Shown: in pieces, positions 1 through 64,000 of the stretch
Layout of the letters: each line of letters starts with the position of its first letter
How positions within the stretch are numbered: position 1 is the first letter of the stretch
Virus record (IMG/VR): IMGVR_UViG_3300045988_071280
DNA length: 64,000 nt
Source of the DNA: a virus
Direction: 5' to 3' (one strand)
Translations under genes and position numbers: made by a program
The notes under the pieces: generated by a model
Databases searched by the model: none
Seen by the model: the letters and a program-made list of their open reading frames with translations, nothing else
Told to the model about the DNA's origin: nothing

Positions 1-433
1 TGTAAAATCCACTTTCCTGTTCTGCATGTACTTTTGTACCATACTCACAAGCTATCCTATTTGTTTCTCCCCAATCTTTTACATATTTATTACAAGTCTC
101 TTCAAATACTTCTTTTGTAATACTATCTGGAATATAAGAATCATCCCATTTTTTAGTATTTAATAAAGAACTCTTTACATTAATAAAATCATCTCCCATT
201 AACTCTTCTAACGCCTTATACTTCTTCCAAAAATCTGAATCAAACTTATTCTCGAACTCTCCAATTAAAGTAGTTACAGAAATAAATTTTTTCCCTTCTC
301 CTACTCCCTTTTTACCTACATACACATGTTTCTCATCATTGTATGTAACATCATCATTTTCCTTATCGACGATTAAATCATTACCATCGAAGGAGAAGTA
401 TTTAACATCTCCTTCATTCATACTCATAGTCAT
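1..433 (-). CDS. ORF truncated by the window edge (N-terminal ~144 aa present); possible PD-(D/E)XK/RecB-family nuclease
   Basis: Absent from the ORF track because it runs off the window. The reverse complement reads MTMSMNEGDVKYFSFDGNDLIV...ISVTTLIGEF...EYGTKVHAEQESGFY with no stop down to position 1. GTxVH..E weakly resembles nuclease motif I. Confidence 0.5.
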   Translation of the reverse strand, partial: MTMSMNEGDVKYFSFDGNDLIVDKENDDVTYNDEKHVYVGKKGVGEGKKFISVTTLIGEFENKFDSDFWKKYKALEELMGDDFINVKSSLLNTKKWDDSYIPDSITKEVFEETCNKYVKDWGETNRIACEYGTKVHAEQESGFY

Positions 434-445
434 AATATATAAATT

Positions 446-1156
446 TTAATTTCCTTTCACTATAGCTAAATCTATTATAGCTCTCGCACAAGTTGTTATA
501 TAATAAAACATTTGATCATGCGAAAATGGGGATTCTTTTGAATAACTTATTCCAACAAATCCTCTGGGAGTTCCATCAATTTCTATTAAATAAAGAAATA
601 ATTGTTTAGCTCCATTCTGTTTTAACATTGTATATAAAATCGGATCTGATTCTTTAATATTCTCTATATCTAATAGATTATATACTTTCTTTTCGTTAAG
701 TTCTACATTAAATCTAAAATTATCAGTACTTTGTTGTTGGTATTGTTGTTTAATTCCTGCTACTCCAGAAGCATTTTGTTCATTTCTCATTGTGAAGTAT
801 GTAAAGAGATTCCCACTTAATGAAGTTAAACTATTACCATATTCACAGAAAAATGCTCTATCAGCTTTAAGAGTTTGTTGAAGTTTACGTAATTCATTAT
901 CGATTTTAGGAGGAAGAGTTAGTGCGATATTTACTAATTCCGCATGTTTCTCTGATCTCTCTTTTTCTCTCTGATTGAATACATTACTTATTTCAGTTCT
1001 AACAGTTTCTTTTATTGTTTCATTTAAATATCTTCCTGTATAGTTAGAAAAATACAAAGTACATAATATAACAATTATATAAAGTACACATTTAGAATCT
1101 TTTATAATTTTAGATTTAATTAAACTATTTATGAGAGGTAGAATTTTGTCCATCAT
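446..1156 (-). CDS. membrane-anchored hypothetical protein, possible GAF-like C-terminal domain
   Basis: ORF track. Has an N-terminal hydrophobic helix (CVLYIIVILCTLYF). The GAF assignment is only an impression (ADRAFFCEY...GFVGISY). Confidence 0.55.
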   Translation of the reverse strand: MMDKILPLINSLIKSKIIKDSKCVLYIIVILCTLYFSNYTGRYLNETIKETVRTEISNVFNQREKERSEKHAELVNIALTLPPKIDNELRKLQQTLKADRAFFCEYGNSLTSLSGNLFTYFTMRNEQNASGVAGIKQQYQQQSTDNFRFNVELNEKKVYNLLDIENIKESDPILYTMLKQNGAKQLFLYLIEIDGTPRGFVGISYSKESPFSHDQMFYYITTCARAIIDLAIVKGN

Positions 1157-1200
1157 TTAACTTATTTTCTATTTTTAATACACACTTACTTTGAATAGTG

Positions 1201-1208
1201 CAAATATA
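1201..1208 (-). promoter_or_regulatory. Bacteroidota-type -7 box TATATTTG
   Basis: Exact TAnnTTTG on the minus strand, 44 nt upstream of the start at 1156. Confidence 0.45.
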
Positions 1209-1294
1209 TTAATAACTTGCGGTCAAAACAAGATTTATATATTTAAATTTAAAAATATAAGAAATAATATGTTTAACGCGTTAAATTATAGAAT

Positions 1295-1594
1295 ATGAAA
1301 TTTGATCTTAGTAAAATAGACTTTAGTCTATTAAAAGTTCCAGATTTGGATTTAGAGGAATTTAATAATGTTATAGAGAAGTATTTAGGTAAAGAATCTG
1401 CGGAATTTCTTAAAAAAGGTGGGAAAATTTATATTAAGAAAAAGAATCGTGGAAAATTTACAGAGTCTGCTAAAAGAGCTGGACAATCTGTTCAAGAACA
1501 TGCTAGATCAGTATTAAATGATCCAAATGCTACACCTCTACAAAGGAAAAGAGCTAATTTTGCTCGAAATTCAAAATCTTGGTCTAAAAAATAA
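1295..1594 (+). CDS. small basic hypothetical protein
   Basis: ORF track. Lys/Arg-rich C-terminal half (NRGKFTESAKRAGQSVQEHARSVL...RKRANFARN). Confidence 0.6.
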   Translation: MKFDLSKIDFSLLKVPDLDLEEFNNVIEKYLGKESAEFLKKGGKIYIKKKNRGKFTESAKRAGQSVQEHARSVLNDPNATPLQRKRANFARNSKSWSKK

Positions 1595-1596
1595 AT

Positions 1597-2283
1597 ATGA
1601 AAAAAGGAGAACGTATACAACAACAATGTGATGTATGTAAAGAATGGTTAGATAAAAATATAACTAATTTTAGAAAATATTCACACAAAATAAATGGTTT
1701 AAATTTTCATACCACGTGTAGGAATTGTGAAAATAGGATTAAATTAAATACTGAATGGAAGGATGGAAACCTTTTATGCCATATATGTGGAGAATATAAA
1801 GATCCTAATGAATTTACATATGCCGGAGATACTAAATATAAATTGCGGCAGAATAAAGACTGTAGATGTAATTTATGTAAATCAAAACAAAGAAAGGCTG
1901 CTGTAACTACTTATAATGATGATGTAAAATTAGAAAAAGTTTTACAAAGACGATGGTTAGGAGCAAGGGCTAGAGCAAAAGATAAATCTTTACCTTTTAC
2001 TATTACTAAAGAGGATTTATTAACTATATGGAAAGCACAAAATGGAAAATGTGCTATATCTGGATTAGATATGACATATGAATTAGAAAAAGGTCGAACT
2101 TATACAAATGTTAGTATTGATCAAATATCTCCATCTGTAGGATATACAGTAGATAATATACAACTAGTATGTATGGCAGTTAATCAACTTAAATCGGATC
2201 TAGATATGGATACTGTTTTACTTTTATGTTCTGCTATACTAAACAGTAATAAATCAAATAATAAAAATAAAATTTATATATAA
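1597..2283 (+). CDS. Cys-rich zinc-finger protein with degenerate HNH/His-Me-finger-like C-terminal domain (free-standing nuclease-like gene)
   Basis: Several CxxC pairs. The C-terminus (QNGKCAISG...SIDQISPSVGYTVDNIQLVCMAVNQLKSD) is paralogous to the C-terminus of ORF 7323-8351. Confidence 0.45.
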   Translation: MKKGERIQQQCDVCKEWLDKNITNFRKYSHKINGLNFHTTCRNCENRIKLNTEWKDGNLLCHICGEYKDPNEFTYAGDTKYKLRQNKDCRCNLCKSKQRKAAVTTYNDDVKLEKVLQRRWLGARARAKDKSLPFTITKEDLLTIWKAQNGKCAISGLDMTYELEKGRTYTNVSIDQISPSVGYTVDNIQLVCMAVNQLKSDLDMDTVLLLCSAILNSNKSNNKNKIYI

Positions 2284-2295
2284 TACTATATTTAA

Positions 2296-2988
2296 ATGAT
2301 ATCTAATACTAATAATAATAAAATCCCACCTCTTCCTATCTGGGCGATATTATTTAAATCTTCTCCTAAACCCGAAACCTCCCCCTCCGTCGATTCTCAG
2401 GAAACTCAAATATCTGTACCTAAAGAATCTATATATAAAGAAAAGATTCAATCCAATAAAAAATTTGATACTAGAGTTAATTGGGATAATATAAAATGGT
2501 TACAGAAATTCTTTCATGAGAATCTGATGGAGGATAAAAATGCTTCATACAATAAATCCTTAGGAATAGTATCTAATATCATAAAGGAAAGTTTCGGAGA
2601 GCCTACGACCAAACAAGACGGAGGAGGTCCCGGATATGGTTTACTTCAATGGACAAAAGGAAAAGATAGATATAATAAGATGATGGAATATAAAACAGAT
2701 AGTATTATTCCTGGTATAGATCCAGAATTACAAAGGCAAGCAGAGTTCATATTAAATAGTATAAAAGATCCAGACTCCGGAGAGTGGCATCATGGAGGTG
2801 AGGGAAGTGGATATAGTAAAGCAAAATATGCCCAAAAGGATTTTATGAATCCGAATAATAGAGCTACGAAAAGTTCTGAGATATTTACTAAAACATTTGT
2901 TAGACCAAAAGATAAATCTGAAATAAGGAAAAGAGGAGAACTTGTTCCTTTATTAGATTCTCTATTTAATACTAAATATATGAAATAA
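2296..2988 (+). CDS. peptidoglycan hydrolase, phage tail-lysozyme-like
   Basis: GGGPGYGLLQWTKGKDRY matches the G-x-G-(L/I)-x-QWT core that I recall for the phage lysozyme2 family. It is followed by two small TM proteins. Confidence 0.55.
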   Translation: MISNTNNNKIPPLPIWAILFKSSPKPETSPSVDSQETQISVPKESIYKEKIQSNKKFDTRVNWDNIKWLQKFFHENLMEDKNASYNKSLGIVSNIIKESFGEPTTKQDGGGPGYGLLQWTKGKDRYNKMMEYKTDSIIPGIDPELQRQAEFILNSIKDPDSGEWHHGGEGSGYSKAKYAQKDFMNPNNRATKSSEIFTKTFVRPKDKSEIRKRGELVPLLDSLFNTKYMK

Positions 2989-2993
2989 TTAAT

Positions 2994-3188
2994 ATGTTAG
3001 GAGGAATTATATTTATATTTGTGGTATGGTTTATTCCACTTATAATATGGTTAATAATAAAAAATCCTTTTAAACAAAAAGCTACATGTGAAGCTGGTAA
3101 AAAGGAAATACTTAGAGATAAGAGAATGTTTATATATGCCATGATTTTTGGATTACTTTGTATATTAGCAACAATTCTTCTAGGATAA
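2994..3188 (+). CDS. small two-TM protein, holin-like
   Basis: 64 aa with two hydrophobic segments, directly downstream of the lysozyme-like gene. Confidence 0.5.
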   Translation: MLGGIIFIFVVWFIPLIIWLIIKNPFKQKATCEAGKKEILRDKRMFIYAMIFGLLCILATILLG

Positions 3189-3217
3189 TAATGAATAATA
3201 TTTAAACAATATAATAT

Positions 3218-3442
3218 ATGAAAAATTTTTGGAATAAAGTAAAAGGATTCTTTAATAAAGTATTAAATTATAAAGCTGTTAAAGTTATAGTTTCAGTTTT
3301 ATTATCTGCCGGATTAACTTACTTATTTAAATCTGCATTAGTATTTTTCTGCTTCTTAGTATTATGGTATTTATTATATATCTTAATAGATAAGTGGATA
3401 AAGAAAAATGATGATGAGGAATTAAATAAATTACATATTTAA
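3218..3442 (+). CDS. small TM protein with charged C-terminus, holin/antiholin-like
   Basis: 74 aa with hydrophobic core VIVSVLLSAGLTYLFKSALVFFCFLVLWYLLYILI and tail KKNDDEELNK. Confidence 0.5.
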   Translation: MKNFWNKVKGFFNKVLNYKAVKVIVSVLLSAGLTYLFKSALVFFCFLVLWYLLYILIDKWIKKNDDEELNKLHI

Positions 3443-3453
3443 GGTTTATATAT

Positions 3454-3491
3454 AAAAATACCCTATAACAATTAAGTTATAGGGTATTTTC
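3454..3491. terminator. bidirectional rho-independent terminator between convergent genes
   Basis: 12-bp perfect stem ataccctataac/gttatagggtat with a 6-nt loop. It is flanked by an A-run on the left and a T-run on the right. Confidence 0.75.
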
Positions 3492-3532
3492 ATTTAACAT
3501 TATTAACACATAAAATAAACACGCAAAGAAGA

Positions 3533-4165
3533 CTACTTGCTTATATTCTCAATCATCTTCTTAATAAAATTAAGAGATTTAAGATAATCGTCATTTGTTA
3601 TATATTCTATATCAGAACTTTTTAACATTTCCTTTACTATTTCTCCGAAATTAGAAAATAACTCATTTATATCAGGACTAGTACATTTAACCTGATCTAT
3701 CGGTAACTTATTACTAGCTATAGGTGCTCCGATAGTAACCCCAACTTTAGCATAATTCGGAATTTTATCTAAATCAGGATTATTTAATTTATTTTCTAAC
3801 TCATCTAAAGAATCTTCTTCTTCGTTAGGAATTTTATTTAAAGTTCTATCTAATTTCTCATCGATACGATTTAACAATGTCTCTATATCAATTCCATCAT
3901 AGTCTTCTTCTTCTCTATGGAAGTTATTTAATTTAGATAATATCACTTTAAGTCTATCCTCAATCATATCAAAATAATCAGAGAAGCTCTTATTCATTTC
4001 TAATAGTTCTCTTAAATTCTTTTTATTCTCACAATCTCCTTCATTAAAATACTGAATAATTTGAACTAATTTCTCAATTCCGATTTTAGCATTATTCATT
4101 ACATCCATCATAGAAGCATTTATACATTCCAACTCCTTATCACTAATAAGTTTTTCCATAATCAT
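3533..4165 (-). CDS. acidic hypothetical protein
   Basis: ORF track; D/E-rich and probably helical. Confidence 0.6.
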   Translation of the reverse strand: MIMEKLISDKELECINASMMDVMNNAKIGIEKLVQIIQYFNEGDCENKKNLRELLEMNKSFSDYFDMIEDRLKVILSKLNNFHREEEDYDGIDIETLLNRIDEKLDRTLNKIPNEEEDSLDELENKLNNPDLDKIPNYAKVGVTIGAPIASNKLPIDQVKCTSPDINELFSNFGEIVKEMLKSSDIEYITNDDYLKSLNFIKKMIENISK

Positions 4166-4184
4166 ATTTTTAATTTAACATATA

Positions 4185-4192
4185 CAAATATA
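4185..4192 (-). promoter_or_regulatory. -7 box TATATTTG
   Basis: Exact TAnnTTTG on the minus strand, 19 nt upstream of the start at 4165. Confidence 0.4.
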
Positions 4193-4232
4193 CTAAGATT
4201 ATAGATCTAATCCTAAGATTAAATGTTAAATT

Positions 4233-4472
4233 TTATAAATTAAGATTTTTTCTTAATTCCGGAATGATATTATTCAAATCCTTCTTCACAGCCTTTTGTC
4301 TATCTAAATATGATAATTCTGGATATTTAATCTTTCCAAATTCATCTATAAACTCTATCGAATCCTGAGATTTAAATTCAGGATCTGATATTATTATTGT
4401 TTTTATCTTATTTAAGTTATTCATTATATAACTATACATTACTAATACATTTTGCATTATATTACCATTCAT
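4233..4472 (-). CDS. hypothetical protein
   Basis: ORF track. Confidence 0.55.
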   Translation of the reverse strand: MNGNIMQNVLVMYSYIMNNLNKIKTIIISDPEFKSQDSIEFIDEFGKIKYPELSYLDRQKAVKKDLNNIIPELRKNLNL

Positions 4473-4507
4473 ATACTATTTATTAAACTTTATAAATCAT
4501 GCCACTA

Positions 4508-4515
4508 CAAAGATA
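4508..4515 (-). promoter_or_regulatory. -7 box TATCTTTG
   Basis: Exact TAnnTTTG on the minus strand, 35 nt upstream of the start at 4472. Confidence 0.45.
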
Positions 4516-4581
4516 GTATATATTTAATATTTAAAGAATGTATATATTATATAACAATAACATGTGCAATTTAATTTATAC

Positions 4582-5034
4582 TTAATCAGTTGTCCCTCCA
4601 TTTGCTGGCGGAAGTTCTGGAGAGGTATTAGTTACAATAGTATCTAATTTAGTATTTGCCTGAATTAAATTAGTATCTATACTAGAGGTATTTGTATGTA
4701 TAGAAGTAGTTGTATCCTTTATCTGTCCCAAAGTTTCTTTAACAGGATCTAAATCAACATCAATATTAGCTAAAGATGCTAATGCTGTATCTAATTTAGC
4801 ACTAAATGTAGTAGTTAAATTCTCTATTTTAGTTATTAAATCTTGTATTTTAGTATTTGTCGTATCTATCTTAGTATTAGTAGTATTTAATTCATTTACT
4901 ACTGCTGATAATTTCTCTGTCAATAAAGCTATATTCTCCGTATTAAAATCTCCCACTCCTTCCTTAATTCCTTGTAAAAGTTGGAGATATAGCTCATTGT
5001 AATTAGTTGATTGAAAAAAATCATTTACATTCAT
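4582..5034 (-). CDS. Thr/Asn-rich coiled-coil-like hypothetical protein
   Basis: ORF track. Contains an internal duplication TTNTKIDTTNTKIQ and a low-complexity T/N/D/L composition. Confidence 0.6.
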   Translation of the reverse strand: MNVNDFFQSTNYNELYLQLLQGIKEGVGDFNTENIALLTEKLSAVVNELNTTNTKIDTTNTKIQDLITKIENLTTTFSAKLDTALASLANIDVDLDPVKETLGQIKDTTTSIHTNTSSIDTNLIQANTKLDTIVTNTSPELPPANGGTTD

Positions 5035-5044
5035 CGTGATATAT

Positions 5045-5257
5045 TTAAATTATAATTTCTAGTGTTTTTGAATTTTTGTTTATATTTAAAATCTCCTCAT
5101 TTTCACATGGTTGGAGTTTATATGTATAACTCTCCTCTTCCGGAATATATTCTGGTTCGGAGATTATTTTGTAATATCGTTGTAGTCCTTTTTTAGTGTA
5201 GAATTTTTCTGGGAAAGTTAGTATTATTGGATTTTGTTCGATGGTTGTGTTTTGCAT
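5045..5257 (-). CDS. hypothetical protein
   Basis: ORF track. Confidence 0.55.
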   Translation of the reverse strand: MQNTTIEQNPIILTFPEKFYTKKGLQRYYKIISEPEYIPEEESYTYKLQPCENEEILNINKNSKTLEIII

Positions 5258-5278
5258 AGGTTTAATTATTATGATTTA

Positions 5279-5286
5279 CAAAGGTA
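5279..5286 (-). promoter_or_regulatory. -7 box TACCTTTG
   Basis: Exact TAnnTTTG on the minus strand, 21 nt upstream of the start at 5257. Confidence 0.4.
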
Positions 5287-5349
5287 TGTGATTTTTGTGA
5301 GAAATCCTAGAAGAGATAAAACATACTTAAATTTTATAATTTAAAGTAT

Positions 5350-5901
5350 TTAAGTATTAATTCTTTTAGAAAAATATTTAGAATTTAAATAATAAATTCC
5401 TTTTTCATTTCCGATTTTTGTAATAAGATTCTTTTTATATAAAGAAGAAATACAATTTTTAATAGTCCCTATTGTAAGTTGTGTTGTATGATGTATTAAA
5501 TTATTTAAACAAGAATCTAATATAATCTTTCCACGCAGATTTGAGTATTTCCATAAACAGACTAACACTTTATATTCACTTATTTTAGATAGTTGAGATA
5601 GTCCCTCCAGTATAAGGTTTAAATTTATACTTATGGAATTTTTAAAAGGAGATTCTATATCTATCTTACTAATGTAACTATTAAATATACTAATAACTTC
5701 TTCGTTATATATAAACCACTCATCAGAATATTTATACTCTTTACATAAGGTATGTAATCTCTGTTCATCTTCTCTTGTTCCAGATTTATAATTTAATAAT
5801 CTAATATCCGGATTATGTACTTTATATTGAGCTAATCTAGAATCTAAATCAGATGTAAATCCTATCTTTAAATTACTTCCTGATTTTATTAAATATAACA
5901 T
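5350..5901 (-). CDS. T5orf172 (GIY-YIG-related) domain protein with C-terminal DNA-binding-like region
   Basis: LYLIKSGSNLKIGFTSDLDSRLAQYKVHNP...EQRLHTLCKEYKYSDEWF fits the KIG-T..R...Y....P...E..lH......EWF pattern of T5orf172. Confidence 0.6.
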   Translation of the reverse strand: MLYLIKSGSNLKIGFTSDLDSRLAQYKVHNPDIRLLNYKSGTREDEQRLHTLCKEYKYSDEWFIYNEEVISIFNSYISKIDIESPFKNSISINLNLILEGLSQLSKISEYKVLVCLWKYSNLRGKIILDSCLNNLIHHTTQLTIGTIKNCISSLYKKNLITKIGNEKGIYYLNSKYFSKRINT

Positions 5902-5911
5902 TTAGTAATGA

Positions 5912-6643
5912 TTAAATTGTTTCACATTCTATATCTTTAATATTATTCTTTAGTAATTCCTTTCTTAAAAAGGCTACTTCTGATTCCAATTTACTTACTC
6001 TATTATTTGTTATTTCATGATTACTTTTTAATTTAACAATATCTTCACTATTCTCTTCAATTTTTGCTGCCATAAATAATATAGCTTGACTAATCTTTGT
6101 ATAATCTATTTTTAAATTATTATTATTTAATTCTATTGTTTCCTTTTTCTTTAATCCGTCTATAAGCTTATTTGCGTTTCCCCATGAAAATCCACATAAT
6201 CTAGCAATGGAATTTACACTTACATTTCTCATTTCTCCTATTCCTGTATTAATATCTTTAGTAGTTTTTGGAGCAGTACAAATAAAAAATATCTTTTCCT
6301 CTATAGTTAAATCATCTCTCTTCATAAACTCAAAAGTAAACTCTTCTTTATCTTTTAATAATTTCGGAGGTCTTATTAACGTATATAAATTCCCTTTATT
6401 ACCTCTTTTAGTTATATTTATATAACCCTTATCCTTTAAATTACTTAATCTATTTATAACTGTTTTCTTAGATGATTTGGTATTTTCTGCCAAAGTATCT
6501 AATGATGGGAAACATTGTTGTGTATCTTTATCTTTATATAAAGATAATATTCCGAATAAATATATACTATATCCATCTAAATCGTCATCCTCTATTAAAT
6601 TTTTTCCTATTTGTATTCTCTGAGGTTTATTTATTTTATTCAT
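5912..6643 (-). CDS. winged-helix DNA-binding protein (HTH_36/DnaD-like), possible replication initiator or regulator
   Basis: CFPSLDTLAENTKSSKKTVINRLSNLKDKGYINI is a typical wHTH of replication-initiator-like phage proteins. It lies next to the repeat-rich intergenic region. Confidence 0.5.
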   Translation of the reverse strand: MNKINKPQRIQIGKNLIEDDDLDGYSIYLFGILSLYKDKDTQQCFPSLDTLAENTKSSKKTVINRLSNLKDKGYINITKRGNKGNLYTLIRPPKLLKDKEEFTFEFMKRDDLTIEEKIFFICTAPKTTKDINTGIGEMRNVSVNSIARLCGFSWGNANKLIDGLKKKETIELNNNNLKIDYTKISQAILFMAAKIEENSEDIVKLKSNHEITNNRVSKLESEVAFLRKELLKNNIKDIECETI

Positions 6644-6683
6644 ATAAATTTAATTAAGTTACTTAACTTATTTTAATCTAGTA

Positions 6684-6691
6684 CAAAGATA
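6684..6691 (-). promoter_or_regulatory. -7 box TATCTTTG
   Basis: Exact TAnnTTTG on the minus strand, 40 nt upstream of the start at 6643. Confidence 0.45.
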
Positions 6692-6802
6692 AGAATAAAA
6701 ACTTATAATACTATTATAAATTAAAAATTTATTAATTCCGATTTTCCCAAATAGTTTTTTATATAAAATTTAAGTAAGAGTATAGTATTTATAATTTAAA
6801 AC

Positions 6803-6824
6803 TTAAATAAATCACACTTTTACT
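6803..6824. repeat. direct repeat copy 1 (ttaaataaatcacacttttact)
   Basis: 21 of 22 nt identical to 6972-6993. Each copy is followed by a related ctctca(N2)agagtac element. Confidence 0.7.
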
Positions 6825-6848
6825 TTATTTTTTATAAACTCAAAAATT

Positions 6849-6906
6849 GCTTCAAGTGTAGAATAAAAGACAAAAACTATGACCTCGATTATTTTACACT
6901 TGAAGC
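6849..6906. other. large inverted repeat/hairpin (12-bp stem, 34-nt loop)
   Basis: gcttcaagtgta (6849-6860) is the exact reverse complement of tacacttgaagc (6895-6906). Confidence 0.7.
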
Positions 6907-6971
6907 TCTCACTAGAGTACTATGAAAATATGAAGCTAAATCCATATTTATTTGAATATTTAACCAAATAT

Positions 6972-6993
6972 TTAAATAAATCACACTTCTACT
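6972..6993. repeat. direct repeat copy 2 (ttaaataaatcacacttctact)
   Basis: See 6803-6824. Followed by the perfect 12-nt palindrome ctctcatgagag and a tandem taactagta x2. Confidence 0.7.
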
Positions 6994-7058
6994 CCAAATC
7001 TTACCTCTCATGAGAGTACCATAACTATAACTAGTAAGTCCTTAACTAGTACCTACCC

Positions 7059-7084
7059 TACCCCTTCAAAGGGTAAGTTTTTTT
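7059..7084 (+). terminator. plus-strand rho-independent terminator in a region flanked only by minus-strand genes
   Basis: Stem taccc/gggta (3 GC pairs) with a 7-nt loop, then ag plus T7. This implies an unannotated plus-strand transcript ending here. Confidence 0.5.
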
Positions 7085-7322
7085 GCTTCGCAAAAAATCT
7101 TGAGCTTAGAGTCTCTTTATATTTAAAATTTATCTATTATATAAAATTTATATTTAAATACCTCATATATTTAAAATTCCCATATATCTTAAATATTTTA
7201 TATTTAATACAATCCTCATATCTTATTCCGAAGAAAATTTAAAAATTTTATTTTATTTAAATCCTGAATTTCATGCTTTTTCTTCTTAGGGAATTGTAAA
7301 ATGGAGGAGAAATTTATTGTAT

Positions 7323-8351
7323 TTATATTAAATCTATATTATTTAAGTTATTATATATATTCACAATCCTTTCCTTAAATTCTTTAATAGATAAATTACT
7401 CTTCATTACATTAATCTTATCCTCACAAATAACAATATTTCCTTTTATATATCCTTTATTAGAATCTATCCTATCCACAGAAGGTCTATAATCTTTTGAA
7501 AATGGGATTCCAGAATAATAACATTTCCCCTCTTGTGCTTTGTACATCTCATTTAAATATTCTTCTGTAATATCCAATTCCTTTTTTATATTATTTTTAT
7601 TACTATAATTATATTTTCTATACTCACAATTTCTTTTACATTTATCTAATAACCACTTTCCTATATTTTCCCATTTCTTTTCTTCCTCTTCTTCTCGTGC
7701 ACACTTACTACATAAGAAATTTCTATGCTTATCAAATTTAGAAGGATCTGTTTCTCCACACTTTATACATAATTTATCAGAGTGTTTATATATAACCCTT
7801 TCTTCAGTATTCTCACCTTTTAATAATTTAGAATTAACTTGATATCCTTTAGGTGTTTTTAAAAGAGTGTACTTAGGATGTGAGATTTTTAAAGTTATAT
7901 CTTTTGTATTCTTAAGTATTCCAAATAAACCTTCTGTATTAAATTCTTTTAATCTTCTTGTAATATTATAAATAGTTCCAATAACACAATCTATATTATT
8001 ATCATCTAAAATTCGTTTTAATTCTCTAGCTGGAATTTTATCATATGATGGTAGAATGTTATAAAATATTAGAATGAAAGCTTTGTTGTTTAATGTTAGA
8101 TCTGGATTAATTAAAAAATCTGGACAAGATAATGATGTATGAATTTTAAATCTTGGAGCGAAGCCATTGCTGGAACAATCTTCAATATCTCCAGATGAAA
8201 TTAAATGTTTTGTGGATACTTTTATTACTTCATCACTTATACCATAAGTGGATAATTGAGAAGATAAAATACTTGCAATTTCGTCTTCTTCTTTAAATGC
8301 ATTAAGGATTCTTAATACTACTTCTAATTTAAAATTTTCAATTGTTTTCAT
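7323..8351 (-). CDS. zinc-finger protein with degenerate HNH-like C-terminal domain (free-standing nuclease-like gene)
   Basis: CIKCGE...CSKC, then QEGKCYYSGIPF...SVDRIDSNKGYIKGNIVICEDKINVMKSN. Paralogous to the C-terminus of 1597-2283. Confidence 0.45.
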   Translation of the reverse strand: MKTIENFKLEVVLRILNAFKEEDEIASILSSQLSTYGISDEVIKVSTKHLISSGDIEDCSSNGFAPRFKIHTSLSCPDFLINPDLTLNNKAFILIFYNILPSYDKIPARELKRILDDNNIDCVIGTIYNITRRLKEFNTEGLFGILKNTKDITLKISHPKYTLLKTPKGYQVNSKLLKGENTEERVIYKHSDKLCIKCGETDPSKFDKHRNFLCSKCAREEEEEKKWENIGKWLLDKCKRNCEYRKYNYSNKNNIKKELDITEEYLNEMYKAQEGKCYYSGIPFSKDYRPSVDRIDSNKGYIKGNIVICEDKINVMKSNLSIKEFKERIVNIYNNLNNIDLI

Positions 8352-8379
8352 ATTATGTTTTTTTTGTTGTTTAGTTATA

Positions 8380-8387
8380 CAAAGATA
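8380..8387 (-). promoter_or_regulatory. -7 box TATCTTTG
   Basis: Exact TAnnTTTG on the minus strand, 28 nt upstream of the start at 8351. Confidence 0.45.
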
Positions 8388-8598
8388 GAGTAGATAATCT
8401 AAATAAAAAATAATTTTTAAAATTTTTTGTATTTTAAAGTAGATAGGGTTTTTAGTTTAATATTATTCTATAATAACTAAGCAAAAATAAAAAATTTTTT
8501 ATAAAAAATTTCTGTAGCTCTGAAAATTCTATAATTATCCCACCACAACACCCCGTGACCATCTTCGAATAAAAAACATTAAATAAAACACAAAAATC

Positions 8599-9024
8599 AT
8601 GAAAGGTAGAAGTAAATTTTCACAAGGTCTGTCTAAAGAATTATTAAATTCTCCAGTTGTAGTTCGTAACGCAGAAGGCGGACGTGAAATTGGAGATGTT
8701 GTTGACTTAAGTGATGCAACATTTAACCCTGAATATAAGTTCGTAACTCAGGATGGACAAGAACGTGTTGTTCAAGGTTTTGTTCGTGGAGAGGGAGAAG
8801 CACAAATATTAGTACTCTCTTTATCTCAGCTCGTAAACAGAGTCAATGGACTGGATGAGGCAAAATCGGGGTTAATGAAGCAACTCCGGAAGTGCACAAC
8901 TTTAGGAGAAATCCTAGAGGTTATGGACGATGTTGAAGCTGTCAAAGTCATTGACGTGAAACGCGTCCCGAATCGGTTCGTACCGGGCACAGAAAGAACT
9001 CTGTGTCTCTGGGATGAGGCTTAA
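8599..9024 (+). CDS. hypothetical protein, compositional outlier (visibly GC-richer, CGT/GGT/GTT-type codons)
   Basis: ORF track. Has a G-poor, CA-rich leader (cccaccacaacacccc...) and its own terminator. By eye the GC is about 40% or more, against under 30% in the neighbours. Confidence 0.7.
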   Translation: MKGRSKFSQGLSKELLNSPVVVRNAEGGREIGDVVDLSDATFNPEYKFVTQDGQERVVQGFVRGEGEAQILVLSLSQLVNRVNGLDEAKSGLMKQLRKCTTLGEILEVMDDVEAVKVIDVKRVPNRFVPGTERTLCLWDEA

Positions 9025-9027
9025 TAT

Positions 9028-9055
9028 AAAGGATAGCTAATGCTATCCTTTATTT
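9028..9055 (+). terminator. rho-independent terminator
   Basis: Stem aaaggatagc/gctatccttt with a 4-nt loop, followed by T-rich sequence. Confidence 0.7.
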
Positions 9056-9089
9056 ATACCATGTATTATTATTAAAAAATTAACACAAG

Positions 9090-9491
9090 ATGAATAAACT
9101 AGATTATACAGAAGAAGAGTATAAAGAAATGTGTGCTAAATTAAACCAATTCAAGAGCACACGCAGTATAGTAGATAGAGATGTCTTGACAAAACAATTT
9201 TGTGATGTTTTCCATATTGCAGAAAATTCACTCATTAAATTCTTTAAAAAAGCTAAAATCCTCAGAAATGAACGTGTTACACATCCTTACATCGTTCATT
9301 GGGTTGATGAAGGCCCTATTTATATAGGAAAAGTGAAGGAAGCGGTTAGATTATACAAAGAGTATAATCTAGATAGAAACAAAAAATATTTAAGTAAAAA
9401 ATGTAAACCCTCCATTCAAGATTGTATAAATATCTTGAAGAAAGAGGGATATAAGATATACAAAGAAAAAATCGAATGGGTTGAGATATAA
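9090..9491 (+). CDS. hypothetical protein
   Basis: ORF track. Confidence 0.6.
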   Translation: MNKLDYTEEEYKEMCAKLNQFKSTRSIVDRDVLTKQFCDVFHIAENSLIKFFKKAKILRNERVTHPYIVHWVDEGPIYIGKVKEAVRLYKEYNLDRNKKYLSKKCKPSIQDCINILKKEGYKIYKEKIEWVEI

Positions 9492-9502
9492 CCTATTCGA
9501 TT

Positions 9503-9544
9503 TACCTAGAATGGTTAATGAAGGTTTGATTCCTTCACTAGGTA
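9503..9544 (+). other. tRNA-like minihelix (7-bp acceptor-like stem enclosing a T-arm-like hairpin)
   Basis: tacctag...gaagg-tttgatt-ccttc-a-ctaggta. There is no D arm or anticodon arm. It could simply be the terminator of the upstream gene. Confidence 0.3.
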
Positions 9545-9574
9545 CTAAGGGAGTTTTAATAATATTTTTTAAGT

Positions 9575-9757
9575 GATTAGAAAAGTGAGAGGTGGAATTT
9601 TTGTGACTCTAAACCACAAATTTTCCCCCTTTCACAACACTAATCCTCAACACTCACTAAAAATTTTCTCCGTAGTTCGTAAAACCACGGAAAATCTTGT
9701 GTTAATGAAAGAGGTGAGACAAGTTCTAATCTTGAACCCTAATCACCTCTTATTTTT
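9575..9757 (+). ncRNA. candidate small RNA or leader with terminator and competing upstream pairing
   Basis: The listed ORF 9573-9803 has atypical composition. The region starts with a G-poor CA-rich stretch. A terminator follows: gaggtga (9711-9717) / tcacctc (9743-9749) plus ttattttt. A second agaggtg copy near 9587-9593 could pair with the same 3' strand. Confidence 0.3.
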
Positions 9758-9819
9758 GTCTCCTAGTATCAATAAATATATAAGCTGTCTGTCTATGATT
9801 TAAACTTTAAATTTAAAAC

Positions 9820-9984
9820 ATGGTATTATTAATTATTTTAACAATACTTAATGCAGTATGTATAACTGCGTTAATAGTATTATTACAAAACATTAAAAAG
9901 ACAGCTAGTCCTTGGACGTATAGAATTTATTTATTCTTTACAATATTAGCTCTTCTCTTTTGTTGGATAAGAGTTATAATATAA
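9820..9984 (+). CDS. small two-TM protein (54 aa, below the ORF-track cutoff)
   Basis: Translates as MVLLIILTILNAVCITALIVLLQNIKKTASPWTYRIYLFFTILALLFCWIRVII*. Confidence 0.4.
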   Translation: MVLLIILTILNAVCITALIVLLQNIKKTASPWTYRIYLFFTILALLFCWIRVII

Positions 9985-10122
9985 ATTACAAGGATTGTTA
10001 GATAAAGATCTATTTAATACTAGATCAAAACTTAACAGATTAAATTGAAATATGATTTATGATATATGCTCAAACGTATGATGATAAGTGTATAATTATA
10101 TATCTTATCTAAGGATATGTAA

Positions 10123-10195
10123 GGTCCCATAGCGTAAAGGTTAACGCAAAACACTCATAATGTTGAGATTCTAGGTTCGAATCCTAGTGGGACCA
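10123..10195 (+). tRNA. tRNA with CAU anticodon (elongator Met, or Ile2 if C34 is lysidinylated)
   Basis: Manual cloverleaf: acceptor ggtccca/tgggacc, D stem gcgt/acgc, anticodon loop ctCATaa, T arm ctagg-ttcgaat-cctag, discriminator A. It lacks the three G-C pairs of an initiator anticodon stem. Confidence 0.85.
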
Positions 10196-10334
10196 CGATA
10201 TTGATTTTCAGGGTTTCTGTTTAGAATTTCTGGTTAATATTTTTTTGAAGTTTTTCATAATTGGTGTTTATTAACATTAGCATTTAATATGTCCATACTA
10301 ATGCACGAGATGTGATATCTCCTTCCTTATTAAG

Positions 10335-10358
10335 GGAGAGTTTAATACTCTCCTTTTT
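10335..10358 (+). terminator. rho-independent terminator
   Basis: Stem ggagag/ctctcc with a 7-nt loop, followed by T5. Confidence 0.55.
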
Positions 10359-10474
10359 AAATTTGTTTATTATGAGAAAGATAGATATAAAATATATAAT
10401 AACAATAATAGGAATATTTATATTTCTATTATTGTTATCTTCATTAGAATCCATCATTAATTCTATTTAAATAA

Positions 10475-10548
10475 GAGCGAATATCCAAATTGGTTAAGGG
10501 AATAGTCTGCAAAACTATATTGTGAGAGTTCGAATCTCTCTTCGCTCT
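10475..10548 (+). tRNA. trnC: tRNA-Cys(GCA)
   Basis: Acceptor gagcgaa/ttcgctc, anticodon arm atagt-ctGCAaa-actat, T arm gagag-ttcgaat-ctctc. The discriminator is U73, which is typical of tRNA-Cys. Confidence 0.85.
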
Positions 10549-10574
10549 CTTTAACAACCATTAAACACAAGACC

Positions 10575-10844
10575 ATGAAAATAGTAGTTAACAGATCCGG
10601 CGTTGGGTTAAATCTCTCCTTATCCGCGATAGAGTACTTAATTAAGTACAAGACAATCAAATCCTTATCTGATGTGGAAAACCTCGATCGATCCAACCCA
10701 AGATTAGTAAGATGTATTGAGGTATTAGGCGATGATTCATCATTAGATATACTAACCGTGATCACAGTCAGAGATGATTTTAAATATAAAATCTCTGAAA
10801 TTAAAGTAAACAATATCCACAGAGAAATTATTCTTATGGAGTAA
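10575..10844 (+). CDS. hypothetical protein
   Basis: ORF track. Preferred over the antisense ORF 10463-10813, which overlaps tRNA-Cys. Confidence 0.5.
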   Translation: MKIVVNRSGVGLNLSLSAIEYLIKYKTIKSLSDVENLDRSNPRLVRCIEVLGDDSSLDILTVITVRDDFKYKISEIKVNNIHREIILME

Positions 10845-11032
10845 GATATTTACATATGTAAATCTAATTAGTGTACAATAATTAGATATTCCAAGCTCCA
10901 CTGGTTATGGAGTATAAATATTTAAACCTGAATTTTAGATTTTTCAAATTGACCTAAATCTAATATCGTAGAATTAGATATAAAACAATTCCGGATTTAA
11001 GATAAGCGTGGAATACTTATTGTTAAATCAAC

Positions 11033-11102
11033 TTCTTAGTAGTTTAACTGGTGAAAACGTCACGTACAGTAGAAAATATTAGTTCGAATCTAATCTAAGA
11101 AG
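11033..11102 (+). tRNA. tRNA-like element with no foldable anticodon arm (degenerate tRNA or pseudogene)
   Basis: Good acceptor (ttcttag/ctaagaa), D arm (gttt/aaac, loop with GG) and T arm (attag-ttcgaat-ctaat). The 18 nt in between (tcacgtacagtagaaaat) give no 5-bp stem with a 7-nt loop. Confidence 0.35.
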
Positions 11103-11270
11103 CAATAAAGAAACTCATATAATTCATATCTTAATATTAATACTAACCTCTTCCGAAAAAGGGCAATAGTAGGATTGGAGTGGGGTCAGTGCCCTTGAGA
11201 TAATATCAAAATCAGCAGTAATATAGATGAGCTGTAACCACTCCTTTTATTAATTATCTGTTTTATTCTA

Positions 11271-11353
11271 TGCGGGGTAGTGTAAAGGTAACATCCTAGG
11301 CTCATAACCTAGAGAAGCGAAGAGCGTTGTTGGTTCGAATCCAACTCCCGCTA
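11271..11353 (+). tRNA. atypical class II-like tRNA: CAU anticodon plus 16-nt variable arm
   Basis: Anticodon arm ctagg-ctCATaa-cctag is perfect. D stem gtgt/acat. The variable region agaagcgaagagcgtt folds as a 4-bp stem with a 5-nt loop. T arm gttgg-ttcgaat-ccaac. The acceptor has a U1-U72 mismatch and discriminator A. Confidence 0.6.
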
Positions 11354-11438
11354 CTAATTATGGTTATATAACCAGAATTAAACATGTTAGCTATAGAGAG
11401 TGTTAGAAATAATACTCTCCTATTTAAATATTTAAAAT

Positions 11439-11663
11439 ATGTCAGCTGAATGCAAAGATTGTGGAATGATCTATAATGGATTCGATTTCCATATGGTTAT
11501 GTTACATACTTCTTTATGGGAGGAGGTTAGTAATGGAGATGTAGAGATATGTTTATGTGATAAATGTATAGAAAAAAGACTTGGAAGAAAGATTGCTAGA
11601 GAAGATCTAATTCCAAATATTCCTGTTAATAATTTATATATACAAATGTATCTAGATTTATAA
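11439..11663 (+). CDS. small zinc-ribbon protein
   Basis: CKDCG...CLCDKC motifs. Confidence 0.55.
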   Translation: MSAECKDCGMIYNGFDFHMVMLHTSLWEEVSNGDVEICLCDKCIEKRLGRKIAREDLIPNIPVNNLYIQMYLDL

Positions 11664-11673
11664 TTTATCGATT

Positions 11674-12057
11674 ATGAAAAAGAGAAAACTCCCGAAAGAA
11701 GTAAAGAGATGGATTAAATTTTTTATAAAAACTAATGCTTATTATAATTTTGATTGGGCATTTATATTGGATATGGAGAAGGAGAAATTATCTCAGTGTA
11801 TTAAATTCTATACTAATAATGGATGTCATGTTAATAATGATAGGATAATTTCGAAGATGAAATTAGCTGTGAGATTATTAGATATTGCTATAGATGAGGA
11901 TTTAGATTTTAAAGGTTATATAAATACCAGGAATATAAATAGATTTCTCTCTATAGATAAATATAATATTGATATTCTTCCACTTCTCCGAACTAAAAAA
12001 GCATGGTATTTGTATAATAAATTAAGATACTATTATATGAAAGAATGGTGGGATTAA
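11674..12057 (+). CDS. hypothetical protein
   Basis: ORF track. Confidence 0.6.
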   Translation: MKKRKLPKEVKRWIKFFIKTNAYYNFDWAFILDMEKEKLSQCIKFYTNNGCHVNNDRIISKMKLAVRLLDIAIDEDLDFKGYINTRNINRFLSIDKYNIDILPLLRTKKAWYLYNKLRYYYMKEWWD

Positions 12058-12711
12058 TTTATTATACTATAATAATAAAATTAGTCAGCAAATAGTCTAC
12101 AATTTACTTACAAAATACTTAATATAATTAAATTTATTTAAATTATAAATATATCTTATACAATCTTATATAAAACAATTTGTTATGTAATATAATAAGC
12201 TATAGTGCACGTATCATAAGTTAGAGAGGAGTAACTTCCTATTGATTGATAAACTGTTAATGACAGATTATAATATTTTAAATATTTCCTTATGGATTAA
12301 TCTGATAAACCGTATACCGGGAGTTGATATACTTATAAATATCTAATAAATTCATTACATAGGAAATTTATTAATATAAAAAATCAGTTCAGAATATTTA
12401 AGGTATTATAACGTGAGAATTTTACGTAAAGAATTCTGTTTCAACTCAAAGTTGATAGTTTTATGGTTTTTATGATAATTTCTGAATTAAGTAAGAAAGT
12501 AAAAAACTTGGTTTTGTAAAATTGACAAATTTACAAATCACTCTACTCACTGAGTGAATCTGAACGTAACTTATCGGAAGGATGTGAGAAAGTCAAATAG
12601 AGTAAGTGTACGAAAGTCGGACTGCTCGAAAGTTTAAATAGATTGTTACTATGGAATGTTCTTCCATTCTAAATTTAGACTTTAAATATATGTTACTTGG
12701 AGGATAGGGAT

Positions 12712-12764
12712 CAATCTTAATCGTTGTTAGGCTCCACAACTCGAAGAGATTAAGATTGTTTTTT
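12712..12764 (+). terminator. long hairpin followed by T6 (terminator or internal domain of the candidate RNA)
   Basis: caatcttaatc/gattaagattg is an 11-bp perfect stem enclosing a second stem gttgt/acaac, followed by tttttt. Confidence 0.5.
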
Positions 12765-13099
12765 AAATAGTTAAAATTATCCATATAAAATATGAGATAA
12801 ATTTAAAATATTAGATGTAGCAAAGTCAGTGAAGTTAAATACAGAAATACGCTTCGTAAAAGAACCTGTAGTCCTTAAAAGGATAGTGGTGATACTGAGC
12901 CAATCTATTTATATAGAAGGTAAGATTCCAAAAGCTACAATATTTATAGGGAATCAATCATGTAAGAAATTACATGAAAACTCTGATAATCTACAGTGCC
13001 TTTGTAGAAAAACAGAGGATGAAGTTAAGGCACAACTTCATTGGGATATATTCCCGGTGAAAGAGGTTTTATATATCTCTGGATCTGATTATTTAATAG

Positions 13100-13162
13100 T
13101 ACTTTGTGCATCGGATGCACTCGGAATGCCGCGAGGTTAAGGTTCGACTCCTTACAAAGTAC
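13100..13162 (+). other. compact tRNA-like structure (acceptor plus T arm; miniature D arm and aberrant anticodon region)
   Basis: tactttg ... taagg-ttcgact-cctta-caaagta gives a 7-bp acceptor and a canonical T arm. The internal 30 nt (gcat-cgg-atgc; ctcg-8 nt-cgag) are too short for a normal tRNA. No encoded CCA. Confidence 0.4.
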
Positions 13163-13189
13163 CTAATATTAATTTAAAAATAAAATTAT

Positions 13190-14089
13190 ATGGAAATTAG
13201 TAATAAAAATAAAGTATTTTTTGGAGAAGTTGGAGTTACATCTACATCTGCTACATACTTGTGTAATATAGCTAGAGAGTTATTGAAAGATCTAGAAGCT
13301 TCTTTAAATAATGTCTCATTTATTACGGAAGAAGTTAGTATACTAGGATCTGAAAATACAGTTAAAACTAAAGAAGGATATAACATATCAGAATTATCTG
13401 ATTTAGATTCCAAACTTGTGGAAGCAGCTGAATTAAAAGCATTTATTGCTTGGATGAGTGAAGGGATAAAAGCAAAGGAATCAGAAAATACTAGAGTATC
13501 ACAATATACTTTAGAAGACTATATATCCGATTTTCCTGAAGAAGCAGTTTCCAAGGTTAAGGAGTTTAAGAAAGATTTTGAATATGGAATTGGGAAATTA
13601 TCAATCTCCGATAGAGTTAAATTTCTATATTCCGAAGCTTTGGTATCTTCAATTGGGGAGTATATTCACAAAAATGGCTCACTAAAAAAAGCTTATGAAG
13701 AGTTATTAGATATAGCTCATAATAAGGTTAATGTGGAAACAGACACAAGAGATAGTTTAGTACTACTTACGAATAAGATACCTAGTGTAGATGTTAAAGA
13801 TGTGGAAAAGATACTTCTTAAATATCAAAATTTAAGAAGAGAACATGAGAAAGAATTAAATTTTATTAAATCTAAATTAAAGAGTCTTGATCATGAATAT
13901 AGAGTACATTTTAATTTAGAACATAAATCAGAATTAGAGCGATATAAGCAGGAAATGGGTATTTTACAGTCTAAATATCACGCATATGTTTTAAATAAAA
14001 TGAAGGAAATTGAGAATTTGAAAATTATCATTCCAAAAGAGTTAGAAAAAATTTACAATCATTTAGAAATAATATCTAAAGAAAAATAA
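13190..14089 (+). CDS. hypothetical protein (coiled-coil-rich C-terminus)
   Basis: ORF track. Confidence 0.65.
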   Translation: MEISNKNKVFFGEVGVTSTSATYLCNIARELLKDLEASLNNVSFITEEVSILGSENTVKTKEGYNISELSDLDSKLVEAAELKAFIAWMSEGIKAKESENTRVSQYTLEDYISDFPEEAVSKVKEFKKDFEYGIGKLSISDRVKFLYSEALVSSIGEYIHKNGSLKKAYEELLDIAHNKVNVETDTRDSLVLLTNKIPSVDVKDVEKILLKYQNLRREHEKELNFIKSKLKSLDHEYRVHFNLEHKSELERYKQEMGILQSKYHAYVLNKMKEIENLKIIIPKELEKIYNHLEIISKEK

Positions 14090-14402
14090 AAATAGGTAAT
14101 GCTGAAATTCATTGGAATGGAGGTATTTTTATATGTATAGATTATATAACATCTAATAGTATTTAGAAACCTAAAAGTTTCCACCACGTTTTAGTATATT
14201 AAAACACAAATAGCTTTTAAAATAGTAAGAATCTTTATCTAATCTTCATTTAAATTTGATTATTATTTAATTCTATGACCGATCATATATTATCTATAAT
14301 CAGATTTAAAGTCCTAGTCTTTGTCCTTGAGAAGATTCTTGCCCTTGACTTTTTCTTTGGCTATATTATATAATCTATACATAACTATTTTTAATAAACA
14401 TT

Positions 14403-14473
14403 TGTCCTATAGTATAATGGTAATACATCTGGTTTTGGTCCAGAGAATTGAGGTTCGAATCCTCGTAGGACAA
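14403..14473 (+). tRNA. trnQ: tRNA-Gln(UUG)
   Basis: Acceptor tgtccta/taggaca, D stem gtat/atac, anticodon arm tctgg-ttTTGgt-ccaga, T arm with ttcgaat loop. Confidence 0.85.
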
Positions 14474-14736
14474 CAATTCTATAATGGGAATTTTTAGATT
14501 GATTATTTTTTATAGAAAAATCTAGACAAATTTTGTTTGGACTTTTCTTTTCATTCAATAGATATTGAAAAATTCGAAAACATATGATAAATTCTCCAAA
14601 TAGTTATTTAACTGAATATTATATAAATAAAGTTTTGTTTATATAACTCTTTAAAAGACTGTAAAATATTAAAATCTCAAAACTAAACGGATTCTGCGAC
14701 TTATAAGTAGAATACCTCTTTTTGTCTATTTTATCA

Positions 14737-14830
14737 AGCCTAGATACTCTAAAACTATTTTTAAGTCAACTTCCAGATATGGTATGTTTGGACTATTATA
14801 GATTTTTGGAGTTCTAGGCTTTTTTATTTT
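14737..14830 (+). terminator. very long imperfect hairpin (8 bp + 1-nt bulge + 9 bp) followed by a T-run
   Basis: agcctaga-t-actctaaaa pairs with tttttggagt-tctaggct (one G-U pair), enclosing ~48 nt. It is followed by tttttatttt. Confidence 0.5.
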
Positions 14831-14856
14831 CATTTCTTAAACTCAAATTCTCAAAC

Positions 14857-15219
14857 ATGATAGTAGTAAATATATCAATTAGATATAATGATTTAATTCT
14901 CTTATTCAAAAAGAGACATAAAAATATATGGGATTCTTTAGAAGGTCCATTACTTCAAGCGGAAACAATGGAATCTTGTGCAAGTAGAATTGTGAAAAAT
15001 TCTATTAATCACAGGTTTCGGAGAGAGAGGTTTATAATGATTGATAGGGATAATGATTTAGAGGAACAGAGATATTTTTACTCTATTAATTTAGATCATA
15101 TCCCGGAATTTATACACCTCCCAAAAGATCTAGTTTCTTGTAAATGGTTTCATTTACATGATCTAGAATGTATTAAATTATCAAAGAATTTAAAAACATT
15201 GTTTAATATAAATACTTAA
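14857..15219 (+). CDS. hypothetical protein, possibly a degenerate Nudix fold
   Basis: GPLLQAETMESCASRIVKNS fits Gx5Ex7R of the Nudix box but lacks the catalytic EE. Confidence 0.45.
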   Translation: MIVVNISIRYNDLILLFKKRHKNIWDSLEGPLLQAETMESCASRIVKNSINHRFRRERFIMIDRDNDLEEQRYFYSINLDHIPEFIHLPKDLVSCKWFHLHDLECIKLSKNLKTLFNINT

Positions 15220-15223
15220 GATT

Positions 15224-15316
15224 ATGCAAGAACATAAGAATGAAGATAGTGCTGGGGTGATAGCTTTTGGAGTCATATTGATAATACTAACTCTTCTAGG
15301 AGTTATTAATCCATGA
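15224..15316 (+). CDS. tiny TM peptide (30 aa)
   Basis: MQEHKNEDSAGVIAFGVILIILTLLGVINP*. Its stop overlaps the next start (ATGA). Confidence 0.3.
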   Translation: MQEHKNEDSAGVIAFGVILIILTLLGVINP

Positions 15317-15786
15317 GAATAACCGCCAGAAAAAAGTTTTGGGAATATTTTAAATCTACTAAGACTATATACGGAAGAACTATTAAAGGGAGTTCCGATA
15401 TAATAGATCTTAAGGGGAATAGAGTATTTAAAACAAGCGGTAAATTTGGAGTAAATTGGATGGGATGGATGGTGTTAAAGTCCTCCGGATTTGGGTATTG
15501 GTCTATCTCATCCATGAAACCTCATCCTATTTATTCTATAAAAGAGGATGGGGATAAATATGATTTAAATGTGATAAAAGATACTTTAAACAAGAGAAGT
15601 ACTAAAGATTATCCCAATTTATCTATAAAAGAATTATTCGATATAATCTCACCAGAATTTAATGGAATGGTTTATATAGGAGATGAGCTTGATAGCGATC
15701 AATCGTTCTTAAATTCTCTTAGATATAAATTAGATCCCAAATTTGATTTAAATAGTGTTAAAAGTAAAAAGATGTTTATATATTAA
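15313..15786 (+). CDS. hypothetical protein
   Basis: ORF track; ATGA coupling to the upstream small ORF. Confidence 0.5.
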   Translation: MRITARKKFWEYFKSTKTIYGRTIKGSSDIIDLKGNRVFKTSGKFGVNWMGWMVLKSSGFGYWSISSMKPHPIYSIKEDGDKYDLNVIKDTLNKRSTKDYPNLSIKELFDIISPEFNGMVYIGDELDSDQSFLNSLRYKLDPKFDLNSVKSKKMFIY

Positions 15787-15798
15787 AATACACAAAAT

Positions 15799-16149
15799 AT
15801 GAATGAAGGAGTTACTAAAGCTACATATTTAAATAGTATCATTTCAAGTTTATCTGACAAAATTGATACTAGATTTATTTCGGATGGAAAACATACATTT
15901 GGGGAATTATACGATTATATAGCATATTTAGAAGCTTTATATTTAACTCAGACCAATGTATATAAAGCAGTTAAACGTACCATAAATAATACTACTTTTA
16001 TAGTAGTAAAATCTCGTGAATTCCCTCAGGGAGATGTAATTCAGACAAGTAAATTATATCCGATTAAATATATAGATCTATTTGCAGATATTCCAGAGGA
16101 TAAGGAAGTATCTCTAGTTAATATTCCACTCACTGATTTTTATATATAA
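15799..16149 (+). CDS. hypothetical protein
   Basis: ORF track. Confidence 0.6.
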   Translation: MNEGVTKATYLNSIISSLSDKIDTRFISDGKHTFGELYDYIAYLEALYLTQTNVYKAVKRTINNTTFIVVKSREFPQGDVIQTSKLYPIKYIDLFADIPEDKEVSLVNIPLTDFYI

Positions 16150-16151
16150 TT

Positions 16152-16391
16152 ATGAGTACAGAAATACTTTCATATAATAAATTCCAAGAAATTTTAAATC
16201 CTTATAAGGAATTTTGTGTGGAGATGTGTGAGGTTTTAGATACTACAAGAGTTCTTATATCTGAAATATTATCTATCACTCCTCTTAATTTAGAGCTTCC
16301 GGATATAAATAGAATTATTGAGGGGAATCAGTTAGATTTAGATTTAACAACTGAAGAGTTATTATTTAAAATTGATGAAATGTTTGTGTAA
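16152..16391 (+). CDS. hypothetical protein
   Basis: ORF track. Confidence 0.55.
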   Translation: MSTEILSYNKFQEILNPYKEFCVEMCEVLDTTRVLISEILSITPLNLELPDINRIIEGNQLDLDLTTEELLFKIDEMFV

Positions 16392-16627
16392 TGGATATTA
16401 TATATTTAGAATGTGAATGTAATTGCTCCGAACATCTAATGCGTTTTATTTCTTATGAAGGAGAGGAGGAGATTTATATAGAATATTATTTAAATCCGGA
16501 GGTGAGTTTTTGGAAGAGATTAAAGATCGCTATTAGATATTTATTTAATAGAAAATGTAAATTCGGAGCATTTGATGAAGTAATTGTAAATAAGGAAAAA
16601 TTAAAAGATCTTTTAAATAAATTATAA
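16391..16627 (+). CDS. hypothetical protein
   Basis: ORF track; start overlaps the upstream stop. Confidence 0.55.
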   Translation: MDIIYLECECNCSEHLMRFISYEGEEEIYIEYYLNPEVSFWKRLKIAIRYLFNRKCKFGAFDEVIVNKEKLKDLLNKL

Positions 16628-16631
16628 TAAA

Positions 16632-16802
16632 ATGTATATTATTGTAGGTTTTATATTATTATTATTGTCATGGGGTATATACTACCATGCTGAGAATTAC
16701 TGTGAATTAGAGCTTGGAGAATTTGAAAAGCTTATAGCCATAATATTAATGATGTTCGGTCTATTGTTAAGTTCTATAGCAATATTTCAGAAATTATTAT
16801 GA
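16632..16802 (+). CDS. small two-TM protein (56 aa)
   Basis: MYIIVGFILLLLSWGIYYHAEN...IAIILMMFGLLLSSIAIFQKLL*. Confidence 0.4.
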   Translation: MYIIVGFILLLLSWGIYYHAENYCELELGEFEKLIAIILMMFGLLLSSIAIFQKLL

Positions 16803-17125
16803 TAAATATAGCAGAAATAATAAAAAGATTTCCAGAAGATTTTAAGTATTATAATATACTTACGGGAGAATGTAGTGTAAAAGTATTAGAAGATGATAGT
16901 ATACACTTATCCTGAAGAATTACCAACTGGAACTCTGGTATTTGTAGCTGACGAAAGTGAGAATTTTAAAATAGGAACATATATAAAAATGGGGTTGTTC
17001 GTGTAGGATTTCCAAAGGGATTATGTAAAGCTTATGAATATATAATTCCATATGATCTTTTCAATCAAAAGACCGGAACATTTTCAGAAGAGGATAATTA
17101 TGGATATCATAGAAAAATTGAATGA
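16799..17125 (+). pseudogene. small gene read in three frames (two frameshifts next to homopolymers)
   Basis: MINIAEIIKRFPEDFKYYNILTGECSVKVLEDDSIHL / YPEELPTGTLVFVADESENFKIGTYIK / NGVVRVGFPKGLCKAYEYIIPYDLFNQ... form one sensible protein if 1 nt is restored near 16910 and in the A5/G4 run at 16985-16994. Confidence 0.5.
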
Positions 17126-17179
17126 AATATATAATATTTATTTCTGGATATTTAATAGCCATATCTGCATTTATTAAAT

Positions 17180-17620
17180 ATGAAATATATAGTTTATACA
17201 GATGGCTCTTACAGAGCCTCCAGAAAACAAGGAGGATATGCAGTAGTCTTTTATGATTCCGATATGAATCTTATTAAATACGTATTTAAAGGAATTAAGA
17301 ATACTACTAATAATCGTTGTGAGTTAATGGGATTTATTTCAGCATTGAAACATCTCCCATTTAACTCCGAAGTTGTTATATATTCTGATTCTGAGTATGT
17401 AATAAATCCTATTAAAAAGGGATGGATTTATAATTGGATAAAGACTAATTTTAAAGATAAAAAGAATGAAGATTTGTGGAGAGAAGTTATTGATTTATTA
17501 CCTCATTATAAATTATCTCTTGAGTGGGTTAAAGGACATGAGGAAGATGAAGGAAATAATTTCGCGGATATGTTAGCCCAACATTCATCAATAATTGATT
17601 TAAAAGATAATGAAGACTAA
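17180..17620 (+). CDS. rnhA: ribonuclease HI
   Basis: VYTDGS...GGYAVV...NNRCELMGFISAL...IYSDSEYV...W...WVKGH...NNFADMLA carries the DEDD catalytic pattern of RNase H1. Confidence 0.85.
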   Translation: MKYIVYTDGSYRASRKQGGYAVVFYDSDMNLIKYVFKGIKNTTNNRCELMGFISALKHLPFNSEVVIYSDSEYVINPIKKGWIYNWIKTNFKDKKNEDLWREVIDLLPHYKLSLEWVKGHEEDEGNNFADMLAQHSSIIDLKDNED

Positions 17621-17669
17621 AAAGACATTAAACGATTTCTTGATATAGTTAAAGGGTTCTGGTTTATTA

Positions 17670-17855
17670 ATGGTATATTTTGAAACAATCAATAATATAT
17701 CATCTTCCTATAATATAATAAGAAATTTAGATGCAAATAATCCAGATACTTTATTTGATATTATTCCTAAGGATCTAGAACAAGAATCAGTATTACCGAA
17801 AATAGATTGGGATTATATAAAAGCGTTATATACTCATTGGTTATTAGATATTTAA
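17670..17855 (+). CDS. hypothetical protein
   Basis: ORF track. Confidence 0.45.
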   Translation: MVYFETINNISSSYNIIRNLDANNPDTLFDIIPKDLEQESVLPKIDWDYIKALYTHWLLDI

Positions 17856-17973
17856 TATATGTTTAACTAGATCTAATCTATATCAAAATAAGTAAAAGGA
17901 GTTTTTATTATAAAAATTATAATAATCTGTGTATAGCAGCAGCTGAAATAGAATATTTACTAATTTATTATAT

Positions 17974-18261
17974 ATGACAATAATAGAAAACGACTTTAAA
18001 ATAGAAGAAGGATCATCTCCTGCTAGATATGATCTATATCTAAAGAAGATCATAAATAAAGGAAAAAAAGATACCTCCGGAAAGAGTTTAGAGAGAGAGG
18101 ATTGGATATTAGAAGGATATGATATGTCAATGCCTACAATCCTCAAAACTCTTTCTCATCATTTAACAGATAAAAAGTTAAACGAATGTTCCTTAAAAGA
18201 ATATATAAAAGCATATAAAGACACTATTAATCATTTAAATACTATAATAAATGATTGCTGA
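17974..18261 (+). CDS. hypothetical protein
   Basis: ORF track; preferred over the antisense ORF 17883-18146. Confidence 0.55.
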   Translation: MTIIENDFKIEEGSSPARYDLYLKKIINKGKKDTSGKSLEREDWILEGYDMSMPTILKTLSHHLTDKKLNECSLKEYIKAYKDTINHLNTIINDC

Positions 18262-18493
18262 AATAAAAGTAATAATCAATAAGGAAGAGATTGAACAAGC
18301 GGATAGAATGGGAGTATATAAAGAACCAGTCTATGCTACCACTCCATTCGGATTTCATTTAGATGATGTAGAATTATTTTATTTAAATGATAATGAAAAT
18401 AAAGAAATGACACTTAGAATAGATAGAGAATATTTTGTTATTAAATACGATCTTTCTATTTTAAATAAATTAAAACTTAAATTTAATAATTAA
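18251..18493 (+). CDS. hypothetical protein
   Basis: ORF track. Confidence 0.55.
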   Translation: MIAEIKVIINKEEIEQADRMGVYKEPVYATTPFGFHLDDVELFYLNDNENKEMTLRIDREYFVIKYDLSILNKLKLKFNN

Positions 18494-18795
18494 TGAAAAG
18501 TTGGAATGTATATATTATAGACTTCAATTCTACTAAATTAAAGCAATACGATGTAATGCCTTATTTCTTAGAATGTGCAAGAAAGCAGAAATTTAAATCT
18601 TCTGATTTAGAAGAATGTAAGAAATTTATAAGAAAAGAAGGTATGTATATGTTTTGGGCTAGATGTGAGTGGGAAGTTCTGATTTCTCCTTGGCCTTCTA
18701 TAAAAGATACATACTTTAAAATAGATGTTTGGGATCAGATAAATATGAATTTAGATGTTTTTGCAACTGTATTTATTGAAAATTTAAATAATTAA
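18493..18795 (+). CDS. hypothetical protein
   Basis: ORF track. Confidence 0.55.
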   Translation: MKSWNVYIIDFNSTKLKQYDVMPYFLECARKQKFKSSDLEECKKFIRKEGMYMFWARCEWEVLISPWPSIKDTYFKIDVWDQINMNLDVFATVFIENLNN

Positions 18796-18799
18796 TAAA

Positions 18800-19150
18800 A
18801 TGAAAGAAATAATACAATATATAGAAGATGTTTTTACTGATAATAATGGATGTCAACGAAAATTTATTATCTGTGCTGTAACCATCTCAAACTCATCTGG
18901 AAAATTTACTCGTTTCGGGATTTCTGTAGCAAGAAAGGAGGATATGGTTAAATATTCTTTAGAGTTAGGAAAGAAGATAGCATACGGAAAGGCTTGTAAA
19001 CGTCCTTTTATATTTGTTGAATGTAACAGAATAGAAGGAATGAATCAAGAAATTTGCAATACTTATTTAAAAACATTTGCTAAGTATTTTAAAGAAGATC
19101 CCTCATTTGCTCTTAAATGGTTTAAATCTCCACGTAATAATAAAAAATAA
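18800..19150 (+). CDS. hypothetical protein
   Basis: ORF track. Confidence 0.55.
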   Translation: MKEIIQYIEDVFTDNNGCQRKFIICAVTISNSSGKFTRFGISVARKEDMVKYSLELGKKIAYGKACKRPFIFVECNRIEGMNQEICNTYLKTFAKYFKEDPSFALKWFKSPRNNKK

Positions 19151-19443
19151 TGCCCCGAATTTTTAAGAAAAATAATTCTTATATATATCCTACAGAAGAA
19201 TTTATTTATGAAGTTTTATTATATAAACGAGAAAGTAATATTATCTCAATTCAAGATAGTAAAACTTTAAAATCTGAGACGTATATTCCGGAAAAGACGA
19301 TAGCTCCTAAAAAGTCTAATACATTTACATATATAGATTTAATAGGAGCTCCAGAAAAGTGGTTATATGATAATGGATATGTAGAAATAGATTCGGAAGA
19401 ATTGATAAAGAAGAAATTTAGGAAAAATAAAAGTAATATTTAG
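19150..19443 (+). CDS. hypothetical protein
   Basis: ORF track. Confidence 0.55.
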   Translation: MPRIFKKNNSYIYPTEEFIYEVLLYKRESNIISIQDSKTLKSETYIPEKTIAPKKSNTFTYIDLIGAPEKWLYDNGYVEIDSEELIKKKFRKNKSNI

Positions 19444-19555
19444 TATCAATAATTATAAATAAAGTATCTTATGGAAAGTTATAATCTCGGATTTGCTCAC
19501 TCTTTTCTTTAAAAGATGCTATCAGAAAAATTAATATAACAATATATCATTAATT

Positions 19556-20014
19556 ATGCAAGAGACAACAATATATAAAGTTGGGAATAAAAAGTTTCTT
19601 TCCAAAGAGGAAGCTCTTGAATATGAAGATACTTTAAAGAAAGACTTAAAATTGAGAGCAAGAAACCTCTTTTTGTTTTGGAATAAGATGTTAGGTTATC
19701 CTGGTATTGTTATCGCCACCCAATTGGTTAATAATTTTGCAGGAAATCGTAAATTTACTTTTGGGCAATATAAAGGTAATGGTATAGGAGATATTATATT
19801 CACAGATAGACAGTATGTTGAATGGTGCCTTAACAATATTCCCTCATTTAAGTTAAATGAGAGAGAACAAGTATTATTTGACACTGATACTCATTATACT
19901 ATTTGTGGAAGTTCTACTGTGTTTAATAAAGGTGGATACATTGAAACCTATCACTATGATGGAGATACCTATGATAGTAATTTAATTAATTTTGAAAAGG
20001 ATTGGATGAAATAA
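19556..20014 (+). CDS. hypothetical protein with DUF3820-like motif
   Basis: FTFGQYKGNGIGDIIFTDRQYVEWCLNN resembles the FGKYKG....D...YL.W motif. Confidence 0.45.
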   Translation: MQETTIYKVGNKKFLSKEEALEYEDTLKKDLKLRARNLFLFWNKMLGYPGIVIATQLVNNFAGNRKFTFGQYKGNGIGDIIFTDRQYVEWCLNNIPSFKLNEREQVLFDTDTHYTICGSSTVFNKGGYIETYHYDGDTYDSNLINFEKDWMK

Positions 20015-20015
20015 T

Positions 20016-20414
20016 ATGTTTACACAACTTGCTTTTATACGAAAAAATACTCCGGAACTTCGTAAGAAGTTAGAAAATTTAGGATATAAATGTTCAAAGA
20101 TTGTCTTTGAACATCCCTATTTATGTATTGCTACTGTGACAAATAATGAATGCTCTACATATACTACAATCACTCATGAAATGCTTGATACTAAAGATCC
20201 TTATTCAACGTGGAATTGTGCTGGCAGGATTGATTGTAAAACTAATGAAGAACTTTTTCTTGCTATTGCTGCATTAAGAGATGATTCAGATATAAATCAA
20301 TGGTTTACTGATAATAAGTTTGCAGGAAATCAGCGGTTTACTATTTGTAAACAAGATTCTTGGAAAGAACACTTTAATTATGTAACAGGTAATTGTGGAA
20401 GTTACAAAGATTGA
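20016..20414 (+). CDS. hypothetical protein
   Basis: ORF track. Confidence 0.55.
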   Translation: MFTQLAFIRKNTPELRKKLENLGYKCSKIVFEHPYLCIATVTNNECSTYTTITHEMLDTKDPYSTWNCAGRIDCKTNEELFLAIAALRDDSDINQWFTDNKFAGNQRFTICKQDSWKEHFNYVTGNCGSYKD

Positions 20415-20454
20415 CACAAAGCTATAGTAGAAGAATTAATTTTGCATTTTAAAC

Positions 20455-20733
20455 ATGAAAACAAAACTCCTTAAGAAACTTAGAAGAAAAGTAAAGAATG
20501 ACGTTAAATATGGCTATATGGACGATTTTATATATTTACGTAATTCAAACATTAAAATTTATCTTACTTTAAAGTATCCAGAATTTATGAATCAATCTAC
20601 TGAATATCTATATAGAGTATTAAAAGAACATAGAATAGAGAGAATACTGGAATATACTAAAGAGCTTAGAAAGAAGAAAAATTTTAATAAGTCTAACATG
20701 GAGGACAGAATTAATTATTTAAATAGCTTATGA
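20455..20733 (+). CDS. basic hypothetical protein (paralog of the remnant at 22729)
   Basis: MKTKLLKKLRRKVKN... compares with MRIRLLKRLRKEYLK... at 22729. Confidence 0.55.
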   Translation: MKTKLLKKLRRKVKNDVKYGYMDDFIYLRNSNIKIYLTLKYPEFMNQSTEYLYRVLKEHRIERILEYTKELRKKKNFNKSNMEDRINYLNSL

Positions 20734-21202
20734 AAAATATAATTATTAAAATTCCAGATAATTGTGAATTAATTAAAGAAGATAATACAACTTTTAAAAT
20801 AATTACAGGAAGAAAACCTAAAACTTGGAAGAATTTTGCGATACTGTACCAGTTATAGATGAATATTATATAGATCAATTTTCAGAAGTATCTTCAATAA
20901 ATTCTGGTACAAGAAGTTCTATTGATAATAGAACTTTATGTGCAACCAGAGAAGAAGCAGAAGCTATTGTAGCCCTTATTCAACTAAGAAGATTAAAAGT
21001 TGAATGGGATAAATATGAAAAAAATATTTGTTCAAAAGGTACTTTTAAATACTATGTTATATGGGACTACGGCAATAGTTGTTTAACTATAGGTGAAGGA
21101 CTTTCAAAACATCTCTTGGAATTTAACTCTAGAGATAGTGCCTCAGAATTTATAACTTGTTTCAGTTATTTACTTGAAAAAGCTAAATTATTTTTACATT
21201 AA
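20730..21202 (+). CDS. paralog of 28812-29282, with a 1-nt frameshift near 20826
   Basis: MKNIIIKIPDNCELIKEDNTTFKIITGRKPKTW then the frame changes to EEFCDTVPV... The intact paralog reads IPKTWEEFCNRTP. Observed tggaa where tgggaa restores the frame. Confidence 0.55.
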
Positions 21203-21207
21203 TTTCA

Positions 21208-21567
21208 ATGAAGCAAGAATTAAAAGATAAGGAAGTAATATTATGTGCAGCTATTCATTATGATAATGGATTAGAATATCCACATCAATTTATTTACGGA
21301 ATTAAAACTGGATTTGTTTTATGTGGATATAGACATCCAAATATTATCGGAATACTTCCTACTAATATCTATTTTAAAAAGATTAATGAAAATAGTATAC
21401 AGGTAGCATGGAACGAAAATTGTCCAAAGAATGAAAGTCATCAAGGATTTCTTACTTCTACTGGCAGATTTGTTGATAGAATAGAAGCAGCACAAATAGC
21501 TTTACGATCAGGACAAATTGAAAGGCTTAAATTTGGGAATGAATTATATAGTGAAGATTTATATTAA
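21208..21567 (+). CDS. hypothetical protein
   Basis: ORF track. Confidence 0.6.
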   Translation: MKQELKDKEVILCAAIHYDNGLEYPHQFIYGIKTGFVLCGYRHPNIIGILPTNIYFKKINENSIQVAWNENCPKNESHQGFLTSTGRFVDRIEAAQIALRSGQIERLKFGNELYSEDLY

Positions 21568-21582
21568 ATAAAATATTAATGT

Positions 21583-21834
21583 ATGGTTGCAATTATTATT
21601 TTTACTATTATTATTATATGTATATATATAATGATAAATATGGATGGAATTACTGTAAAGGATTGTATCTATTTTATGTTAATTATACTTGGGATATTAT
21701 TAGGTAATATAATGTCATCTTATAGCTATGAAATCAAAAATGATTCTAATAAATCAGAAGCTTTAAAATCATTTATTAAAAAAGATACATTATTTATAGA
21801 TAGAGATAATATCACTATTCTTATACCTAAATAA
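21583..21834 (+). CDS. two-TM membrane protein
   Basis: Hydrophobic N-terminal half. Confidence 0.5.
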   Translation: MVAIIIFTIIIICIYIMINMDGITVKDCIYFMLIILGILLGNIMSSYSYEIKNDSNKSEALKSFIKKDTLFIDRDNITILIPK

Positions 21835-21836
21835 AT

Positions 21837-21983
21837 ATGGAAGGTTTTATGATAGTTATCATCTTAATTGCTTGCATATTACTTTATGAGTATAAAGATG
21901 ATGATGAAGTATTTAGTGTCCTATTAATTGTTATTATATCTCTAGTTGTTATTCTAACCTGTAGTGTAGTATTAAAAATGTAA
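21837..21983 (+). CDS. small two-TM protein (48 aa)
   Basis: MEGFMIVIILIACILLYEYKDDDEVFSVLLIVIISLVVILTCSVVLKM*. Confidence 0.35.
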   Translation: MEGFMIVIILIACILLYEYKDDDEVFSVLLIVIISLVVILTCSVVLKM

Positions 21984-21986
21984 GAT

Positions 21987-22397
21987 ATGGATAATTTACA
22001 TAAATCTGTACTCTCCCCAAAGAAATGTGAGTATTTGTTAACATTATTAGCAGATAAACCAAATTCAGGACTCTTCTGGATTCAAGTATTCGGACCTACA
22101 GATGATTTCTTAGTTACTAAAACTAATGTAGAAGTTTACGAAGATTTAAATTTTGTAGAAAAAATCATTCCAGCCTTTACAATAATTGATTTATTAGATT
22201 TTCTTCCAAGATATATAGAAAAAGAAGGTGTTAAATATTATTTAGAAGTTCTAACATCTAATAAAAATTGGAGTGTGACATATCATAATATTAATTTTAT
22301 AAGATATTTATATTGTGGCGAGGAAAATTCTTTATTAGATTGTTTATATCATTGTTTGCTCTGGAAATATACAATTTATGACCACAAAAATATTTAA
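21987..22397 (+). CDS. hypothetical protein (paralog of 29279-29707)
   Basis: Shared IPAFTIIDLLDFLP / IPTFTLQDLLNVIP core. Confidence 0.6.
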   Translation: MDNLHKSVLSPKKCEYLLTLLADKPNSGLFWIQVFGPTDDFLVTKTNVEVYEDLNFVEKIIPAFTIIDLLDFLPRYIEKEGVKYYLEVLTSNKNWSVTYHNINFIRYLYCGEENSLLDCLYHCLLWKYTIYDHKNI

Positions 22398-22722
22398 TAT
22401 TGGAATAGTTACAACCTCATTAACTCTAGATAATTATCCAAAGGGGTTAGTACTTAAAAGAGAACTTACCATTGCAGAATGTAAATATATTTTAAAGAAG
22501 ATACTTGATATAAATATCTGTACTAGAGAAGATGCTATCGATGAAGAAGAATACACAGAATATAATCTTGAATATCAAAAGGTTGTTAATAAGTGGCTTA
22601 GAGGAGAATGTTCATCTAAGAATATAGACTATTTTAGAATAATATGGGATGATCGAAAGATTGATATTATAGATTTAATCCCTATTCTTACTTATTTAAA
22701 GAAAAGGAAAATTATAGATTAA
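22378..22722 (+). CDS. hypothetical protein
   Basis: ORF track. Confidence 0.55.
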   Translation: MTTKIFNIGIVTTSLTLDNYPKGLVLKRELTIAECKYILKKILDINICTREDAIDEEEYTEYNLEYQKVVNKWLRGECSSKNIDYFRIIWDDRKIDIIDLIPILTYLKKRKIID

Positions 22723-22728
22723 GACATT

Positions 22729-22985
22729 ATGAGAATAAGATTATTAAAGAGATTAAGAAAAGAATATTTAAAAAGAGTTTATATGTCCTCGAAAGTTAGT
22801 TGGACTATTATGTAATTATTACTCCAGAAAAGAAAATTAATATTTATTTCTCTAATCAGAAAGAGTTTGATGACGCAAAAAACTTCTTATAAAAAAGAAG
22901 GGAATTTATATTGTGTAAGATAACAAGTCTTAGAAGTAATAAATTTAAAAAAGGACGTAACTCTTACTTATTAAATAAATTAGAT
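22729..22985 (+). pseudogene. decayed paralog of 20455-20733 (frameshift plus in-frame stops)
   Basis: The N-terminus MRIRLLKRLRKEYLKRVYM stops after 28 codons. The remaining similarity is spread over other frames with TAA stops. Confidence 0.4.
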
Positions 22986-23220
22986 GAAATTAATAAATCA
23001 ATACCTTAAATTTATGTGGATAGCAAGAGAAAAAAATGAAGATCTTTACTTATTCAGGCATAAACCTTATAAATACTATACCTACTGGTATTCAGATAAC
23101 GAAAACGCTAAAGAAGATCGTATTAGAATAGATAGAGATTTATTTCCGGAGATTACGTATTATAATAGTCCTAAAGAAGTTGTTCTTCAAATAAAAGAAG
23201 ATTTAAATACTAGTATATGA
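22984..23220 (+). CDS. MWIAR-family small protein (probable true start at 23014)
   Basis: MWIAREKNEDLYLFRHKP is paralogous to MWIARDEDGLLHIFENKP at 31219. Confidence 0.55.
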   Translation: MKLINQYLKFMWIAREKNEDLYLFRHKPYKYYTYWYSDNENAKEDRIRIDRDLFPEITYYNSPKEVVLQIKEDLNTSI

Positions 23221-23804
23221 GAAAAGTTGGAATTTTTTTAGGAAACTTTGATCCTCCCACTATATGTCATCAAAATATAATTAGGAATATTGTAAATTAT
23301 AATTTCTTAGATGAAATCTTTATTGTTCCTAAATATAGAAGTGTTAAAGAATCATATTCCACACTTTTTACAGATAGAGTAACTATGTGTAAGAGAGCGT
23401 TTAAACCATTTAAAAAGGTTACTATATCTAATATGGAAAGTTTAATAGCTTCCACAGATATAAAAACCTATAGAGAAGGGGTTCCATCTTGGAAGACTAT
23501 TGAATTCTTTAAGAATATAAAAGATATTGAATTATATATAATAACTACATTCCCTGGATATTCTAAAATTCCTAATTGGGATAAGGGTGAGGAGATATTA
23601 AAAGATAATAAATTCATTGTTCTTTGTGAAACTAAAGATTTAGGGAAATTATCTGAGGATATTATTAGTATACCTTTATATGATCATATCAATATTACAT
23701 CTAATAAAATCCGGAATTATATAAGATTAGATTCTAATCCATTTCCCTTAGTTCAGAAAGATGTACTTGATTATATTTACAAACATAATCTTTATATAAA
23801 ATGA
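23217..23804 (+). CDS. nicotinate/nicotinamide mononucleotide adenylyltransferase-like nucleotidyltransferase
   Basis: N-terminal GIFLGNFDPPTICH (the GxFxPxHxGH-type motif) and C-terminal ITSNKIRNYI (the ISST-IR motif). Confidence 0.65.
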   Translation: MRKVGIFLGNFDPPTICHQNIIRNIVNYNFLDEIFIVPKYRSVKESYSTLFTDRVTMCKRAFKPFKKVTISNMESLIASTDIKTYREGVPSWKTIEFFKNIKDIELYIITTFPGYSKIPNWDKGEEILKDNKFIVLCETKDLGKLSEDIISIPLYDHINITSNKIRNYIRLDSNPFPLVQKDVLDYIYKHNLYIK

Positions 23805-24169
23805 GATATTATATTACAGGGCATCGAGATTTATCTAAAGAGGAGTTTAGTAAAATCTATATTCCGGAAATAGATAGAATTATTCGGGAAGATTCTAATG
23901 CAGTATTCTTAGTTGGAGTATGTGAAGGTGTCGATTTATATACTATACAGTATTTAAATAAATATTCTATTCCAGTTCAAGTCTATGGTCCGAATTTGGA
24001 TATTAAAAATAATCGTATAAGATTACATTTATGCCCAAGTTATGAAAAGTCTGCTTTGGAAATGATTAAAAATTCAGATAAAACTATTGGGTTTATTAAA
24101 CCCGGTAGAGAAAATTCTAGTTTTACTGCTTTAAATATTTTAAAAAGGTATATAATAAACAAATCTTAA
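23801..24169 (+). CDS. SLOG/DUF2493-like Rossmann protein
   Basis: YYITGHRD...VFLVGVCEGVDLYTIQYL resembles the (I/V)TGHR...G...G-D pattern of the LOG/DprA-like SLOG superfamily. Start is coupled to the NMNAT stop. Confidence 0.4.
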   Translation: MRYYITGHRDLSKEEFSKIYIPEIDRIIREDSNAVFLVGVCEGVDLYTIQYLNKYSIPVQVYGPNLDIKNNRIRLHLCPSYEKSALEMIKNSDKTIGFIKPGRENSSFTALNILKRYIINKS

Positions 24170-24180
24170 ATTTAAATAAT

Positions 24181-25063
24181 ATGAATAGAAAAGAAAGAAC
24201 TATCTCCGAAAATATGGAGAAATTGATGATAGACCAAATCTCAAGAGAATTATATAATCATAATGTATATAGAACATATGCGAATTATTATTATGTAAGA
24301 GGATTATTTAAATTACATCTTTATTATGAGATGAGATCTAATGAAGAATATAATCATCATCAATGGTTAGTTGATAGATTATATAGGGCTGGAGTTGATT
24401 TCAATTATCCAGAAGTGCCAGCTATTAAATCTAATCATGTTATATTAAAGCCAGAAGATAGTTTCGGTAAAACTGTTGATTTAGAAATTGAGACCACCAT
24501 GTGGATATCTAAAATGATTGAAGCTGCACGAGAAGAGAAAGATTGGCAAACTGAGGGATGGTTGAAGAGGACATTAATGGAAGAGCAGATAGATTTCTGT
24601 CTGAAAGTATGGTAACATACAGGTGAATAGATCAAAATCGGTGGAATCTATTTTAGATAATACCGAGGTAAGTATAAATCTAAAGAATTTATACCACTGT
24701 AACGCGTAGGTATTGAAACTATATTTAAATATAGAATAAAATATACCCAAGAGTGATCTACTCCTATTATTTAAATAGGATGAAAATGTACGCTGAACCG
24801 TCTGATGATTAAATCAGAATATCTTTATTTACATCTTCAATAAAGTAAGGAGGAGACTCCCGGAAGTAAGAGATAAAAAACTCTTATGATAACAAAATTG
24901 GGAAGAAGAAGATGTTAGCCGAACAATCTTAACAATGTCTGAGGAAGATACTGACTGGCAGACTAAGGAAGATACTATTCTATCATATTATAATGGATTG
25001 AATAGAGTAATAGAAGGAGCTAGAAATATTATTGATAATAACTCTTTTCTTAAACAAAGATAA
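24181..25063 (+). CDS. ferritin-like di-iron protein, two exons (24181-24590, 24901-25063)
   Basis: Four-helix-bundle signature: ELYNHNVYRTYANYYY, NEEYNHHQW (ExxH), DLEIET, and after splicing LMEEQ-M-EEEDVSRTIL (the ferritin EEQxEEE helix). Spliced length is 573 nt, in frame. Confidence 0.6.
24591..24900 (+). mobile_element. ORF-less group I intron, family 2 (~310 nt)
   Basis: Begins after a U and ends in G. Shares the blocks gtaacgcgtag, ccaagagtg, atgtacgctgaac and tatgataacaaaattg with the introns at 50277 and 54757. The 5' boundary is uncertain by about 6 nt (alternative at 24596). Confidence 0.7.
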
Positions 25064-25082
25064 TAATTTAATATAATAACTT

Positions 25083-25727
25083 ATGTTAGTTCTAGATAAT
25101 ATTAATTCAGTCTCGGATGTAATTACAAATTCCTCATCGGAATTATTTGTAATAAACGATAAAAATACTACATTAGACCATCTTAAGAATATAATCAATC
25201 CTATATTAGATGGTTATTATGAACCATTTGTATTTAATTTAGATACGTTTAGAAAATGGGTAGAAAGTTCCGAAGAGGATAATTCTACGGATATAGACGC
25301 ATGTTTTCAGACTATATACGACTGGTTCATTGATTTAGAGTATCCTAGTGGTTTAACTTACTATATTAGGGATACTCTTTATAAGTTACGGTTAGAGGAC
25401 TATATTAAATTAGAAAATAGTCTACTTAAAGAATTATACGCGGAATTAATTAAAAAGTATGATACTAATTATCCCTCATATAAAGAAATTGAAGCTTTTC
25501 TTCAAACATATGATGAAGACAAAATAAACAAGATCATAGATTATTTACTAAATACAAATTTCGAATATGACATTCGAAAATTAAATGGAAAAATTATTCT
25601 TCTTTCTGAGGATGAAAATTCTATTTCATGTAGTAGAAAATTTAACCGATCAGAATTTGCAGAAGATTCCGATGTATTTCAGTGGCTTGAGCATAATTTT
25701 AACATTACATATTATCATTTAGGATGA
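25083..25727 (+). CDS. SD(I/V)ITNSSSE-motif protein, paralog A
   Basis: N-terminus LDNINSVSDVITNSSSELFVI is shared with the next two genes. Confidence 0.65.
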   Translation: MLVLDNINSVSDVITNSSSELFVINDKNTTLDHLKNIINPILDGYYEPFVFNLDTFRKWVESSEEDNSTDIDACFQTIYDWFIDLEYPSGLTYYIRDTLYKLRLEDYIKLENSLLKELYAELIKKYDTNYPSYKEIEAFLQTYDEDKINKIIDYLLNTNFEYDIRKLNGKIILLSEDENSISCSRKFNRSEFAEDSDVFQWLEHNFNITYYHLG

Positions 25728-26148
25728 GATTTAAAATACATTCAATATCAGATATTATAACAAACAGCAGTTCAGAAGTATTTCTTGTTTCTAAAGATAG
25801 TAAGATAAAGAATATAAAAGGATTGCAAGAGAAACTGAATTTAGGAGACGTATCTAATTTACTAAAGTTTATACATACTTATAGTTGGGTATAGATAAAG
25901 ACTATAATTATGGAGATTTATGTATAACACTTGATCATATACGTGATATAACTGATGCTTTCAGTAACTACTTCAATGATAGTGACTGGGATGATAATAT
26001 CTCAAAAATAGGTATATTACGTGATGAGATGTACAAAGTATTTGTTGAGAGTTTTAAGGATATAGTAGCTATAGTAATAGATAATGGCTATCATTATGAA
26101 TTTATTGCAGATAATCCAAATTTAAAATATGAAAACTTTCCATATTAA
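25724..26148 (+). CDS. SD(I/V)ITNSSSE-motif protein, paralog B (1-nt frameshift near 25886)
   Basis: MRFKIHSISDIITNSSSEVFLV...HTYSW then the frame changes to GIDKDYNYGD... Observed tgggta where tggggta restores one ORF. Confidence 0.55.
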
Positions 26149-26437
26149 AATTCATTCTATTTCAGATATTATTACTAATAGTAGTTCCGAGACCTTTTGT
26201 TTTATTTATAGTGAAGATATATCTAAAGTATTAAAAGTATTATCTCCTTATTTTGGGAACTATGATGTTTTTGATGAATGTTGTGCACAAATATATGGTC
26301 CTTTTCAAGAAGGTATAGAGGATCCTTATATTGAAATTAGATGTTCCCAAGATTATAGACCTTCGTTACTAGAAGAAGGATTAAGATATGTATTAGATAA
26401 AAATAATATTGATTATACAATATCAAAAGAAGAATAA
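26129..26437 (+). CDS. SD(I/V)ITNSSSE-motif protein, paralog C
   Basis: MKTFHIKIHSISDIITNSSSETFCF. Confidence 0.65.
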   Translation: MKTFHIKIHSISDIITNSSSETFCFIYSEDISKVLKVLSPYFGNYDVFDECCAQIYGPFQEGIEDPYIEIRCSQDYRPSLLEEGLRYVLDKNNIDYTISKEE

Positions 26438-26452
26438 AAAATATCTTTATAT

Positions 26453-26722
26453 ATGGAGTCAATAATAGAGTTTCCAATAATTTTTGTATTTGATTCTAAA
26501 TACTATAATGAAACTACTATAAGTAATATATTAAATAAACTATTAGAGCCTGAGGGAAGATCATACGAAGATTTCTTTAGAAAGATCCAACCGGCTATTG
26601 AAGTAACAACATGCTGCAATCCTAAAGACTTAGCAGTACTAACTTATGAGATACCCTATTGGATGAGACTTTATTTAGAGAATTTACATAATGTAAAAGG
26701 TTATAGTTGTTTAACTTTATAA
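26453..26722 (+). CDS. hypothetical protein
   Basis: ORF track. Confidence 0.55.
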   Translation: MESIIEFPIIFVFDSKYYNETTISNILNKLLEPEGRSYEDFFRKIQPAIEVTTCCNPKDLAVLTYEIPYWMRLYLENLHNVKGYSCLTL

Positions 26723-26730
26723 ATTAAGAG

Positions 26731-27693
26731 ATGAAAGATTTTAAACACTTTGGAGTTAGGTTTAAAGGTATAAGTAGTTGTAATTATACCGCAATATGGA
26801 GTAATTTAATTACAATACGTCTTGGAGATAAAGAGATTAAAGAACTTCCAGCAGATAAAGCTGAGTTCTACGATGTTTCATTAGGGAATAAGTGTGTTAC
26901 TGGAAAATGTCCGTGGTGTTATGTTGATTCTAACCCAAATGGGGAATATTATACTAATGTATGTGATACATGGAAGAAGTTTATCGCTACATTTGCTCCA
27001 GATAAGAAAGAAAAGAATATCACTATCACAGAAAAACCCTTTCAAATAGCGATTGGATCTGAAGGCTCTGCGGACGAGTCTCCAGAGTTCTGCGATTTCT
27101 TAGAAACTGTATATAATACCGGAGTAGTTCCTAATTATACTACTAATGGAGTAATTTTATCTTATTATGATAAGCCTGGAACAGAATATTATGACTTAGC
27201 GAATAAAATCCTTAAATATACTCACGATTATGTAGCAGGAGTTGCCGTCTCGTTCGGAAACAAATCTCTCCGATCTTATGCAGAAAATGCTATAAAAGGA
27301 TTATTAGAAAAAGGAGATTGTCATATTAATATTCATCATATAATATCTGATAAAGCCTCTGTACAAGACTTTATAGATAGTTGGTATAATTACTCAGACG
27401 ATATAAAATATCATGTCCTATTGCCTCTAATGCCCTCTGGAAGATCTACTAAAGGACTGGAACCCGGAGTATGGGAAATTTTAGAAAAAGCGATTAAAGA
27501 TTTAAATATTACAAATGTTGCCTTTGGAGCTCATTTTTATAAATATCTAACAAATTCATCAATTAAAACTTGGGTATATCCTCCAGAAAGCTTGAGCAAA
27601 AATATGATTCTTAAAAATGGGAAAGTTATTATTACTCCAAGCTCTTTTAACTTAACTCCAATAAAAATATTAAATTTCGATGAGAAAATATAA
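26731..27693 (+). CDS. radical SAM-like enzyme (non-canonical CX4CX2C cluster motif)
   Basis: DVSLGNKCVTGKCPWCY (three Cys followed by an aromatic residue), IAIGSEGSADESPEF (GGEP-like), TTNG, VSFG. The ~320 aa size fits a partial TIM barrel. Confidence 0.55.
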   Translation: MKDFKHFGVRFKGISSCNYTAIWSNLITIRLGDKEIKELPADKAEFYDVSLGNKCVTGKCPWCYVDSNPNGEYYTNVCDTWKKFIATFAPDKKEKNITITEKPFQIAIGSEGSADESPEFCDFLETVYNTGVVPNYTTNGVILSYYDKPGTEYYDLANKILKYTHDYVAGVAVSFGNKSLRSYAENAIKGLLEKGDCHINIHHIISDKASVQDFIDSWYNYSDDIKYHVLLPLMPSGRSTKGLEPGVWEILEKAIKDLNITNVAFGAHFYKYLTNSSIKTWVYPPESLSKNMILKNGKVIITPSSFNLTPIKILNFDEKI

Positions 27694-28048
27694 AAGGAAA
27701 AAGAACAGGTATAGACCAAATAAGGTTTATCCTGTTAATGATATGCTGATAATGATGGTGAATGAGGAATTAAGACCTTACAATAAAACAATAGATGATA
27801 TAAGGGACATTAAAGAATGGTATAATTTATATACTTTTAACACTAAATCTCAAGAAAAAGTTTGGAGAGATTATTGTAATAAATTAATTCGCAAACATTT
27901 ATATCCTTGGTATATAGATAAAAAACATGCGAAAAAAGAGGTTAGTTGGGTAGCACTACAAGTTGGATTATATTCGGAATATTTAAAACATGAAAATTAT
28001 AGTAATAGGAGACCTTCATGGAAGAGATTGGTGGAAGAGGAAAGTTGA
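27680..28048 (+). CDS. basic hypothetical protein
   Basis: ORF track. Its 59-nt overlap with the next gene may be another homopolymer artefact. Confidence 0.5.
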   Translation: MRKYKRKKNRYRPNKVYPVNDMLIMMVNEELRPYNKTIDDIRDIKEWYNLYTFNTKSQEKVWRDYCNKLIRKHLYPWYIDKKHAKKEVSWVALQVGLYSEYLKHENYSNRRPSWKRLVEEES

Positions 28049-28784
28049 AACTGGAGATTCTGATTTAAATATTTTCTTAGGAGATTACGTTGATTCTTAT
28101 ACTGTTTCTGATAAACAAATAATAAATAATTTATTAGATATAATTGAATTTAAGAAAAGTTATGAGGATAAAGTAATATTATTATTAGGAAATCATGAAT
28201 ATAATTACATTTCTCCTTATATAGGTTATTGTTCTGGATATAGATATAGTATATCTAATAAACTCCAAGATATTTACAGAACCAATCTGCACTTATTTAA
28301 ATTAAATTACAATATCAAGATATATAATCCTGAAACAGAAAAGGTAGATAGAACTTACTGGTTTTCTCATGCCGGAATTACAAGTAAATGGTTATCTTTT
28401 TATGGACAAATATTTAATAATATTGAGAGTGAAAAAGATATAGTTTCTGATCGTTTATATTATCCCAATCTCTGTGAAAAGATAAATTTATCCATAGATT
28501 CTTATAGATATTTATCTCAAGTACTGTCTATATCTATGCATAGAGGTGGTAGTAATTTCTATGGAGGGCCGTTATGGGCAGATATGTTAGAATCTAAAAG
28601 AGATTTTCTTAAGTACGATCCAGAAATTCCTTTATATGAAGCTCCCATAATACAATACGTAGGACATACTCCAGTGAATCCAGAAGAACAAACAGTTTTC
28701 AGAGATAAAGACTCAAGAAGTGAAATTCATTATTGTGATTTTGGAAATAGTGCAGAATATAATGATATTATAATTGAAGTATGA
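27990..28784 (+). CDS. calcineurin-like Ser/Thr phosphatase (lambda-PP/ApaH type)
   Basis: MKIIVIGDLHGR, FLGDYVDS, LLGNHE, SHAG and VGHTP are the canonical metallophosphoesterase motifs in order. Confidence 0.85.
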   Translation: MKIIVIGDLHGRDWWKRKVETGDSDLNIFLGDYVDSYTVSDKQIINNLLDIIEFKKSYEDKVILLLGNHEYNYISPYIGYCSGYRYSISNKLQDIYRTNLHLFKLNYNIKIYNPETEKVDRTYWFSHAGITSKWLSFYGQIFNNIESEKDIVSDRLYYPNLCEKINLSIDSYRYLSQVLSISMHRGGSNFYGGPLWADMLESKRDFLKYDPEIPLYEAPIIQYVGHTPVNPEEQTVFRDKDSRSEIHYCDFGNSAEYNDIIIEV

Positions 28785-28811
28785 AGAATATTTATGTAAA
28801 TAAAAATAATT

Positions 28812-29282
28812 ATGAAAACAGTAACTATTGAAATTCCTGATGATTCAGAACTTATAAAAGAAGAAAATATCTATAAAATTTGTCGGGTAATACCTAAAAC
28901 TTGGGAAGAATTTTGTAATAGAACACCTATTAGACAGGAGTATTTTATAGGTTGTGATTCAAAAATAAATTTAAGAGAGAATAAAGGCAGAACTCCTTAT
29001 GGGGATAGAAATTTACATGCATCAGAAGTAGAAGCAGAAGCCACATTAGCTCTTATTCAACTGATAAGGTTACGAAAAGCTTGGATAGGTGAATGGGATC
29101 CAGAGAAAACATGCGCGAATATTTATTATATCCAAAGTACGATAGATGGAGAATTAACAGTATCATTTATATCACGTTATGTATACTGTCATACTCTTAC
29201 GTTCCCATCTAAAAGTATGGCAACGCAATTTATGGAATGCTTTAGAGATTTATTAAATATAGCCAATAGATTTTTAGCATGA
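28812..29282 (+). CDS. hypothetical protein (paralog of 20730-21202)
   Basis: Shared IPDDSELIKEEN...KTWEEFC...EAEATLALIQLIRLRK. Confidence 0.6.
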   Translation: MKTVTIEIPDDSELIKEENIYKICRVIPKTWEEFCNRTPIRQEYFIGCDSKINLRENKGRTPYGDRNLHASEVEAEATLALIQLIRLRKAWIGEWDPEKTCANIYYIQSTIDGELTVSFISRYVYCHTLTFPSKSMATQFMECFRDLLNIANRFLA

Positions 29283-29707
29283 GAGATCAGGTTTTATCAA
29301 TAGATCAAATGAAACATCTAAAAGACTTAGATATTGATACTAGCGAAGCTACTTTATATTGGACACGTCATTGTCATGGATGTAAAATTGACGACGATTC
29401 TACAGGAGAGTGGTTTCTTAGTCTACAGAAAGAGTTTCAGGTAATTGGATTTATGTCTTATGAAGTGATTCCAACTTTTACCCTCCAAGATTTATTGAAT
29501 GTTATCCCTCCCAGAGTATCCTCTGGATCAAATGAAGTATTTTCTCTTAGAATAGAAAGATGTATAGATGAGTGGGGAGTATACTACAGGACTATTGAGG
29601 ATAGTGACGGAAGTAAACTTTTCGCTCCAATTTATGGGGATACGTTACTAGAAGCCGCCTATGAAATGCTTTGTTATCTTGCTGAAAATAATTTACTTAA
29701 AAAATAG
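29279..29707 (+). CDS. hypothetical protein (paralog of 21987-22397)
   Basis: ORF track plus paralogy. Confidence 0.6.
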   Translation: MRDQVLSIDQMKHLKDLDIDTSEATLYWTRHCHGCKIDDDSTGEWFLSLQKEFQVIGFMSYEVIPTFTLQDLLNVIPPRVSSGSNEVFSLRIERCIDEWGVYYRTIEDSDGSKLFAPIYGDTLLEAAYEMLCYLAENNLLKK

Positions 29708-29816
29708 AAATTATGACGAATAAGGACTAATAATATGGGATATATTGAAGGCTATATAAAAAGGAGACTATGATATAAGAATTTGAATAATTAAAGAAAC
29801 ACTAAATATAACTGAC

Positions 29817-30616
29817 ATGAAAAAGAAAGCAAACCAGTTAAAGCCTATAAAGGATTTAACAAGCACATGCAATGTACTCCCAACGGAAAAATTTTCCAGT
29901 ATGAAATTGGTAAGGAATATAAAGAAGATGAGGCTGATTTATGTCGTTGCGGTTTTCATGCTTGCGAGAACCCTCTTGACGTTCTGAGTTATTATAATAA
30001 CATTGATGACAAATTCTGCGAAGTAGAATTAGATAAAATTGATCCGAATAGAAATAAAGATTCGAAAATATGTGGAAAGAAAATAAAGATTGGTGTTGAA
30101 ATAGGATTCTTAGGCTTATTTAAAGCGGGTATCGAATGGATTAAGAACAAAACAATCTTTACACAAGAAGATTTTGAAAAATTATCTTCCGGTAATGATG
30201 CTAAAATCGGCTCTTCCGGTTATGGCGCTCAGATCGGCTCCTCCGGTGATGGCGCTAAGATCGGTTCTTCCGGTAATAATGCTAAGATTGGCTCTTCCGG
30301 TTATGGCGCTCAGATCGGCTCTTCTGGTGATTATGCTCAGATCGGCTCCTCCGGTGATGGCGCTAAGATCGGTTCTTCCGGTGATAATGCTAAGATTGGC
30401 TCTTCTGGTAATAATTGTGTCATAATGTGCGCTGGTATTAATTCATCAGCTAAAGCAAAAATAGGGTCATGGATTACTCTTGTAGAATGGAAGTATTCAA
30501 TGGAAAAACAAAGATATATCCCATTTTCAGTTGTAACGAAACAAGTAGATGGAATTGAGATAAAAGAAGATGTGTACTATACCTTACAAGATGGTAAATT
30601 TAAAGAATTAGAATAA
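29817..30616 (+). CDS. repeat protein: conserved N-domain (GFHACENPLDVLSYY) plus 9 x (GSSGxxAxI) solenoid-like repeats
   Basis: The ORF track starts at 29867. An upstream in-frame stretch reads AYKGFNKH, and an ATG at 29817 sits one A-run frameshift away (ttaaagcc versus ttaaaagcc). I recall the N-domain as a DUF7666-like family, but this is unverified. Confidence 0.6.
30185..30427 (+). repeat. 9 tandem copies of a 27-bp in-frame repeat
   Basis: The unit is ggctcttccggtNatNNNgctMagatc and the period is exactly 27 nt. It is locally GC-richer than the genome. Copies also form a higher-order ~81-nt pattern. Confidence 0.9.
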
Positions 30617-30671
30617 ATGGAAAATTTTGTCTGATAAAATGCTATAAATATTAATACTTAAAGATGAGAAA

Positions 30672-30809
30672 ATGACTAGTATAAATCTATGTAGATGTCC
30701 TTATTGTGGATCCTACCATTATGAAGTAGGGTATTTTACATCTGGAGCTAACTGTAGATGTTGTGATTGTGGAAGTATGTTTTGGTATAATTTTAGTTTG
30801 AATACTTAA
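30672..30809 (+). CDS. small zinc-ribbon protein (45 aa)
   Basis: MTSINLCRCPYCGSYHYEVGYFTSGANCRCCDCGSMFWYNFSLNT*. Preferred over the antisense ORF 30687-30902. Confidence 0.45.
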   Translation: MTSINLCRCPYCGSYHYEVGYFTSGANCRCCDCGSMFWYNFSLNT

Positions 30810-30819
30810 GTAAAAAGTT

Positions 30820-31020
30820 ATGACACAGGAAGATAGAGATATTAGAATATCATCAGCACTTGCAATTCTATTGTTATCTATTTTCTTAGGAATGTTAATC
30901 AATACTATAATTACACCTACTATAGAAGATTATATTCATGGTAAAGTGAGAGTAGAAATAAACCAAGTCTATGAGAATGGAGAAGTTGTAAGATGTGATA
31001 CTAACTATTATAAATTATAA
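30820..31020 (+). CDS. small TM protein
   Basis: ORF track; hydrophobic segment ALAILLLSIFLGMLINTII. Confidence 0.5.
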   Translation: MTQEDRDIRISSALAILLLSIFLGMLINTIITPTIEDYIHGKVRVEINQVYENGEVVRCDTNYYKL

Positions 31021-31023
31021 GTT

Positions 31024-31215
31024 ATGGCATGGGTAGTAAATAAAAATGGAACTGAAATAGTTTTTTCTAATAAACCATCAAAAGGGTTTATGTTTTGGTT
31101 TAATCTAGAATCTCCTAATAATAGAGTAATATCTATACCTAAAGAATCTATTAAGAAACCTATCGATAGAAACTTATCTTGGGAGGATAACCCAGTTGAA
31201 TTAAAGGAGGAATAA
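31024..31215 (+). CDS. hypothetical protein
   Basis: ORF track. Confidence 0.5.
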   Translation: MAWVVNKNGTEIVFSNKPSKGFMFWFNLESPNNRVISIPKESIKKPIDRNLSWEDNPVELKEE

Positions 31216-31218
31216 ACT

Positions 31219-31386
31219 ATGTGGATAGCAAGGGATGAGGATGGTTTATTACACATATTTGAGAATAAACCTATTAAAACTTTATATGTGTGGTATGCTC
31301 CATGTGGCGGTACTTCACTTCCGTCCTATCTTTTCCACGAAATCAAATGGTCTGACGAAGAGCCGCGAGAATTAGTATTAAAATAA
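31219..31386 (+). CDS. MWIAR-family small protein (55 aa)
   Basis: MWIARDEDGLLHIFENKPIK...EIKWSDEEPRELVLK*. Preceded by aaggagg 8 nt upstream. Confidence 0.5.
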   Translation: MWIARDEDGLLHIFENKPIKTLYVWYAPCGGTSLPSYLFHEIKWSDEEPRELVLK

Positions 31387-31401
31387 AGAAAATAATATAA
31401 T

Positions 31402-32141
31402 ATGGAACGCAAGATAGGAGAAATATTTGAACACGACGGTGAGTGGTATCAATGCATTGAAAAATAGGTTGTGATAGTTGTGCGTTTAATACAATTAAAT
31501 GTTATAAAATAAACGATATAGTCGGAAACTGTATAATTAGATTAAGACATGATAATAAATCAGTTGTCTTCAAGAAACTTAAAAAGGTGGGAGAGCCTTA
31601 TCAATATATGAATGGAATATATCAGGAATATAAAGCTACACTACCATTCTTCATTAGAGATGCTACTTATTCTGAAACAGTAAATGGATTTGCAATTAAA
31701 ATTAAACAAAACAAAGAAGATATGGAAGAAGAAAGAGAATATTCAGAAGAGGAATTTAAAAATAATCCTCGTTTTAAACATCATAAACTCATTGAGCAAG
31801 TCAGTAACATGAAAAAGTTGAAACCTTTTAATTTAGAACAAGCCAAAGCAGGTAAGCCCGTATGCATAAGGAACGGACAAGAAGTAAGAATTATTTGCTT
31901 TGATGCTAAATTAAAGAATTATCCTATAGTAGCTTTAGTTAAAGAAAAAGGTTCCACACAGGAATATTTACATACTTATACCAATGAAGGCAGAATTTAC
32001 TATAAGAATCCTACGCATAGCTTAGATCTTGTAATGCCTTTAAAAAAGAAAACAGGATGGGTTAATATATTTATAAATGGCGAATATATATACAACAGAG
32101 CAAAGTGCCAAAGTAAATGCGATAATAAACAAAGCTGTTGA
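31402..32141 (+). CDS. hypothetical Cys-rich protein with a frameshift in an A5 run (31460-31464)
   Basis: MERKIGEIFEHDGEWYQCIEK stops at TAG. Adding one A gives ...IEKIGCDSCAFNTIKCYKINDIVGNC...KKVGEPYQ, continuous with track ORF 31587-32141. Confidence 0.55.
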
Positions 32142-32178
32142 TACTATTCAGATAGAGTGGTATGAATAAATAAAGATT

Positions 32179-32877
32179 ATGAGTGAGTTTAAAGATCGAT
32201 TATTAAAGCAATTAGAGACAGACTATTCAGAAAATGCCAGAGACTGTCTTAAAATATATGAAGCTATTGAAAAGTTAAATGGAGGGAGTGTCCCTAGTGA
32301 TCAATGGATGGTATTATCCAGAGTTCAACATTTAGGAACCCATATAGATCCTATGAGAGTTTATTCCCCTTCTAAAATAGGTTATGTATTCCTAAAAGGA
32401 TTAGAAAGAAACGACGAGATGAAAACATTACTAATAACAGAAACAGAGGCTAGGATGATTTATTCAAGTATATCCGGAGAATTTAAGAAAAAGCTTGAAG
32501 ATATCTTCGGAATAGAAAGACTTACATTGAGTTTCCAGGACCTGGTGAAGACCTATGAGGATGCATGTGAAATCACGGGATCAGTTCCTGATATAGAATG
32601 TGATGATAGTTCAGAATTAGCACGCTTAAAACTAATACAGATTTATAAAGCTTGTAATATATTAAACAATAATTGGAAGCCTGGTATTTCTAAAAATGGT
32701 TTAGATATATATTACCCGTCTTTTATATGGGATAAAGGTAAATTTAAATATAAAGAAGTGGAACATGGTGCATACATTAACTATGATCCTAAATTATGTT
32801 GTGGCAAAAGAGAGGATGCTTTTTACATAGGAACTCGTTTTATTGACTTATATAGGGATTATTTATTACTAGAGTAA
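32179..32877 (+). CDS. hypothetical protein
   Basis: ORF track. Confidence 0.65.
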   Translation: MSEFKDRLLKQLETDYSENARDCLKIYEAIEKLNGGSVPSDQWMVLSRVQHLGTHIDPMRVYSPSKIGYVFLKGLERNDEMKTLLITETEARMIYSSISGEFKKKLEDIFGIERLTLSFQDLVKTYEDACEITGSVPDIECDDSSELARLKLIQIYKACNILNNNWKPGISKNGLDIYYPSFIWDKGKFKYKEVEHGAYINYDPKLCCGKREDAFYIGTRFIDLYRDYLLLE

Positions 32878-32878
32878 A

Positions 32879-33064
32879 ATGGAAATACAAGAAATAAAAA
32901 TTGATGGGATAACATATATAAGGAATAAATGTTCCCGGGTATGTAGTGATTGTGCTGTCAGGGATAAAGTGGATTGTACTATTCTCATTCAAAGTGAACA
33001 AGTTACGCTTTGTCATCTATTTGATGGATATGCACTTAAAGTAAAGGAGGAATATGAGAAATAA
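32879..33064 (+). CDS. small Cys-rich protein
   Basis: ORF track. Confidence 0.5.
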   Translation: MEIQEIKIDGITYIRNKCSRVCSDCAVRDKVDCTILIQSEQVTLCHLFDGYALKVKEEYEK

Positions 33065-33272
33065 TAAGGATCTTATTAAAATCAGTAAAGGTCATTATAC
33101 CTATAAGGGTATTCAGATAAACTGCATTGGGTATTATCCTCCGGAAAAAAGAGTAGTATGGGAAGCTGTAGACAAGAATGGCTGTGGTTTCGCCCACTCT
33201 TTTTCCTTAAGAAATACTATTAGGTTAATCGATGAAGATATTAAAATCAAAATTAAATTAAAGGAGGATTAA
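33054..33272 (+). CDS. hypothetical protein
   Basis: ORF track; aaggagg lies 3 nt upstream of the ATG. Confidence 0.55.
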   Translation: MRNNKDLIKISKGHYTYKGIQINCIGYYPPEKRVVWEAVDKNGCGFAHSFSLRNTIRLIDEDIKIKIKLKED

Positions 33273-33273
33273 T

Positions 33274-33606
33274 ATGTTTCCAATTAATTTTATAATAGCT
33301 TTTATAATAATTGTTTTATTTCTTATTTTTGTTGCTCAAGAACTTCGTGATAGAGATATTAATTTCTATAACAAATATAAAATTTTTGAGAACAAAAACG
33401 GACATTATGTTGTTAAATATGTAAAATATTATCTCTACGGATTTATTCCTATGTGGAGATGGCTTAAGAAGAAATGTCCTTTTAGCTTGGATGAAGAGGT
33501 TGTCGAATTTCAACATAAAGAATCAGCACATAATATTATGTTAGACTACTACGAATTGGCTCGCCATGATTATAATATAACTAAAATCAAAAATAAAACA
33601 CTTTAA
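33274..33606 (+). CDS. N-terminal TM protein
   Basis: ORF track; aaggagg lies 6 nt upstream of the ATG. Confidence 0.55.
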   Translation: MFPINFIIAFIIIVLFLIFVAQELRDRDINFYNKYKIFENKNGHYVVKYVKYYLYGFIPMWRWLKKKCPFSLDEEVVEFQHKESAHNIMLDYYELARHDYNITKIKNKTL

Positions 33607-33609
33607 TAA

Positions 33610-33852
33610 ATAACAGAAGAACAAATTAGAGATTATAAAATAGCATCACGAACAAAAATTGCTCTCTTAAACAAACACTCTATAGTTACGGAAAATTTAG
33701 AAATAAATGGTATATTTACTCCTGATATACTTGATAATTGTAGCAGTTTATCTTATAAGTGTTATACAATATATATAGAATTACAAAAAGAAGTTGATGA
33801 TACATTCAAAAAAGCTATTGAAAGAATCACCAATATTATATCTGAAATATAA
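33610..33852 (+). CDS. 80-codon ORF without ATG/GTG/TTG start, in frame behind TAA-TAA
   Basis: ITEEQIRDYKIASRTKIALLNKHSIVTENLEING...ERITNIISEI* has genome-typical composition. Its first sense codon is ATA. Confidence 0.3.
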   Translation: MTEEQIRDYKIASRTKIALLNKHSIVTENLEINGIFTPDILDNCSSLSYKCYTIYIELQKEVDDTFKKAIERITNIISEI

Positions 33853-33925
33853 ATATTTAATAAATTAATATCTATATATGAAGATATATTAGATTAAGTA
33901 AATAACTAAATTAATATTTAAAAAG

Positions 33926-34747
33926 ATGTTACCTATATTATATCTAATTAGATATATTCATAATGTTTGTATGAAATTTCTAAAAGAAGTAAACTTCGAT
34001 GAAGCTGTAGATATGTACATAGATGAACGTACTAGATCCAATTGTTTAATTGAAAGAATTAGACTAAATAATTTTCGGAATCTTTTAATGGAAGGTGTAG
34101 AAAACTCTACAGATTTAAAGATTTTTTCAAAAAATTGTATAAAGTTTCTTACTAAAGCTTTTAGTAGCTCTGATATAATAGAAGCTTTTACTCATTGTAA
34201 TGTAAATGGATCGTGGGAGGAATTTGAGTATAGTTATAGGATTTGGTATTCGAATATATTAGAACATAATGTTGTAAATCCTGATATATATAATCTTAAT
34301 TATATACTACAAGGAGGAGAGGGGCTTAAAAATTCCTGGAAAGATAATTCCTGTAATTTTAATCTACTGCTCACTTATATAAACAGATATAATCATGAAC
34401 CTTCTAATTATTATCCAAACGAACTAAAAATATCTATTCTAAAAGATGCTAAACGTATTATAAAATTAAAAAGTATATCAGGGTTATGTTTAGCTCTTAA
34501 GGCATCTTTTCAATGTCAACCAAAATTTTACTATCATAATGGTATAAAAGAAATACCAAATCTATCTACAGCATTACAATATTATTTTCCAGAGTTTAAT
34601 AAGGATAGATTTGCTCCGTATTGTACTGATTATAATGGTTACTGGTGGGATCCTGATGATAAAACTTCAAGAATAGATGTACTATCTATATTAATAGATA
34701 TATACGAAGAAGAATTAAATGATAAAAATCTTTATTATGTTGAATAA
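33926..34747 (+). CDS. hypothetical protein (probable start at 33971)
   Basis: ORF track. Confidence 0.6.
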   Translation: MLPILYLIRYIHNVCMKFLKEVNFDEAVDMYIDERTRSNCLIERIRLNNFRNLLMEGVENSTDLKIFSKNCIKFLTKAFSSSDIIEAFTHCNVNGSWEEFEYSYRIWYSNILEHNVVNPDIYNLNYILQGGEGLKNSWKDNSCNFNLLLTYINRYNHEPSNYYPNELKISILKDAKRIIKLKSISGLCLALKASFQCQPKFYYHNGIKEIPNLSTALQYYFPEFNKDRFAPYCTDYNGYWWDPDDKTSRIDVLSILIDIYEEELNDKNLYYVE

Positions 34748-34788
34748 GTTTTTATTAGAACGCATGAAGGAAAATAACTTATACTTTA

Positions 34789-34797
34789 GGGGGGGGG
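34789..34797. repeat. G9 homopolymer tract
   Basis: Nine consecutive G in an AT-rich genome; intergenic, 87 nt upstream of the tail-fibre-like remnant. Confidence 0.9.
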
Positions 34798-34883
34798 ATT
34801 TAAGTAAAAATATAAGATCTCAGCTATAGAATAATAAATATTATAACTAAATTTAATTATAAACTTTAAAATTTATTATATCT

Positions 34884-35249
34884 ATGGCAAAAGAATTTAT
34901 TACTGAGGACGATGTTAGTACTAGTTACATAACATCCTCAAAAGTTTATGAACTAATTAATGGTGTTAAGCCAAATTACACTACTGTAGGTTCTAATGGG
35001 TATATTACATTTCCGGCGGAATAACTTTTGAATAGGGAAATGTATCAGTAGCATCTGGATCACGAGAAGTAACTGTTAGTTTACCAAAATCCTTGTCCTA
35101 TGTATTTCAAGGGTATGTTAGTGTACAACATTCTGTTAATGAAGGAGCATATGTAGCATATGTAAGATCTATATCTACTACTACATTAAAATTATATAAA
35201 TATGGGTCGATGCAAATACACTTAGGTGGTTTGTTGTAGGAAAGGTTTA
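34884..35249 (+). pseudogene. disrupted small tail-fibre C-terminal-domain-like gene
   Basis: MAKEFITEDDV...GSNGYITFP / GGITFE*GNVSVASGSREVTVSLPKSLSYVFQGYVSV...LKLYKYG / VDANTLRWFVVGKV*. There are two G-run frameshifts and a TAG where the family has Trp (I-x-W-G). Confidence 0.5.
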
Positions 35250-35341
35250 AATATTTAATATTATTTAAATAAAACATACAAAACTAATTATTCTAATAAT
35301 CACTTAAATCTTTATTTATAAATGAAAGGATAAAATCTCTA

Positions 35342-35707
35342 GTGTATAATAAAAATATCTACACACATCCTACTCCTATAACAGCAAGAGTAGAAGTAGT
35401 TGAGAAAGAAGAAGGATTATACAGTACGTATATATTTAAAGATTTAGATCTAGAAAATGAATATTATATGATAACTAAATATCCAAATTGGAATCAAGGT
35501 CCTATAAATATCGGGGATATTGGATATGTTACTTATTATATAATAATCGCAGGAGTATCTAAATGGTATGTTAATTCTGGAGAAAATGTAAAAGAAGTAT
35601 ATACTCCATATAATTATACTCATTTAGCTCTTGTTAAATTTATTAAAGATAATTCTAATATAATTAAAAAAGATAAAGATAATAAACTTAAAATAAAAAT
35701 TATTTAA
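35342..35707 (+). CDS. hypothetical protein (GTG start in track)
   Basis: ORF track. Confidence 0.5.
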   Translation: MYNKNIYTHPTPITARVEVVEKEEGLYSTYIFKDLDLENEYYMITKYPNWNQGPINIGDIGYVTYYIIIAGVSKWYVNSGENVKEVYTPYNYTHLALVKFIKDNSNIIKKDKDNKLKIKII

Positions 35708-35719
35708 ACACATAAAGTT

Positions 35720-36580
35720 ATGACATTATTAAAAGAAAGACTATTAGAAGCACAAGAAAGAAAAGAGAATGATATTAAAAACTTTACATGGTTATATCCG
35801 AAAGATAGAGATAATGGAAATGTTCAGAATGAGGTTAAATTAGTATCTTGTACTGAGGAACAACTTAAGGGTTTTTATTCCCACTGTAATAAAATGTTAT
35901 ATAATGACTCTAAGGAAAATCCCGGAAGAGTTAATGTGTTAAAAATAATTCAGGACCAAATTACAAAGATTGGAGTCGAGTTAATGCTTCGAGATTTCGA
36001 AGCTAAAAATGAGAATTTCGATAGATTCTCTTTCGCATTATCTATCGATGAGTTCTTGGAAAAGAATAAAGATGTAGATCCCAAAGTTGCTACAATTAAG
36101 AACTTTATTAAGGTAGCTAGAAAATATGAAGATTTAACTTTACATTCTGTATATGAAGGATGTATTGGGAAGTTGGGATTATTTGAGAATCCTCATATCA
36201 CTAAATCTTTTATTCTTAGAATGGGGCTATGGATGAGTAAAATGGCTGGAGATCATAAGAAATTAAAAGAGTGGGCTGAGTTAAATAAATTATCCAGCTT
36301 AAATCCTATGGATAAAGTATATAAATATTTAAGACTTAAAGAACATGATAAATTAAGATCTAATCCAACCGGATTAACTTTATCCCAGATAAAAGGGATG
36401 TTAGAAATTACTAACCATCCTAAAAAGTATAGTGAATTAACTACAGAACAGCTAACAACTCTTAGATATAGGGTATTGTTAGACTTAAGAACTAGTGTAA
36501 GAAGTCATATCTCAAGATGGGAAACTTTAAAGCATCAGATTGAATTAGTTGCTGAATCTAAAGGATTTAAATTGCTTTAA
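35720..36580 (+). CDS. hypothetical protein at the head of the replication module
   Basis: ORF track; translationally coupled to the polymerase (TAATG). Confidence 0.65.
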   Translation: MTLLKERLLEAQERKENDIKNFTWLYPKDRDNGNVQNEVKLVSCTEEQLKGFYSHCNKMLYNDSKENPGRVNVLKIIQDQITKIGVELMLRDFEAKNENFDRFSFALSIDEFLEKNKDVDPKVATIKNFIKVARKYEDLTLHSVYEGCIGKLGLFENPHITKSFILRMGLWMSKMAGDHKKLKEWAELNKLSSLNPMDKVYKYLRLKEHDKLRSNPTGLTLSQIKGMLEITNHPKKYSELTTEQLTTLRYRVLLDLRTSVRSHISRWETLKHQIELVAESKGFKLL

Positions 36581-39500
36581 TGATTTATTACGTAACAAAA
36601 GCTTCTGAACTATATAAATCTAATAGATATACTATTATATCCCCTGAAGAGTCGTTAAAATTACTACATCCATTAAAATATGTAGGAACAGATACTGAAA
36701 CTGAAGGATTAGATTGTCATAGTAAGAAACTTTTATCTATTCAATTTGGATGTAGGGATTTTCAAGTAGTTATAGATTGTACTACTATAAATCCCATTAT
36801 ATATAAAGATTATTTAGAATCCGAAAGAATTTTTCTTTTATGGAATGCTAATTTTGATCTTAAATTCTTCTATAAAATAGGAATCTTTCCAGATAATATC
36901 CGAGACTTGATGTTATCTGAAAAAGCTATATATCTAGGATATCCTTCTGGTATGCATAGTATGGCTTTGAAAGAAGCTGCTTGGAAGTATCTAAAAAAGA
37001 GTCTAGATAAATCTGTTAGAGGAAAAATTATCACTCAAGGTTTAAATGAAGAAACTATCGTATATTCCGCAGAGGATGTTGAGCACTTGGAGGATATAAT
37101 GATTGCTCAACAACCAGAATTAGATAATCAAAATTTAAATGCAGCACTTAAATTAGAAAATGAATATGTTAAAGTAAATGCTTATTTTGAATTTTGTGGA
37201 GCTAAATTAGATATTTCTAAGTGGAAGGAGAAAATGAAGAGGGATCAGGAGAACTTAAATAAAGCTAAAGATATCCTCGATTCATGGGTTGTTGATTGGG
37301 AAAATGATAGAATATCTAGAGAATCTGAGTTAGTATATTTAGATGTTTCCAAATTTAGAGGGGATAATGTTATAGAAGAAGATAGGAAAAAATTAAAATT
37401 TGCAAAGAGAAGAAAAGAGTCCGACATCAGAGAGAAAGATGGCACCTTAATTGCAGAAGCATATGAGAAAGAAGTTAAGAGGAAGTATTCTAGTATAAAT
37501 ACTCAGGGGAATTTATTTTCCGGGTTTGATTTAACCCCTAAGTGTACTATCAACTGGAAAAGCTCTGCACAAGTATTACTTCTATTCGAAGAATTAGGCA
37601 TAAAATGTTCTACAATAGATCCGAAAACCAAAGCTTTCAAAAAGTCTATAAATGAAAAAGTTATAGCTCCACAAAAGAAAAAGTTTCCGATTATTGAGTT
37701 GTATCTTAATTTTAAAGAAGCAGAGAAGTTAGTAGATTCTTTTGGACAGAAATTTTTGGATTTTGTTAATCCAGCTACTGGAAGAATACATTCTACTTTT
37801 CATCAGTTTGGTACGGATACGGGGAGATTGTCGTCTACAAGTCCTAATCTACAGCAATTACCAAAGGATGCACTTACTAGATCATGCTTTGTAGCAGAAA
37901 AAGGGAATAAATGGATTAGTTGTGACTATTCTGGTTAAAATTGTCATATATAAATGTAATTTTTCTTCATTAATAAAATTTAATAAAATATTTGGATTAA
38001 TCCTGACTAATCTGTATCTTTGCATATTAATCAATACATTTTTATTATGTCAAAGAGAATCACTAAAAGTCAAGAAAATGAAATTATTAAATTGTATGTA
38101 GAGGAAAATAAATCCTCTAAAGAAATTTCGGAGATTATAGGAATCTCTAGTAGTTCAGTATTAAGAGTTTTAAAGAGAAATAATATTGAAACTAGATCTA
38201 AAGCTCCAGTTAGGATACCTAATAAGTTTGGTGAAGAAAAAGAAAAAGAAATTATTAGATTATATACAGAAGAAAATAAAAGTACATTAGAGATTGCAAA
38301 TATTTTCGAAACTTATAATACTTCTATTAGAAGAGTTTTAGAAAGAAATAATGTAAAAATTCGTTCTTATAGTGAAGCTCAACGCTATATAGAGTTAGAA
38401 GATATATCTCTAAAAGAGGGTACTAGAGACTTTGATTATTTTTTAGGGTTATTAGCTACAGACGGATGTGTAACAGAAAATAAGATAGTATTAGATTTTA
38501 GTGAAGAAAACAAGGAACTTTTAGACTATTGGAATGATTTTTTAGGGAATAAATGTAACATTACTATTTCCATTCATAAAGTTTTTAAAGTTCCACAATA
38601 TAGAATAGCTTTTAGGAATAAAGAAGTTGTTAAATATTTAGCTACCTTTGGAATAGTCCCTAGAAAATCCTTCAATTTGAAACTAAAATACATTAATTGG
38701 GATGTATTAAGAGGCATTATTGACGGGGATGGATGTATTTCTTCTACTAATTCAGGAAATACAATAAAATTAGGAATCACTTCTGCATGTAAAGAATTCC
38801 TAATTCAAATCCAAGAATTTCTAGAAGGCGAAGGAATTACTTCTTTTATAAATGAAAGTAAAAGAAACGAAAATCCAATATTTGATCTTTTTGTATATAA
38901 AACTAATGATTTAATGATAATACATAAACATTTATATACTGATGCTCATTACTTTCTTAAAAGAAAAGAGAGTAATTTTGGCCCAATATTAAAGAAATTT
39001 AATATATGTAACTCCGTAAATTCAGTTAACGATGAGCATTCCAAGACTGAGCCAAGCCTTATAGAGGAAGGTGCAGAGACTAGAAACGGAGAACCTAAGG
39101 AATAGTATTAGTATATACTATTCTATGGTTAAGGTATAGTCCAGTGTTGACACACTGCAAGAAAGTTTCATTATGGCATCTCTATCCAATGATTCCGCTA
39201 TGTTAGATGAGCTACTTAGGGGATCCGGTGACCTTCATTCGCTAACAGCTCGAATGGTGTTCGAAGAGATACCAGATGATACACCACTTAAAGAAATTAA
39301 GACAAAATACCATGATCTCAGACAAAAAGCTAAAGGTTATGAATTTTGCTTTAATTATGGAGGAAATGCCTCTACTCTAGTAAAAAATTATGGGATAGAT
39401 GAGGATTATGCGAAATCTATTTACGATAACTACATGTCTGGTTTTGATGGTTTATGTAGATATCAGAAAAATCAGAGAGATTTTGTTAATAGATATGGTT

Positions 39501-40261
39501 ATATTATATTAAATAAACTAGGTCTTCGTGCTCATATATATGACTTCTCTGATTGGGAATATTTAAAGCAGAATAACCCAAGAGAGTATAGACAAAGGAA
39601 AGCAGCTTCAGAAAAGCAGGCAATCAACTATAAAATACAGGGCTCAGGTGCTGCAATGTGGAAATTGGCAATGGTAAAGATATTTAATTATATTAAAAAG
39701 AATAATTATCTTAATATAGTTAAATTATGTGTGCCAGTACACGATAATTCTCAACTTTGTCGTGTTAAAACTTGGTTAATTGCTGGGAATCTTTAAAATA
39801 CTATATACTACAAAAATATTGAAAAATATTTTGAATGTTTTAATAAATATAGTATATCTATGTTAAATATAATATAGAGATAAGACAATCAGCAGCTTTT
39901 TCCTAAGTAATACAATTATAAGGAAAGAAGTTCAGAGACTATCTAGAAATAGAGTAAGCTCCAAGAGGAGTTGAAACGCCAAGGTAAGACAGTATTAGAT
40001 TTTGAATCTCGTTAACTATCTAATATGCTAAATAGAATTGTCTTATAAGATATAGTCCGATACTGCAAGAGATTGCAGAAATATCGCGGAATCGGCGATA
40101 TTGTTAACATAAAGGAAGTCAACTTAGAAGCACCAGAGAACATAGCAGATGAGATAGCCTCTGTAGTAGTAACTGCAATGAAGTCTGCTGGAGTATATTT
40201 TTGTCCAAATGCTCCCTTAAATGTTACTTGTGATATAGGGGATTTTTGGATTCATGAATAA
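36580..40261 (+). CDS. family A DNA polymerase with 3'-5' exonuclease domain, three exons (36580-37935, 39158-39745, 40115-40261)
   Basis: Exo motifs GTDTETEGLD, LWNANFDLKF, YSAEDVEHL. Splicing restores motif A DYSG|QESFIMASLSND, motif B RQKAKGYEFCFNYGG and IQGSGAAMWK, and motif C PVHD|EVNLEAP. Spliced length is 2091 nt, in frame. Confidence 0.85.
38015..38022 (+). promoter_or_regulatory. -7 box TATCTTTG inside the intron, upstream of the HEG
   Basis: Exact TAnnTTTG, 24 nt upstream of the ATG at 38047. Confidence 0.4.
38047..39105 (+). CDS. intron-encoded double-motif LAGLIDADG homing endonuclease with two N-terminal HTH repeats
   Basis: FDYFLGLLATDGCV and VLRGIIDGDGCI. There is a duplicated N-terminal module (EIIKLYVEENKSSKEISEIIG / EIIRLYTEENKSTLEIANIF). 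The track start 38020 is a TTG; the ATG at 38047 is more likely. Confidence 0.85.
   Translation: MSKRITKSQENEIIKLYVEENKSSKEISEIIGISSSSVLRVLKRNNIETRSKAPVRIPNKFGEEKEKEIIRLYTEENKSTLEIANIFETYNTSIRRVLERNNVKIRSYSEAQRYIELEDISLKEGTRDFDYFLGLLATDGCVTENKIVLDFSEENKELLDYWNDFLGNKCNITISIHKVFKVPQYRIAFRNKEVVKYLATFGIVPRKSFNLKLKYINWDVLRGIIDGDGCISSTNSGNTIKLGITSACKEFLIQIQEFLEGEGITSFINESKRNENPIFDLFVYKTNDLMIIHKHLYTDAHYFLKRKESNFGPILKKFNICNSVNSVNDEHSKTEPSLIEEGAETRNGEPKE
39746..40114 (+). mobile_element. ORF-less group I intron (family 1, td-like), 369 nt
   Basis: Begins after ..cacgat| and ends ..aacataaag|. Contains agacaatcagcagc, cagagactatctagaaatagagta and gatatagtccg. Inserted in PolA motif C between D and E. 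Confidence 0.8.
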
Positions 40262-40275
40262 TATAAGTTAATTAT

Positions 40276-40481
40276 ATGGTAACCAACGAAGAATTATCTC
40301 TTAAACTTGATCAAGTTCTTAGAAATCAGAGGAATTAAAAACAATAGGATTGGTAACAATCCAAATTCTAAATAAATTCATAGAACATGAGAAAGGTCCA
40401 GAAGATTTTATTAGGAATATAATAGCTAATATAACCGGAGATGAAATAGAATGGAATAGAAGAGGACAGTATATAAAATAA
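40276..40481 (+). CDS. small hypothetical gene with a frameshift in an A-run
   Basis: MVTNEELSLKLDQVLR then the frame changes to ...SEELKTIGLVTIQILNKFIEHEKGPEDF... Observed agaaatc where agaaaatc restores one ORF. Confidence 0.4.
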
Positions 40482-40487
40482 GTTAAT

Positions 40488-40739
40488 ATGATAGAGTTAA
40501 AAATACTTCCAAAATTTTATGATGATATTATATATAAGGATAAGAGATTCGAAGTAAGAAATATTATAGATAGAACATTCAAACTCGGAGATCTAATTCT
40601 TTTAAGAGAATATTACAAAGGAGAATATACTGATCGAGAATGTATTATAAAGATTATATATATTCTAAAAGATCCTGAATATTGTAAAGAAAATACATGT
40701 ATCTTTGGATTTGAATTAATTACTACTAATCACATATAA
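40488..40739 (+). CDS. DUF3850/ASCH-like protein
   Basis: ELKILPKFYDDIIYKDKRFEVRNIIDRTFKLGDLILLREY matches the LKi.P.yF..v..G.K.FE.R.nDR.f..GD...L.E pattern. Confidence 0.65.
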   Translation: MIELKILPKFYDDIIYKDKRFEVRNIIDRTFKLGDLILLREYYKGEYTDRECIIKIIYILKDPEYCKENTCIFGFELITTNHI

Positions 40740-41920
40740 TGAAAAAAGAAGATAGAATAAAAGAGTTAGTAGAACTCTGGAGAAAAAATAATGGGAGAGG
40801 TAGAATAATTCTCCCTAATCAATTTGGGAAACAATTATTACTATCTAAAGTATTAGAGCTTTTCTTAGATAAAAATCCTTCTTCTGAGGTATTTATTATA
40901 ACTCAAAATTATTCTTCTTCTTATCAATGGAATATGTGGTTATATACTCAGAAGTTATATAATAAATGTAAAGCTTATAGTATTTCTTATATATTAAGTA
41001 ATTTATCTACCTTTACTAAATTCCCATTCTTGATAATTGATGATGTAACTAATGAGAAAAGTTTATACAGTATTTTAAAGATTCCTTATAAATTCTTATT
41101 ATCTATAACTTCTTTTTACGATTTAAATTATTTAAAATCTCTTCCAATTGTCGGAGAAATTACTAAAGAGGAAGCAATATCTAATAAATGGATTAATAAT
41201 TATAAAGAGTATAAAGTTATTATAGATGTAGATGATTTAGATTTATATAAAGAGCATGATCAGAAGTTTTATAAATATATGAAACTATTTAATTATGATC
41301 TTACTCTAGCAATGAACTGCTTATCATCTAAAGAAGTAAGAGAAGAATTTAGTAAACTCAAGAACTGTAAAATTGAATTAGTTAATGCTTGTACTTTTGG
41401 AGTTTATAGAGAGCTTAAATGGAGAAAAGATTTTGTATTTTTCCACCCAAAAAAGAGAGAATTAACTGAAAAGATTTTAGAGTATAATAAATTTAAAAGA
41501 GTTATTATATTCTCTCCAACTATAGAAGAGTCTTATAAGTATGGAGATATTCAATACAATAGTAAACTATCAGATAAACAGAAGTTCGAAGCATTGAAGC
41601 ATATAAATTTCCCAAGTCCGATATTAGTATCTGCTGTAAATGATATTTCTTATGAAATAAAGTCGCAATTTGATGTGGAAATTATTACATGTAATAATTC
41701 ATCTAATATATTAAAAGAGAATAGATTAAAATTAATAAAAGAAGAAGGTAAGATTTTTACATTTGTTATAAAGAATACTATGGAAGAAGCTTGGTACAAG
41801 TTAAGTACTTTAGATAATGATTATATAACAATCACTGAGAAAATGCTACAAAGAGTCTTAGAAGGAAAAGAAATCTTAGAAGAAAGAATTGAAGGTCCGG
41901 AAATGATTTATAATTATTAA
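40739..41920 (+). CDS. putative ATPase/helicase-like protein (weak motifs)
   Basis: P-loop-like LPNQFGKQ and Walker-B-like FLIIDDV. Position in the replication module supports the call. Confidence 0.35.
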   Translation: MKKEDRIKELVELWRKNNGRGRIILPNQFGKQLLLSKVLELFLDKNPSSEVFIITQNYSSSYQWNMWLYTQKLYNKCKAYSISYILSNLSTFTKFPFLIIDDVTNEKSLYSILKIPYKFLLSITSFYDLNYLKSLPIVGEITKEEAISNKWINNYKEYKVIIDVDDLDLYKEHDQKFYKYMKLFNYDLTLAMNCLSSKEVREEFSKLKNCKIELVNACTFGVYRELKWRKDFVFFHPKKRELTEKILEYNKFKRVIIFSPTIEESYKYGDIQYNSKLSDKQKFEALKHINFPSPILVSAVNDISYEIKSQFDVEIITCNNSSNILKENRLKLIKEEGKIFTFVIKNTMEEAWYKLSTLDNDYITITEKMLQRVLEGKEILEERIEGPEMIYNY

Positions 41921-41929
41921 ATATTTAAC

Positions 41930-42259
41930 ATGAAAGAATATAACACTCCGTATGATGAGTTTGGTTGTGAACATGGTCCTGGATGGTATGGATTAGTTTA
42001 TCCTATTATATTTGATATAGAAGAATATAATAAGACTCATCCAGATAAATCACAACAAATAGAAATTTTTCAGATAAAACAGAAATTTGGAGAATTACAT
42101 ATTTACTTAGATAATGCTCCAGAAGATATTAAGAAAAAAGTTAGAAAGGCAGAAGAATTATCTAAGAAAATATGTGAAGTATGTGGTTCTCCTATAGATG
42201 TAGTTACATATTCTAAAAATGGATGGATACGTACTCGATGTAAGGATTGTAAAATTTAA
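41930..42259 (+). CDS. hypothetical protein with C-terminal zinc ribbon
   Basis: CEVCGSP...CKDC. Confidence 0.55.
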   Translation: MKEYNTPYDEFGCEHGPGWYGLVYPIIFDIEEYNKTHPDKSQQIEIFQIKQKFGELHIYLDNAPEDIKKKVRKAEELSKKICEVCGSPIDVVTYSKNGWIRTRCKDCKI

Positions 42260-42264
42260 AAATT

Positions 42265-42525
42265 ATGCCATACTATAGAATATTGATGAATGTACCATGT
42301 ACAAAACTTGCAGAAGTTGAGGTATATGCTAAATCTAAAGAAGAAATTATAGAATTCTTTGAACGTAATAGTTATATAGATAGAGATCCTGAACCAGAAG
42401 AGTATGGAGATATTGCGTATTATAATAGTATAGAAGATCTTGTAGAGGTATCTACTACCGTAGACACATACTATGATGAACTTATATATGAGGATCTTGA
42501 ATCTATAACAGAAATTTCAGATTGA
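42265..42525 (+). CDS. MPYY-family acidic small protein, copy 1
   Basis: Tandem paralog of 42529-42780. More distantly related to 63694-63888. Confidence 0.55.
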   Translation: MPYYRILMNVPCTKLAEVEVYAKSKEEIIEFFERNSYIDRDPEPEEYGDIAYYNSIEDLVEVSTTVDTYYDELIYEDLESITEISD

Positions 42526-42528
42526 TTT

Positions 42529-42780
42529 ATGCCATATTACGATATATCGTTAACCATTCCTTGTAATGTAAAAGTCTCAACTACTGTGTATGCAGAGTCC
42601 GAAGAAGAAATTAAATATTTCATAAATAAGGGCTATATAAATAGAAATACCACAAATATAATTGAAGATATTGGTAACTTTTATAATGCTTATGATTTAG
42701 TTGAGCTTGCTAATATAGTTGATATAGAACCAAACGCAATTGGAGAACAATATATAGATCGTATAGAAGAAGTAAACTAA
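42529..42780 (+). CDS. MPYY-family acidic small protein, copy 2
   Basis: MPYYDISLTIPCN.. compares with MPYYRILMNVPCT.. Confidence 0.55.
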   Translation: MPYYDISLTIPCNVKVSTTVYAESEEEIKYFINKGYINRNTTNIIEDIGNFYNAYDLVELANIVDIEPNAIGEQYIDRIEEVN

Positions 42781-42866
42781 CACTATTCCATTCACGTAAC
42801 ATCTAATAAACTAGAATTAACCGTGCTTGTTTGTGTTATATTGTATAACAATATAAACAAACATTA

Positions 42867-43523
42867 ATGGAAAAAATCTCAATCTCATTAGATCGTGAAT
42901 TAGATCTAATGACACAATATAATCTATCAGCCGAGGAATGGTGGATTATACAATTATTATTCCTCGCTCAGTATCCAGAGGGAAGGATAGATCCTTTAGA
43001 AAGATATAGTAAAATTGTAGGCGGATTTAAATATAATATAATTGAATCTCTTCAATCTAAAGGAGTATTAAAAAAGATGGTTATTAAAAAAGGAGATCAT
43101 TTTGAGATAGATGATTTACAGTTTAATTATGTAAAAGGTGAAGATAAGAAAACATATCCATTAGATATTCCATTCACTGCTAATTTTATTAAGTCCTATT
43201 TAAAACATTCTGGGGAATTAGGGAAGGAATTGTTCCTAGAATATCCAAGTTTTATATACATTAATAATTCTCCTGTAAATGCTCGTAGTATAACGACTGG
43301 GAATCATTTCGGATCTATGGAAGATTTCTTTTTCTTTTACGGAAAGACTATCAAATGGAATCCAACATTACATAGAGAAATAATTGACCTGCTACAATGG
43401 GGAAAAGAAAATGATATGATAAAAATGGGGATTTCTACATTCGTTATTAACCAATCATGGATTGCTTTAAAAGAGGCTAGGGATAAGGGTATGGGATCGG
43501 TGGATATAAATACTCTTATATGA
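42867..43523 (+). CDS. hypothetical protein upstream of the helicase (possible loader or initiator)
   Basis: ORF track; ATGA-coupled to the helicase start. The function is a guess from position only. Confidence 0.5.
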   Translation: MEKISISLDRELDLMTQYNLSAEEWWIIQLLFLAQYPEGRIDPLERYSKIVGGFKYNIIESLQSKGVLKKMVIKKGDHFEIDDLQFNYVKGEDKKTYPLDIPFTANFIKSYLKHSGELGKELFLEYPSFIYINNSPVNARSITTGNHFGSMEDFFFFYGKTIKWNPTLHREIIDLLQWGKENDMIKMGISTFVINQSWIALKEARDKGMGSVDINTLI

Positions 43524-44960
43524 ATTTAATTGATTCTTTTTATCAAAAAGTAGAAGAAGGGAAGAAAGGGAATAATATGGGTATACCATCTGGATTTCCT
43601 AAATTGGATAAGTATATATATGGTATACAAAGAAGGTTTATGAGCACAGTTATTGCCGATTCGGGTAAATTAAGTGCCCCTATTTAATACAAATAAATAG
43701 AAAACCATTTGAATTGCTAGGAACTCGCGAAGATTTAGTAACTAAAACATCAGAAGAAATTCTAAATGTGAATGTTAAAAATACTAAATTATGTGATAAT
43801 TAGCAGCTAAGCTCCTAAGGATGTAATCTATGGAGAAAGTTCAACGACTATCTCGAAAGAGAGTAGGGCTAAGTAGCTCGAAGCGGATGGTATAATATTT
43901 TAATATTATAATGAAATAGTCTAATCTTACACGAAAGTGTAAGAGTATATATGGAAACGATATATACGTAATATAATTGGCAGGTAAGAGTTCTGTGGCC
44001 ATATTTATGTATATCTATAAACCTTTAGTTTATTCCTTAGAACATCCAGAGATACCTGTAAATATTCTCGCATTAAGCTTTGAAATGTCAAAAGAAGTAC
44101 TTCTCGCTAAACTTCTCTCTCTTTATATCCTTGATAAATATCATATTGATATTAGTTATTCTGAAATATTCTCATTAGATAAACCTGTTTCAGACGATAA
44201 ACTTAAATATATCTATGATGCTAGGGATTGGTTAACTAAAATAGATGATAAATTAACTATCTACGATACTCCTTTAAATTCTACTGGAGTATATAATATC
44301 CTCAGAACATGGGCTGGATATTTTGGGAAGTTTGAAACAGATGATAATGGTGAGAGGTATATAAAGAATGATAAAAATCAGTATTTAATAACAGTATTAG
44401 ATCATTGTAAGTTATTAAAGAATAATGGTTCCGGAATTAAGCATGAGATAGATGAAACAGCTAAACATTTTATTTATTACCGTAATTTGTGTGATATGAC
44501 AATATGTGCTGTTCAACAAGCTAATAGACAATTTAAATCTATGGATAGAAGAAATTCCGAACATAATTATCTCGAATTACAAGATGCTCAGGATACTGCG
44601 GACATGACACAAGCATCAGAAATTGTTATTGGTGTCTATCATCCATTCAGAGAGAAGAAGGCTAAGTGTGAAGGGTTTGATATTAAGAAATTACGAGATA
44701 ACTTTAGGTTGATCCAATTGCTTAAAGGACGATTTGGACAGTCTGATGTTGTTGAGGGTTGTATTTTCCAAGGAAGTATAGGATATTTCAAAGAATTAGA
44801 TCCTCCCGAAGATGGAAAGAGATTTGATTACGATAGAGTTCTGAGAATGGATTATTTATTCGAAGAATTTGATAATCAACAAAAGAAAAAAGAAGAGTTA
44901 GATAGAGTTATTAAAGAAGATGAAGAAGATGAAGTACTTGAATTTAATTTTAATGTATAA
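43520..44960 (+). CDS. DnaB-family replicative helicase, two exons (43520-43666, 43980-44960)
   Basis: Exon 1 (not in the ORF track) reads MNLIDSFYQKVEEGKKGNNMGIPSGFPKLDKYIYGIQRRFMSTVIADSG. Splicing creates the Walker A ADSG|AGKS. Downstream are VLDHCKLL (Walker B-like) and QQANR. Confidence 0.8.
43667..43979 (+). mobile_element. ORF-less group I intron (family 1, td-like), 313 nt
   Basis: Begins after ..tcgggt| and ends ..ataattg|gcaggtaag. Contains ttagcagctaagc, caacgactatctcgaaagagagtaggg and aaatagtctaat. Confidence 0.8.
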
Positions 44961-45845
44961 ATGGCTATAGTATTACCAACAAGTAAAATACAACCAACAG
45001 AAACTGAACCTAGGGTATTAGTTATATTCTCGAAGCCAAAATCTGGGAAATCTACAGCTCTAAGCTTATTAGATAATAATTTAATACTAGATACAGAAGG
45101 AGGAACAGCGTATATTGAAGCATTAAAAGTAGATGTTTCCTCAGTTAAAGATATATTAGAAGTATGTAAACAAATTAAAGCAGCAGGATATCCTTATAAA
45201 TACATAACTCTAGATACCTTAACTTCTTTAGAGGAAATTCTACAACCGTATGCTTTAAATCTATGGAAGAAATCTAATGCATATAATCCAGAAAAGAATC
45301 CGGAACAATTAAAAGTAACTGATGTATATACTTTACCCTTTGGATTAGGGCAGAAGTATATGAGAGATTCATATTTAGCAGTAATCGGATTATTACAACA
45401 AGTATGTAAGAGAATTATTCTAGTATGTCATTCAAAAGATGCGAAAATAAATGAGAATGAATTAACTATAAAAGATATTGATTTAGCTGGAAAGTTATCT
45501 GATATTATTGCATCTAAATATGATGGAGCTGGATATTTGTATAGGGATAAAGATGATAATACTATTATTACTTTTGATATAAAACAACTTGCAGCAGAAT
45601 GTAAATGTAGAGTCCCTAGATTAGATGGTAAGAAGTTTGTATTAATCGAGAATCGAGATGGAAAATTAATACCTCATTGGGATCGTATTTATTCTTCCGA
45701 ACCCTATAGTGGAGAAGATGTAATTACTACTCCTCAGATTAATGTTGCAGATATTTCAGATGAAATAGAATTTAACAAAGAAGATCAATCTGAAAATTCT
45801 AATACATCCGAAGAGAAATCTGAAGTAGTGAACTTTCAAATATAG
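44961..45845 (+). CDS. AAA_24/Sak4-like RecA-fold ATPase
   Basis: RVLVIFSKPKSGKSTALSLLDNNLILDTEGG (Walker A followed by the D-x-E-G motif) and ILVCHS. Confidence 0.65.
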   Translation: MAIVLPTSKIQPTETEPRVLVIFSKPKSGKSTALSLLDNNLILDTEGGTAYIEALKVDVSSVKDILEVCKQIKAAGYPYKYITLDTLTSLEEILQPYALNLWKKSNAYNPEKNPEQLKVTDVYTLPFGLGQKYMRDSYLAVIGLLQQVCKRIILVCHSKDAKINENELTIKDIDLAGKLSDIIASKYDGAGYLYRDKDDNTIITFDIKQLAAECKCRVPRLDGKKFVLIENRDGKLIPHWDRIYSSEPYSGEDVITTPQINVADISDEIEFNKEDQSENSNTSEEKSEVVNFQI

Positions 45846-45854
45846 AATTATAAA

Positions 45855-46541
45855 ATGGAAATAGAACTTAATCTTGTAGTTACTCTATCAGATAATTTAA
45901 AAGTTACTGGAGTTAGAATTAATAAACCATCTAACTCTTTTGAAGAAGCAGCTTCTAAAACTATTGCTGTAGTAACTCCTAAAAGATCTAAATCTAAAAA
46001 AGATCAGGATACAATAGTTCTGGAAGATAATAAACTAGTATTAACTCAGAAATTATTAGATATAATTAATGCTGAACCAGGAGATAGATTACTAGTCTCT
46101 TTTAAAGAAGAGAATGGTATTTACTTTCCAGTAATTGCTAAATCAGAAGTTTTTGCGGATCCAGAATCTGGAAATAAATTAACTAAAAGTCTTACTCTTT
46201 CTTATAGAGGAAAACAGAGAGAACAGTTATTAATCTATGGTACAAAATTTAGATTCGAGGAAACTTCCGAAAATTCTAAAACATGTAAATTAATTGGAGA
46301 TAAAGAAGTTAAAGCAGATGATAAAGTTATTAAATCTAATAAAGATATTGTAACTTTTGATTCTGATGAATCGGAAGATGATACAAAGAAAACTTATACA
46401 AGGGAATTAAAAACTCCTTTTGAAGTTACTTTGGAAGATGAGGGAGATTATGAAATTCCAACAGATCTTAAAAACTTAGATTTAGAGGGATTAGAAGAAA
46501 TAAATCTAGATGATAAAACACTTTTTAATTTAACTAATTAA
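45855..46541 (+). CDS. acidic hypothetical protein
   Basis: ORF track. Confidence 0.6.
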   Translation: MEIELNLVVTLSDNLKVTGVRINKPSNSFEEAASKTIAVVTPKRSKSKKDQDTIVLEDNKLVLTQKLLDIINAEPGDRLLVSFKEENGIYFPVIAKSEVFADPESGNKLTKSLTLSYRGKQREQLLIYGTKFRFEETSENSKTCKLIGDKEVKADDKVIKSNKDIVTFDSDESEDDTKKTYTRELKTPFEVTLEDEGDYEIPTDLKNLDLEGLEEINLDDKTLFNLTN

Positions 46542-46555
46542 TTTATTTAAACATT

Positions 46556-47281
46556 ATGGCACTAAATTTTGGAGCAGATTTTAACAACGCAGGAGAACAC
46601 ACATTAGCTAAAGGAAGTTATTTACAAGGTGATAAAATTCACATTGTTAAATTAAAAGAAGCGAAAGCTGATAGACAAAAATTAAAAGATGGAAGGGAAG
46701 TAGATACTATCAACGTAGTATTTGAGGATGAAAATGGAGCAACTTTTGAAGATAGAACCTTTGAATTAACACAAGACTCTATTGAAAGAAAAACATTCGA
46801 GTGGGGAACTTCTGCGTCTATGTATGATTCCGCAGTATTAAAGTTCCGGTGTTATATTGAACACTTCGCACCTAAATATAATGAAAAACTAATTAAAGGA
46901 GAAGTAAAACTTGAAATGAAGAGCTGGAAACAATTCCGGGATTCGATGGTTGCAATTCTCCAAGCTGTTATTAAACAGAAAACTCCTGTATGGTGTAAAC
47001 TTAAATTAATTAAGAATAGCTCAGGATTTGCTAGTCTTCCTTTCTTTGCAGCAGTAGATAAAGAAGGAAATGCGTATGTAAACAATAACTTTATCGGCAA
47101 TGTAGAAATTTTGAAACAACAAGATAGGGATATTGCATTTACTGCTTCTGAAATCAAGAAGATTAGAGCTAGAGAAGAAGCTTCTTCTGGAACTACTACT
47201 TCCACAGAAGAATTAATTTCTTCTAATCCGGAGGAAATTTCGGATATTAATATGGAAGATTTTGAAAATATGACTCTGTAA
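46556..47281 (+). CDS. putative ssDNA-binding protein
   Basis: Position between the recombinase-like ATPase and the primase, plus an acidic C-terminal tail (EEISDINMEDFENMTL) of the kind SSBs carry. No direct motif evidence. Confidence 0.4.
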   Translation: MALNFGADFNNAGEHTLAKGSYLQGDKIHIVKLKEAKADRQKLKDGREVDTINVVFEDENGATFEDRTFELTQDSIERKTFEWGTSASMYDSAVLKFRCYIEHFAPKYNEKLIKGEVKLEMKSWKQFRDSMVAILQAVIKQKTPVWCKLKLIKNSSGFASLPFFAAVDKEGNAYVNNNFIGNVEILKQQDRDIAFTASEIKKIRAREEASSGTTTSTEELISSNPEEISDINMEDFENMTL

Positions 47282-48342
47282 TGGGAGTTAACCTCAGTAA
47301 AGTAGATGTTTCTAGTCCTCCTTTAATAGCTGATTACGATTCCATGTTCTCTGAGAAGTTAACTCAAGAATTATTACTTAGATATAATTCAGAAGAAACT
47401 TATATGGAACATTATTTGGGAATTCCAGTTAAAAAAGGGTTATTTAAGTCCCCACTTAGAAAAGATAATACTCCTACATGTGCATTTTTTAGAGATAGTG
47501 CAGGAAGGCTCGTATTTAAAGATTTTAGGGGCGATTTTTATGGAAATTTTATTGAGGTAGTTAAGTATAAATATAATGTTTCTTATTCTAAAGCGTTAGC
47601 AATTATTGCTAATGACTTTGGGATAAGAAAAAATATTAACTTTCCAGTTAATAAATCTTGTATAAAAGAATATACTAATTCGAAATTTGAAAAGACAGAA
47701 GGATCTATTATTAAAGTTAAAGTTAAGGATTTTACGGAAGAGGAATTAAAATGGTGGGGAAAATTTGGAATAAGTCTGAATACTTTAAAGAAATTCTTTG
47801 TATTTTCCTTAGAACTAGTATATTTAAATAATGAAATATTCTCATTTAGCACCTCTAAAAAGTTTCAGTTTGGGTATTACTATCCTACTAAGGACAAAGA
47901 GAAGCAATTGTGGAAAATTTACTACCCAATGAATAAAAAGTATCGCTTCATAACTAATTATAAGAAAAGTATAATTCAAGGTATTCATAACATGCCGAAG
48001 AATGGAGAATATTTAGTAATAACTAAATCTCTTAAAGATGTTATGTGTTTATATGAACTTGGGATACCTGCAATTGCACCTAATTCAGAAAATCAGTTTG
48101 TGAGTGATATTTTATATTCTAAATTAAAAGAAAGATTTAAGAAAATATTCTTGTTTTATGATTCTGATTTAGCTGGGATTAGTAATATGAATAAAATTAG
48201 AAAGAAATTTTCTGATATACTTCCTATATATATTCCGAGGAGATATAAGGCTAAAGATATATCAGATTTCTATTCTAAATATGGAAGTTTAAAGACTTTC
48301 GACTTAATAGAAAATACGAAAAGGTTATATTTAAATGGATAA
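47281..48342 (+). CDS. DNA primase (Toprim domain)
   Basis: Toprim-like YLVITKSLKDVMCLYELGIPAIAPNSE...IFLFYDSDLAG. N-terminal part DNTPTCAFFRDSAGRLVFKDF. Confidence 0.65.
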   Translation: MGVNLSKVDVSSPPLIADYDSMFSEKLTQELLLRYNSEETYMEHYLGIPVKKGLFKSPLRKDNTPTCAFFRDSAGRLVFKDFRGDFYGNFIEVVKYKYNVSYSKALAIIANDFGIRKNINFPVNKSCIKEYTNSKFEKTEGSIIKVKVKDFTEEELKWWGKFGISLNTLKKFFVFSLELVYLNNEIFSFSTSKKFQFGYYYPTKDKEKQLWKIYYPMNKKYRFITNYKKSIIQGIHNMPKNGEYLVITKSLKDVMCLYELGIPAIAPNSENQFVSDILYSKLKERFKKIFLFYDSDLAGISNMNKIRKKFSDILPIYIPRRYKAKDISDFYSKYGSLKTFDLIENTKRLYLNG

Positions 48343-48529
48343 AGTACAAAAAATAGAATTAGAAGAATGTATAGTTGATATAGATGCTGCTTTACATAGT
48401 ATTTCTAATTTTAGAAACAAATATCATGATAGTGTTTTTAATACCTTAGAGATAATACATTATCTTGACCTAATAAAAATATATACTAATTCTTTAAAAC
48501 ATCTCCTAAAAAATTCAGTAGAAGAATAA
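48335..48529 (+). CDS. hypothetical protein
   Basis: ORF track. Confidence 0.5.
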   Translation: MDKVQKIELEECIVDIDAALHSISNFRNKYHDSVFNTLEIIHYLDLIKIYTNSLKHLLKNSVEE

Positions 48530-48567
48530 CAAATATTTAATACATAGAGAAAGATTTAAAGTAATTT

Positions 48568-49068
48568 ATGAAAGATTTAAAAATCATCTGTGATATAGAT
48601 GGAATAGTTGCAGATTTTATGGGACATTATAAAAAATGGTTTAATGTAGATACATATCCATCTAGATTACAAGAGTATGCAATATTAAAAAACGTATATA
48701 ATTTAAGGAATAATAAGAAATTTTGGACAACCGTTCCTAAATTAAGAGATATTAATTTCCCTATAGTTGCTTATTGTACTAAAAGAATTAATTCTAAATC
48801 ATATACTAAGGAATGGATAATTAAAAATAATCTTCCTGATAAACCTATTTATCAAATGGTATGTTATTCAGGTAATAAATCGAGGTTGATTAAGGGGAAA
48901 TGTGATGTATTTATTGAAGATTCTATAGCTAATTTTATAGAGTGTAATAAATCCGGAGTATTTACATTATTACTGACTACTCCAGAGAATAAATATTACG
49001 ATACTCCTCTTAGAATTGATTCATTAAATTACCTAGATATTATAAATAAATATGAAGAATATAATTGA
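48568..49068 (+). CDS. 5'(3')-deoxyribonucleotidase-like HAD phosphatase
   Basis: IICDIDGIVADF is HAD motif I in the NT5C arrangement; FIEDS near the C-terminus. Confidence 0.6.
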   Translation: MKDLKIICDIDGIVADFMGHYKKWFNVDTYPSRLQEYAILKNVYNLRNNKKFWTTVPKLRDINFPIVAYCTKRINSKSYTKEWIIKNNLPDKPIYQMVCYSGNKSRLIKGKCDVFIEDSIANFIECNKSGVFTLLLTTPENKYYDTPLRIDSLNYLDIINKYEEYN

Positions 49069-49513
49069 ATATAAAAACGAATATGAATCGAGCATAAATA
49101 GTGCTATTTTACGATGTTTAAATACTTGTACTTCTACTAATGATAAAGAGGGATTTTTAAGTCTTATATATTATCTCAAAGAAAAGTATGAAGTCGAAAT
49201 GTATGATATTGAATACTATATTCTGTGTGCATTTCAAAATGATTCAATAGATAGAGTTCTAGGAAATGTATATGAGAGTATATTTAATGAAATAATTAAG
49301 AGTTTATTAGATGATGATGCTTGTGATATATGCAATTTCATAAGTTATCATATTTCAAATATTAATTCCGAGTTTGGATTATCTATAGAATATTTTACAT
49401 ACGAAAATTTTTTAGAGGGAAGAAAGTTCTTTTTTAGTTTAGAAGAACTTCTTCCAGATATTACTATACATGAAACTATAGATGGAGAACTGCAAGATAG
49501 AACTAATATCTAA
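49052..49513 (+). CDS. hypothetical protein
   Basis: ORF track. Confidence 0.55.
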   Translation: MKNIIEYKNEYESSINSAILRCLNTCTSTNDKEGFLSLIYYLKEKYEVEMYDIEYYILCAFQNDSIDRVLGNVYESIFNEIIKSLLDDDACDICNFISYHISNINSEFGLSIEYFTYENFLEGRKFFFSLEELLPDITIHETIDGELQDRTNI

Positions 49514-51863
49514 AGAAGTATTATCTAAATTTAAGATAAAAATATTATCAATAAATAGTTTAGATATAACTGATGAAGTATATTTTTCTGATAAATATTC
49601 TAATTATATATCTAATTCTAAATTAAAACTGATAAATCCTAATGAAGGAGGATCATTTAAAACATATTTAGAAGGATTAAAATCTAAATTTACCGGATCT
49701 TTAGATTTAGGATCGGCGGTTCATGAGTTAATTCTACAAAATGAATCGTTTGAATTAAATTCTTATACCAAATTATCTGGTAAAATTGGGAAAGTTATAG
49801 AGGTTGTATTTAAATATAGAAATAAGGGATATTCCATATTAAATGCAATTCGAAAAGCTTCCGAAGAAGTTTCTTATTACATATCTCAATTAACTGATAC
49901 AAGAATATCTAATATAATCTCATCTGGATTTAAATATTATCTTTATTTATATAAAAATAAAGATGTTAAATATGATAAAGAACAAATAATCTTGGATGAG
50001 AAATCTAGGGAAACTTGTATAAAATGTGTAGATTCTATTAGAAGAAATTCTGATGCAATGAATCTCCTTTCCCCAGATGAATTTTCATTAGATCAGTATT
50101 TAAATAAGAATGAGGATACTATTATAATAGAAATTTTAGTATCATTTCCTAATAGTTTAAATAATCCAAATGCACCCATTGTTGAGATTCCTTTAAAACT
50201 AAAAGCTAAGATAGATAATTGGAATTTAAATATAAATGAAGGTATTCTTAATTTAAATGATTTAAAGACTACTGGTAAGTAAATTTTTTTTATTGTATTT
50301 TATTTGTTTTATTTCATTAAATGTATTTAATTTGTATATTATTAAATAATACAATAAAAATACATTTATGAATAATTTAAATCAAGCTATTAGTGATTAT
50401 GAACATTTATTTATAGGAATTTGTGAATTAAGTAAAAAATATAAAATTCCTAATAAAGAAATTAGAAAAGCGTTAGAAGATAAAGGATATTATTTAGGAA
50501 AAGGAGTATCTCCAAAAAGTGTTGTGCATATTAAACTTGCAGTAGAGGAATATAAAAATATTCTTAATGCTGGTGAAGAACCTAATATTCATCAACTGGC
50601 ATTAAAGTATGATATTTCCGATACGTCTATAAAAGACAATTTAATTAGATTAAATCTTCCTGTTGTAAGATACCCTAAAAAAATCCATTTTGATGAACAT
50701 GTCTTTGATGTTATAGATACTGAAGAAAAAGCATATTGGCTAGGATTTTTAACTGCTGATGGGTATATTTGTAGTAGAGATAATACATTTGGAATTGGTC
50801 TAGCTAGTATAGATAAGCATCATGTAGAAAAATATGCCACATTTCTTAAATGTCCTCAACATGTTAAATTTAAGAATAACGAACATGCTGGAATATATAG
50901 ATGTGATTTAGGAAACGCTCATGTAAAGCAAGTATTACAAAAATATGGATTTACTGCTTCTAAATCTTTTGACTGTACCTTTTTAAAAGACCAGTTTTTT
51001 GCAAATTCCGATTTAATAAGACATTATATTAGAGGATATTTTGATGGAGATGGCTGTGTCAGTTATAAAAAAAAGTATAGAAAAACAATTAATGCCACTA
51101 TTTATATTCCGATAGTTTCTATAGTTGGAACAGAAGCTTTTTTACAAGAATTAAGAAATAAATCAAGTTTAATTTGTCTTTTTCAGTCACAACAAAATTT
51201 ATGGAATTTATATGGATCTGGAAAAAAGGCAAAAGATTTTCTTTATTACATTTATAATAACGCTACTATTTATCTAGATAGAAAATACAATATTTATAAA
51301 AATTATATTGCCCCACACTTAGAGAAATCGAGTGTTCCGCAGTGGCCAATATCGGTAGATACTGAAATGTAAATACCGAGATAAATTCAGAGATCACGAA
51401 AGGCTCTGAATCATCGTAACGCGTAGAAGGTGAATAAATATAATCCTTCCAAGAGTGGCTGCCACCTTAAAGGGTGAAAATGTACGCTGAACTATATCGA
51501 ATAACAAGATATAGAAATAAAGGATAAAAAGCCTTTATGATAACAAAATTGAAACCATGGTATTTATTCCCAGGATCTATAGTAAATGAAACTGGAGAAT
51601 TTGTTGAAGGGTCCTTCCAGCATTATCATTATTATCGCCAATTAGGTATGTATTACTGGATGTTATTATCTTATTTAAATTCTGAGAATTATGTAGTATC
51701 TAAATCATATTTAAATATTATATCAGTGCAAACTATTCCTAATTATTCTACTGTAGTATTTAGAATCCCGAATAAATGGTTTATTAAAGGATTAAAAGAA
51801 TTTAAAACATTATTATCTTACGCAGCTTATGCTGAATATAATAAAGAAAAAATATTATCATGA
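49482..51863 (+). CDS. PD-(D/E)XK-type nuclease, two exons (49482-50276, 51552-51863)
   Basis: GSAVHELIL, then ..KIDNWNL.. and LNLNDLKTTG|KPWYLF... (a D-x-K catalytic motif). Spliced length is 1107 nt, in frame. Confidence 0.5.
50277..51551 (+). mobile_element. group I intron, family 2, carrying a LAGLIDADG homing endonuclease
   Basis: Begins after ..actggt| and ends ..gataacaaaattg|aaacca. The 3' 180 nt share ataccgag, cgtaacgcgtagaa, ccaagagtgg and aatgtacgctgaac with the introns at 24591 and 54757. Confidence 0.75.
50368..51372 (+). CDS. intron-encoded LAGLIDADG homing endonuclease
   Basis: IDTEEKAYWLGFLTADGYI and IRGYFDGDGCVSY. Close paralog of 54855-55910. Confidence 0.85.
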   Translation: MNNLNQAISDYEHLFIGICELSKKYKIPNKEIRKALEDKGYYLGKGVSPKSVVHIKLAVEEYKNILNAGEEPNIHQLALKYDISDTSIKDNLIRLNLPVVRYPKKIHFDEHVFDVIDTEEKAYWLGFLTADGYICSRDNTFGIGLASIDKHHVEKYATFLKCPQHVKFKNNEHAGIYRCDLGNAHVKQVLQKYGFTASKSFDCTFLKDQFFANSDLIRHYIRGYFDGDGCVSYKKKYRKTINATIYIPIVSIVGTEAFLQELRNKSSLICLFQSQQNLWNLYGSGKKAKDFLYYIYNNATIYLDRKYNIYKNYIAPHLEKSSVPQWPISVDTEM

Positions 51864-52267
51864 TTCCATATAGAGATGATGTTTTAATATCAGAACAAAT
51901 AGTACAAGATTTAGTCAATCAGTTTAATAACTTAACTCAAGAAGAAAAAGAAAGATTTTTTAAAAAGGTTTTATGTATTGGTTCTTTAGCTGTAGACTCT
52001 TTAGATACTGTTACAGCTTTAATATCTATACTTATTGCTATATATAGAAAATATGCTGAGAAGCATCCGGATGTTTCTATAGAGAAGTTTACTAAAGCAT
52101 TTTTAAAAGATACTATATCTACCTATGATGATTCATGGATGGAGAATTTTTTACCTTTATGTAAAGCCATTACAGATTGTAAAAAAGTAAATCTGTGTGG
52201 GGCAAAGAATCTTGAGGAATGTAAATCTAAGATAAATAGTGTATTAGATAAACTACTTCCATTTTAA
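51860..52267 (+). CDS. hypothetical protein
   Basis: ORF track. Confidence 0.6.
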   Translation: MIPYRDDVLISEQIVQDLVNQFNNLTQEEKERFFKKVLCIGSLAVDSLDTVTALISILIAIYRKYAEKHPDVSIEKFTKAFLKDTISTYDDSWMENFLPLCKAITDCKKVNLCGAKNLEECKSKINSVLDKLLPF

Positions 52268-52364
52268 TATAGGAGTATCACTACTTTAGATAAAAACAAT
52301 ACCTCACTAGAAATTATTAATAAATTTTTAGTGATTAATATTTTGATAACATTAAAAATCCCCT

Positions 52365-52372
52365 TATCTTTG
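52365..52372 (+). promoter_or_regulatory. -7 box TATCTTTG with an upstream TTTG at 52342-52345
   Basis: Exact TAnnTTTG with a -33-like TTTG 19 nt upstream; 65 nt before the ATG at 52438. Confidence 0.5.
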
Positions 52373-52437
52373 TACTATCAAATTAAGGGAAAATATAACA
52401 ACTTAAATATTTATTAACCTATAAAATTTTTAGAATT

Positions 52438-53016
52438 ATGGCAAAATTGTTTATGACCAATGTAAAAGGATTTAGTAAAGAAGAAGCAATGTGTGAACTT
52501 CCGTTAGAAATTAATCAAAATGCAACTGCAAAATGGCGTGCTGCTGGAGAACCTACTTTTGGTTCAGATGATTTCCGAGCATTCGCTGAGAACTTCATCA
52601 GCAACAAACATATGATTACTGGAGCTGGTGCTTATATTCAGAAAACTTCCCCTGTAGCTGATACTCGTACAAAACCTTATAAAATTGTAAACTTCAAGAA
52701 AGAAGGTAAGACTAAATGGGAAACTGTATATAATGTTTGTGAAGCAGAATTTAACTTGGATAAAGAAGGTAAATTTAAATCAATCGAATCAATTGGTATG
52801 CCTGTAGATCAATCTGCTGTTAATAAGGCTGATGCTGAACGTAAAATGCGTGAATTAATTGCTCAAAATAAACGTAATTATGTAGTAAGAAAGACTAAAG
52901 AAGTTGTTGAGGATGAAACTTCTAAGAACGGAGAAATCTTGTGTGCAGGTGTTTATACTCCGTCAATTACTACTAAACAAGGAGAATTTTATGTATTTGG
53001 ATTAGTTAAAGAATAA
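52438..53016 (+). CDS. hypothetical protein in its own promoter/terminator unit, with bias toward CGT/GCT/GGT codons
   Basis: ORF track. Monocistronic unit whose codon choice is unlike its neighbours. Confidence 0.7.
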   Translation: MAKLFMTNVKGFSKEEAMCELPLEINQNATAKWRAAGEPTFGSDDFRAFAENFISNKHMITGAGAYIQKTSPVADTRTKPYKIVNFKKEGKTKWETVYNVCEAEFNLDKEGKFKSIESIGMPVDQSAVNKADAERKMRELIAQNKRNYVVRKTKEVVEDETSKNGEILCAGVYTPSITTKQGEFYVFGLVKE

Positions 53017-53060
53017 TCTTGAATATAATAAAATATTTATACAAATATATAATTAATTAG

Positions 53061-53097
53061 AAGGGTGTAATATTAATTTATTACACCCTTTATTTTT
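53061..53097 (+). terminator. rho-independent terminator
   Basis: Stem aagggtgtaa/ttacaccctt (10 bp), followed by tattttt. Confidence 0.75.
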
Positions 53098-53152
53098 AAA
53101 AACATAACAGTAATAATTTTAACAGTGTCGCTACTTAAAGCCGTGATTAAAT

Positions 53153-56100
53153 ATGAAACTAGAATTATCTAAATCGATCTTAGAATCTATCTCAAGTAGA
53201 GTAAATAATGATATTTTTACATTTGATGATGTAGAAAGTGAATATAAATTGGATAATATTCAAGAAAAGTTATATAATAGATTATATAAAAACTATCAGG
53301 ATTTAACTCCACCACAATTTGATTTAGATACGTTTAGATTTACATATAAAATACTTTGTCAAAACTCTGGAGTAAAAAAGACTCCTCAGAAACAATTAAA
53401 TAAAGTTAAGGATAGAAAAATTGTATATGATGCTACTACTGATGAATCTTTCGAAAGTAGAATTGTTGGTTCATCTGTAAGAGATGAAGAAGGTAAAGTA
53501 ACACATTATGAATTTAGAATCCTTATTAGAGATAAAGAATCTTTTGAAGGTACTCTCACGTTATCTGAAATGCAGGATATTTATGTTGGATATTCTAATA
53601 GAGGATATAATTTATCAGCTAGGAAATTGTCTGAGAAATTCCCACAATATGATTTGATTCAATTAAAGAAGATTTTAAGAGCGTTTCAGATTACTAAAGA
53701 TTGTTACCCATTTGCTCCACATATTGCAGAAAGTAAGAGTAAAGAGGAATTAGAAAGGATGTTATTAGATTTAAAATTACATTCTGCTTCTAAGAATGCT
53801 GATAGAGATGAGGTACAAGATAAGAATAAATATATCTTAGAATTAACTAAGGAACTTAATAAGTATAGAGATAAAGAAACATTTGTTAAGGATTTACTTA
53901 GAATTCCTGTTAAATATAATACTCCTATAACGCCTTTATATTCCGATGCTAATGAATATACTAATACGTTAGTTATATTCTTGTCTGATATGCATATCGG
54001 AGCTTATAATCCTAAATATGGATTTATACAATTGGAAGATTATAATAAAGAAGAAATTAGTAGGAGATTAGATAAAGTATATAATTTTATTATTAATAAA
54101 TTATTTGATAATTTAATTATCTGTAATTTAGGAGATAGTGTAGATTCTTATAAAGGTGAAACTGTTAGAGGTCATGAATTACCTACTACTATTACTCCAA
54201 AAGAACAATCTAAGATGTATTTAGATATTATGTTAGGGTTCTTTAATAAATTACTTGATTATGTAGAAAATTCTCATATTAAATACATCTGTATTGGAGA
54301 TTCAAATCATTGATTGTATTTAAATACAATTTGTGCTAATAATAAGAAATTATTATTTGAAACTAGGTTAACTGCTGGGACGCCTGAGATGGTAATCAGC
54401 AACCAAGCTACAGATTTAAATTCTGTAGAAGGCTCATCGACTATTCCTGAAATGGAAGTAGAATCAAGCGATTCGAAATGCCTAGCCCTTAGCATTATAT
54501 CTAATATAGATATAGATATAGATGAAGGTGAAGAGATAGTCAGTTCTCATATTAATAAGGAAGTATGAGGAGGTTTTATTAACCCATATAAGAGTAGCGA
54601 ACTTATATGAACATAAAGGATGGTGACTGGGGATGGCTAAATAACGTTGTTCTTTCTGCTAAACTTAAAGAACTGAATATAGAATCCCACATTTCTGATC
54701 TTCCAATCGATAAATTTGATATCGGAAACAATTCTATATTATTCATGCATGGTGATATATTTTTCATATTTTTAATATAATTATTTAGTTTCCATGGAAA
54801 TAATTTATATATTTGTTAAATAATAATATATTTAATAAATAATAGAATTATAACATGGAAAAATTTTTAAATTTATTTTTGAGGAGTGAATTAAGTTTAC
54901 TCGATTTTTGTAAGCAATATAATCTATCTAGAGTTGAATTTGAAGGTTATATTAATGACAAAGGATATTATTGGAAGAATGGAAGGTCTGGCATAAAAGT
55001 TAACCTATTTAAACTGGCAATAGATGATTATGTAAATTCTTTAGAGAGTGTAGGAGCTTCTGCTAAAAGATTTGGAATTAATTCTCAATCTCTTAGTAAA
55101 GATTTAAAAGAATTAGATCTTTATGATGAATCCAGAAAAGGTAAGTCAATAAAAAAATATAATGAACGTATTTTTGATACTATTGACACAGAGGAGAAAG
55201 CATATTGGTTAGGATTTATCTTTGCTGATGGATATATATATTCATCCCCAATCGAAGAGAAAAAATCTAGAACAGATTGGAACTTTGAATTATGTGCTTC
55301 TGGTACTGATAAAGAACACATGGAAAAATTTGCCAAGTTTATAGGATACACTAAAGAATTAAAGATTACTAAAGCTGATAATAAAGGAAATACTAGATGT
55401 AGGGTATGTCTATCTAGTCAACATTTATGGGAAACACTTAATAGTTATGGTTGTACTCCTAGAAAATCTTTAACCTTAAAGTTCCCAAGTCTAAACATAT
55501 TTAAGGACGAGAGTTTAGTATGGGACTTTATAAGAGGTTATATAGATGGAGATGGGTGTATTTCATATGCAACTAAAGATCATTCTAAAATGCTCCTTTC
55601 CTTATTAGGAACAGAAGATTTTTTAAATTCTATACAAGATGTATTTTCTACTAAGTACACTTTGGAATATAATCATAATGATAAGAATTCTAAAACTAGA
55701 GTACTAGAAATAGCTTGTAGACCAGGGCTTAACATTTTACATAAATTATATTCACACTCAAAAATATATTTAAAAAGAAAATATGAAAGATATTTAGAAT
55801 ATTGCCGTCTATATGAGGAATCATATAGAGAATTAGAAACCAATAACGGGGAAGGCTGTGATGTCAATCCCGTGATAAGTACAGAAAGTAAAGAGTCTGT
55901 GCCATCGTAACGCGTAGAACTTGAACCTCGAAAGAGAATAAAATAGTTCCAAGAGTGGTTTCTACCCCAACACTTTTATAAGTAGTGGGTAAAAAGGTAC
56001 GCTGGACTATAGCAAAAAGAAGCTATAGAAGTTAGGATAAAAAGCCTAACGATAACAAAATCGAAAGATAGCGATTCCCAGTTTAAAGGAATGCCTCTTA

Positions 56101-56360
56101 CATTGAATGATAGAACAATAAATTGGGTAAATGATTATATTTATGATTCTGGATTAAAATTTAAAGACAATCTCTATGTAGTAAAAGGAGATTTACATCA
56201 ATATGCTATAACAGAATCTAGAAGATTTCAATATATTTCTGTTCCAAGTTTATATGGATCTTCTAATTATATAGCTGCTAATTTTGGGAAGACTAAATGG
56301 GGAGTAGGTTTTATGGAAGTATTTAATGACCATGTAACAACTGGAGTAATTAAAGAATGA
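53153..56360 (+). CDS. metallophosphoesterase (SbcD/Mre11-like motif order) with a long N-terminal extension, three exons (53153-54310, 54619-54756, 56064-56360)
   Basis: LSDMHIG (motif I), CNLGDSVD (II), GDSNH|DGDWG (III, restored by splicing), FMHGD|KDS.., KGDLHQY. Spliced length is 1593 nt, in frame. Confidence 0.65.
54311..54618 (+). mobile_element. ORF-less group I intron (family 1, td-like), 308 nt
   Basis: Begins after ..aatcat| and ends ..gaacataaag|gatggt. Contains aatcagcaaccaagc, catcgactattcctgaaatggaagta, ttcgaaatgcctagc and gagatagtcag. Confidence 0.8.
54808..54815 (+). promoter_or_regulatory. -7 box TATATTTG inside the intron, upstream of the HEG
   Basis: Exact TAnnTTTG, 39 nt upstream of the ATG at 54855. 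Confidence 0.4.
54855..55910 (+). CDS. intron-encoded LAGLIDADG homing endonuclease
   Basis: IDTEEKAYWLGFIFADGYI and IRGYIDGDGCISY. Confidence 0.85.
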   Translation: MEKFLNLFLRSELSLLDFCKQYNLSRVEFEGYINDKGYYWKNGRSGIKVNLFKLAIDDYVNSLESVGASAKRFGINSQSLSKDLKELDLYDESRKGKSIKKYNERIFDTIDTEEKAYWLGFIFADGYIYSSPIEEKKSRTDWNFELCASGTDKEHMEKFAKFIGYTKELKITKADNKGNTRCRVCLSSQHLWETLNSYGCTPRKSLTLKFPSLNIFKDESLVWDFIRGYIDGDGCISYATKDHSKMLLSLLGTEDFLNSIQDVFSTKYTLEYNHNDKNSKTRVLEIACRPGLNILHKLYSHSKIYLKRKYERYLEYCRLYEESYRELETNNGEGCDVNPVISTESKESVPS

Positions 56361-56361
56361 T

Positions 56362-56913
56362 ATGATAAATGGAACGTTCGTAGGAGGGAATGCTAAAGTG
56401 ATAATTCCTCTAAGAGATAAAAAGAGTATTTATAAGTATTGCCAGGAACAAAAATATGATACTTCTTTACCATTAAGTTGTGATAGTTCTATTGGATTAA
56501 AATATACACTTTCTTTTCCAAAATCAAATGAACAATCTAATTATTTTATTCTTTTAAATCTTGATGAGGATTTACTTAAGATGTTTATAGAAAGGGAAAT
56601 GACTCTTGATGAAATTGTTTATATAGTTGAAGAATCAGAAAAGTTAGACGATTATGAATTATTTCTCTGTTGTTTATATTATTTTCATAATTATACTAAT
56701 TTAGAAAATTTTGAATATGCACTTAAATCTTTTTTATGTAAAGTAGAAGATGATGAAGATTATATAGATTTATATCTTAGTATATATGGAGATATAATAA
56801 AAGCAACACCATTATTTTCTAGATATATAGACTTTAAAAAGTTCTTTTTGGAACAGTATACCACTATTAGCTTTAATAATACAAACTATATATTTTTATA
56901 TGATAAAATTTAA
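56362..56913 (+). CDS. hypothetical protein (paralog of 57055-57588)
   Basis: Shared architecture and endings: ..LENFEYALKSFL.. / ..LEDYQYALDNYI.., and NTNYIFLYD / NCCYIFGY. Confidence 0.6.
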   Translation: MINGTFVGGNAKVIIPLRDKKSIYKYCQEQKYDTSLPLSCDSSIGLKYTLSFPKSNEQSNYFILLNLDEDLLKMFIEREMTLDEIVYIVEESEKLDDYELFLCCLYYFHNYTNLENFEYALKSFLCKVEDDEDYIDLYLSIYGDIIKATPLFSRYIDFKKFFLEQYTTISFNNTNYIFLYDKI

Positions 56914-57054
56914 TATAAAGAGAAATGGAAATTCTATTGAGTTTGATAATATTCAAGAATTTATTTAATCCAAAACAATAAATATGTATCTATATAAATC
57001 GAATTATTTAAATAAGGATATTTATTATATACTTAAATAAAATTTTATATAAAC

Positions 57055-57588
57055 ATGGGCTTCGTTTATTTATGTGATACAAAGAAATCAGATACAATTG
57101 AAATAGATTATAACTGGTTAGAATCAAATCCTTCTTTCTACTCCTTACTCTGGAAATGTATAGATAGTGATGAAACAACAAATTCAATACGATTTGTTGC
57201 AAAGGACTTAAAATACTCTGATTATATTATTACTATAAATCCTAATAATATAAATCCTAATTTATCTTATCTGTTAAAAACTAAAGATTGGAGTATTAGC
57301 GAACTATTTTTAATAGCTACAATTCCATATTATTATCACGAAGAAAATATATTTATAATCATCTTAGCATATATTAACTCTATTATTACTAGTCTTGAGG
57401 ATTATCAATATGCTTTAGATAATTATATAGGGAAAATACAAAATAAAGAATGGATAGATTTTATGATAAATACATTAAATATTACTATAGATCCTCGAAT
57501 ATATGAATATGTAGATGCATGTACTTATATAGAAGATAATTTTAATTATGCAAGTTTTGATAACTGCTGTTATATATTTGGATATTAA
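57055..57588 (+). CDS. hypothetical protein (paralog of 56362-56913)
   Basis: See 56362-56913. Confidence 0.6.
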   Translation: MGFVYLCDTKKSDTIEIDYNWLESNPSFYSLLWKCIDSDETTNSIRFVAKDLKYSDYIITINPNNINPNLSYLLKTKDWSISELFLIATIPYYYHEENIFIIILAYINSIITSLEDYQYALDNYIGKIQNKEWIDFMINTLNITIDPRIYEYVDACTYIEDNFNYASFDNCCYIFGY

Positions 57589-57591
57589 TAC

Positions 57592-58353
57592 ATGGAAATA
57601 ACTTTAGAACAATTATTAAAAGGAAAAGCAACGCAAATAGGAAAGAAAGAATTCTATTCTACTAAAGACTACATAGATCCCTTTCTTCAATCAATGAGTA
57701 AATTTACAGATGAATTTATATGTAAAGTAAAAGAGCCAAAACAGATTAGTATTGGAGAAGAAAAAGATATAATGTATAATAGAGTTTATATTCAAGCAGT
57801 TTTACCTAAAAGCTATTGGGAGTATGAAGATCATCAGCAAGTAATATCTTTAATTTATGGATTAGATTGTAAAGTCCCAGTAGTAAAAATTTTTAGGGGA
57901 GGGATTAATATGGCGTGTTTAAATCTTTGTGTGTTTAATGCTACATATTTAAATACACAAGTATTAGAGCCACAAAAGATGTATGATGTTTCTCCTATTA
58001 AAAACCTAATGAATTTAACAGATGATTTAGGAGTTAAGATTAAAAAATTAAAGAATACATTTATATCTAGAGATAAAGTAGATATGACTAATACTCTAGG
58101 TAAATGGGTAGATTTTTGTATTAAATCTGAGTATAAAAGTGATTTTGGAAAAGCTAAATTATCCCCAACTACTGCAATATCTGCATATAAAAATTTAGTT
58201 TTAAATCCCGACTCAGAGTATTATATTCCGGAAGATGAAGAAGTTTCGTTATTTACTGCATATAATGCATTTACTGAATTATTAAGGGATGATAAAGATG
58301 TTGTCAATCCTTTTGAAAAGAATTTACTTTTAAATAATTTATTTGAAATTTAA
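57592..58353 (+). CDS. hypothetical protein
   Basis: ORF track. Confidence 0.65.
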   Translation: MEITLEQLLKGKATQIGKKEFYSTKDYIDPFLQSMSKFTDEFICKVKEPKQISIGEEKDIMYNRVYIQAVLPKSYWEYEDHQQVISLIYGLDCKVPVVKIFRGGINMACLNLCVFNATYLNTQVLEPQKMYDVSPIKNLMNLTDDLGVKIKKLKNTFISRDKVDMTNTLGKWVDFCIKSEYKSDFGKAKLSPTTAISAYKNLVLNPDSEYYIPEDEEVSLFTAYNAFTELLRDDKDVVNPFEKNLLLNNLFEI

Positions 58354-58354
58354 T

Positions 58355-61300
58355 ATGTACAATGATCAATCTAATGCTTTAGGAGAATTTATTTTTCAAT
58401 CTAAATATGCTAGATATAATTCTAATCTGAAAAGGAAAGAGACCTTTGAGGAATCTGTAGATAGAATATTACAGATGCATTTAAAACATCTTAAAGATAA
58501 ATATCCAGAAGTATTAAATAATGCAGAATTTAATAATGATTTATTAGAAGCCTTTGAGGAGTATAAAAATAAAAATGTTTATGGATCTCAGAGAGCTTTG
58601 CAATTCGGAGGTGATCCTATTTTAAGAAAGAATGAAAAAATCTTCAATTGTTCATATACTTATATAGATGATCTTGAGAGATTTAAACAAATTGAGTATT
58701 TACTATTATGTGGTTGTGGAGTGGGATGTTCTGTTGAATATAAACATGTGAATACACTTCCTGAGATGGCAGAAGTACTTAATAGTTCAGTTGAAGAGTA
58801 TATAATCGAGGATAGTATTGAAGGATGGTCAAATTCTATAGATAGACTAATTCGATATTATTTTAATTCGGATATAGCATATCCTAGATTTGATTATTCT
58901 AAAATCAGACCTAATGGAAGTTTGATATCAGGAGGATTTTTAGCTCCTGGCCCTGATGGTTTAAGAAATGCTCTAAATAAAATAGACTCTTTACTTAATA
59001 TTATTCATAAAACTACTAAAAGATTATCTCCACTTAACTGTGCTGATATATTATCACACTGTGCTGATTCTGTTCTCAGTGGTGGCGTCCGTTAGACATT
59101 GGCGGCTTATAATAGTAATATTATAATGATAATTCTGTGAATTCAGGGAATATCTTATATAGATAAGACAATCCTGATCCAAGCACTTAAATATAGTGAA
59201 GGAGCAACGACTATCCCAGACGTGGGAGTAGGGTAATATCATCTACCCGAAGCGCAGAACATCCTATTAAAGGATGATGATATAGTCTAAACTATATAGT
59301 GATATATAGAGTCTTTGCGATGTCTACGTGGAGACGATGATATAATAACTAATAAAGGATTAGTTAAATTAAAAAATATTAAAAATGGAGATTTAGTATT
59401 AACACATGATGGATCTTTTCAAAAAGTTATTAACAAGGAAAATAATGGGATTAGAAAAGTAGATAGAATAACTACGAATTTAAATATAAATTATTCTACA
59501 AATAATCATAGGTGGTTAGTATTAAATAATCTTTCTGGAGAATTTAAGGAAGTGTATGCATCAGATTTAAAAGAGGGGGATGTTTTATTATTAAATAACA
59601 GAAGTGTATCAGGAGAATATCAGGATTTTCCTAAATATACTGATTTAAAATTACCTAAATTAGATGAAGATTTAGCTTGGTTTATTGGATATTTCTTAGG
59701 GAATGGTAATGTATCTACTAGAACTAGATCTGATACTGGGTTTGAAGATAATAAATTTAGAGTTTGTATCCCAACTAATTACCCTACTATAGTTAATAAG
59801 GTAAAGAGTATCTTTGAAAAAATTGTTGGAACATATAGTATACATAAAAAGAAAAGTGCTATAGAACTTACATCAAGTAAAAAGTGTTTTGTTGAATATT
59901 TTCTAAATATCAAACAACCTAATACTCCAATCCAAATTCCGGATTTTATAAAACAGAATACATCATCTATACAATTAGCATTCTTAGCTGGAGTATTAGA
60001 TTCAGATGGAAGTGTTAGAAATGATAATAAGAATGGAAAAGGATATGGACAAATTACTTTAAATAGTTCTAAATATTCTATATTTATTACTCAACTTCAA
60101 GCTTTATACAATTTAAATGGAATTATTACTAAGACTCAAACAAAAATTAGAAAAGGAAAATCTAATGAGTATATTCTTAAAACAGTTTCATTTAAATATA
60201 GAAAAGAATGTGTAGAGAAATTAAGTCTATATTCCGAAAAGCTTAAGGAAGATTATATTTTAGAAGAAATTTCTAAAGAGAAAGACGGAATTTATTTTCC
60301 TAAATATTTAGCAATAAGAGGAGAAGGTAATAAGATTTGGAATAGTTGTAAAAGATGTTCTTTAAATAAAGTATTAGAATATTATCCAGATTTAAATTAC
60401 ATTCCTGCTGTAATTACTAATATAGAAAAGGACGTTGAAGAAGTAGAAGTATTTGATATAGAAGTAGAAAATAATCATAACTTTTATGTAAATGGAGTAC
60501 TAACACATAATTCTGCTTTAGCTATATTATTCTCTCCTAATGATGAGGAGATGTATAATTCTAAAGTAGGTAATTGGTTTTATGATAATCCTCAACGTGG
60601 AAGATATAATGCTTCTGTTGCTTTGGAGAGAAGTGATGATAATAAAGAAGTATTTAATAAAATCTTTGAATCTACTAAAGAATATGGAGAACCTGGGTTT
60701 TTCTTTAGGTCTGATTCTGGTATAGGATGTAATCCATAAAATGATGTGGCTATATATAGTGATATATATAGAAAACTAGGCTAATTCGGGGAATCTCTTA
60801 TTTAATAAGACAATCCCGAGCTAAGTGATTAAATATTTAATCTAAATGTGTAACGACTATCCTGAAAAGGAGTAGAACCAAGTGGTTCGAAATGCCTAGC
60901 GTCTTATATTAAATATATAAGATGATGATATAGTCTAATCTCTATAGTGATATAGAGGATCTTTAATTAGATCAGATAAGAAGTAACGAGCTTATCTTAA
61001 TATAATGGTTTTGAAATAGGTTTTAAACCAGTATTAGAAATACAGAAACCTGATGGAGTATCTAAACAAACTGGGATACAGTTTTGTAATTTGATCTCCA
61101 TCTCAGGTAAAGAATCCACAACAGAAGAGAAATTCTATAAACAATGTAAAGCAGCTGCTACTATTGGAACAATTCAAGCTACATATAATTCCTTCCCTTT
61201 CTTAGGTGAAGTAACAGAGCAATTAGCTAAGAATGATCCATTAATTGGAGTATCTATTAGCGGGATTATGATGAATCCTGATATATTATTAAATAAAAAT

Positions 61301-63686
61301 ATTCTACGTAAAGGAGCTGAGATTATTAAAGAGCAAAATAATAAAATAGCTAACTTACTAGGAATTAATCCTGCATCTAGGACTACTTGTATTAAGCCTA
61401 AAAATATGATTAAATAGTAGGTTTATAGTAAGACATTTTTTAATTTTGTAGTATTATAAAAAATACTTAAAATTAAAAAATATGAAATCACAATTAATAA
61501 TCAAATTAGAAAATTTAAAAAATTTAAAAACTCTTGTTGAAGAAGAACTATATTCTGCAAAGGATATATGTAACTTTCTAGAATTACCAGAAGAAAAAAA
61601 TACTATTAGAAATATTAATAGTTACTTAAGACGATATAAAATAAAGTCTCCTTATCCAAAAATAACAGATCGTAATTCTAGAATTATAGAAAAATATAAA
61701 TCAAAAGTACCTGAATGGTGGAATCATCCAAAATTAAAAACTGTAATTGAATTTAAACTAAAAAATAATTTAGTTATAAATTATGCAGATAAGGATAAAA
61801 AAATTGCTAGATATGTAATCTCTGTAAAATATCATCCAAGAGCTTCATCTGCAAATCAAGTAAAGGCTCATATTATATTATGGGAATTACATAATAAACA
61901 ATTATTTCCTGATAATTATGTAATGATTCCAAAAGACGGAAATTTTTTAAATTTAAATATTGATAATTTTGATGTAATGTCAAACGAAGAATATAGATCT
62001 ATCACAGCTACTAGTAAAAAAAATCATTTTTATACTACTGGTAGTAAATCTGGAGTATGTTATAAAGGAGGATGGAAAACTATCTCTAAAAAATTTCTTC
62101 AGACAAATACATCATGCGAAATATGTGGATGTTCAAATAAATATAAGTTAAATGTACATCATATAATTAGCTACTATTTATTTGATAAATCTAAGGATGC
62201 ACATTTTTTAGAAAACTTAATTTGTTTATGTGATTCATGTCATCAAAATCTACATTTAGGAAAATTAAACTTATTGGGCATCTTATCTGAAAAGATAAGA
62301 TTAAAACTTCTTAAATTGCTGGAAACACTTAAAGAAAAATTTAAAAATGATGATAAATTATTATTAGTAAATTTTTCAATTAAGTCAATCAGCAGCCAAG
62401 CTGATTTGAAATCAGAAGGTTCAACGACTATCTCGAAAGAGAGTACATCACAAGCTAATGGTGATGGAAATAGGAAGCATCTTAACTCAAATGAGAAAGA
62501 TGATGATATAGTCTAATCTATATGGTGACATATAGCAGTTCATAGGAGAACGTATATAAGAGTTGCGTCTTATATAGAATATATAATGGATGGAAATATA
62601 AGTACCTTAACTGGAAACACTCCTGGATGTCATGGTCAACATGCGAAAAGATATATCCGGAGAGTTCAGGTTAATAAAGAAGAAGAAGCAGGTAAAGTAT
62701 ACGCTAAATATAATCCTAAAGCAGTAGTAGAATCTGTTTGGTCTAATAATCATACTGATAATTGTATTATGTTCGCAATAGAATCGGATGATAACGTTAA
62801 AACCAAATCGGAATTATTAGGAATTAGACAATTAGAAGTAGTTAAATTACTATATAATAACTGGATTCTTCCAGGAATGGTAGATCCTACTAATCCTGTA
62901 TGTAATAATGTATCTAATACTGTTATAGTTCCAAATCAAGATTGGCATAGAGTAAAAGATTGGGTATGGAATAATAAAAACTTTATTGCTGGAGTATCAT
63001 TTATTCCTTCAACTGGAGACATTACTTTTACACAACCTCCATACTCAGAAGTATTTATTCCAGAAGAATTGGTAGAAATGTATGGAGACGGAGTAATATT
63101 TGCCTCAGGTTTAATCGTAGACGCAGAAAAAACTTTCGGAAATTTATGGAGAGCTTGCGATACATTTAATTATAAAGGGGAGAAGTTATATTCTACTGTT
63201 GAAGATGCTAAAGAATTTATTAAAGAACTTAATGTAACAGAAGATCCCTCTTATTTAAATAAACCTCATTCTGAATGGGTAAAAGCTAATTCAATTCAAT
63301 ATAATAATTGGGTTAAAGTATTATCCACATTGGGATATACAGAAGAATTTATAGATGAAATTTTAGATTCTGACATAGAAATTCCAATTGCAGAAATTCA
63401 GAAGTATTTAGATAAAACAGCATTTACTAATGTAAAAAATCTAAATGCTAAGAGAGATATAATGCGGAGAATGAAAAAATTCGGAGATACATATTTTGGA
63501 GAAGATTATAACACTATGATTGAAGCTCTTAAATATGTACAATTATATCACGATTGGTGTGATATAACTAGAAACTATACTCCTATCGACTGGACTATAG
63601 TTAAATGGAAAAAAGTACTGATCGATGCAGATACAACAGGAGCTCAGGCCTGTTCTGGAGGACAATGTGATATAACTAAAATATAA
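58355..63686 (+). CDS. nrdJ: class II (B12-type, NrdJ-like) ribonucleotide reductase: four exons (58355-59092, 59318-60737, 61008-61399, 62589-63686) plus an intein in exon 2
   Basis: N-terminus FQSKYARYNSNLKRKETFEESVDR. Splicing plus intein removal restores SGGVR|R|SALAILF, GIGCNP|CFEIGF (NPC thiyl-radical loop) and TTCIKP|DGNISTLTG. The extein total is 2457 nt, in frame. The class assignment rests on motif memory only. Confidence 0.8.
59093..59317 (+). mobile_element. ORF-less group I intron (family 1, td-like), 225 nt
   Basis: Begins after ..gtccgt| and ends ..gtctttg|cga. Contains agacaatcctgatccaagc, caacgactatcccagacgtgggagtagggt, gatgatatagtctaa and the hairpin ctatatagtgatatatag. Confidence 0.8.
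59321..60511 (+). mobile_element. intein (397 aa) with LAGLIDADG endonuclease domain
   Basis: Starts CLRGDDDIITNKG, block B TNNH, DOD motifs LAWFIGYFLGNGNV and LAFLAGVLDSDGSV, ends NFYVNGVLTHN followed by extein Ser. It sits inside the RNR motif GGVRR|SA. Confidence 0.9.
60738..61007 (+). mobile_element. ORF-less group I intron (family 1, td-like), 270 nt
   Basis: Splits the Cys codon of NPC (t|gt). Ends ..aatataatg|. Contains agacaatcccgagctaag, taacgactatcctgaaaaggagta, ttcgaaatgcctagc and gatgatatagtctaa. Confidence 0.8.
61441..61448 (+). promoter_or_regulatory. -7 box TAATTTTG inside the intron, upstream of the HEG
   Basis: Exact TAnnTTTG, 33 nt upstream of the ATG at 61482. Confidence 0.4.
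61482..62516 (+). CDS. intron-encoded HNH homing endonuclease
   Basis: CEICGCSNKYKLNVHHIISY...NLICLCDSCHQNLH is a classic HNH with a zinc-binding Cys pair. The last ~40 codons overlap the ribozyme core blocks. Confidence 0.85.
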   Translation: MKSQLIIKLENLKNLKTLVEEELYSAKDICNFLELPEEKNTIRNINSYLRRYKIKSPYPKITDRNSRIIEKYKSKVPEWWNHPKLKTVIEFKLKNNLVINYADKDKKIARYVISVKYHPRASSANQVKAHIILWELHNKQLFPDNYVMIPKDGNFLNLNIDNFDVMSNEEYRSITATSKKNHFYTTGSKSGVCYKGGWKTISKKFLQTNTSCEICGCSNKYKLNVHHIISYYLFDKSKDAHFLENLICLCDSCHQNLHLGKLNLLGILSEKIRLKLLKLLETLKEKFKNDDKLLLVNFSIKSISSQADLKSEGSTTISKESTSQANGDGNRKHLNSNEKDDDIV

Positions 63687-63693
63687 TAAGTAT

Positions 63694-63888
63694 ATGAAAT
63701 ACAGAATTACTTATACAGTATCTTGTGATTCTACATTTTATGTAGATATCGATGCAGATAATGAAAAAAAAGCAATAGATGAATTTAATTCTGGATACTG
63801 GGATTATGATGAAGACATACTTATAGACTCTTCTTGTTTAGATCCAGAAATAGAGAATATTCAAGTAGTAGATGAGGAGGATGTCTGA
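63694..63888 (+). CDS. acidic small protein, distant member of the MPYY family
   Basis: MKYRITYTVSCDSTFYVDIDADNEKKAIDEF. Confidence 0.5.
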   Translation: MKYRITYTVSCDSTFYVDIDADNEKKAIDEFNSGYWDYDEDILIDSSCLDPEIENIQVVDEEDV

Positions 63889-64000
63889 TGAAATATACTA
63901 TTCACAATTTAAACAACGGATTATATTGGGACGATACTTGTGAGTTATTTAGAACTGGAGGATTAGTTCCATTATATAATACAGAAGATGAAGCTAAAGA
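63888..64000 (+). CDS. ORF truncated by the window edge
   Basis: The ATG overlaps the previous stop (TGATG). MKYTIHNLNNGLYWDDTCELFRTGGLVPLYNTEDEAK.. stays open to the end of the window. Confidence 0.45.
   Translation, partial: MKYTIHNLNNGLYWDDTCELFRTGGLVPLYNTEDEAK

Follow-up and report, generated by a model that had tools for sequence, protein, structure and literature searches.

ROOL and GOLLD are phage RNAs found near tRNA islands, and their function is unknown (PMC12286853). The 3' region of GOLLD is conserved and its 5' region is variable; both RNAs have covarying kissing loops, and that of ROOL, first read as a tertiary contact, proved to be intermolecular (PMC12286853). The tRNA region of phage T4 gives rise to the small stable RNAs RNAC and RNAD (species 1 and 2), which are expressed in infection and have no known role (PMC3014915, PMC9697503). 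YrlA and other bacterial Y RNAs have tRNA-like T and D arms, are bound by Ro60, and are sometimes encoded by phages (PMC4201824). Among crAss-like phages, the large-genome Zeta group alone accounts for 13-18% of the reads (PMC7886860); phages of this group are abundant in the gut, uncultured, and poorly annotated.

The sequence analyzed here, referred to as the window, is a 64,000-nt stretch (IMG/VR record IMGVR_UViG_3300045988_071280) of the genome of a large crAss-like phage, probably of the Zeta group. In line with a sequence-only reading of the window, which had claimed this gap as the largest non-coding one, no + strand interval without a credible ORF between 8.5 and 64 kb is longer than 12058-13189 (1132 nt). 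That reading took the ~1.1-kb gap for one candidate large structured RNA, an extent that comparison with related phages contradicts. The gap is split at 12811/12812, its left part being missing from most relatives and its right part being present in all of them. It is a composite of a spacer cassette and a structured RNA of ~355 nt. The stems at 12540-12780 belong to the variable cassette, which is missing from the L035, L044, and L074 loci, whose RNA is 97-99% identical to that of the window. Unrelated swappable cassettes can thus make a "non-coding gap" look larger than it is, which is a caveat for genome scans.

Other parts of the sequence-only reading fared better. Every stem it listed, including atggaa/ttccat, catgta/tacatg, gaagtt/aacttc, and ctaca/tgtag, was found by reading the sequence, as was the cgaaag motif in two copies. 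The reported decrease in AT content from ~12540 is real: G+C rises from 20.8% (12060-12539) to 30.5% (12540-12811) and 35.8% (12812-13166), with a window average of 27.7%. The claimed richness in hairpins exceeds chance in 12812-13166 (MFE z = -4.51; 0 of 100 shuffles equally stable), but not in 12530-12775 (z = -0.58; 56 of 200 shuffles equally stable). The tRNA-like end described at 13100-13162, with a 7-bp acceptor-like stem and a taagg-ttcgact-cctta T arm, is present. Overall, the comparison supports a structured RNA of an undescribed kind with a tRNA-like 3' domain in a phage tRNA island, and places it on the + strand. The coordinates of the features are given in Table 1.

Table 1. Features of the gap between ORF127 and ORF299 and of the structured RNA within it (positions in the window).
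Feature	Position	Strand	Basis or remark
Variable spacer cassette	12058..12811	+	Between ORF127 stop codon and RNA 5' end
Terminator-like hairpin in cassette	12712..12770	+	Sequence reading and MFE folds
Conserved structured RNA, full-length, ~355 nt	12812..13166	+	22 homologues, covariation, MFE z
5' leader, conserved motif GCAAAGUNAGUG	12812..12833	+	
Body closed by helix P1	12834..13097	+	RNAalifold consensus, helix table
5' accessory half of body, dispensable	12842..12980	+	Missing from group D
Conserved 3' core of body	12981..13087	+	Kept in all four groups, group D included
Kissing-loop contact	12996..13033	+	GUGCC (12996-13000) with GGCAC (13029-13033)
tRNA-like "top half" module	13099..13166	+	Covariation, invariant T arm
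ORF299	13190..14089	+	Neighbor; conserved gene adjoining RNA

The spacer cassette is AT-rich, has no credible gene, and lies outside the conserved RNA; ORF127, which precedes it, belongs to no Pfam or PHROG family. Besides the window, the cassette is carried by the L006, L009, L046, and L075 loci. L001-type loci, together with L035, L044, and L074, have a tRNA-Leu(TAA) gene in its place, and L007-type loci have about 45 nt there. A cmscan search of the cassette with 4227 Rfam families gave zero matches at E <= 10. The cassette contains a hairpin (12712-12764) with an 11-bp outer stem, caatcttaatc/gattaagattg, around a 5-bp stem, gttgt/acaac, followed by T6. This hairpin looks like an intrinsic terminator; its loop is larger than a simple terminator scan allows, and the scan missed it for this reason. 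A second structured RNA within the cassette was also considered and was dropped, given the z-score of 12530-12775 and sequence diversity that is too small.

The RNA itself was found in all related phage loci recovered, and 22 distinct sequences were aligned (alignment A5); a few more were encountered later. IMG/VR pattern scans for more distant homologues returned the same 17 contigs only, while a metagenome scan added one group, D, and four chance matches (L037, L043, L047, and L048). In A5, 100 base pairs in 20 helices are formed by 99.2% of the cells. The covariation that the sequence-only reading had proposed to look for among relatives is strong: 13 pairs of 12812-13166 show double-sided changes in A5, a count that 0 of 500 shuffles match, and over the alignments examined the count is 13-14, compared with 0-4 in slid controls, with many of these covariations being single evolutionary events, since A5 consists of four sequence groups (A-D) of one phage clade in which recombination is evident. 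G-U pairs are abundant on the + strand only, which identifies this strand as the RNA. The conservation of the RNA is about equal to that of the flanking genes (71-80% identical in DNA across the groups) and not higher. The structure and the modules of 12812-13166 are conserved and under selection. As far as sequence comparison can tell, this is a previously uncatalogued RNA of a human-gut crAss-like phage, and a conserved, elaborately folded RNA of this kind is a new functional element of the tRNA island of these phages.

Group D (L050, L051, L078, and L079) represents a short form of 185 nt, which is common in metagenomes. It lacks the leader, the 5' P1 strand, and the accessory half; retained are the tRNA-like module and the 3' core. 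Structural and biochemical studies can take this short form as a minimal construct.

The body of the full-length RNA is closed by P1, formed by GUUAAAUA (12834-12841) and UAUUUAAU (13090-13097); its pairing is complete (100%) in 20 sequences, where one A-U changes to G-U. One nucleotide separates the end of P1 (13097) from the start of the acceptor stem (13099). UCAGUG (12826-12831) of the leader is a possible partner of UACUGA (12893-12898), and their pairing would create a pseudoknot across P1. With 99.2% pairing, this candidate 6-bp helix has U-A in place of C-G in six sequences; a local hairpin, 12885-12888/12893-12896, competes with it and has about equal support. A pairing of the leader CAAAGU with the 5' strand of the acceptor stem was rejected, being broken by a G-to-A change in group B. 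The accessory half consists of hairpins 12848-12870, 12871-12884, 12885-12896, 12899-12921, 12926-12953, and 12959-12976, with both-side changes in 12899-12921 and 12959-12976. The 3' core contains hairpin 12981-13017, which is bipartite and has an A-rich 4x4 internal loop, followed by hairpins 13019-13041, 13043-13054, and 13055-13087; both-side changes occur in each of its helices except the 3-bp outer stem 13055-13057/13085-13087. Within this core, the kissing pairing GUGCC/GGCAC of groups A and B is replaced by GUACC/GGUAC in group C and by GUACU(C)/(G)AGUAC in group D. All the cells (100%) pair, and two of the five pairs are changed on both sides; this covariation fits an intramolecular and an intermolecular contact alike.

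The tRNA-like module begins with the acceptor stem, which includes G13099:C13162 and is therefore 8 bp long (G13099-G13106 with C13155-C13162). Next to the terminal G:C, the pair 13100:13161 occurs as U-A, U-G, and C-G. The stem is followed by a D-like hairpin, GCAU-CGG-AUGC (13108-13118), in which the GG is invariant and a C-G pair of the stem changes to U-A. Where an anticodon arm would be, a short sequence-variable hairpin is located (13120-13135); at least five unrelated alleles of it were found, with a stem of ~4-6 bp and a loop of 5-8 nt of free sequence. The T arm, UAAGG-UUCGACU-CCUUA (13138-13154), is invariant. The module ends with the trailer CUAA, and CCA is not encoded. In four alleles checked, a set that leaves out L001 and L050, the cloverleaf-like fold is the MFE structure or lies within 1.7 kcal/mol of it.

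Thus, the module shares with tRNAs and tmRNA its location among tRNA genes, a 7+1-bp acceptor stem (7 bp of it contiguous with the 5-bp T stem), a UUCRANY-type T loop (UUCGACU), and a D-like loop with GG. Unlike tRNAs, it has neither a 7-nt anticodon loop nor a constant anticodon. ARAGORN did not call it, and no Rfam tRNA match was obtained at E <= 10 even for the 83-nt stretch alone. Suppressor tRNAs have been raised for Zeta phages by Yutin et al.; a divergent suppressor was rejected here, as neither a 7-nt loop nor a constant triplet (CUA, UCA, or UUA) is present. The module is not a tmRNA either: it has no ARAGORN or Rfam match and no conserved tag frame, its 5' acceptor strand lies beside the 3' half (the strands are 48 nt apart) and not about 300 nt away, and its pair 3:70 is C-G and not G-U. 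A second, free-standing tRNA-like gene (11033-11102) is located in the same island, and in relatives differing short hairpins replace its anticodon arm as well. The replacement of this arm in both genes is consistent with the top half being selected for its recognition and not for decoding.

Known RNA families were sought with cmscan in the window (at gathering thresholds and again at E <= 1), in 11900-13400 (4227 Rfam families, permissive filters, E <= 10), and in the tRNA-like stretch alone. In 11900-13400, the GOLLD, ROOL, tmRNA, RNase P RNA, and group I intron models, which the sequence-only reading had put forward, and the tRNA model gave no match at E <= 10; GOLLD, ROOL, and RNase P were also unmatched in the whole window at E <= 1, and no riboswitch or T-box model matches the RNA. 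The same library detected three group I introns (59083-62535, 80-99 bits) and five tRNAs elsewhere in the window. An RNase P RNA suggested by eye (AAAGUC and ACAGAA) was given no weight, its motifs being adjacent and not at opposite ends of the RNA. The only Rfam matches on the RNA are sub-threshold ones to mascRNA and YrlA. No similar DNA was found in GenBank phages by blastn with the region or by megablast with 11 kb around it. A 22-mer from the tRNA-like module had 0 matches in bacterial and archaeal genomes, and the one match to an internal pattern, in a Halanaerobiaceae MAG, was due to chance and was rejected by the nhmmer profile; these genomes thus contain neither a host or prophage copy nor a donor tRNA.

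The suggested kinship with GOLLD and ROOL therefore fails as an identity and persists as a likeness of context and style. As with ROOL and GOLLD, the RNA is encoded by a phage near tRNAs and has many hairpins and a covarying kissing loop; as in GOLLD, a conserved 3' part is combined with a dispensable 5' part. However, it measures ~355 nt in full and 185 nt as the short form, compared with about 580 and more than 800 nt, it has a built-in 3' tRNA-like module, and it comes from a crAss-like, Bacteroidota-associated phage group. Like T4 RNAC and RNAD, it is encoded within a phage tRNA cluster, but it is larger and shows no DNA similarity to T4 at blastn sensitivity. With YrlA it shares a non-coding nature and tRNA-like T and D arms. 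The topology of YrlA differs, with a Ro-binding stem built from the RNA ends and a tRNA-like part in the interior; its model reaches 11 bits here (threshold 69), and Ro60 and RtcB are absent from the 18 Pfam families (E <= 1e-5) of the 69 ORFs of at least 100 aa in these 64 kb of the ~165-kb genome. The RNA is a small, tractable addition to the unsolved tRNA-adjacent phage RNAs (GOLLD, ROOL, and T4 RNAC/RNAD).

The arrangement of MALAT1 and MEN-beta with mascRNA and menRNA is also similar: a longer structured RNA is directly followed on its 3' side by a cloverleaf without a true, decoding anticodon arm. The mascRNA-menRNA model scores 18.1 bits (E = 0.086) on the 83 nt via the acceptor stem and the T arm. 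This is far below the 42.5-bit threshold of the family, so the likeness is attributed to convergence; the match shows a likeness of design and not homology. By analogy with MALAT1, RNase P would make the 3' end of the upstream RNA. The difference is that here the RNA is that of a bacteriophage and its 3' end would be held by P1, with no triple-helix end protection.

RNase P and RNase Z recognize an acceptor stem stacked on a T arm together with the D/T elbow. The tRNA-like module appears to keep these determinants and to have lost the anticodon arm. Our preferred reading, to which we give an even chance, is that 12812-13166 is the gene of a stable non-coding RNA and that tRNA-processing enzymes of the host cut out its body as the effector. 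Transcription would proceed rightward with the tRNA island. Co-transcription is favored because there is no terminator between the RNA and ORF299 and because tRNA-Leu abuts the RNA 5' end in many relatives (in group B, the tRNA-Leu 3' end is 4 nt upstream). In the genomes with the cassette, the terminator-like hairpin lies 42 nt upstream, and the RNA would therefore need its own promoter or read-through there. RNase P, cutting on the 5' side of the module, would leave a body of ~285 nt with its new 3' end locked in P1; in the short form, the 3' end could not be locked in this way because the 5' strand of P1 is missing. RNase Z, cutting on the opposite (3') side, would set the ORF299 mRNA free, in the manner of tRNA "punctuation" or of the MALAT1/mascRNA arrangement. 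The other tRNAs of the phage also do not encode CCA, so maturation of 3' ends by an endonuclease and CCA addition would be expected island-wide. The body, its 3' core presumably compacted by the kissing contact, would then most likely scaffold a protein or self-assembly during infection. Transcription, both cleavages, and the effector role are what we infer from the sequence features. The combination of a body with the anticodon-less top half of a tRNA, along with the second anticodon-less gene in the island, suggests that host tRNA processing is used for transcript punctuation or for tRNA mimics.

The effector might instead be the tRNA-like module, processed and CCA-tailed into an anticodon-less mimic that is perhaps aminoacylated or acts as a decoy or sponge, with the body as its carrier or regulator; we consider this rather unlikely. 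Candidate targets of a decoy would be host factors that bind the top half, such as EF-Tu, a tRNA-directed defense nuclease, or a modification enzyme. Conservation is highest in the top half, with a 24-nt stretch identical in all four groups (67% for the neighboring protein), the GG of the D-like hairpin and the T loop do not vary, and the island contains the second anticodon-less gene. Histidine identity in tRNAs rests mainly on G-1:C73, which is read by histidyl-tRNA synthetase, and the 8-bp acceptor stem is of the G(-1):C73 type. G13099 and C13162 are invariant while the adjacent pair covaries, but an invariant closing G:C is expected of any stem, so it alone does not point to histidine identity. 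The absence of an encoded CCA also weighs against a module effector. The hypervariable arm speaks against mimicry of a particular anticodon, which means that the module would be no decoy for anticodon-reading nucleases, and this reading would not account for the conservation and covariation of the body. A broader version, which we regard as quite improbable, is that these phages possess a class of anticodon-less "mini-tRNAs", one free-standing (11033-11102) and one fused to the body (13099-13162). They would be matured, CCA-tailed, and perhaps charged, and host translation or tRNA-directed immunity would be manipulated through them, the body delivering, regulating, or multimerizing the mimic. 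If true, this class would be an undescribed phage counterpart of tmRNA- or mascRNA-type tRNA mimicry.

In every locus of all four groups, ORF299 starts 24-31 nt past the RNA, and this strict adjacency, with no terminator in between, fits equally well a cis-acting structured 5' leader that controls the translation or stability of ORF299 and possibly senses a tRNA-related signal. The ORF299 protein is helical or coiled-coil (AlphaFold2 pLDDT 82) and has no Pfam, PHROG, or PDB relative, the best Foldseek match of the model having E = 0.29. Searches guided by ORF299 revealed orthologues at ~30% identity with no such RNA upstream: in L073, a 37-nt spacer follows a helicase-like ORF, and in L077 another small gene lies upstream, and the nhmmer profile of the RNA finds nothing in either. 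The L077 homologue is also located in a tRNA island, which would suit a leader, whereas homologues devoid of the RNA would not. In addition, an RNase P/RNase Z-like substrate near the start codon would tend to sever a leader, half of it can be lost (group D), and no riboswitch or T-box matches; a leader is thus unlikely. A special translation role based on the absence of a Shine-Dalgarno sequence before ORF299 was dropped, since most genes of the phage have none either. It is doubtful, too, that the RNA is a homo-oligomer like ROOL or GOLLD, in which the loop-loop pairing would be intermolecular and an RNA-only particle would form. Its 7-nt loops, joined by 5-6 Watson-Crick pairs that show covariation, the similar context of phage tRNA islands, and the intermolecular kissing loop of ROOL (PMC12286853) fit such a particle. 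On the other side, the two hairpins are adjacent, only 10 nt apart, which makes intramolecular kissing simpler, the covariation does not discriminate between the two contacts, and the RNA is much smaller than ROOL and GOLLD, with no sequence or model similarity. Least probable by far, and close to refuted, is that the region has no function, as a decaying tRNA pseudogene with a spacer, or that it encodes a protein. The GTG ORF 12829-13140 is indeed open for 103 codons in the window, and in some gene calls ORF299 is prolonged upstream across the element, giving products of 325 and 389 aa. Nevertheless, in relatives the GTG ORF is cut into three pieces by 1-nt indels, and indels that are not multiples of three (1 and 2 nt) and stop codons break its frame; it has no Pfam or PHROG match. 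In L075, an independent assembly with the same cassette, zero genes were called across the whole gap, cassette included. Neither of the two ORFs listed for the gap is a gene, in agreement with the sequence-only reading, which had noted that their composition differs from that of real genes. Decay is at odds with 99% pairing and compensatory changes in the RNA of groups whose flanking genes have diverged as much as these. The gene callers currently mis-annotate the RNA as an N-terminal protein extension.

Under the preferred reading of an RNA excised by tRNA-processing enzymes, the distance to the next gene can be compared within the island: the ORF at 10575 and ORF299 (13190) start 25-27 nt past the 3' ends of tRNA-Cys and of the tRNA-like module, respectively.

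The region 12058–13189 (1132 nt) is the longest stretch of the + strand free of ORFs of 60 codons or more within 8.5–64 kb, with the doubtful GTG ORF (12829–13140, 103 codons) left out of this figure. This confirms the gap noticed in the sequence-only reading, and all the stems listed there were found in the sequence. The proposal of a single RNA of about 1.1 kb holds for its 3′ part, 12812–13166, which is a structured RNA, but not for the cassette 12058–12811, which is swapped out in relatives. The folding z-score of 12812–13166 is −4.51, with none of the 100 dinucleotide shuffles being equally stable, versus −0.58 for 12530–12775. Since stability beyond chance is confined to 12812–13166, the z-score of about −4.5 obtained on both strands for 12530–13170 is carried by its 3′ part. 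The finding is real and merits follow-up once re-scoped to 12812–13166; its functional role is a proposal.

Related phage loci (contigs of up to 168 kb) were recovered from IMG/VR, ENA, and Logan human-gut assemblies using the 299-aa neighbour protein and short DNA patterns as queries. BLAST and alignments revealed 12812–13166 in all of them, with 80–99% identity, and the cassette only in the window and in four loci (L006, L009, L046, and L075). In L035, L044, and L074, where the downstream RNA is 97–99% identical, an 87-nt tRNA-Leu(TAA) gene lies exactly at the cassette site. Such a gene likewise replaces the cassette in the large group B, one of the four sequence groups (A–D) of RNA homologues, and group C has about 45 nt at this site. 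The swap has exact boundaries, with the ORF127 stop codon on one side and the 5′ end of the conserved element on the other. No credible gene was found in the cassette, which has only ORFs of 20–63 codons, none of them called in L075; consensus-like sigma-70 hexamers are present and carry little weight in such AT-rich DNA. A piece of about 140 nt (12283–12422) recurs elsewhere in group B genomes (L001:4871–4985) with 76–83% identity; it is possibly a small segment that is mobile or prone to recombination. The L001 copy adjoins a truncated small zinc-ribbon ORF, whose counterpart in the window is a 74-aa ORF (11439–11663). The cassette is treated here as a variable spacer outside the RNA.

Features of the gap, the structured RNA, and the tRNA-like genes
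Feature	Position	Strand	Description
Whole window			G+C 27.7%
Gap segment	12060–12539		G+C 20.8%
Gap segment	12540–12811		G+C 30.5%
Gap segment	12812–13166		G+C 35.8%
Long hairpin	12712–12770		followed by T6; one such hairpin in the cassette
Leader	5′ end of RNA		22 nt; conserved motif GCAAAGUNAGUG
Helix P1	12834–12841 with 13090–13097		closes the body
5′ half	12842–12980		six hairpins
3′ core	12981–13087		bipartite hairpin with a 4 × 4 A-rich internal loop, then three more hairpins
tRNA-like module	13099–13166	+	acceptor-like stem, D-like hairpin, T arm, trailer
Free-standing tRNA-like gene	11033–11102	+	second such gene; 46 bits on the Rfam tRNA model

An explanation of the element as junk or coding sequence is essentially excluded. 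The GTG ORF, already doubted in the sequence-only reading, is not a real gene: indels of 1 and 2 nt between groups, scattered along 12812–13166, break its frame (in L001 it is split into fragments of 36, 30, and 38 codons), and no Pfam or PHROG match was found. In the alignment of 22 distinct homologues (A5), the RNAalifold consensus and one loop–loop helix were scored (100 pairs in 20 helices). Standard pairs are formed in 99.2% of the cells, and 13 pairs (52 cells) are changed on both sides; none of the 500 column shuffles reached these values, and sliding the 3′ partners by 1–3 columns left 0–4 pairs changed on both sides and 33–52% of cells paired. The covariation proposed earlier as a check is strong, and several covariations are single events, because there are only four groups, mutually recombined. 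The many G–U pairs on the + strand would be A–C mismatches on the opposite strand; therefore, the RNA is transcribed rightward, like the tRNA genes and flanking ORFs. A functional structured RNA at 12812–13166 is highly probable.

This RNA is built of modules, has an intricate fold, and is under selection. In the core, the first two hairpins have complementary 7-nt loops, which form a kissing loop with three covarying states (GUGCC/GGCAC, GUACC/GGUAC, and GUACU(C)/(G)AGUAC); two of the five pairs are changed on both sides, and all five are kept intact. A second pseudoknot, between UCAGUG of the leader and 12893–12898, is possible and has as much support as a competing local hairpin. Group D (L050, L051, L078, and L079), which also includes clusters miscalled as 389-aa proteins, is a short form in which the leader and 5′ half are missing. 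Compensatory changes are numerous in the parts that it retains, the 3′ core and the terminal module, so the minimal conserved unit is about 185 nt.

The tRNA-like end recognized in the sequence-only reading is borne out. Its acceptor-like stem has 8 bp, with G13099:C13162 invariant and the next pair being U–A, U–G, or C–G. The stem of the D-like hairpin covaries (GCAU/AUGC to GUAU/AUAC) and GG is kept in its loop; the T arm (UAAGG-UUCGACU-CCUUA) is invariant, and the trailer is CUAA. The anticodon position is occupied by a hairpin of 16–19 nt, for which five or more unrelated sequences were seen; these are exchanged among backbones that are nearly identical in other respects. Each allele has a stem of about 4–6 bp and a 5–7-nt loop of free sequence; the stem is kept, for instance, by a change from A–U to G–C between those of L007 and L034. 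Neither ARAGORN nor the Rfam models for tRNA and tmRNA recognized the module. The only Rfam model aligning to it, across its acceptor stem and T arm, was mascRNA-menRNA (18.1 bits versus a threshold of 42.5). The module is therefore the top half of a tRNA and not a decoding tRNA. The RNA's end thus preserves precisely those tRNA features that are not involved in decoding. The same design, with the top half kept and the anticodon arm free, is common to 11033–11102 and 13099–13162. ARAGORN made no call at 11033–11102, because a short segment replaces the anticodon arm; in relatives, the acceptor, D, and T arms are retained and differing short hairpins (AAUC-UAAA-GAUU and AUUC-ACA-GAAU) stand in place of the anticodon arm.

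By their membership criteria, the RNA belongs to none of tRNA, tmRNA, RNase P RNA, GOLLD, ROOL, YrlA, and group I introns; of these, GOLLD, ROOL, tmRNA, RNase P, and group I introns were named in the sequence-only reading. The other possibility raised there was an undescribed class. No description of this RNA was found in Rfam 15 or the literature searched. Fremin et al. 2023 (PMC10690425) have 10,006 candidates without names, and this RNA may be one of them. ROOL, GOLLD, and T4 RNAC and RNAD are nearest in context and style, and the MALAT1/mascRNA arrangement in design. The RNA is a tRNA-island-associated phage structured RNA, whose new feature is the fused anticodon-less tRNA module.

The RNA would be made within the tRNA-island transcript, as the group B tRNA-Leu ends 4 nt upstream and no terminator was found between the RNA and ORF299. 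A site for RNase P and RNase Z may be provided by the terminal module. With P1 ending at 13097 and the acceptor stem starting at 13099, an RNase P cut would leave the 5′ and 3′ ends of the body base-paired, which is usual for stable RNAs. The relaxed anticodon arm, seen separately in both tRNA-like genes, is what selection on top-half recognition alone would give. The effector would be the body, chiefly the 3′ core with its kissing loop. We consider this processing mechanism about evenly balanced between right and wrong. ORFs start soon after tRNA or tRNA-like 3′ ends (ORF299 27 nt past the module, 13162–13190; another 25 nt past tRNA-Cys, 10549–10575), which suggests tRNA punctuation, with tRNA processing generating the mRNA 5′ ends of the island.

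Three other readings are each compatible with the processing model. The tRNA-like piece itself could be a CCA-tailed mimic or decoy, possibly histidine-accepting. The element could be a cis-leader of ORF299, which always lies 24–31 nt downstream of the RNA; ORF299 homologues at about 30% identity exist without the RNA. The RNA could also self-assemble in the ROOL/GOLLD manner.

The window covers the early and replication region of a crAss-like phage; PolA identity to cr111_1, cr116_1, and crAss001-type phages is 44–54%. It holds three group I introns, LAGLIDADG and HNH endonucleases, and an intein; window-wide Pfam/PHROG scans, not mapped to coordinates, detected LAGLIDADG, HNH, PolA fragments, ribonucleotide reductase, and an intein domain among the ORFs. 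The introns (80–99 bits) lie within 3.5 kb at 59083–62535 (+), where ORFs are also fragmented. Most genes (nearly all in a sample of 40 start sites in the window) lack a Shine–Dalgarno sequence and are A/T-rich upstream of the start, which is consistent with a Bacteroidota host. No GenBank relatives were found; together with genomes of 140–168 kb, intron density, and gut-only occurrence, this would fit the Zeta group (Yutin et al. 2021, PMC7886860). No RNA copies were found in 185,579 species-representative prokaryotic genomes.

The RNA lies among tRNA genes (Met, Cys, the tRNA-like gene, Met, then Gln). The tRNA-Met(CAT) at 11271–11354 (+) has 84 nt, with an extra arm unusually long for its anticodon; its group B counterpart has 73 nt (L001:3368–3440). 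ORF299 is a helical protein without detectable relatives of known function, and public gene callers stretch it upstream through the RNA, giving products of 325 and 389 aa. Amber reassignment has been reported for some crAss-like phages. In L014, the ORF299 orthologue has an in-frame TAG (L014:6796–6798) at a Tyr codon conserved in all others; amber reassignment, a point mutation, or an error in the assembly could each explain it. In the distant crAss-like relative L077, the ORF299 homologue is also inside a tRNA island, which has a 450-nt gap without a called gene (1250–1700) and a weak tRNA (38 bits, 1708–1778) uncalled by ARAGORN.

Follow-up and report, generated by a model that had tools for sequence, protein, structure and literature searches.

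Crass-like phages carry group I introns and inteins at what has been called an "unprecedented density" (Yutin et al. 2021, Nat Commun, PMC7886860). Another gut group, the Jug jumbo phages of Bacteroides, has 18.5 group I introns per genome on average, and metatranscriptome reads confirm the splicing of 37 of 76 predicted introns (PMC12880540). Here we describe a window of 64,000 nucleotides from the virus record IMGVR_UViG_3300045988_071280, in which six genes between 24.2 and 63.7 kb are interrupted. We conclude, with a probability of about 90%, that these genes contain ten group I introns and that the reductase gene encodes an intein as well. The phenomenon of intron-dense crAss-like phages is already published, and the window is a well-resolved further example; the earlier note on this DNA had called the density exceptional, yet intron-laden crAss-like phages were described in 2021 (PMC7886860).

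Results

Judged from its proteins, the window belongs to a crAss-like gut phage. Its top protein matches are crAss-like phages, with 35-50% identity for the primase and only 52% for PolA, the latter against the nearest GenBank crAss-like phage. The window was identified through protein-level searches; a megablast of positions 36-48 kb against GenBank phages gave no match, and neither TerL, MCP nor any other structural gene was found within the window. The phage may belong to the Zeta group. The interrupted region is the phage's module for replication and nucleotide metabolism, and it carries one intron per 4 kb (Table 1).

Table 1. Interrupted genes, predicted introns, intein and intron-borne reading frames. 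A caret marks the splice site; MPE, metallophosphoesterase; RNR, ribonucleotide reductase.
Feature	Coordinates	Strand	Details
Ferritin-like gene	24181..25063	+	exons 24181..24590, 24901..25063
Intron 1 (ferritin)	24591..24900	+	310 nt, class B, no ORF
PolA gene	36580..40261	+	exons 36580..37935, 39158..39745, 40115..40261
Intron 2 (PolA-1)	37936..39157	+	1222 nt; splits DYSG^QE; without P7.1/P7.2
LAGLIDADG ORF in intron 2	38020..39105	+	reaches into ribozyme core
Intron 3 (PolA-2)	39746..40114	+	369 nt, no ORF; splits VHD^E
DnaB-like helicase gene	43520..44960	+	exons 43520..43666, 43980..44960
Intron 4 (DnaB)	43667..43979	+	313 nt, no ORF; splits Walker A, ADSG^AGKS
Nuclease-like gene	49482..51863	+	exons 49482..50276, 51552..51863
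Intron 5 (nuclease)	50277..51551	+	1275 nt, class B
LAGLIDADG ORF in intron 5	50368..51372	+	between 5' splice site and guide sequence; ends in P5
Metallophosphoesterase/exonuclease gene	53153..56360	+	exons 53153..54310, 54619..54753, 56064..56360
Intron 6 (MPE-1)	54311..54618	+	308 nt, no ORF; splits GDSNH^D
Intron 7 (MPE-2)	54754..56063	+	1310 nt, class B
LAGLIDADG ORF in intron 7	54855..55910	+	Pfam LAGLIDADG_1 and LAGLIDADG_3
Class II (adenosylcobalamin, RTPR-type) reductase gene	58343..63686	+	exons 58343..59092, 59318..60737 (including intein), 61008..61399, 62589..63686
Intron 8 (RNR-1)	59093..59317	+	225 nt, no ORF; splits GGVR^R
Intein with LAGLIDADG endonuclease domain	59321..60511	+	397 aa; begins one codon past intron 8
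Intron 9 (RNR-2)	60738..61007	+	270 nt, no ORF; within NPC Cys codon (T^GT)
Intron 10 (RNR-3)	61400..62588	+	1189 nt; splits KP^DG
HNH ORF in intron 10	61482..62516	+	Pfam HNH E 3e-6; last ~250 nt overlap ribozyme core

The ten intervening sequences and the intein lie where the earlier note had placed them, except for boundary details at MPE-2 and RNR-2; its count of seven genes disagrees with its own list, which gives six. Its further statements that each intron follows a T (U) and has G as its last base, and that intron removal leaves a single reading frame in each gene, hold for all ten, with the exon frames kept in every case. Pfam confirms homing-endonuclease ORFs in four introns (three LAGLIDADG, one HNH), as had been proposed, and the remaining six have no ORF. 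No further introns were found by motif scans and in five inter-ORF gaps (at 31.4, 33.6, 34.7, 40.3 and 12.1 kb), and an indel scan of positions 24-64 kb against 69 related loci detected no other gene-internal insertion.

The predicted exon junction is uninterrupted at every site in IMG/VR contigs of about 98% identity, and these empty-site alleles fix the intron boundaries independently. Near-identical genomes vary at every site, the intron being present, absent or equipped with different cargo, and both ORF-less and endonuclease-bearing versions occur at the same sites among relatives. Each of the ten introns can form a P1 helix that places a U.G pair at the 5' splice site and comprises 3-7 exon base pairs and 0-5 on the intron side. 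The exon part is short (3-4 bp) in PolA-1, DnaB, nuclease and MPE-1. Three introns have their guide sequence 877-1051 nt away from the 5' splice site and need long-range folding. Stop codons follow soon after the 5' splice sites, and the endonuclease ORFs extend into core helices, the overlap reaching about 250 nt in RNR-3.

The assignment to group I that the earlier note had made for every interval was recovered in part by the Rfam model RF00028 (gathering score 50 bits). Five of the ten introns score at least 50 bits (RNR-1, RNR-2, RNR-3, DnaB and MPE-1) and two are significant below this score (PolA-2 with 35.6 bits; PolA-1 with 45.5 bits, through an ORF-less homologue), while the ferritin, nuclease and MPE-2 introns gave no match. 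The seven fit the RF00028 consensus structure, PolA-1 again through its homologue. Applied to the whole window or to 41 kb, the model returns the three reductase introns only and misses two strong members; DnaB, MPE-1 and PolA-2 are recovered from short slices. Their omission from the large-stretch search is a filter effect and does not reflect absence. Taken together, the Rfam matches, the covariation in class B, the U.G pair in P1, the terminal G, the ORFs, the termini and domains of the intein and the empty sites support the reading of ten elements as group I introns and of the eleventh as an intein.

Ferritin-like, PolA and DnaB-like genes

Once the introns are removed in silico, the proteins show continuous domain matches again. 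Splicing lengthens the Pfam Ferritin match from profile position 126 to 136. The ferritin junction is uninterrupted in four related loci. The P1 of its intron is CAGAU/GUCUG with the U.G pair, and its fold, P3-P9.1 with a P3/P7 pseudoknot, is backed by covariation; RF00028 finds no match to it in a 411-nt slice, even with the threshold relaxed to E<=10. Some relatives carry in this intron a cargo of ~420 nt without a long ORF, which folds no better than its shuffles (z = -0.58).

Spliced PolA forms one DNA_pol_A stretch of 231 bits (residues 323-693, profile 29-379 of 381), against 89 and 93 bits for the unspliced fragments, and the gene is uninterrupted in cr111_1. The PolA-1 site is empty in 10-17 loci and is occupied in one (L015) by a 264-nt ORF-less homologue (RF00028 E 1.2e-10), whose core matches the 3' part of the window's intron nearly base for base. 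The intron's ORF matches Pfam LAGLIDADG_3 (E 6.9e-15) and contains helix-turn-helix repeats. PolA-2 has a P1 of 7 bp and an RF00028 E of 1.4e-6; a variant at the same site (L013) reaches 51.3 bits. This site is empty in 4-6 loci, and variants of 356 and 925 nt occur.

The DnaB_C match of the helicase (residues 21-316) appears only after splicing, and phrog_19 matches too. Its intron scores 84.2 bits (E 3.9e-21) in a 4-kb slice; the site is empty in 10 loci, and a 1194-nt ORF-bearing variant exists.

Nuclease and metallophosphoesterase genes

The uninterrupted nuclease allele, ...ACTGGT^AAA..., was found in 16 loci. The label PD-(D/E)XK given to this gene earlier is not supported by searches of Pfam, PDB and NCBIfam; its only family match is weak, N-terminal and to phrog_412, 'exonuclease VIII'. 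The intron core fits the covariation-backed class B fold, with the internal guide sequence at 51308..51312. The ORF of this intron (Pfam LAGLIDADG_3, E 1.4e-9) and that of MPE-2 are paralogues with 32% identity (E 2e-45).

In the spliced metallophosphoesterase, matches to phrog_22398 (residues 230-518) and phrog_284, 'exonuclease', span both junctions. MPE-1 scores 62.5 bits with RF00028 (E 5.2e-15), and its site is empty in 12 loci. For MPE-2, a length of 1307 nt had been proposed; a 5' site after GGT at 54753 fits better and gives 1310 nt. The resulting P1 has 10 bp, AUGGU^GAUAU with AUAUUGCCGU at 55799..55808, and the guide sequence has the same position as in the other class B introns. Intron-less alleles read CATGGA^AAAGAT, and one locus (L045) has a 309-nt ORF-less variant. 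We rejected a 5' site after GAT, pairing to GUUUCCAUG, because that segment is absent from the ORF-less variant, because the conserved guide next to P2 gives the 10-bp P1 for the GGT site, and because the empty alleles are shorter by one codon. P1-like pairing is also possible for an alternative 5' site located 3 nt downstream.

Ribonucleotide reductase

The spliced reductase matches TIGR02505 (E 1.2e-45) and L. leichmannii RTPR (PDB 1L1L, E 3e-13), and the latter alignment runs straight over GGVRR^SAL and KP^DG. The intein has canonical termini (CLRGDD...NGVLTHN, then Ser) and matches Pfam Intein_splicing (E 2.1e-14), LAGLIDADG_3 and Hint_2; its removal yields GGVRR^SALAIL, aligned to VRRSAELAL of RTPR. 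RNR-1 and the intein occur together in four genomes and are both missing from 18 (GVR-R-SAL), and no genome has one alone. RNR-1 (RF00028 99 bits) is 97.8% identical between genomes in which the flanking exon is just 82.5% identical, an excess that supports horizontal movement.

RNR-2 had been placed between codons (NP^C); it actually splits the codon of the catalytic Cys. The intron scores 92.3 bits, its site is empty in 12 loci, and its alleles show a compensatory change in P1 (CCAU/GUGG versus CCGU/GCGG). The core of RNR-3 scores 80.1 bits, and its guide sequence, GGGC, lies at 62274..62279. A P1 with a U-A pair near the 5' end was discarded: the real guide lies 877 nt downstream, in agreement with the ORF-less relatives. 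In related genomes the RNR-3 site is empty or holds ORF-less versions of 268-269 nt.

Structural types and the class B fold

Three structural types are represented among the ten introns. Six (PolA-2, DnaB, MPE-1, RNR-1, RNR-2 and RNR-3) have the P7.1 and P7.2 helices of the Twort/T4 type and resemble subgroup IA2. PolA-1 alone has neither helix. The ferritin, nuclease and MPE-2 introns, here called class B, differ in their P7 sequence and have P7.1 as a single hairpin.

The class B fold was derived by hand and tested on a set of 12 sequences taken from the window and from eight further phages. Its helix order is P3-P4-P5-P6-P7-P7.1-P3'-P8-P7' with a P3/P7 pseudoknot. In the alignment 96.1% of cells are paired, and both partners have changed in 37 of the 52 pairs. 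The real value was not matched in any of 500 shuffles, and slid controls reach 33-45%. One nucleotide is bulged in P7, whose first position is occupied by three different Watson-Crick pairs. The structure that we propose supports the assignment of class B to group I. It replaces an RNAalifold fold from four class B sequences that was partly wrong.

Similar sequences, 68-76% identical over 140-230 nt, are found in Staphylococcus phage 6ec, crAss-like cr6_1 and cr118_1, Prevotella phage Lak-A1, and Clostridium and Mammaliicoccus phages. They have the same helices with compensatory changes. Each immediately precedes the second half of a split gene and often follows an ORF for an HNH or 'intron-encoded' endonuclease; their host genes (tape measure, helicase, ATPase) differ from those of the window. 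The phage records fetched contain no intron annotation for these sequences.

It is possible, though we regard it as somewhat doubtful, that class B is a group I family widespread among phages and invisible to the standard Rfam model, and that RNR-1 and the intein form one unit driven by the intein's endonuclease. The range proposed for class B covers crAss-like phages, the Lak megaphage, and Staphylococcus, Mammaliicoccus, Clostridium and Clostridioides phages. If this were true, phage intron counts from covariance models or endonuclease domains would be systematic underestimates, because the Rfam model is blind to class B and six of the ten introns here have no ORF.

Discussion

Anatomy, fold, homology and presence/absence polymorphism are shown above, and we infer RNA splicing, protein splicing and homing at this locus. 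In the pre-mRNA, the internal guide sequence would pair with the end of the upstream exon, its last U opposite a G, and a guanosine bound in P7 would attack the 5' splice site. The terminal G of the intron would next occupy the guanosine pocket, and the exons would be joined in frame. The intein would excise itself from the reductase after translation. Homing may account for the spread: the intein's LAGLIDADG domain and the four intron-encoded enzymes (three LAGLIDADG, one HNH) would cut empty alleles of co-infecting relatives, and repair of the cut allele would copy the element in. The six ORF-less introns may persist through inheritance, through co-conversion with neighbours, or with the help of enzymes acting in trans.

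An improbable alternative is that some of the ten introns are decayed, splicing-dead relics and that their host genes are pseudogenes or work as fragments. Several P1 helices are short, the guide lies ~1 kb from the splice site in three introns, and ORFs overlap the cores, all of which would suit decay. Against it, the core helices are intact and covarying, little-changed copies of the introns recur across many independent assemblies, and exon frames are preserved everywhere; the affected genes are all core replication functions, interrupted in catalytic motifs. Phages do contain genes split without RNA splicing, such as the reductase genes of T4-like phages split by mobE, and endonuclease ORFs are present in four of our interruptions. 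That all of them are such free-standing insertions or natural splits is nevertheless very unlikely, as six lack an ORF, ribozyme cores are found in all ten, the empty alleles are seamless, and downstream pieces (AGKS..., DGDWG..., a Cys codon minus its first base) lack their own start codon.

The lack of an RF00028 match even at E<=10 in the 411-nt slice might suggest that the three class B elements are another kind of structured RNA. This hardly agrees with their group I helix order, P3/P7 pseudoknot and bulged P7, with the U.G pair at the 5' splice site and the final G, with homologues just after endonuclease ORFs within split genes of other phages, or with the existence of exact empty sites, and we give it very little weight. 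Ten group I introns and an intein remain the preferred reading.

The finding leaves general knowledge of phages unchanged and is valuable as a resolved example, in which the limits of ten introns and an intein are mapped exactly within one 40-kb module. Most of these introns have no endonuclease gene, and three come from a family that the Rfam model misses. The natural variation in presence, absence and cargo is a ready data set on the spread of introns and homing endonucleases. Gene calling without splicing badly mis-annotates such genomes.

Among known introns, those of Staphylococcus phage Twort and of T4 (subgroup IA2) share with the window their core elements, P7.1/P7.2, the AAGAUAUAGUC motif and similar 3' ends. 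They also share the insertion into conserved polymerase and reductase motifs and stop codons soon after the 5' splice site. Twort and T4 have far fewer introns per genome. The reductase genes of Bacillus prophage SPbeta reportedly contain group I introns and an intein; that reductase is of class Ib, whereas the window's is class II, RTPR-type, with three introns and an intein one codon past an intron. The intron- and intein-rich Zeta and Delta groups of crAss-like phages come from the human gut and, as here, have core genes interrupted by both kinds of element (PMC7886860). Zeta genomes measure 145-192 kb (PMC7886860), and contigs related to the window reach 167 kb. That survey detected introns through endonuclease protein domains (PMC7886860), so the six ORF-less introns of the window would go uncounted by such an approach. 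In the Jug phages, genomes of 360-402 kb correspond to about one intron per 20 kb (PMC12880540), compared with one per 4 kb in the module described here.

Introns and an intein in six genes

Sequence, structure and comparison with related phages support the earlier interpretation of ten intervening sequences in the window as group I introns, for which splicing is predicted, and of one as an intein. According to the window's ORF map, the + strand has, between 24 and 64 kb, six genes that halt early and reopen in frame. Junctions assigned by direct inspection of the DNA confirm the ten introns and the intein of the earlier note with small corrections: its "seven genes" are six in its own list, and its MPE-2 boundary is off by 3 nt. 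As it had stated, each of the ten introns is preceded by T (U) and has G as its last base. In five introns an in-frame stop is legible no more than two codons from the 5' splice site, and RNR-2 falls within the codon of the NPC cysteine. The LAGLIDADG and HNH ORFs attributed to four introns agree with the Pfam domains found; those of the nuclease and MPE-2 introns are paralogues.

Predicted introns and intein of the window, all on the + strand. MPE, metallophosphoesterase; RNR, class II ribonucleotide reductase; a slash marks the predicted exon-exon junction. RF00028 is the Rfam group I intron model; empty sites are related loci in which the junction is uninterrupted.
Element	Position	Length (nt)	ORF	Junction	RF00028 (bits)	Empty sites (loci)	Other lengths in relatives (nt)
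1, ferritin-like	24591..24900	310	none	GCAGAT/GGAAGA	no match at E<=10	4	320, 725-746, 1167-1171
2, PolA-1	37936..39157	1222	LAGLIDADG, 38020..39105	TCTGGT/CAAGAA	45.5 (E 1.2e-10; 264-nt ORF-less homologue)	10-17	264
3, PolA-2	39746..40114	369	none	CACGAT/GAAGTC	35.6 (E 1.4e-6); L013 variant 51.3	4-6	356, 925
4, DnaB	43667..43979	313	none	TCGGGT/GCAGGT	84.2 (short slice only)	10	1194
5, nuclease	50277..51551	1275	LAGLIDADG, 50368..51372	ACTGGT/AAACCA	no match in 41-kb search	16	
6, MPE-1	54311..54618	308	none	AATCAT/GATGGT	62.5 (short slice only)	12	
7, MPE-2	54754..56063	1310	LAGLIDADG, 54855..55910	CATGGT/AAAGAT; alternative CATGGTGAT/AAAGAT	no match at E<=10	4	309, 571
8, RNR-1	59093..59317	225	none	GTCCGT/CGATGT	99	18 (jointly with intein)	
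9, RNR-2	60738..61007	270	none	AATCCAT/GTTTTG	92.3	12	
10, RNR-3	61400..62588	1189	HNH, 61482..62516	AAGCCT/GATGGA	80.1	8	268-269
Intein, in frame in reductase gene	59321..60511						

In-silico removal of the intervening sequences rejoins the genes, as had been proposed, giving continuous family matches for five of them. Spliced PolA gives a single DNA_pol_A match of 231 bits, aligning residues 323-693 with profile positions 29-379 of 381, compared with 89 and 93 bits for the unspliced fragments. The DnaB_C match appears only in spliced DnaB, and the ferritin profile match is longer after splicing. The reductase without its introns and intein aligns across GGVRR/SAL and KP/DG with the class II enzyme of L. 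leichmannii and matches TIGR02505 with E 1.2e-45, and the spliced metallophosphoesterase matches two PHROG exonuclease families spanning both junctions. The nuclease gene received no family assignment, its sole match being a weak, N-terminal one to phrog_412.

Group I cores and splice sites

Searches with the Rfam model bore out the group I assignment in part. Five introns exceed the gathering score of 50; PolA-2 and the ORF-less homologue from the PolA-1 site score below it, and the ferritin, MPE-2 and nuclease introns are unmatched. The DnaB and MPE-1 introns were overlooked in searches of the whole window because of speed filters.

In all ten introns a P1 helix sets the last exon U opposite G. 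The guide sequence lies 8-23 nt into the intron in seven of them and 877-1051 nt downstream in the nuclease, MPE-2 and RNR-3 introns, where the P1 loop houses the endonuclease ORF, which extends into the core. The reading frames of all four endonuclease ORFs enter the ribozyme core, with an overlap of ~250 nt for the HNH ORF, from the 3' strand of P1 through P8. In MPE-2, the guide sequence adjoining P2 forms a 10-bp P1 (AUGGU/GAUAU with AUAUUGCCGU), which places the splice site after GGT at 54753, consistent with an ORF-less variant and with empty alleles reading HG/KD. In the PolA-1 intron, the guide region UGUCA (37941..37947) is complementary to the loop UGACA of the last hairpin (39146..39151). 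Both sides are altered jointly in ORF-less relatives (UGCCA/UGGCA), which suggests a conserved pairing between guide sequence and 3' terminal hairpin.

The ferritin, nuclease and MPE-2 introns have a second core sequence in common, and we refer to them as class B. Using blastn, we found class B-like stretches, 68-76% identical, in other phages: past an HNH ORF and between the two parts of a split tape-measure gene in Staphylococcus phage 6ec, past an 'intron-encoded endonuclease' in crAss-like cr6_1, within a split helicase in crAss-like cr118_1, and also in the Lak-A1 megaphage and in Clostridium, Clostridioides and Mammaliicoccus phages. The fold proposed from an alignment of 12 such sequences comprises helices P3, P4, P5, P6, P6a, P7, P7.1, P8, P9 and P9.1, and includes the characteristic group I pseudoknot between P3 and P7. 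In this alignment 96.1% of cells are paired and 37 of 52 pairs have changes on both sides; none of 500 shuffles was as good, and slid partners pair in 33-45%. One nucleotide is bulged in P7, whose first pair is A-U, C-G or G-C depending on the phage. Given the covarying fold, the P3/P7 pseudoknot and the bulged P7, we regard the class B elements as group I introns with a putative IA-like architecture.

Occupied and empty sites in related phages

The window belongs to a crAss-like phage; for PolA and primase, the crAss-like matches are 35-52% identical. Many IMG/VR contigs of 83-167 kb are ~98% identical to it in these genes, and for every site some of them have the exon-exon junction uninterrupted. 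These empty sites fix the intron boundaries independently of any splicing model. Natural gene splits, which would make the fragments separate genes, are ruled out by the same sequence comparison as the cause of the interruptions. The same sites hold versions of different lengths in relatives, indicating that one ribozyme occurs bare or with varying cargo.

An indel scan against 69 related loci detected no further gene-internal insertions in the window between 24 and 64 kb. In relatives, introns with group I core motifs occur at seven extra sites in PolA, DnaB and reductase (window-equivalent ~36707, 37823-37847, 39630, 44724, 58826, 58948), where the window is empty. They were found in loci L013 (12116-14133), L010, L011, L014, L015, L028 and others; the PolA gene of L013 alone has four RF00028 matches at the gathering score in addition to an intron at the PolA-1 site. 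Near or at the RNR-2 site, L028 has a 957-nt occupant with ends unlike those of the 270-nt intron, which may be a different element or mark a slightly shifted site. The P7.1 loop of the ferritin-site intron in some relatives (among L053, L052, L058, L050) has a ~420-nt cargo of higher G+C (e.g. L053 ~3540-3960), whose longest ORF is 56 aa and whose folding does not surpass that of shuffled sequence (z = -0.58). In other relatives the same loop has an ORF of 257-263 aa or one of 132 aa, in which we read a T5orf172-like N-terminal motif.

The intein starts one codon past the RNR-1 intron. It begins with Cys, ends with His-Asn followed by Ser, and contains Intein_splicing, Hint and LAGLIDADG domains. 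RNR-1 intron and intein are both present in 3 and both absent in 18 of 21 related loci. Genomes sharing only 82.5% identity in the upstream exon share 97.8% in the intron, and one genome with 98-99.5% identical exons has neither element. These patterns are compatible with horizontal movement, possibly of both elements as one unit, and shared descent may also account for them. At window-equivalent ~58718, exon 1 of the reductase has an insertion of 1241 nt in three loci (L039, L044, L032). It contains a single continuous 417-aa ORF ending in IHN followed by Cys, and is probably a second intein site.

Other features of the window

A free-standing ORF at 5350..5901 (-) has MUG113 and T5orf172 domains, which we take to be related to GIY-YIG nucleases, and may encode a free-standing homing endonuclease. 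The neighbouring ORFs 1597..2283 and 7323..8351 resemble endonucleases on visual inspection and have no Pfam match. The tRNA cluster at 10123..14474 comprises Met, Cys, Met and Gln tRNAs (ARAGORN), none of the four with a suppressor anticodon, and a fifth tRNA found by Rfam (11033..11102). Near it, ~770 nt at 12058..12828 lack a listed ORF and contain several GNRA-capped hairpins (12400..12830), where no Rfam match was obtained. Four small ORFs lie side by side at 25083..26437; with an N-terminal S[IV]SD[IV]ITNSSSE common to three, they resemble a family of tandem paralogues. Eight consecutive G at ~34790, possibly a slippery homopolymer or an error in sequencing, are followed by short ORFs at 34900..35130 that look like one gene split by a frame shift.

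Comparison with known phages

The intron density, regarded in the earlier note as exceptional, has precedents. Yutin et al. 2021 (PMC7886860) described group I introns and also inteins at an 'unprecedented' density among crAss-like phages, notably in the Zeta group of 145-192 kb, and a 2025 study of Zeta phages reported that near-identical genomes vary chiefly in homing endonucleases. Jug jumbo phages (PMC12880540) have a mean of 18.5 introns per genome of 360-402 kb, with splicing supported by metatranscriptome data. With 10 introns in 39.5 kb, the window stands at the top of the reported density range, yet represents the same phenomenon. To these descriptions it adds an exact map, a set of introns of which six of the ten are ORF-less, an intron family missed by Rfam, and site-by-site polymorphism among close relatives.

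What the first reader, a model, noticed from the sequence alone, without database searches (positions are those of the whole stretch)
24591..62588. Two intron sequence families, one T4 td-like, have spread to unrelated genes
Family 1 has 7 members: 37936, 39746, 43667, 54311, 59093, 60738 and 61400. They share the ordered blocks (a)gacaatc(c/a)..agc, aacgactatc...gagta(ggg), ga(t)atagtc(t/c) and a ggtgaca-type hairpin. Their 3' ends read ..acataaag| or ..ataat(t)g|. From memory this matches the 3' half of the T4 td intron (AACGACUAUCCC..GGGAGUAGGGU..GAUAUAGUCUG..GGUGACA..GAACAUAAUG), which is subgroup IA2. Family 2 has 3 members: 24591, 50277 and 54757. They share ataccgag, gtaacgcgtag, ccaagagtg, (a/g)gtacgctg(a/g)ac and gataacaaaat(t/c)g|. 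Closely related cores in non-homologous target genes point to ectopic transposition within this genome lineage, not just homing.
Basis: partly seen in the sequence, partly recalled or inferred. Interest (0 to 1): 0.7.

Follow-up and report, generated by a model that had tools for sequence, protein, structure and literature searches.

The report
Ten group I introns, crAss-like phage
A 38-kb stretch of a crAss-like gut phage carries ten genuine self-splicing group I introns of three structural types, but they are site-specific mobile elements drawn from intron pools shared by many phages, with no sign of a recent burst of copying inside this genome.

Summary
All ten sites are group I introns. 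Each 5' exon ends in U, paired with G in P1, and each intron ends in G. Splicing restores continuous DNA polymerase A, DnaB-like helicase and ferritin domains. Nearly identical phages in IMG/VR carry empty alleles that match my junctions to the base.

- Intron 10 starts at 54754, not 54757.
- The intron at 37936 (I1) does not belong to family 1. It is a compact group I core without P7.1/P7.2.
- Family 1 therefore has six members.

Family 1 is truly T4 td-like (IA2 architecture). It aligns with a real td intron and shows strong covariation. Family 2 also has group I topology with strong covariation, yet Rfam RF00028 misses it entirely. It is common in other phages (cr6_1, Staphylococcus 6ec, Clostridium, Lak, and at least 120 IMG/VR stretches).

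The ectopic-transposition reading is mostly unsupported. Cores within the genome are 49-76% identical, no closer than to introns of unrelated phages. Across 50 related loci, cores cluster strictly by insertion site. One family-2 subgroup, at three sites with 82-87% identity, is the only hint of spread within this lineage.

High intron and intein density in crAss-like phages was already published (Yutin 2021).

The parts
24591..24900 (+). I8: ORF-less family-2 group I intron (310 nt) in a ferritin-like gene. It splits a codon, giving EEQ-M-EEE. P1 is CAGAU|/GUCUG.
   Evidence: Exact empty allele in L019 (CAGAT|GGAAGAAG). The Ferritin Pfam match runs through the junction. Family-2 profile E = 1e-43. 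Structure tested.
37936..39157 (+). I1: compact group I intron (1222 nt) in DNA polymerase A motif A (DYSG|QE). It has no P7.1/P7.2 and is not a family-1 member. The core lies at about 38964-39157 and the P1 3' strand at 38976-38983.
   Evidence: Empty alleles in L007, L008, L013 and L020. RF00028 scores 47.2 bits, E = 2e-11 on the core, against a gathering score of 50. P1. PolA Pfam match is continuous after splicing.
38047..39105 (+). LAGLIDADG homing endonuclease ORF of I1, with N-terminal HTH repeats. It starts in the P1 loop and reads into the ribozyme core.
   Evidence: Pfam LAGLIDADG_3, E = 6.5e-15. Coordinates.
39746..40114 (+). I2: ORF-less family-1 (IA2-type) intron (369 nt) in DNA polymerase A motif C (VHD|E). 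It has a long P5 extension and no P2.
   Evidence: Exact empty allele in L009 (CACGAT|GAAGTC). Alignment and structure. Relatives carry a version about 555 nt longer.
43667..43979 (+). I3: ORF-less family-1 intron (313 nt) in the Walker A motif of a DnaB-like helicase (ADSG|AGKS).
   Evidence: Exact empty alleles in L041 and L045. The DnaB_C Pfam match spans the junction.. L018 and L021 carry a version about 880 nt longer.
50277..51551 (+). I9: family-2 intron (1275 nt) in a probable PD-(D/E)XK nuclease, after DLKTTG. The core lies at about 51337-51551 and the IGS UUGCC at about 51308-51312.
   Evidence: Empty alleles in L036, L040, L045 and L049. Family-2 profile E = 2e-47. The intron is 99.5% identical in L051, whose flanks are 76-91% identical.
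50368..51372 (+). LAGLIDADG homing endonuclease ORF of I9.
   Evidence: Pfam LAGLIDADG_3, E = 1.4e-9. It is 32% identical to the I10 endonuclease and 38% to cr6_1 gp43.
54311..54618 (+). I4: ORF-less family-1 intron (308 nt) in a metallophosphoesterase-like gene, at GDSNH|D.
   Evidence: Exact 308-nt absence in 12 related loci. Empty alleles in L038 and L049..
54754..56063 (+). I10: family-2 intron (1310 nt; start corrected from 54757) in the same gene, at MHG|KD. The P1 3' strand AUAUUGCCGU is at about 55799-55808 and the core at about 55830-56063.
   Evidence: Intron-less alleles in L041, L043, L044 and L053 read CATGGA|AAAGAT. Family-2 profile E = 4e-51. L047 and L051 carry versions with the endonuclease deleted.
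54855..55910 (+). LAGLIDADG homing endonuclease ORF of I10. It reads through P3-P6 and stops in J6/7.
   Evidence: Pfam LAGLIDADG_1/3. It is 40% identical to cr6_1 gp43..
59093..59317 (+). I5: ORF-less family-1 intron (225 nt) in the ribonucleotide reductase gene (GGVR|R), one codon upstream of an intein.
   Evidence: RF00028 scores 99 bits. The empty allele reads GGVRR|SALAILF. It occurs only together with the intein.
59321..60511 (+). Intein of 397 aa with a LAGLIDADG endonuclease in the ribonucleotide reductase, 3 nt downstream of I5. It is not an intron but is physically linked to I5.
   Evidence: Pfam Intein_splicing, LAGLIDADG_3 and Hint_2. Net 1416 nt (225 + 1191) is absent from 18 relatives.
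60738..61007 (+). I6: ORF-less family-1 intron (270 nt) in the ribonucleotide reductase NPC.E motif. It splits the Cys codon (T|GT).
   Evidence: RF00028 scores 92 bits. Exact 270-nt absence in L035, L036, L037, L044 and L053. It is 68% identical to T4-type td introns over 82% of its length.
61400..62588 (+). I7: family-1 intron (1189 nt) in the ribonucleotide reductase (CIKP|DG). The P1 3' strand is at 62271-62279 and the core at 62296-62588.
   Evidence: RF00028 scores 80 bits. Exact 1189-nt absence in eight loci. Most relatives carry a mini-version in which 1009 nt are replaced by 93 nt. P1.
61482..62516 (+). HNH homing endonuclease ORF of I7. It starts in the P1 loop, reads through the whole core and stops just after P7'.
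   Evidence: Pfam HNH, E = 3e-6. Sequence.

Best explanation
The region holds ten self-splicing group I introns of three RNA types.
- Six are T4 td-like IA2-type introns (I2-I7).
- Three belong to a second IA-like type, here called family 2 (I8-I10). Its P7 reads GCGUA/UACGC. It has a single P7.1 arm, no P7.2, and a conserved 3' tail GGAUAAAAAGCC..GAUAACAAAAUUG.
- One is a compact core without P7.1/P7.2 (I1).

The host is a crAss-like phage. Each intron sits inside a catalytic or otherwise highly conserved motif of a replication or nucleotide-metabolism gene. After transcription each should be removed by the standard guanosine-initiated two-step transesterification, which restores the reading frame.

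At the DNA level each intron behaves as an independent, site-specific mobile element. It is gained by endonuclease-mediated homing, and both the endonuclease ORF and the intron can later be lost. This gives a presence/absence mosaic among near-identical phages.

The similarity between introns in different genes reflects old common ancestry within intron classes that circulate widely among phages. It does not reflect recent copying within this genome.

Shown: intron boundaries, RNA structures with covariation, restored protein domains, empty alleles, endonuclease domains, and similarity relationships.
Inferred: self-splicing activity, endonuclease activity and the homing mechanism.
For: Group I identity.
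- RF00028 scores 99, 92 and 80 bits for I5, I6 and I7 and 47 bits for I1.
- The family-1 structure on alignment A1, which includes a real td intron, is 84.5% paired. 23 pairs have compensatory changes and 0 of 500 shuffles reach this.
- The family-2 structure on A2 (11 sequences) is 90.9% paired. 30 of 41 pairs are compensatory, 0 of 500 shuffles reach this, and slid controls stay at or below 46%.
- A U.G pair can be drawn at every 5' splice site (P1 for I5-I7, I1 and I7, I10, the rest by my own reading of the sequences), and every intron ends in G.

Exon continuity.
- Spliced proteins give single Pfam stretches for DNA_pol_A, DnaB_C and Ferritin.
- Empty alleles match the junctions exactly.

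Mobility.
- LAGLIDADG or HNH ORFs are present in I1, I7, I9 and I10.
- Relatives carry versions of I2, I3, I7 and I10 with or without an endonuclease-sized insert.
- I9 is 99.5% identical in L051 although its flanks are 76-91% identical.
- The intron at site 39632 is 99.3% identical between L016 and L019, whose flanks match the window at 92-97% and 81-90%.

Shared pools rather than local copying.
- Identities and nearest neighbours are given.
- Profile hits cluster strictly by site.
- Family 2 occurs in cr6_1, 6ec, CB452P1 and Lak-A1 and in at least 120 IMG/VR stretches.
- Family 1 hits td and the Staphylococcus, Pectobacterium, Yersinia and Lak phage introns.
Against: - No splicing or cleavage experiment or transcript data were available, so activity is inferred.
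- Rfam does not recognise family 2 at all and missed I2-I4 in the 44-kb scan. Their group I assignment rests on my own structural alignments.
- The I9-like subgroup (I9, an upstream site in the same nuclease gene, and a dUTPase site) has 82-87% identical cores at three sites within this phage group. Some new-site colonisation in the lineage is therefore plausible.
- The identity comparisons use short, saturated alignments and a small outgroup sample. No proper phylogeny with support values was made.
Confidence: 0.85

Rival explanations
1. One or two founder introns multiplied inside this phage lineage by ectopic transposition into unrelated genes, through reverse splicing or relaxed endonuclease specificity. 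The members within the genome would then be each other's closest relatives.
For: - Homologous cores occupy eight different genes or sites in one genome.
- I5 and I6, both in the reductase gene, are the closest family-1 pair at 72-73%.
- The I9-like subgroup shows 82-87% identity at three sites in this phage group.
- I9, I10 and the cr6_1 intron share the IGS UUGCC and lie after a GGU codon; s497xx has UGCC and lies after a Gly codon whose bases I did not read. Retargeting by P1 pairing could produce this pattern.
Against: - Most identities within the genome (49-67%) equal or fall below those to introns of unrelated phages, including td, cr116_1, cr6_1, 6ec, L025 and L028.
- No two sites share a core at 93% identity or more in 143 profile hits from 50 loci.
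- Endonucleases are discordant with cores. LAGLIDADG, HNH and a third type sit on 76-87% identical cores, and the I9 and I10 endonucleases are only 32% identical.
- Both families are widespread outside this lineage.
Confidence: 0.12
2. The elements are not functional introns. They would be decayed insertions or intergenic repeats that split the genes into pseudogenes or separately translated fragments.
For: - Rfam at gathering threshold reports only three of the ten.
- Several host genes appear as separate ORFs in a mechanical ORF list.
Against: - The ribozyme helices are kept by compensatory changes.
- Junctions fall so that exons join in frame inside catalytic motifs of essential genes.
- Alleles with and without each intron coexist in phages that are 97-99% identical.
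- U.G pairs at the 5' splice sites and terminal G residues are present throughout.
Confidence: 0.02
3. A sub-hypothesis for the I9/I10/cr6_1-type subgroup only. It spreads to new sites by reverse splicing into transcripts that carry GGU|AAR, guided by its conserved internal guide sequence. Different endonucleases are acquired afterwards.
For: - The IGS UUGCC is conserved and pairs with ..GGU plus the first intron bases in I9, I10 and cr6_1; s497xx has UGCC at the same place.
- Insertions lie after Gly GGU in I9, I10 and cr6_1 (each followed by a Lys codon) and after a Gly codon in s497xx, in four unrelated contexts: the nuclease DLKTTG|K, the phosphoesterase MHG|K, the ATPase GTG|KT and the nuclease DIG|T.
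- The endonuclease type differs between closely related cores.
Against: - The literature I read reports no direct experimental evidence that group I introns transpose by reverse splicing in vivo (PMC3984707).
- The 'postRNR' member appears to have a different IGS, and I did not resolve its junction.
- Four sites is a small sample, and Gly-Lys is common in P-loop-like motifs that endonucleases also favour.
Confidence: 0.2

Closest known systems
Bacteriophage T4 td, nrdB and nrdD (sunY) introns, subgroup IA2 by the usual classification (my knowledge). The td intron was examined here in the T4-type phage e11/2, locus L001.
   Same: - I2-I7 share the whole core architecture with td: P3-P9 with P7.1 and P7.2, and an identical P7 GACUA/UAGUC.
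- I5-I7 share a P9 with a GUGA-type loop. I4, I6 and I7 share P9.2 and an ..AUAAUG or ..AUAAAG 3' end.
- The pattern of homologous cores in unrelated nucleotide-metabolism genes of one phage is the classic T4 situation.
   Different: - There are six such introns in 23 kb rather than three per genome.
- Sequence identity to td is only 47-61% on the MAFFT alignment (A1) and up to 67% on profile columns.
- In I7 the endonuclease ORF starts in the P1 loop and overlaps the core, rather than looping out of P6 as in td.
- The host is a crAss-like phage of Bacteroidota, not a T4-type phage.
Staphylococcus phage Twort orf142 introns (three related IA2 introns in one gene; from my knowledge, and mentioned in PMC3984707 and PMC11878797).
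   Same: Several related IA2-type introns lie in a single phage gene. Here three are in the ribonucleotide reductase gene and two in DNA polymerase A. Staphylococcus Twort-like phage introns are among the BLAST hits of I6.
   Different: The window also carries an intein 3 nt from one intron and a second intron class in other genes. No exon-skipping or splicing data exist here.
Intron- and intein-rich crAss-like phages of the Delta and Zeta groups (Yutin et al. 2021, PMC7886860; Zeta phages, PMC12386605).
   Same: The host is a crAss-like phage. Many group I introns and inteins lie in conserved genes. Endonuclease content differs between close relatives. [quoted passage not shown]
   Different: - Those studies found introns through endonuclease protein domains. 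In the passages I read they did not classify ribozyme cores, did not list ORF-less introns (six of the ten here), and did not map exact empty alleles.
- I did not establish the group of this phage. Its DNA polymerase A is 44-54% identical to Steigviridae polymerases.
Bastillevirinae phage introns (PMC11878797).
   Same: Phage introns fall into several IA-like clades. Intron clade and endonuclease type are decoupled. The Rfam and GISSD models miss or only partly align phage introns.
   Different: The phage group and host genes differ.
Collaborative (trans) homing of ORF-less introns by a neighbouring endonuclease (reviewed in PMC3984707).
   Same: ORF-less I5 lies 3 nt from the insertion point of an endonuclease-bearing element. 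In the 21 related loci covering the site it is present only together with that element (3 loci) and absent with it (18 loci).
   Different: The partner here is an intein-encoded LAGLIDADG endonuclease rather than a free-standing gene. No cleavage-site data exist.

Membership tests
Group I self-splicing intron | The 5' exon ends in U, which forms a U.G wobble with the internal guide sequence in P1, and the intron ends in G. | tested here: met
   All ten introns meet this. P1 pairings are shown and in the sequences. I10 meets it only after the boundary correction to 54753|54754. P1 of I9 is short, at 5 bp.
Group I self-splicing intron | A conserved core of P3-P9 with the P3/P7 pseudoknot, supported by covariation. 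| tested here: met
   - Family 1 plus td: 84.5% paired, 23 compensatory pairs, 0/500 shuffles.
- Family 2: 90.9% paired, 30 of 41 pairs compensatory, 0/500 shuffles.
- I1 rests only on its alignment to RF00028. No covariation test was done for it.
Group I self-splicing intron | The Rfam RF00028 gathering score of 50 bits is reached. | tested here: inconclusive
   - I5, I6 and I7 score 99, 92 and 80 bits.
- I1 scores 47.2 bits, just below threshold.
- I2, I3 and I4 were not reported at E<1 in the 44-kb scan.
- Family 2 is not reported even at E<=10 on 341 nt.
The model is known to be incomplete for phage introns (PMC11878797).
Group I self-splicing intron | Removal restores a continuous, conserved coding sequence. 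| tested here: met
   Single Pfam stretches run through the junctions for PolA, DnaB_C and Ferritin. Natural intron-less alleles match the predicted junctions for all ten introns.
Group I self-splicing intron | Guanosine-dependent self-splicing activity. | not testable with these tools
   This needs in vitro transcription and splicing assays, or transcript data.
Subgroup IA2 (T4 td type) | Two extra hairpins, P7.1 and P7.2, lie between P7 and the 3' strand of P3. This definition is recalled from Michel and Westhof 1990 and was not re-read here. | tested here: met
   - I2-I7: P7.1 is 100% paired with 3 compensatory pairs, and P7.2 is 86% paired with 3 compensatory pairs, in register with td.
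- I1 does not meet this; it has neither hairpin.
- Family 2 does not meet this; it has one arm, P7.1, with an optional inner hairpin.
Subgroup IA2 (T4 td type) | Detectable sequence homology to td over the core. | tested here: met
   I6 is 68% identical to td introns of T4-type phages over 82% of its length.
Family that multiplied within this genome (ectopic transposition in this lineage) | Members in the genome are closer to each other than to introns of other genomes. | tested here: not met
   I8 is closer to the cr6_1 and 6ec introns. I9 and I10 are as close to cr6_1 as to each other. I4's nearest relative is L025 and I6's is cr116_1. The distance to td is similar to distances inside the genome.
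Family that multiplied within this genome (ectopic transposition in this lineage) | Highly similar copies occur at different insertion sites in the phage group. | tested here: not met
   At a 93% identity threshold, the clusters of 95 family-1 and 48 family-2 profile hits appear site-specific, judged from cluster membership and locus positions. The best pairs between sites are 87% and 82%, within the I9-like subgroup.
Homing (endonuclease-mediated, site-specific mobility) | An intron-encoded homing endonuclease gene is present. | tested here: met
   LAGLIDADG in I1, I9 and I10, and HNH in I7. I2-I6 and I8 are ORF-less in the window, but relatives carry longer versions of I2 and I3.
Homing (endonuclease-mediated, site-specific mobility) | Presence/absence polymorphism occurs at exactly the same site in near-identical genomes, and the intron is better conserved than its flanks. 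| tested here: met
   I9 is 99.5% identical in L051 against 76-91% for its flanks. The site-39632 intron is 99.3% identical between L016 and L019, whose flanks match the window at 92-97% and 81-90%.

The most novel reading that the evidence does not exclude
Family 2 may be a distinct group I subclass that no public model covers. It resembles IA introns in P4-P6 and in its 3' tail, but P7 reads GCGUA/UACGC, it has a single P7.1 arm and it lacks P7.2. It is abundant in phages of very different hosts and is completely invisible to Rfam RF00028. If so, Rfam-based censuses of phage introns would be systematically too low.

Within it, the I9/I10/cr6_1 subgroup may colonise new GGU|AAR sites through its conserved guide sequence while swapping endonuclease cargo.

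Separately, the ORF-less intron I5 may be mobilised by the intein endonuclease located 3 nt away.
Probability: 0.3. Interest if true: 0.55.

Novelty: new member of a known kind. Interest (0 to 1): 0.4.

Why it matters
The window gives a clean, base-resolved example of how densely group I introns can populate a crAss-like phage. Ten introns and one intein lie in 38 kb, all inside catalytic motifs, and each has natural empty alleles in sister genomes.

Three practical points follow.
- Six of the ten introns are ORF-less, so surveys based on endonuclease domains would miss them.
- One whole class, family 2, is missed by the Rfam model. Intron counts and gene calls in gut phage genomes are therefore likely to be underestimates or mis-annotations.
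- Similar core blocks in different genes of one genome are not, by themselves, evidence for transposition within that genome. They need an outgroup test.

The general phenomenon was already published (Yutin 2021, PMC7886860). T4 and Twort set the precedent for related IA2 introns in unrelated genes.

Tried and rejected
- Megablast of 24 kb against the phage collection found no close relative, only one 300-nt hit to a cr6_1 endonuclease region. That hit turned out to be the family-2 core.
- My first P1 scan used fixed-length pairing. It gave misleading guide sequences for I9 and I10 that actually lie in J3/4 and P5. I corrected them using homologous introns and empty alleles.
- My first structure string nested P3 and P7 wrongly, so the result is discarded. 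One search uses a pseudoknot notation.
- I did not build a covariance model. The forecast calibration time for about 240 positions was a risk, and nhmmer profiles were sufficient.
- The 9-mer GATATAGTC with one mismatch is not above chance in this AT-rich DNA. An exact copy at 31515 led nowhere: Rfam finds nothing in 30400-32000 and the family-1 profile does not hit there.
- Pfam on ten ORFs from variable regions found no free-standing endonuclease that could serve the ORF-less introns.
- I checked whether the cr116_1 nuclease intron occupies the I9 site. It does not; it lies about 25 codons downstream.
- I could not assign family 2 or I1 to a named subgroup. No GISSD models were available, and my recollection that IA1 has P7.1/P7.1a is only a lead.

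Full report
**What the window is.** The DNA has about 28% G+C. It has no close relative in the phage collection. Its DNA polymerase A is 44-54% identical at protein level to polymerases of crAss-like phages, namely cr111_1, cr116_1 and the PhiCrAssBcn isolates. cr111_1 and cr116_1 are classified in Steigviridae. IMG/VR holds many contigs of 80-167 kb that are 97-99% identical to the window. I did not determine which crAss-like group the phage belongs to.

**Checking the ten sites.** I set intron boundaries by joining reading frames. I then tested them in three ways.

1. Spliced proteins give single, continuous Pfam matches through the junctions:
   - DNA_pol_A covers residues 323-693.
   - DnaB_C covers residues 21-316.
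   - Ferritin covers residues 18-147.

2. A U.G wobble with a guide sequence can be drawn at every 5' exon end, and every intron ends in G (P1, the rest read by me from the sequences).

3. Near-identical IMG/VR phages carry intron-less alleles whose breakpoints coincide with my junctions.
   - The gap sizes are exact: 308 nt for I4, 270 nt for I6, 1189 nt for I7, 313 nt for I3, plus the 39745|40115 junction of I2 and the 24590|24901 junction of I8.
   - Direct reading of the empty alleles confirms I1, I2, I3, I4, I6, I7, I8 and I9.
The GAT at 54754-54756 is therefore intronic and the intron is 54754-56063. Only this boundary gives a U.G pair, in a 10-bp P1 (AUGGU|GAUAU with AUAUUGCCGU).

**Where the introns sit.** All ten lie inside conserved motifs:
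- DNA polymerase A motif A (DYSG|QE) and motif C (VHD|E)
- helicase Walker A (ADSG|AGKS)
- a phosphoesterase-like protein at GDSNH|D and MHG|KD
- ribonucleotide reductase at GGVR|R, NP|C.E and CIKP|DG
- a ferritin-like protein at EEQ-M-EEE
- a probable PD-(D/E)XK nuclease at DLKTTG|KP

The phosphoesterase and nuclease assignments rest on motifs I read in the sequence and on annotated homologues in cr6_1 and cr116_1. Pfam gave no hit for either.

**Family 1.**
- Rfam reports I5, I6 and I7 at 99, 92 and 80 bits.
- BLAST of I6 against phage genomes finds the td intron of T4-type phages, 68% identical over 82% of the query. It also finds introns of Staphylococcus, Pectobacterium, Yersinia, Pseudomonas and Lak phages.
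- I fetched a real td intron from phage e11/2. It aligns with I2-I7 over the entire core.
- I tested a structure with P3, P4, P5, P6, P7 (as a pseudoknot), P7.1, P7.2, P8 and P9. It is 84.5% paired. 23 pairs show compensatory change, none of 500 shuffles reaches this, and slid controls are at most 47% paired. P7 is invariant. P3, P4, P7.1, P7.2 and P9 carry the covariation.

**I1 does not belong to family 1.** It has no P7.1/P7.2 and no P9.1/P9.2. It matches a family-1 profile only at E = 0.086. Its core still aligns to RF00028 at 47.2 bits, so it is a group I intron of a different, compact type.

**Family 2.**
- The three members share long blocks. GTAACGCGTAG occurs three times against 0.04 expected.
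- Rfam gives nothing, even at E<=10 on the 341-nt I8 region.
- BLAST finds homologous cores just downstream of endonuclease ORFs inside split genes of other phages. These are the crAss-like phage cr6_1 (an ATPase gene) and Staphylococcus phage 6ec (tape measure gene). Clostridium phage CB452P1 and the Lak-A1 megaphage also have them.
- On an 11-sequence alignment I propose this order: P3, J3/4, P4, P5, P4', P6, J6/7 (GUAA), P7 (GCGUA), P7.1, the conserved CCAAGAGUG, P3', P8, J8/7, P7' (UACGC), P9, P9.1 (loop AUAAAAAG), and the tail GAUAACAAAAUUG.
- Of these, P3, P4, P6, P7, P7.1, P9 and P9.1 were tested; P5 and P8 were not, because their register varies between sequences. The tested structure is 90.9% paired. 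30 of 41 pairs have compensatory changes, 0 of 500 shuffles reach this, and slid controls are at most 46%.
- The P4-P6 segment and the 3' tail resemble td and family 1.
- Mosaic forms exist. An intron found in relatives at window position 44724 has a family-1 P7' and a family-2-like tail.

Family 2 is thus a common phage intron class with group I topology that the Rfam model does not cover.

**Are the introns closely related, and did they spread within this genome?**
- On the alignments, family-1 cores in the window are 49-62% identical to one another, apart from I5-I6 at 73%. They are 47-61% identical to td.
- On profile match columns, the nearest neighbours are often introns from other phages:
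  - I4 is closest to L025 (75%), a phage whose polymerase is only 42% identical.
  - I6 is closest to cr116_1 (73%).
  - I5 is closest to I6 (72%) and L028 (71%).
- In family 2, I8 is 67% identical to I9 and I10, but 73% to cr6_1 and 72% to 6ec. I9 and I10 are 76% identical to each other, and each is 77% identical to cr6_1.
- The LAGLIDADG proteins of I9 and I10 are 32% identical, against 38-40% to cr6_1 gp43.
- Family-1 and family-2 profiles found 95 and 48 cores in the window and 50 related or comparison loci. At 93% identity these cluster strictly by insertion site, giving at least 14 and 6 site clusters.
- Additional introns that relatives carry at sites empty in the window (36708, 37847, 39632, 44724) are not close copies of any window intron.

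The inference of ectopic transposition within this genome lineage is therefore not supported for most members.

There is one exception, a subgroup formed by I9, an intron about 570 nt upstream in the same nuclease gene in relatives ('s497xx'), and an intron in a dUTPase gene beyond the window end ('postRNR').
- Their cores are 82-87% identical.
- They carry three different endonuclease types: LAGLIDADG, a Vsr-like ORF (judged by eye), and HNH.
- I9, I10 and cr6_1 lie after a Gly codon GGU that is followed by a Lys codon, and share the guide sequence UUGCC. s497xx lies after a Gly codon (bases not read) followed by Thr and has UGCC at the same place.
- This is compatible with occasional new-site colonisation, but it does not prove it.

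**What the population data do show.**
- Every intron in the window is absent from some near-identical phages.
- Versions without the endonuclease exist for I7 (most relatives) and I10 (L047, L051). Longer versions exist for I2 (about 555 nt more) and I3 (about 880 nt more).
- I9 is 99.5% identical in L051, whose flanking genes are only 76-91% identical to the window.
- The site-39632 intron is 99.3% identical between L016 and L019. Their flanks match the window at 92-97% and 81-90% respectively.
- Exon codons next to some junctions differ synonymously between filled and empty alleles. An example is TCT GGT against TCG GGA at I1.

These are the signatures of endonuclease-driven homing with cycles of gain and loss, as reviewed in PMC3984707.

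**Comparison with what is known.**
[quoted passage not shown] 2021. They identified the introns through endonuclease domains (PMC7886860).
- Differences in endonuclease ORFs between close Zeta phages were noted in PMC12386605.
- Related IA2 introns in unrelated genes of one phage are the classic T4 and Twort picture (my knowledge; PMC3984707).
- For Bastillevirinae phages, PMC11878797 described decoupling of core type and endonuclease type, heterogeneity of 'IA2', and the incompleteness of the Rfam model.

The finding is therefore a new, well-resolved member of a known kind. The added value lies in the base-exact intron map, the recognition of six ORF-less introns, and the family-2 class that Rfam does not see.

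**Limits.**
- There are no transcript or biochemical data.
- The distance comparisons are on short alignments, without a supported tree.
- The subgroup names for family 2 and I1 are unresolved.
- P1 of I9 is weak (5 bp).
- The 5' junction of the 'postRNR' intron was not resolved.

Noticed in passing
window 59093-60511: The ORF-less intron I5 (59093-59317) and a 397-aa LAGLIDADG intein (59321-60511) in the ribonucleotide reductase gene are separated by a single codon (CGA). In the window and 3 of 21 related loci (L035, L038, L050) both are present; in the other 18 loci both are absent, and never only one. This suggests the intein endonuclease co-mobilises the intron.
   Followed up: partly
window 38047-39105, 50368-51372, 54855-55910, 61482-62516: All four endonuclease ORFs start in the P1 loop, 5' of the P1 3' strand, and read on into the ribozyme core. 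The I7 ORF covers the whole core and stops right after P7'. The I10 ORF stops in J6/7. Three different endonuclease families on related family-2 cores end with the same core-encoded tail, NNGE(G/S)CD(V/A)NPVI...
   Followed up: partly
L007-L055; window positions 36708, 37847, 39632, 44724, about 497xx, 58715, 58950 and beyond 64000: Close relatives carry further insertions at sites that are empty in the window. Three more lie in DNA polymerase A, one in the helicase, one in the nuclease and two in the reductase (one looks like a second intein). One lies in a dUTPase gene downstream of the window end. The shared intron repertoire of this phage group is much larger than any one genome shows.
   Followed up: partly
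L002 (cr116_1) 2230-3157: The Steigviridae phage cr116_1 has a family-1 type intron with an endonuclease in its PD-(D/E)XK exonuclease gene. The record annotates it as three separate CDS. It lies about 25 codons downstream of the site that I9 occupies in the window's homologue.
   Followed up: yes
window 10123-14474: A tRNA gene cluster. ARAGORN finds Met, Cys, an 84-nt Met-like tRNA and Gln. Rfam adds a fifth tRNA at 11033-11102 that ARAGORN does not report.
   Followed up: no
window 4000-8000 versus 8000-64000: GC skew is negative at 4-8 kb and consistently positive from 8 kb onward. This fits a switch of coding strand near 8 kb.
   Followed up: no
window 42265-42780: Two adjacent small paralogous ORFs, both starting MPYY.., at 42265-42525 and 42529-42780. 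A 363-nt segment (42389-42751) is missing in L016, L017, L036 and L037, which looks like gain or loss of one tandem copy.
   Followed up: no
window 49076-49380 and 56353-57584: These segments are replaced by unrelated sequence of different length in many near-identical relatives. Pfam finds no domain in the window ORFs there, so the nature of these variable cassettes is unknown.
   Followed up: partly
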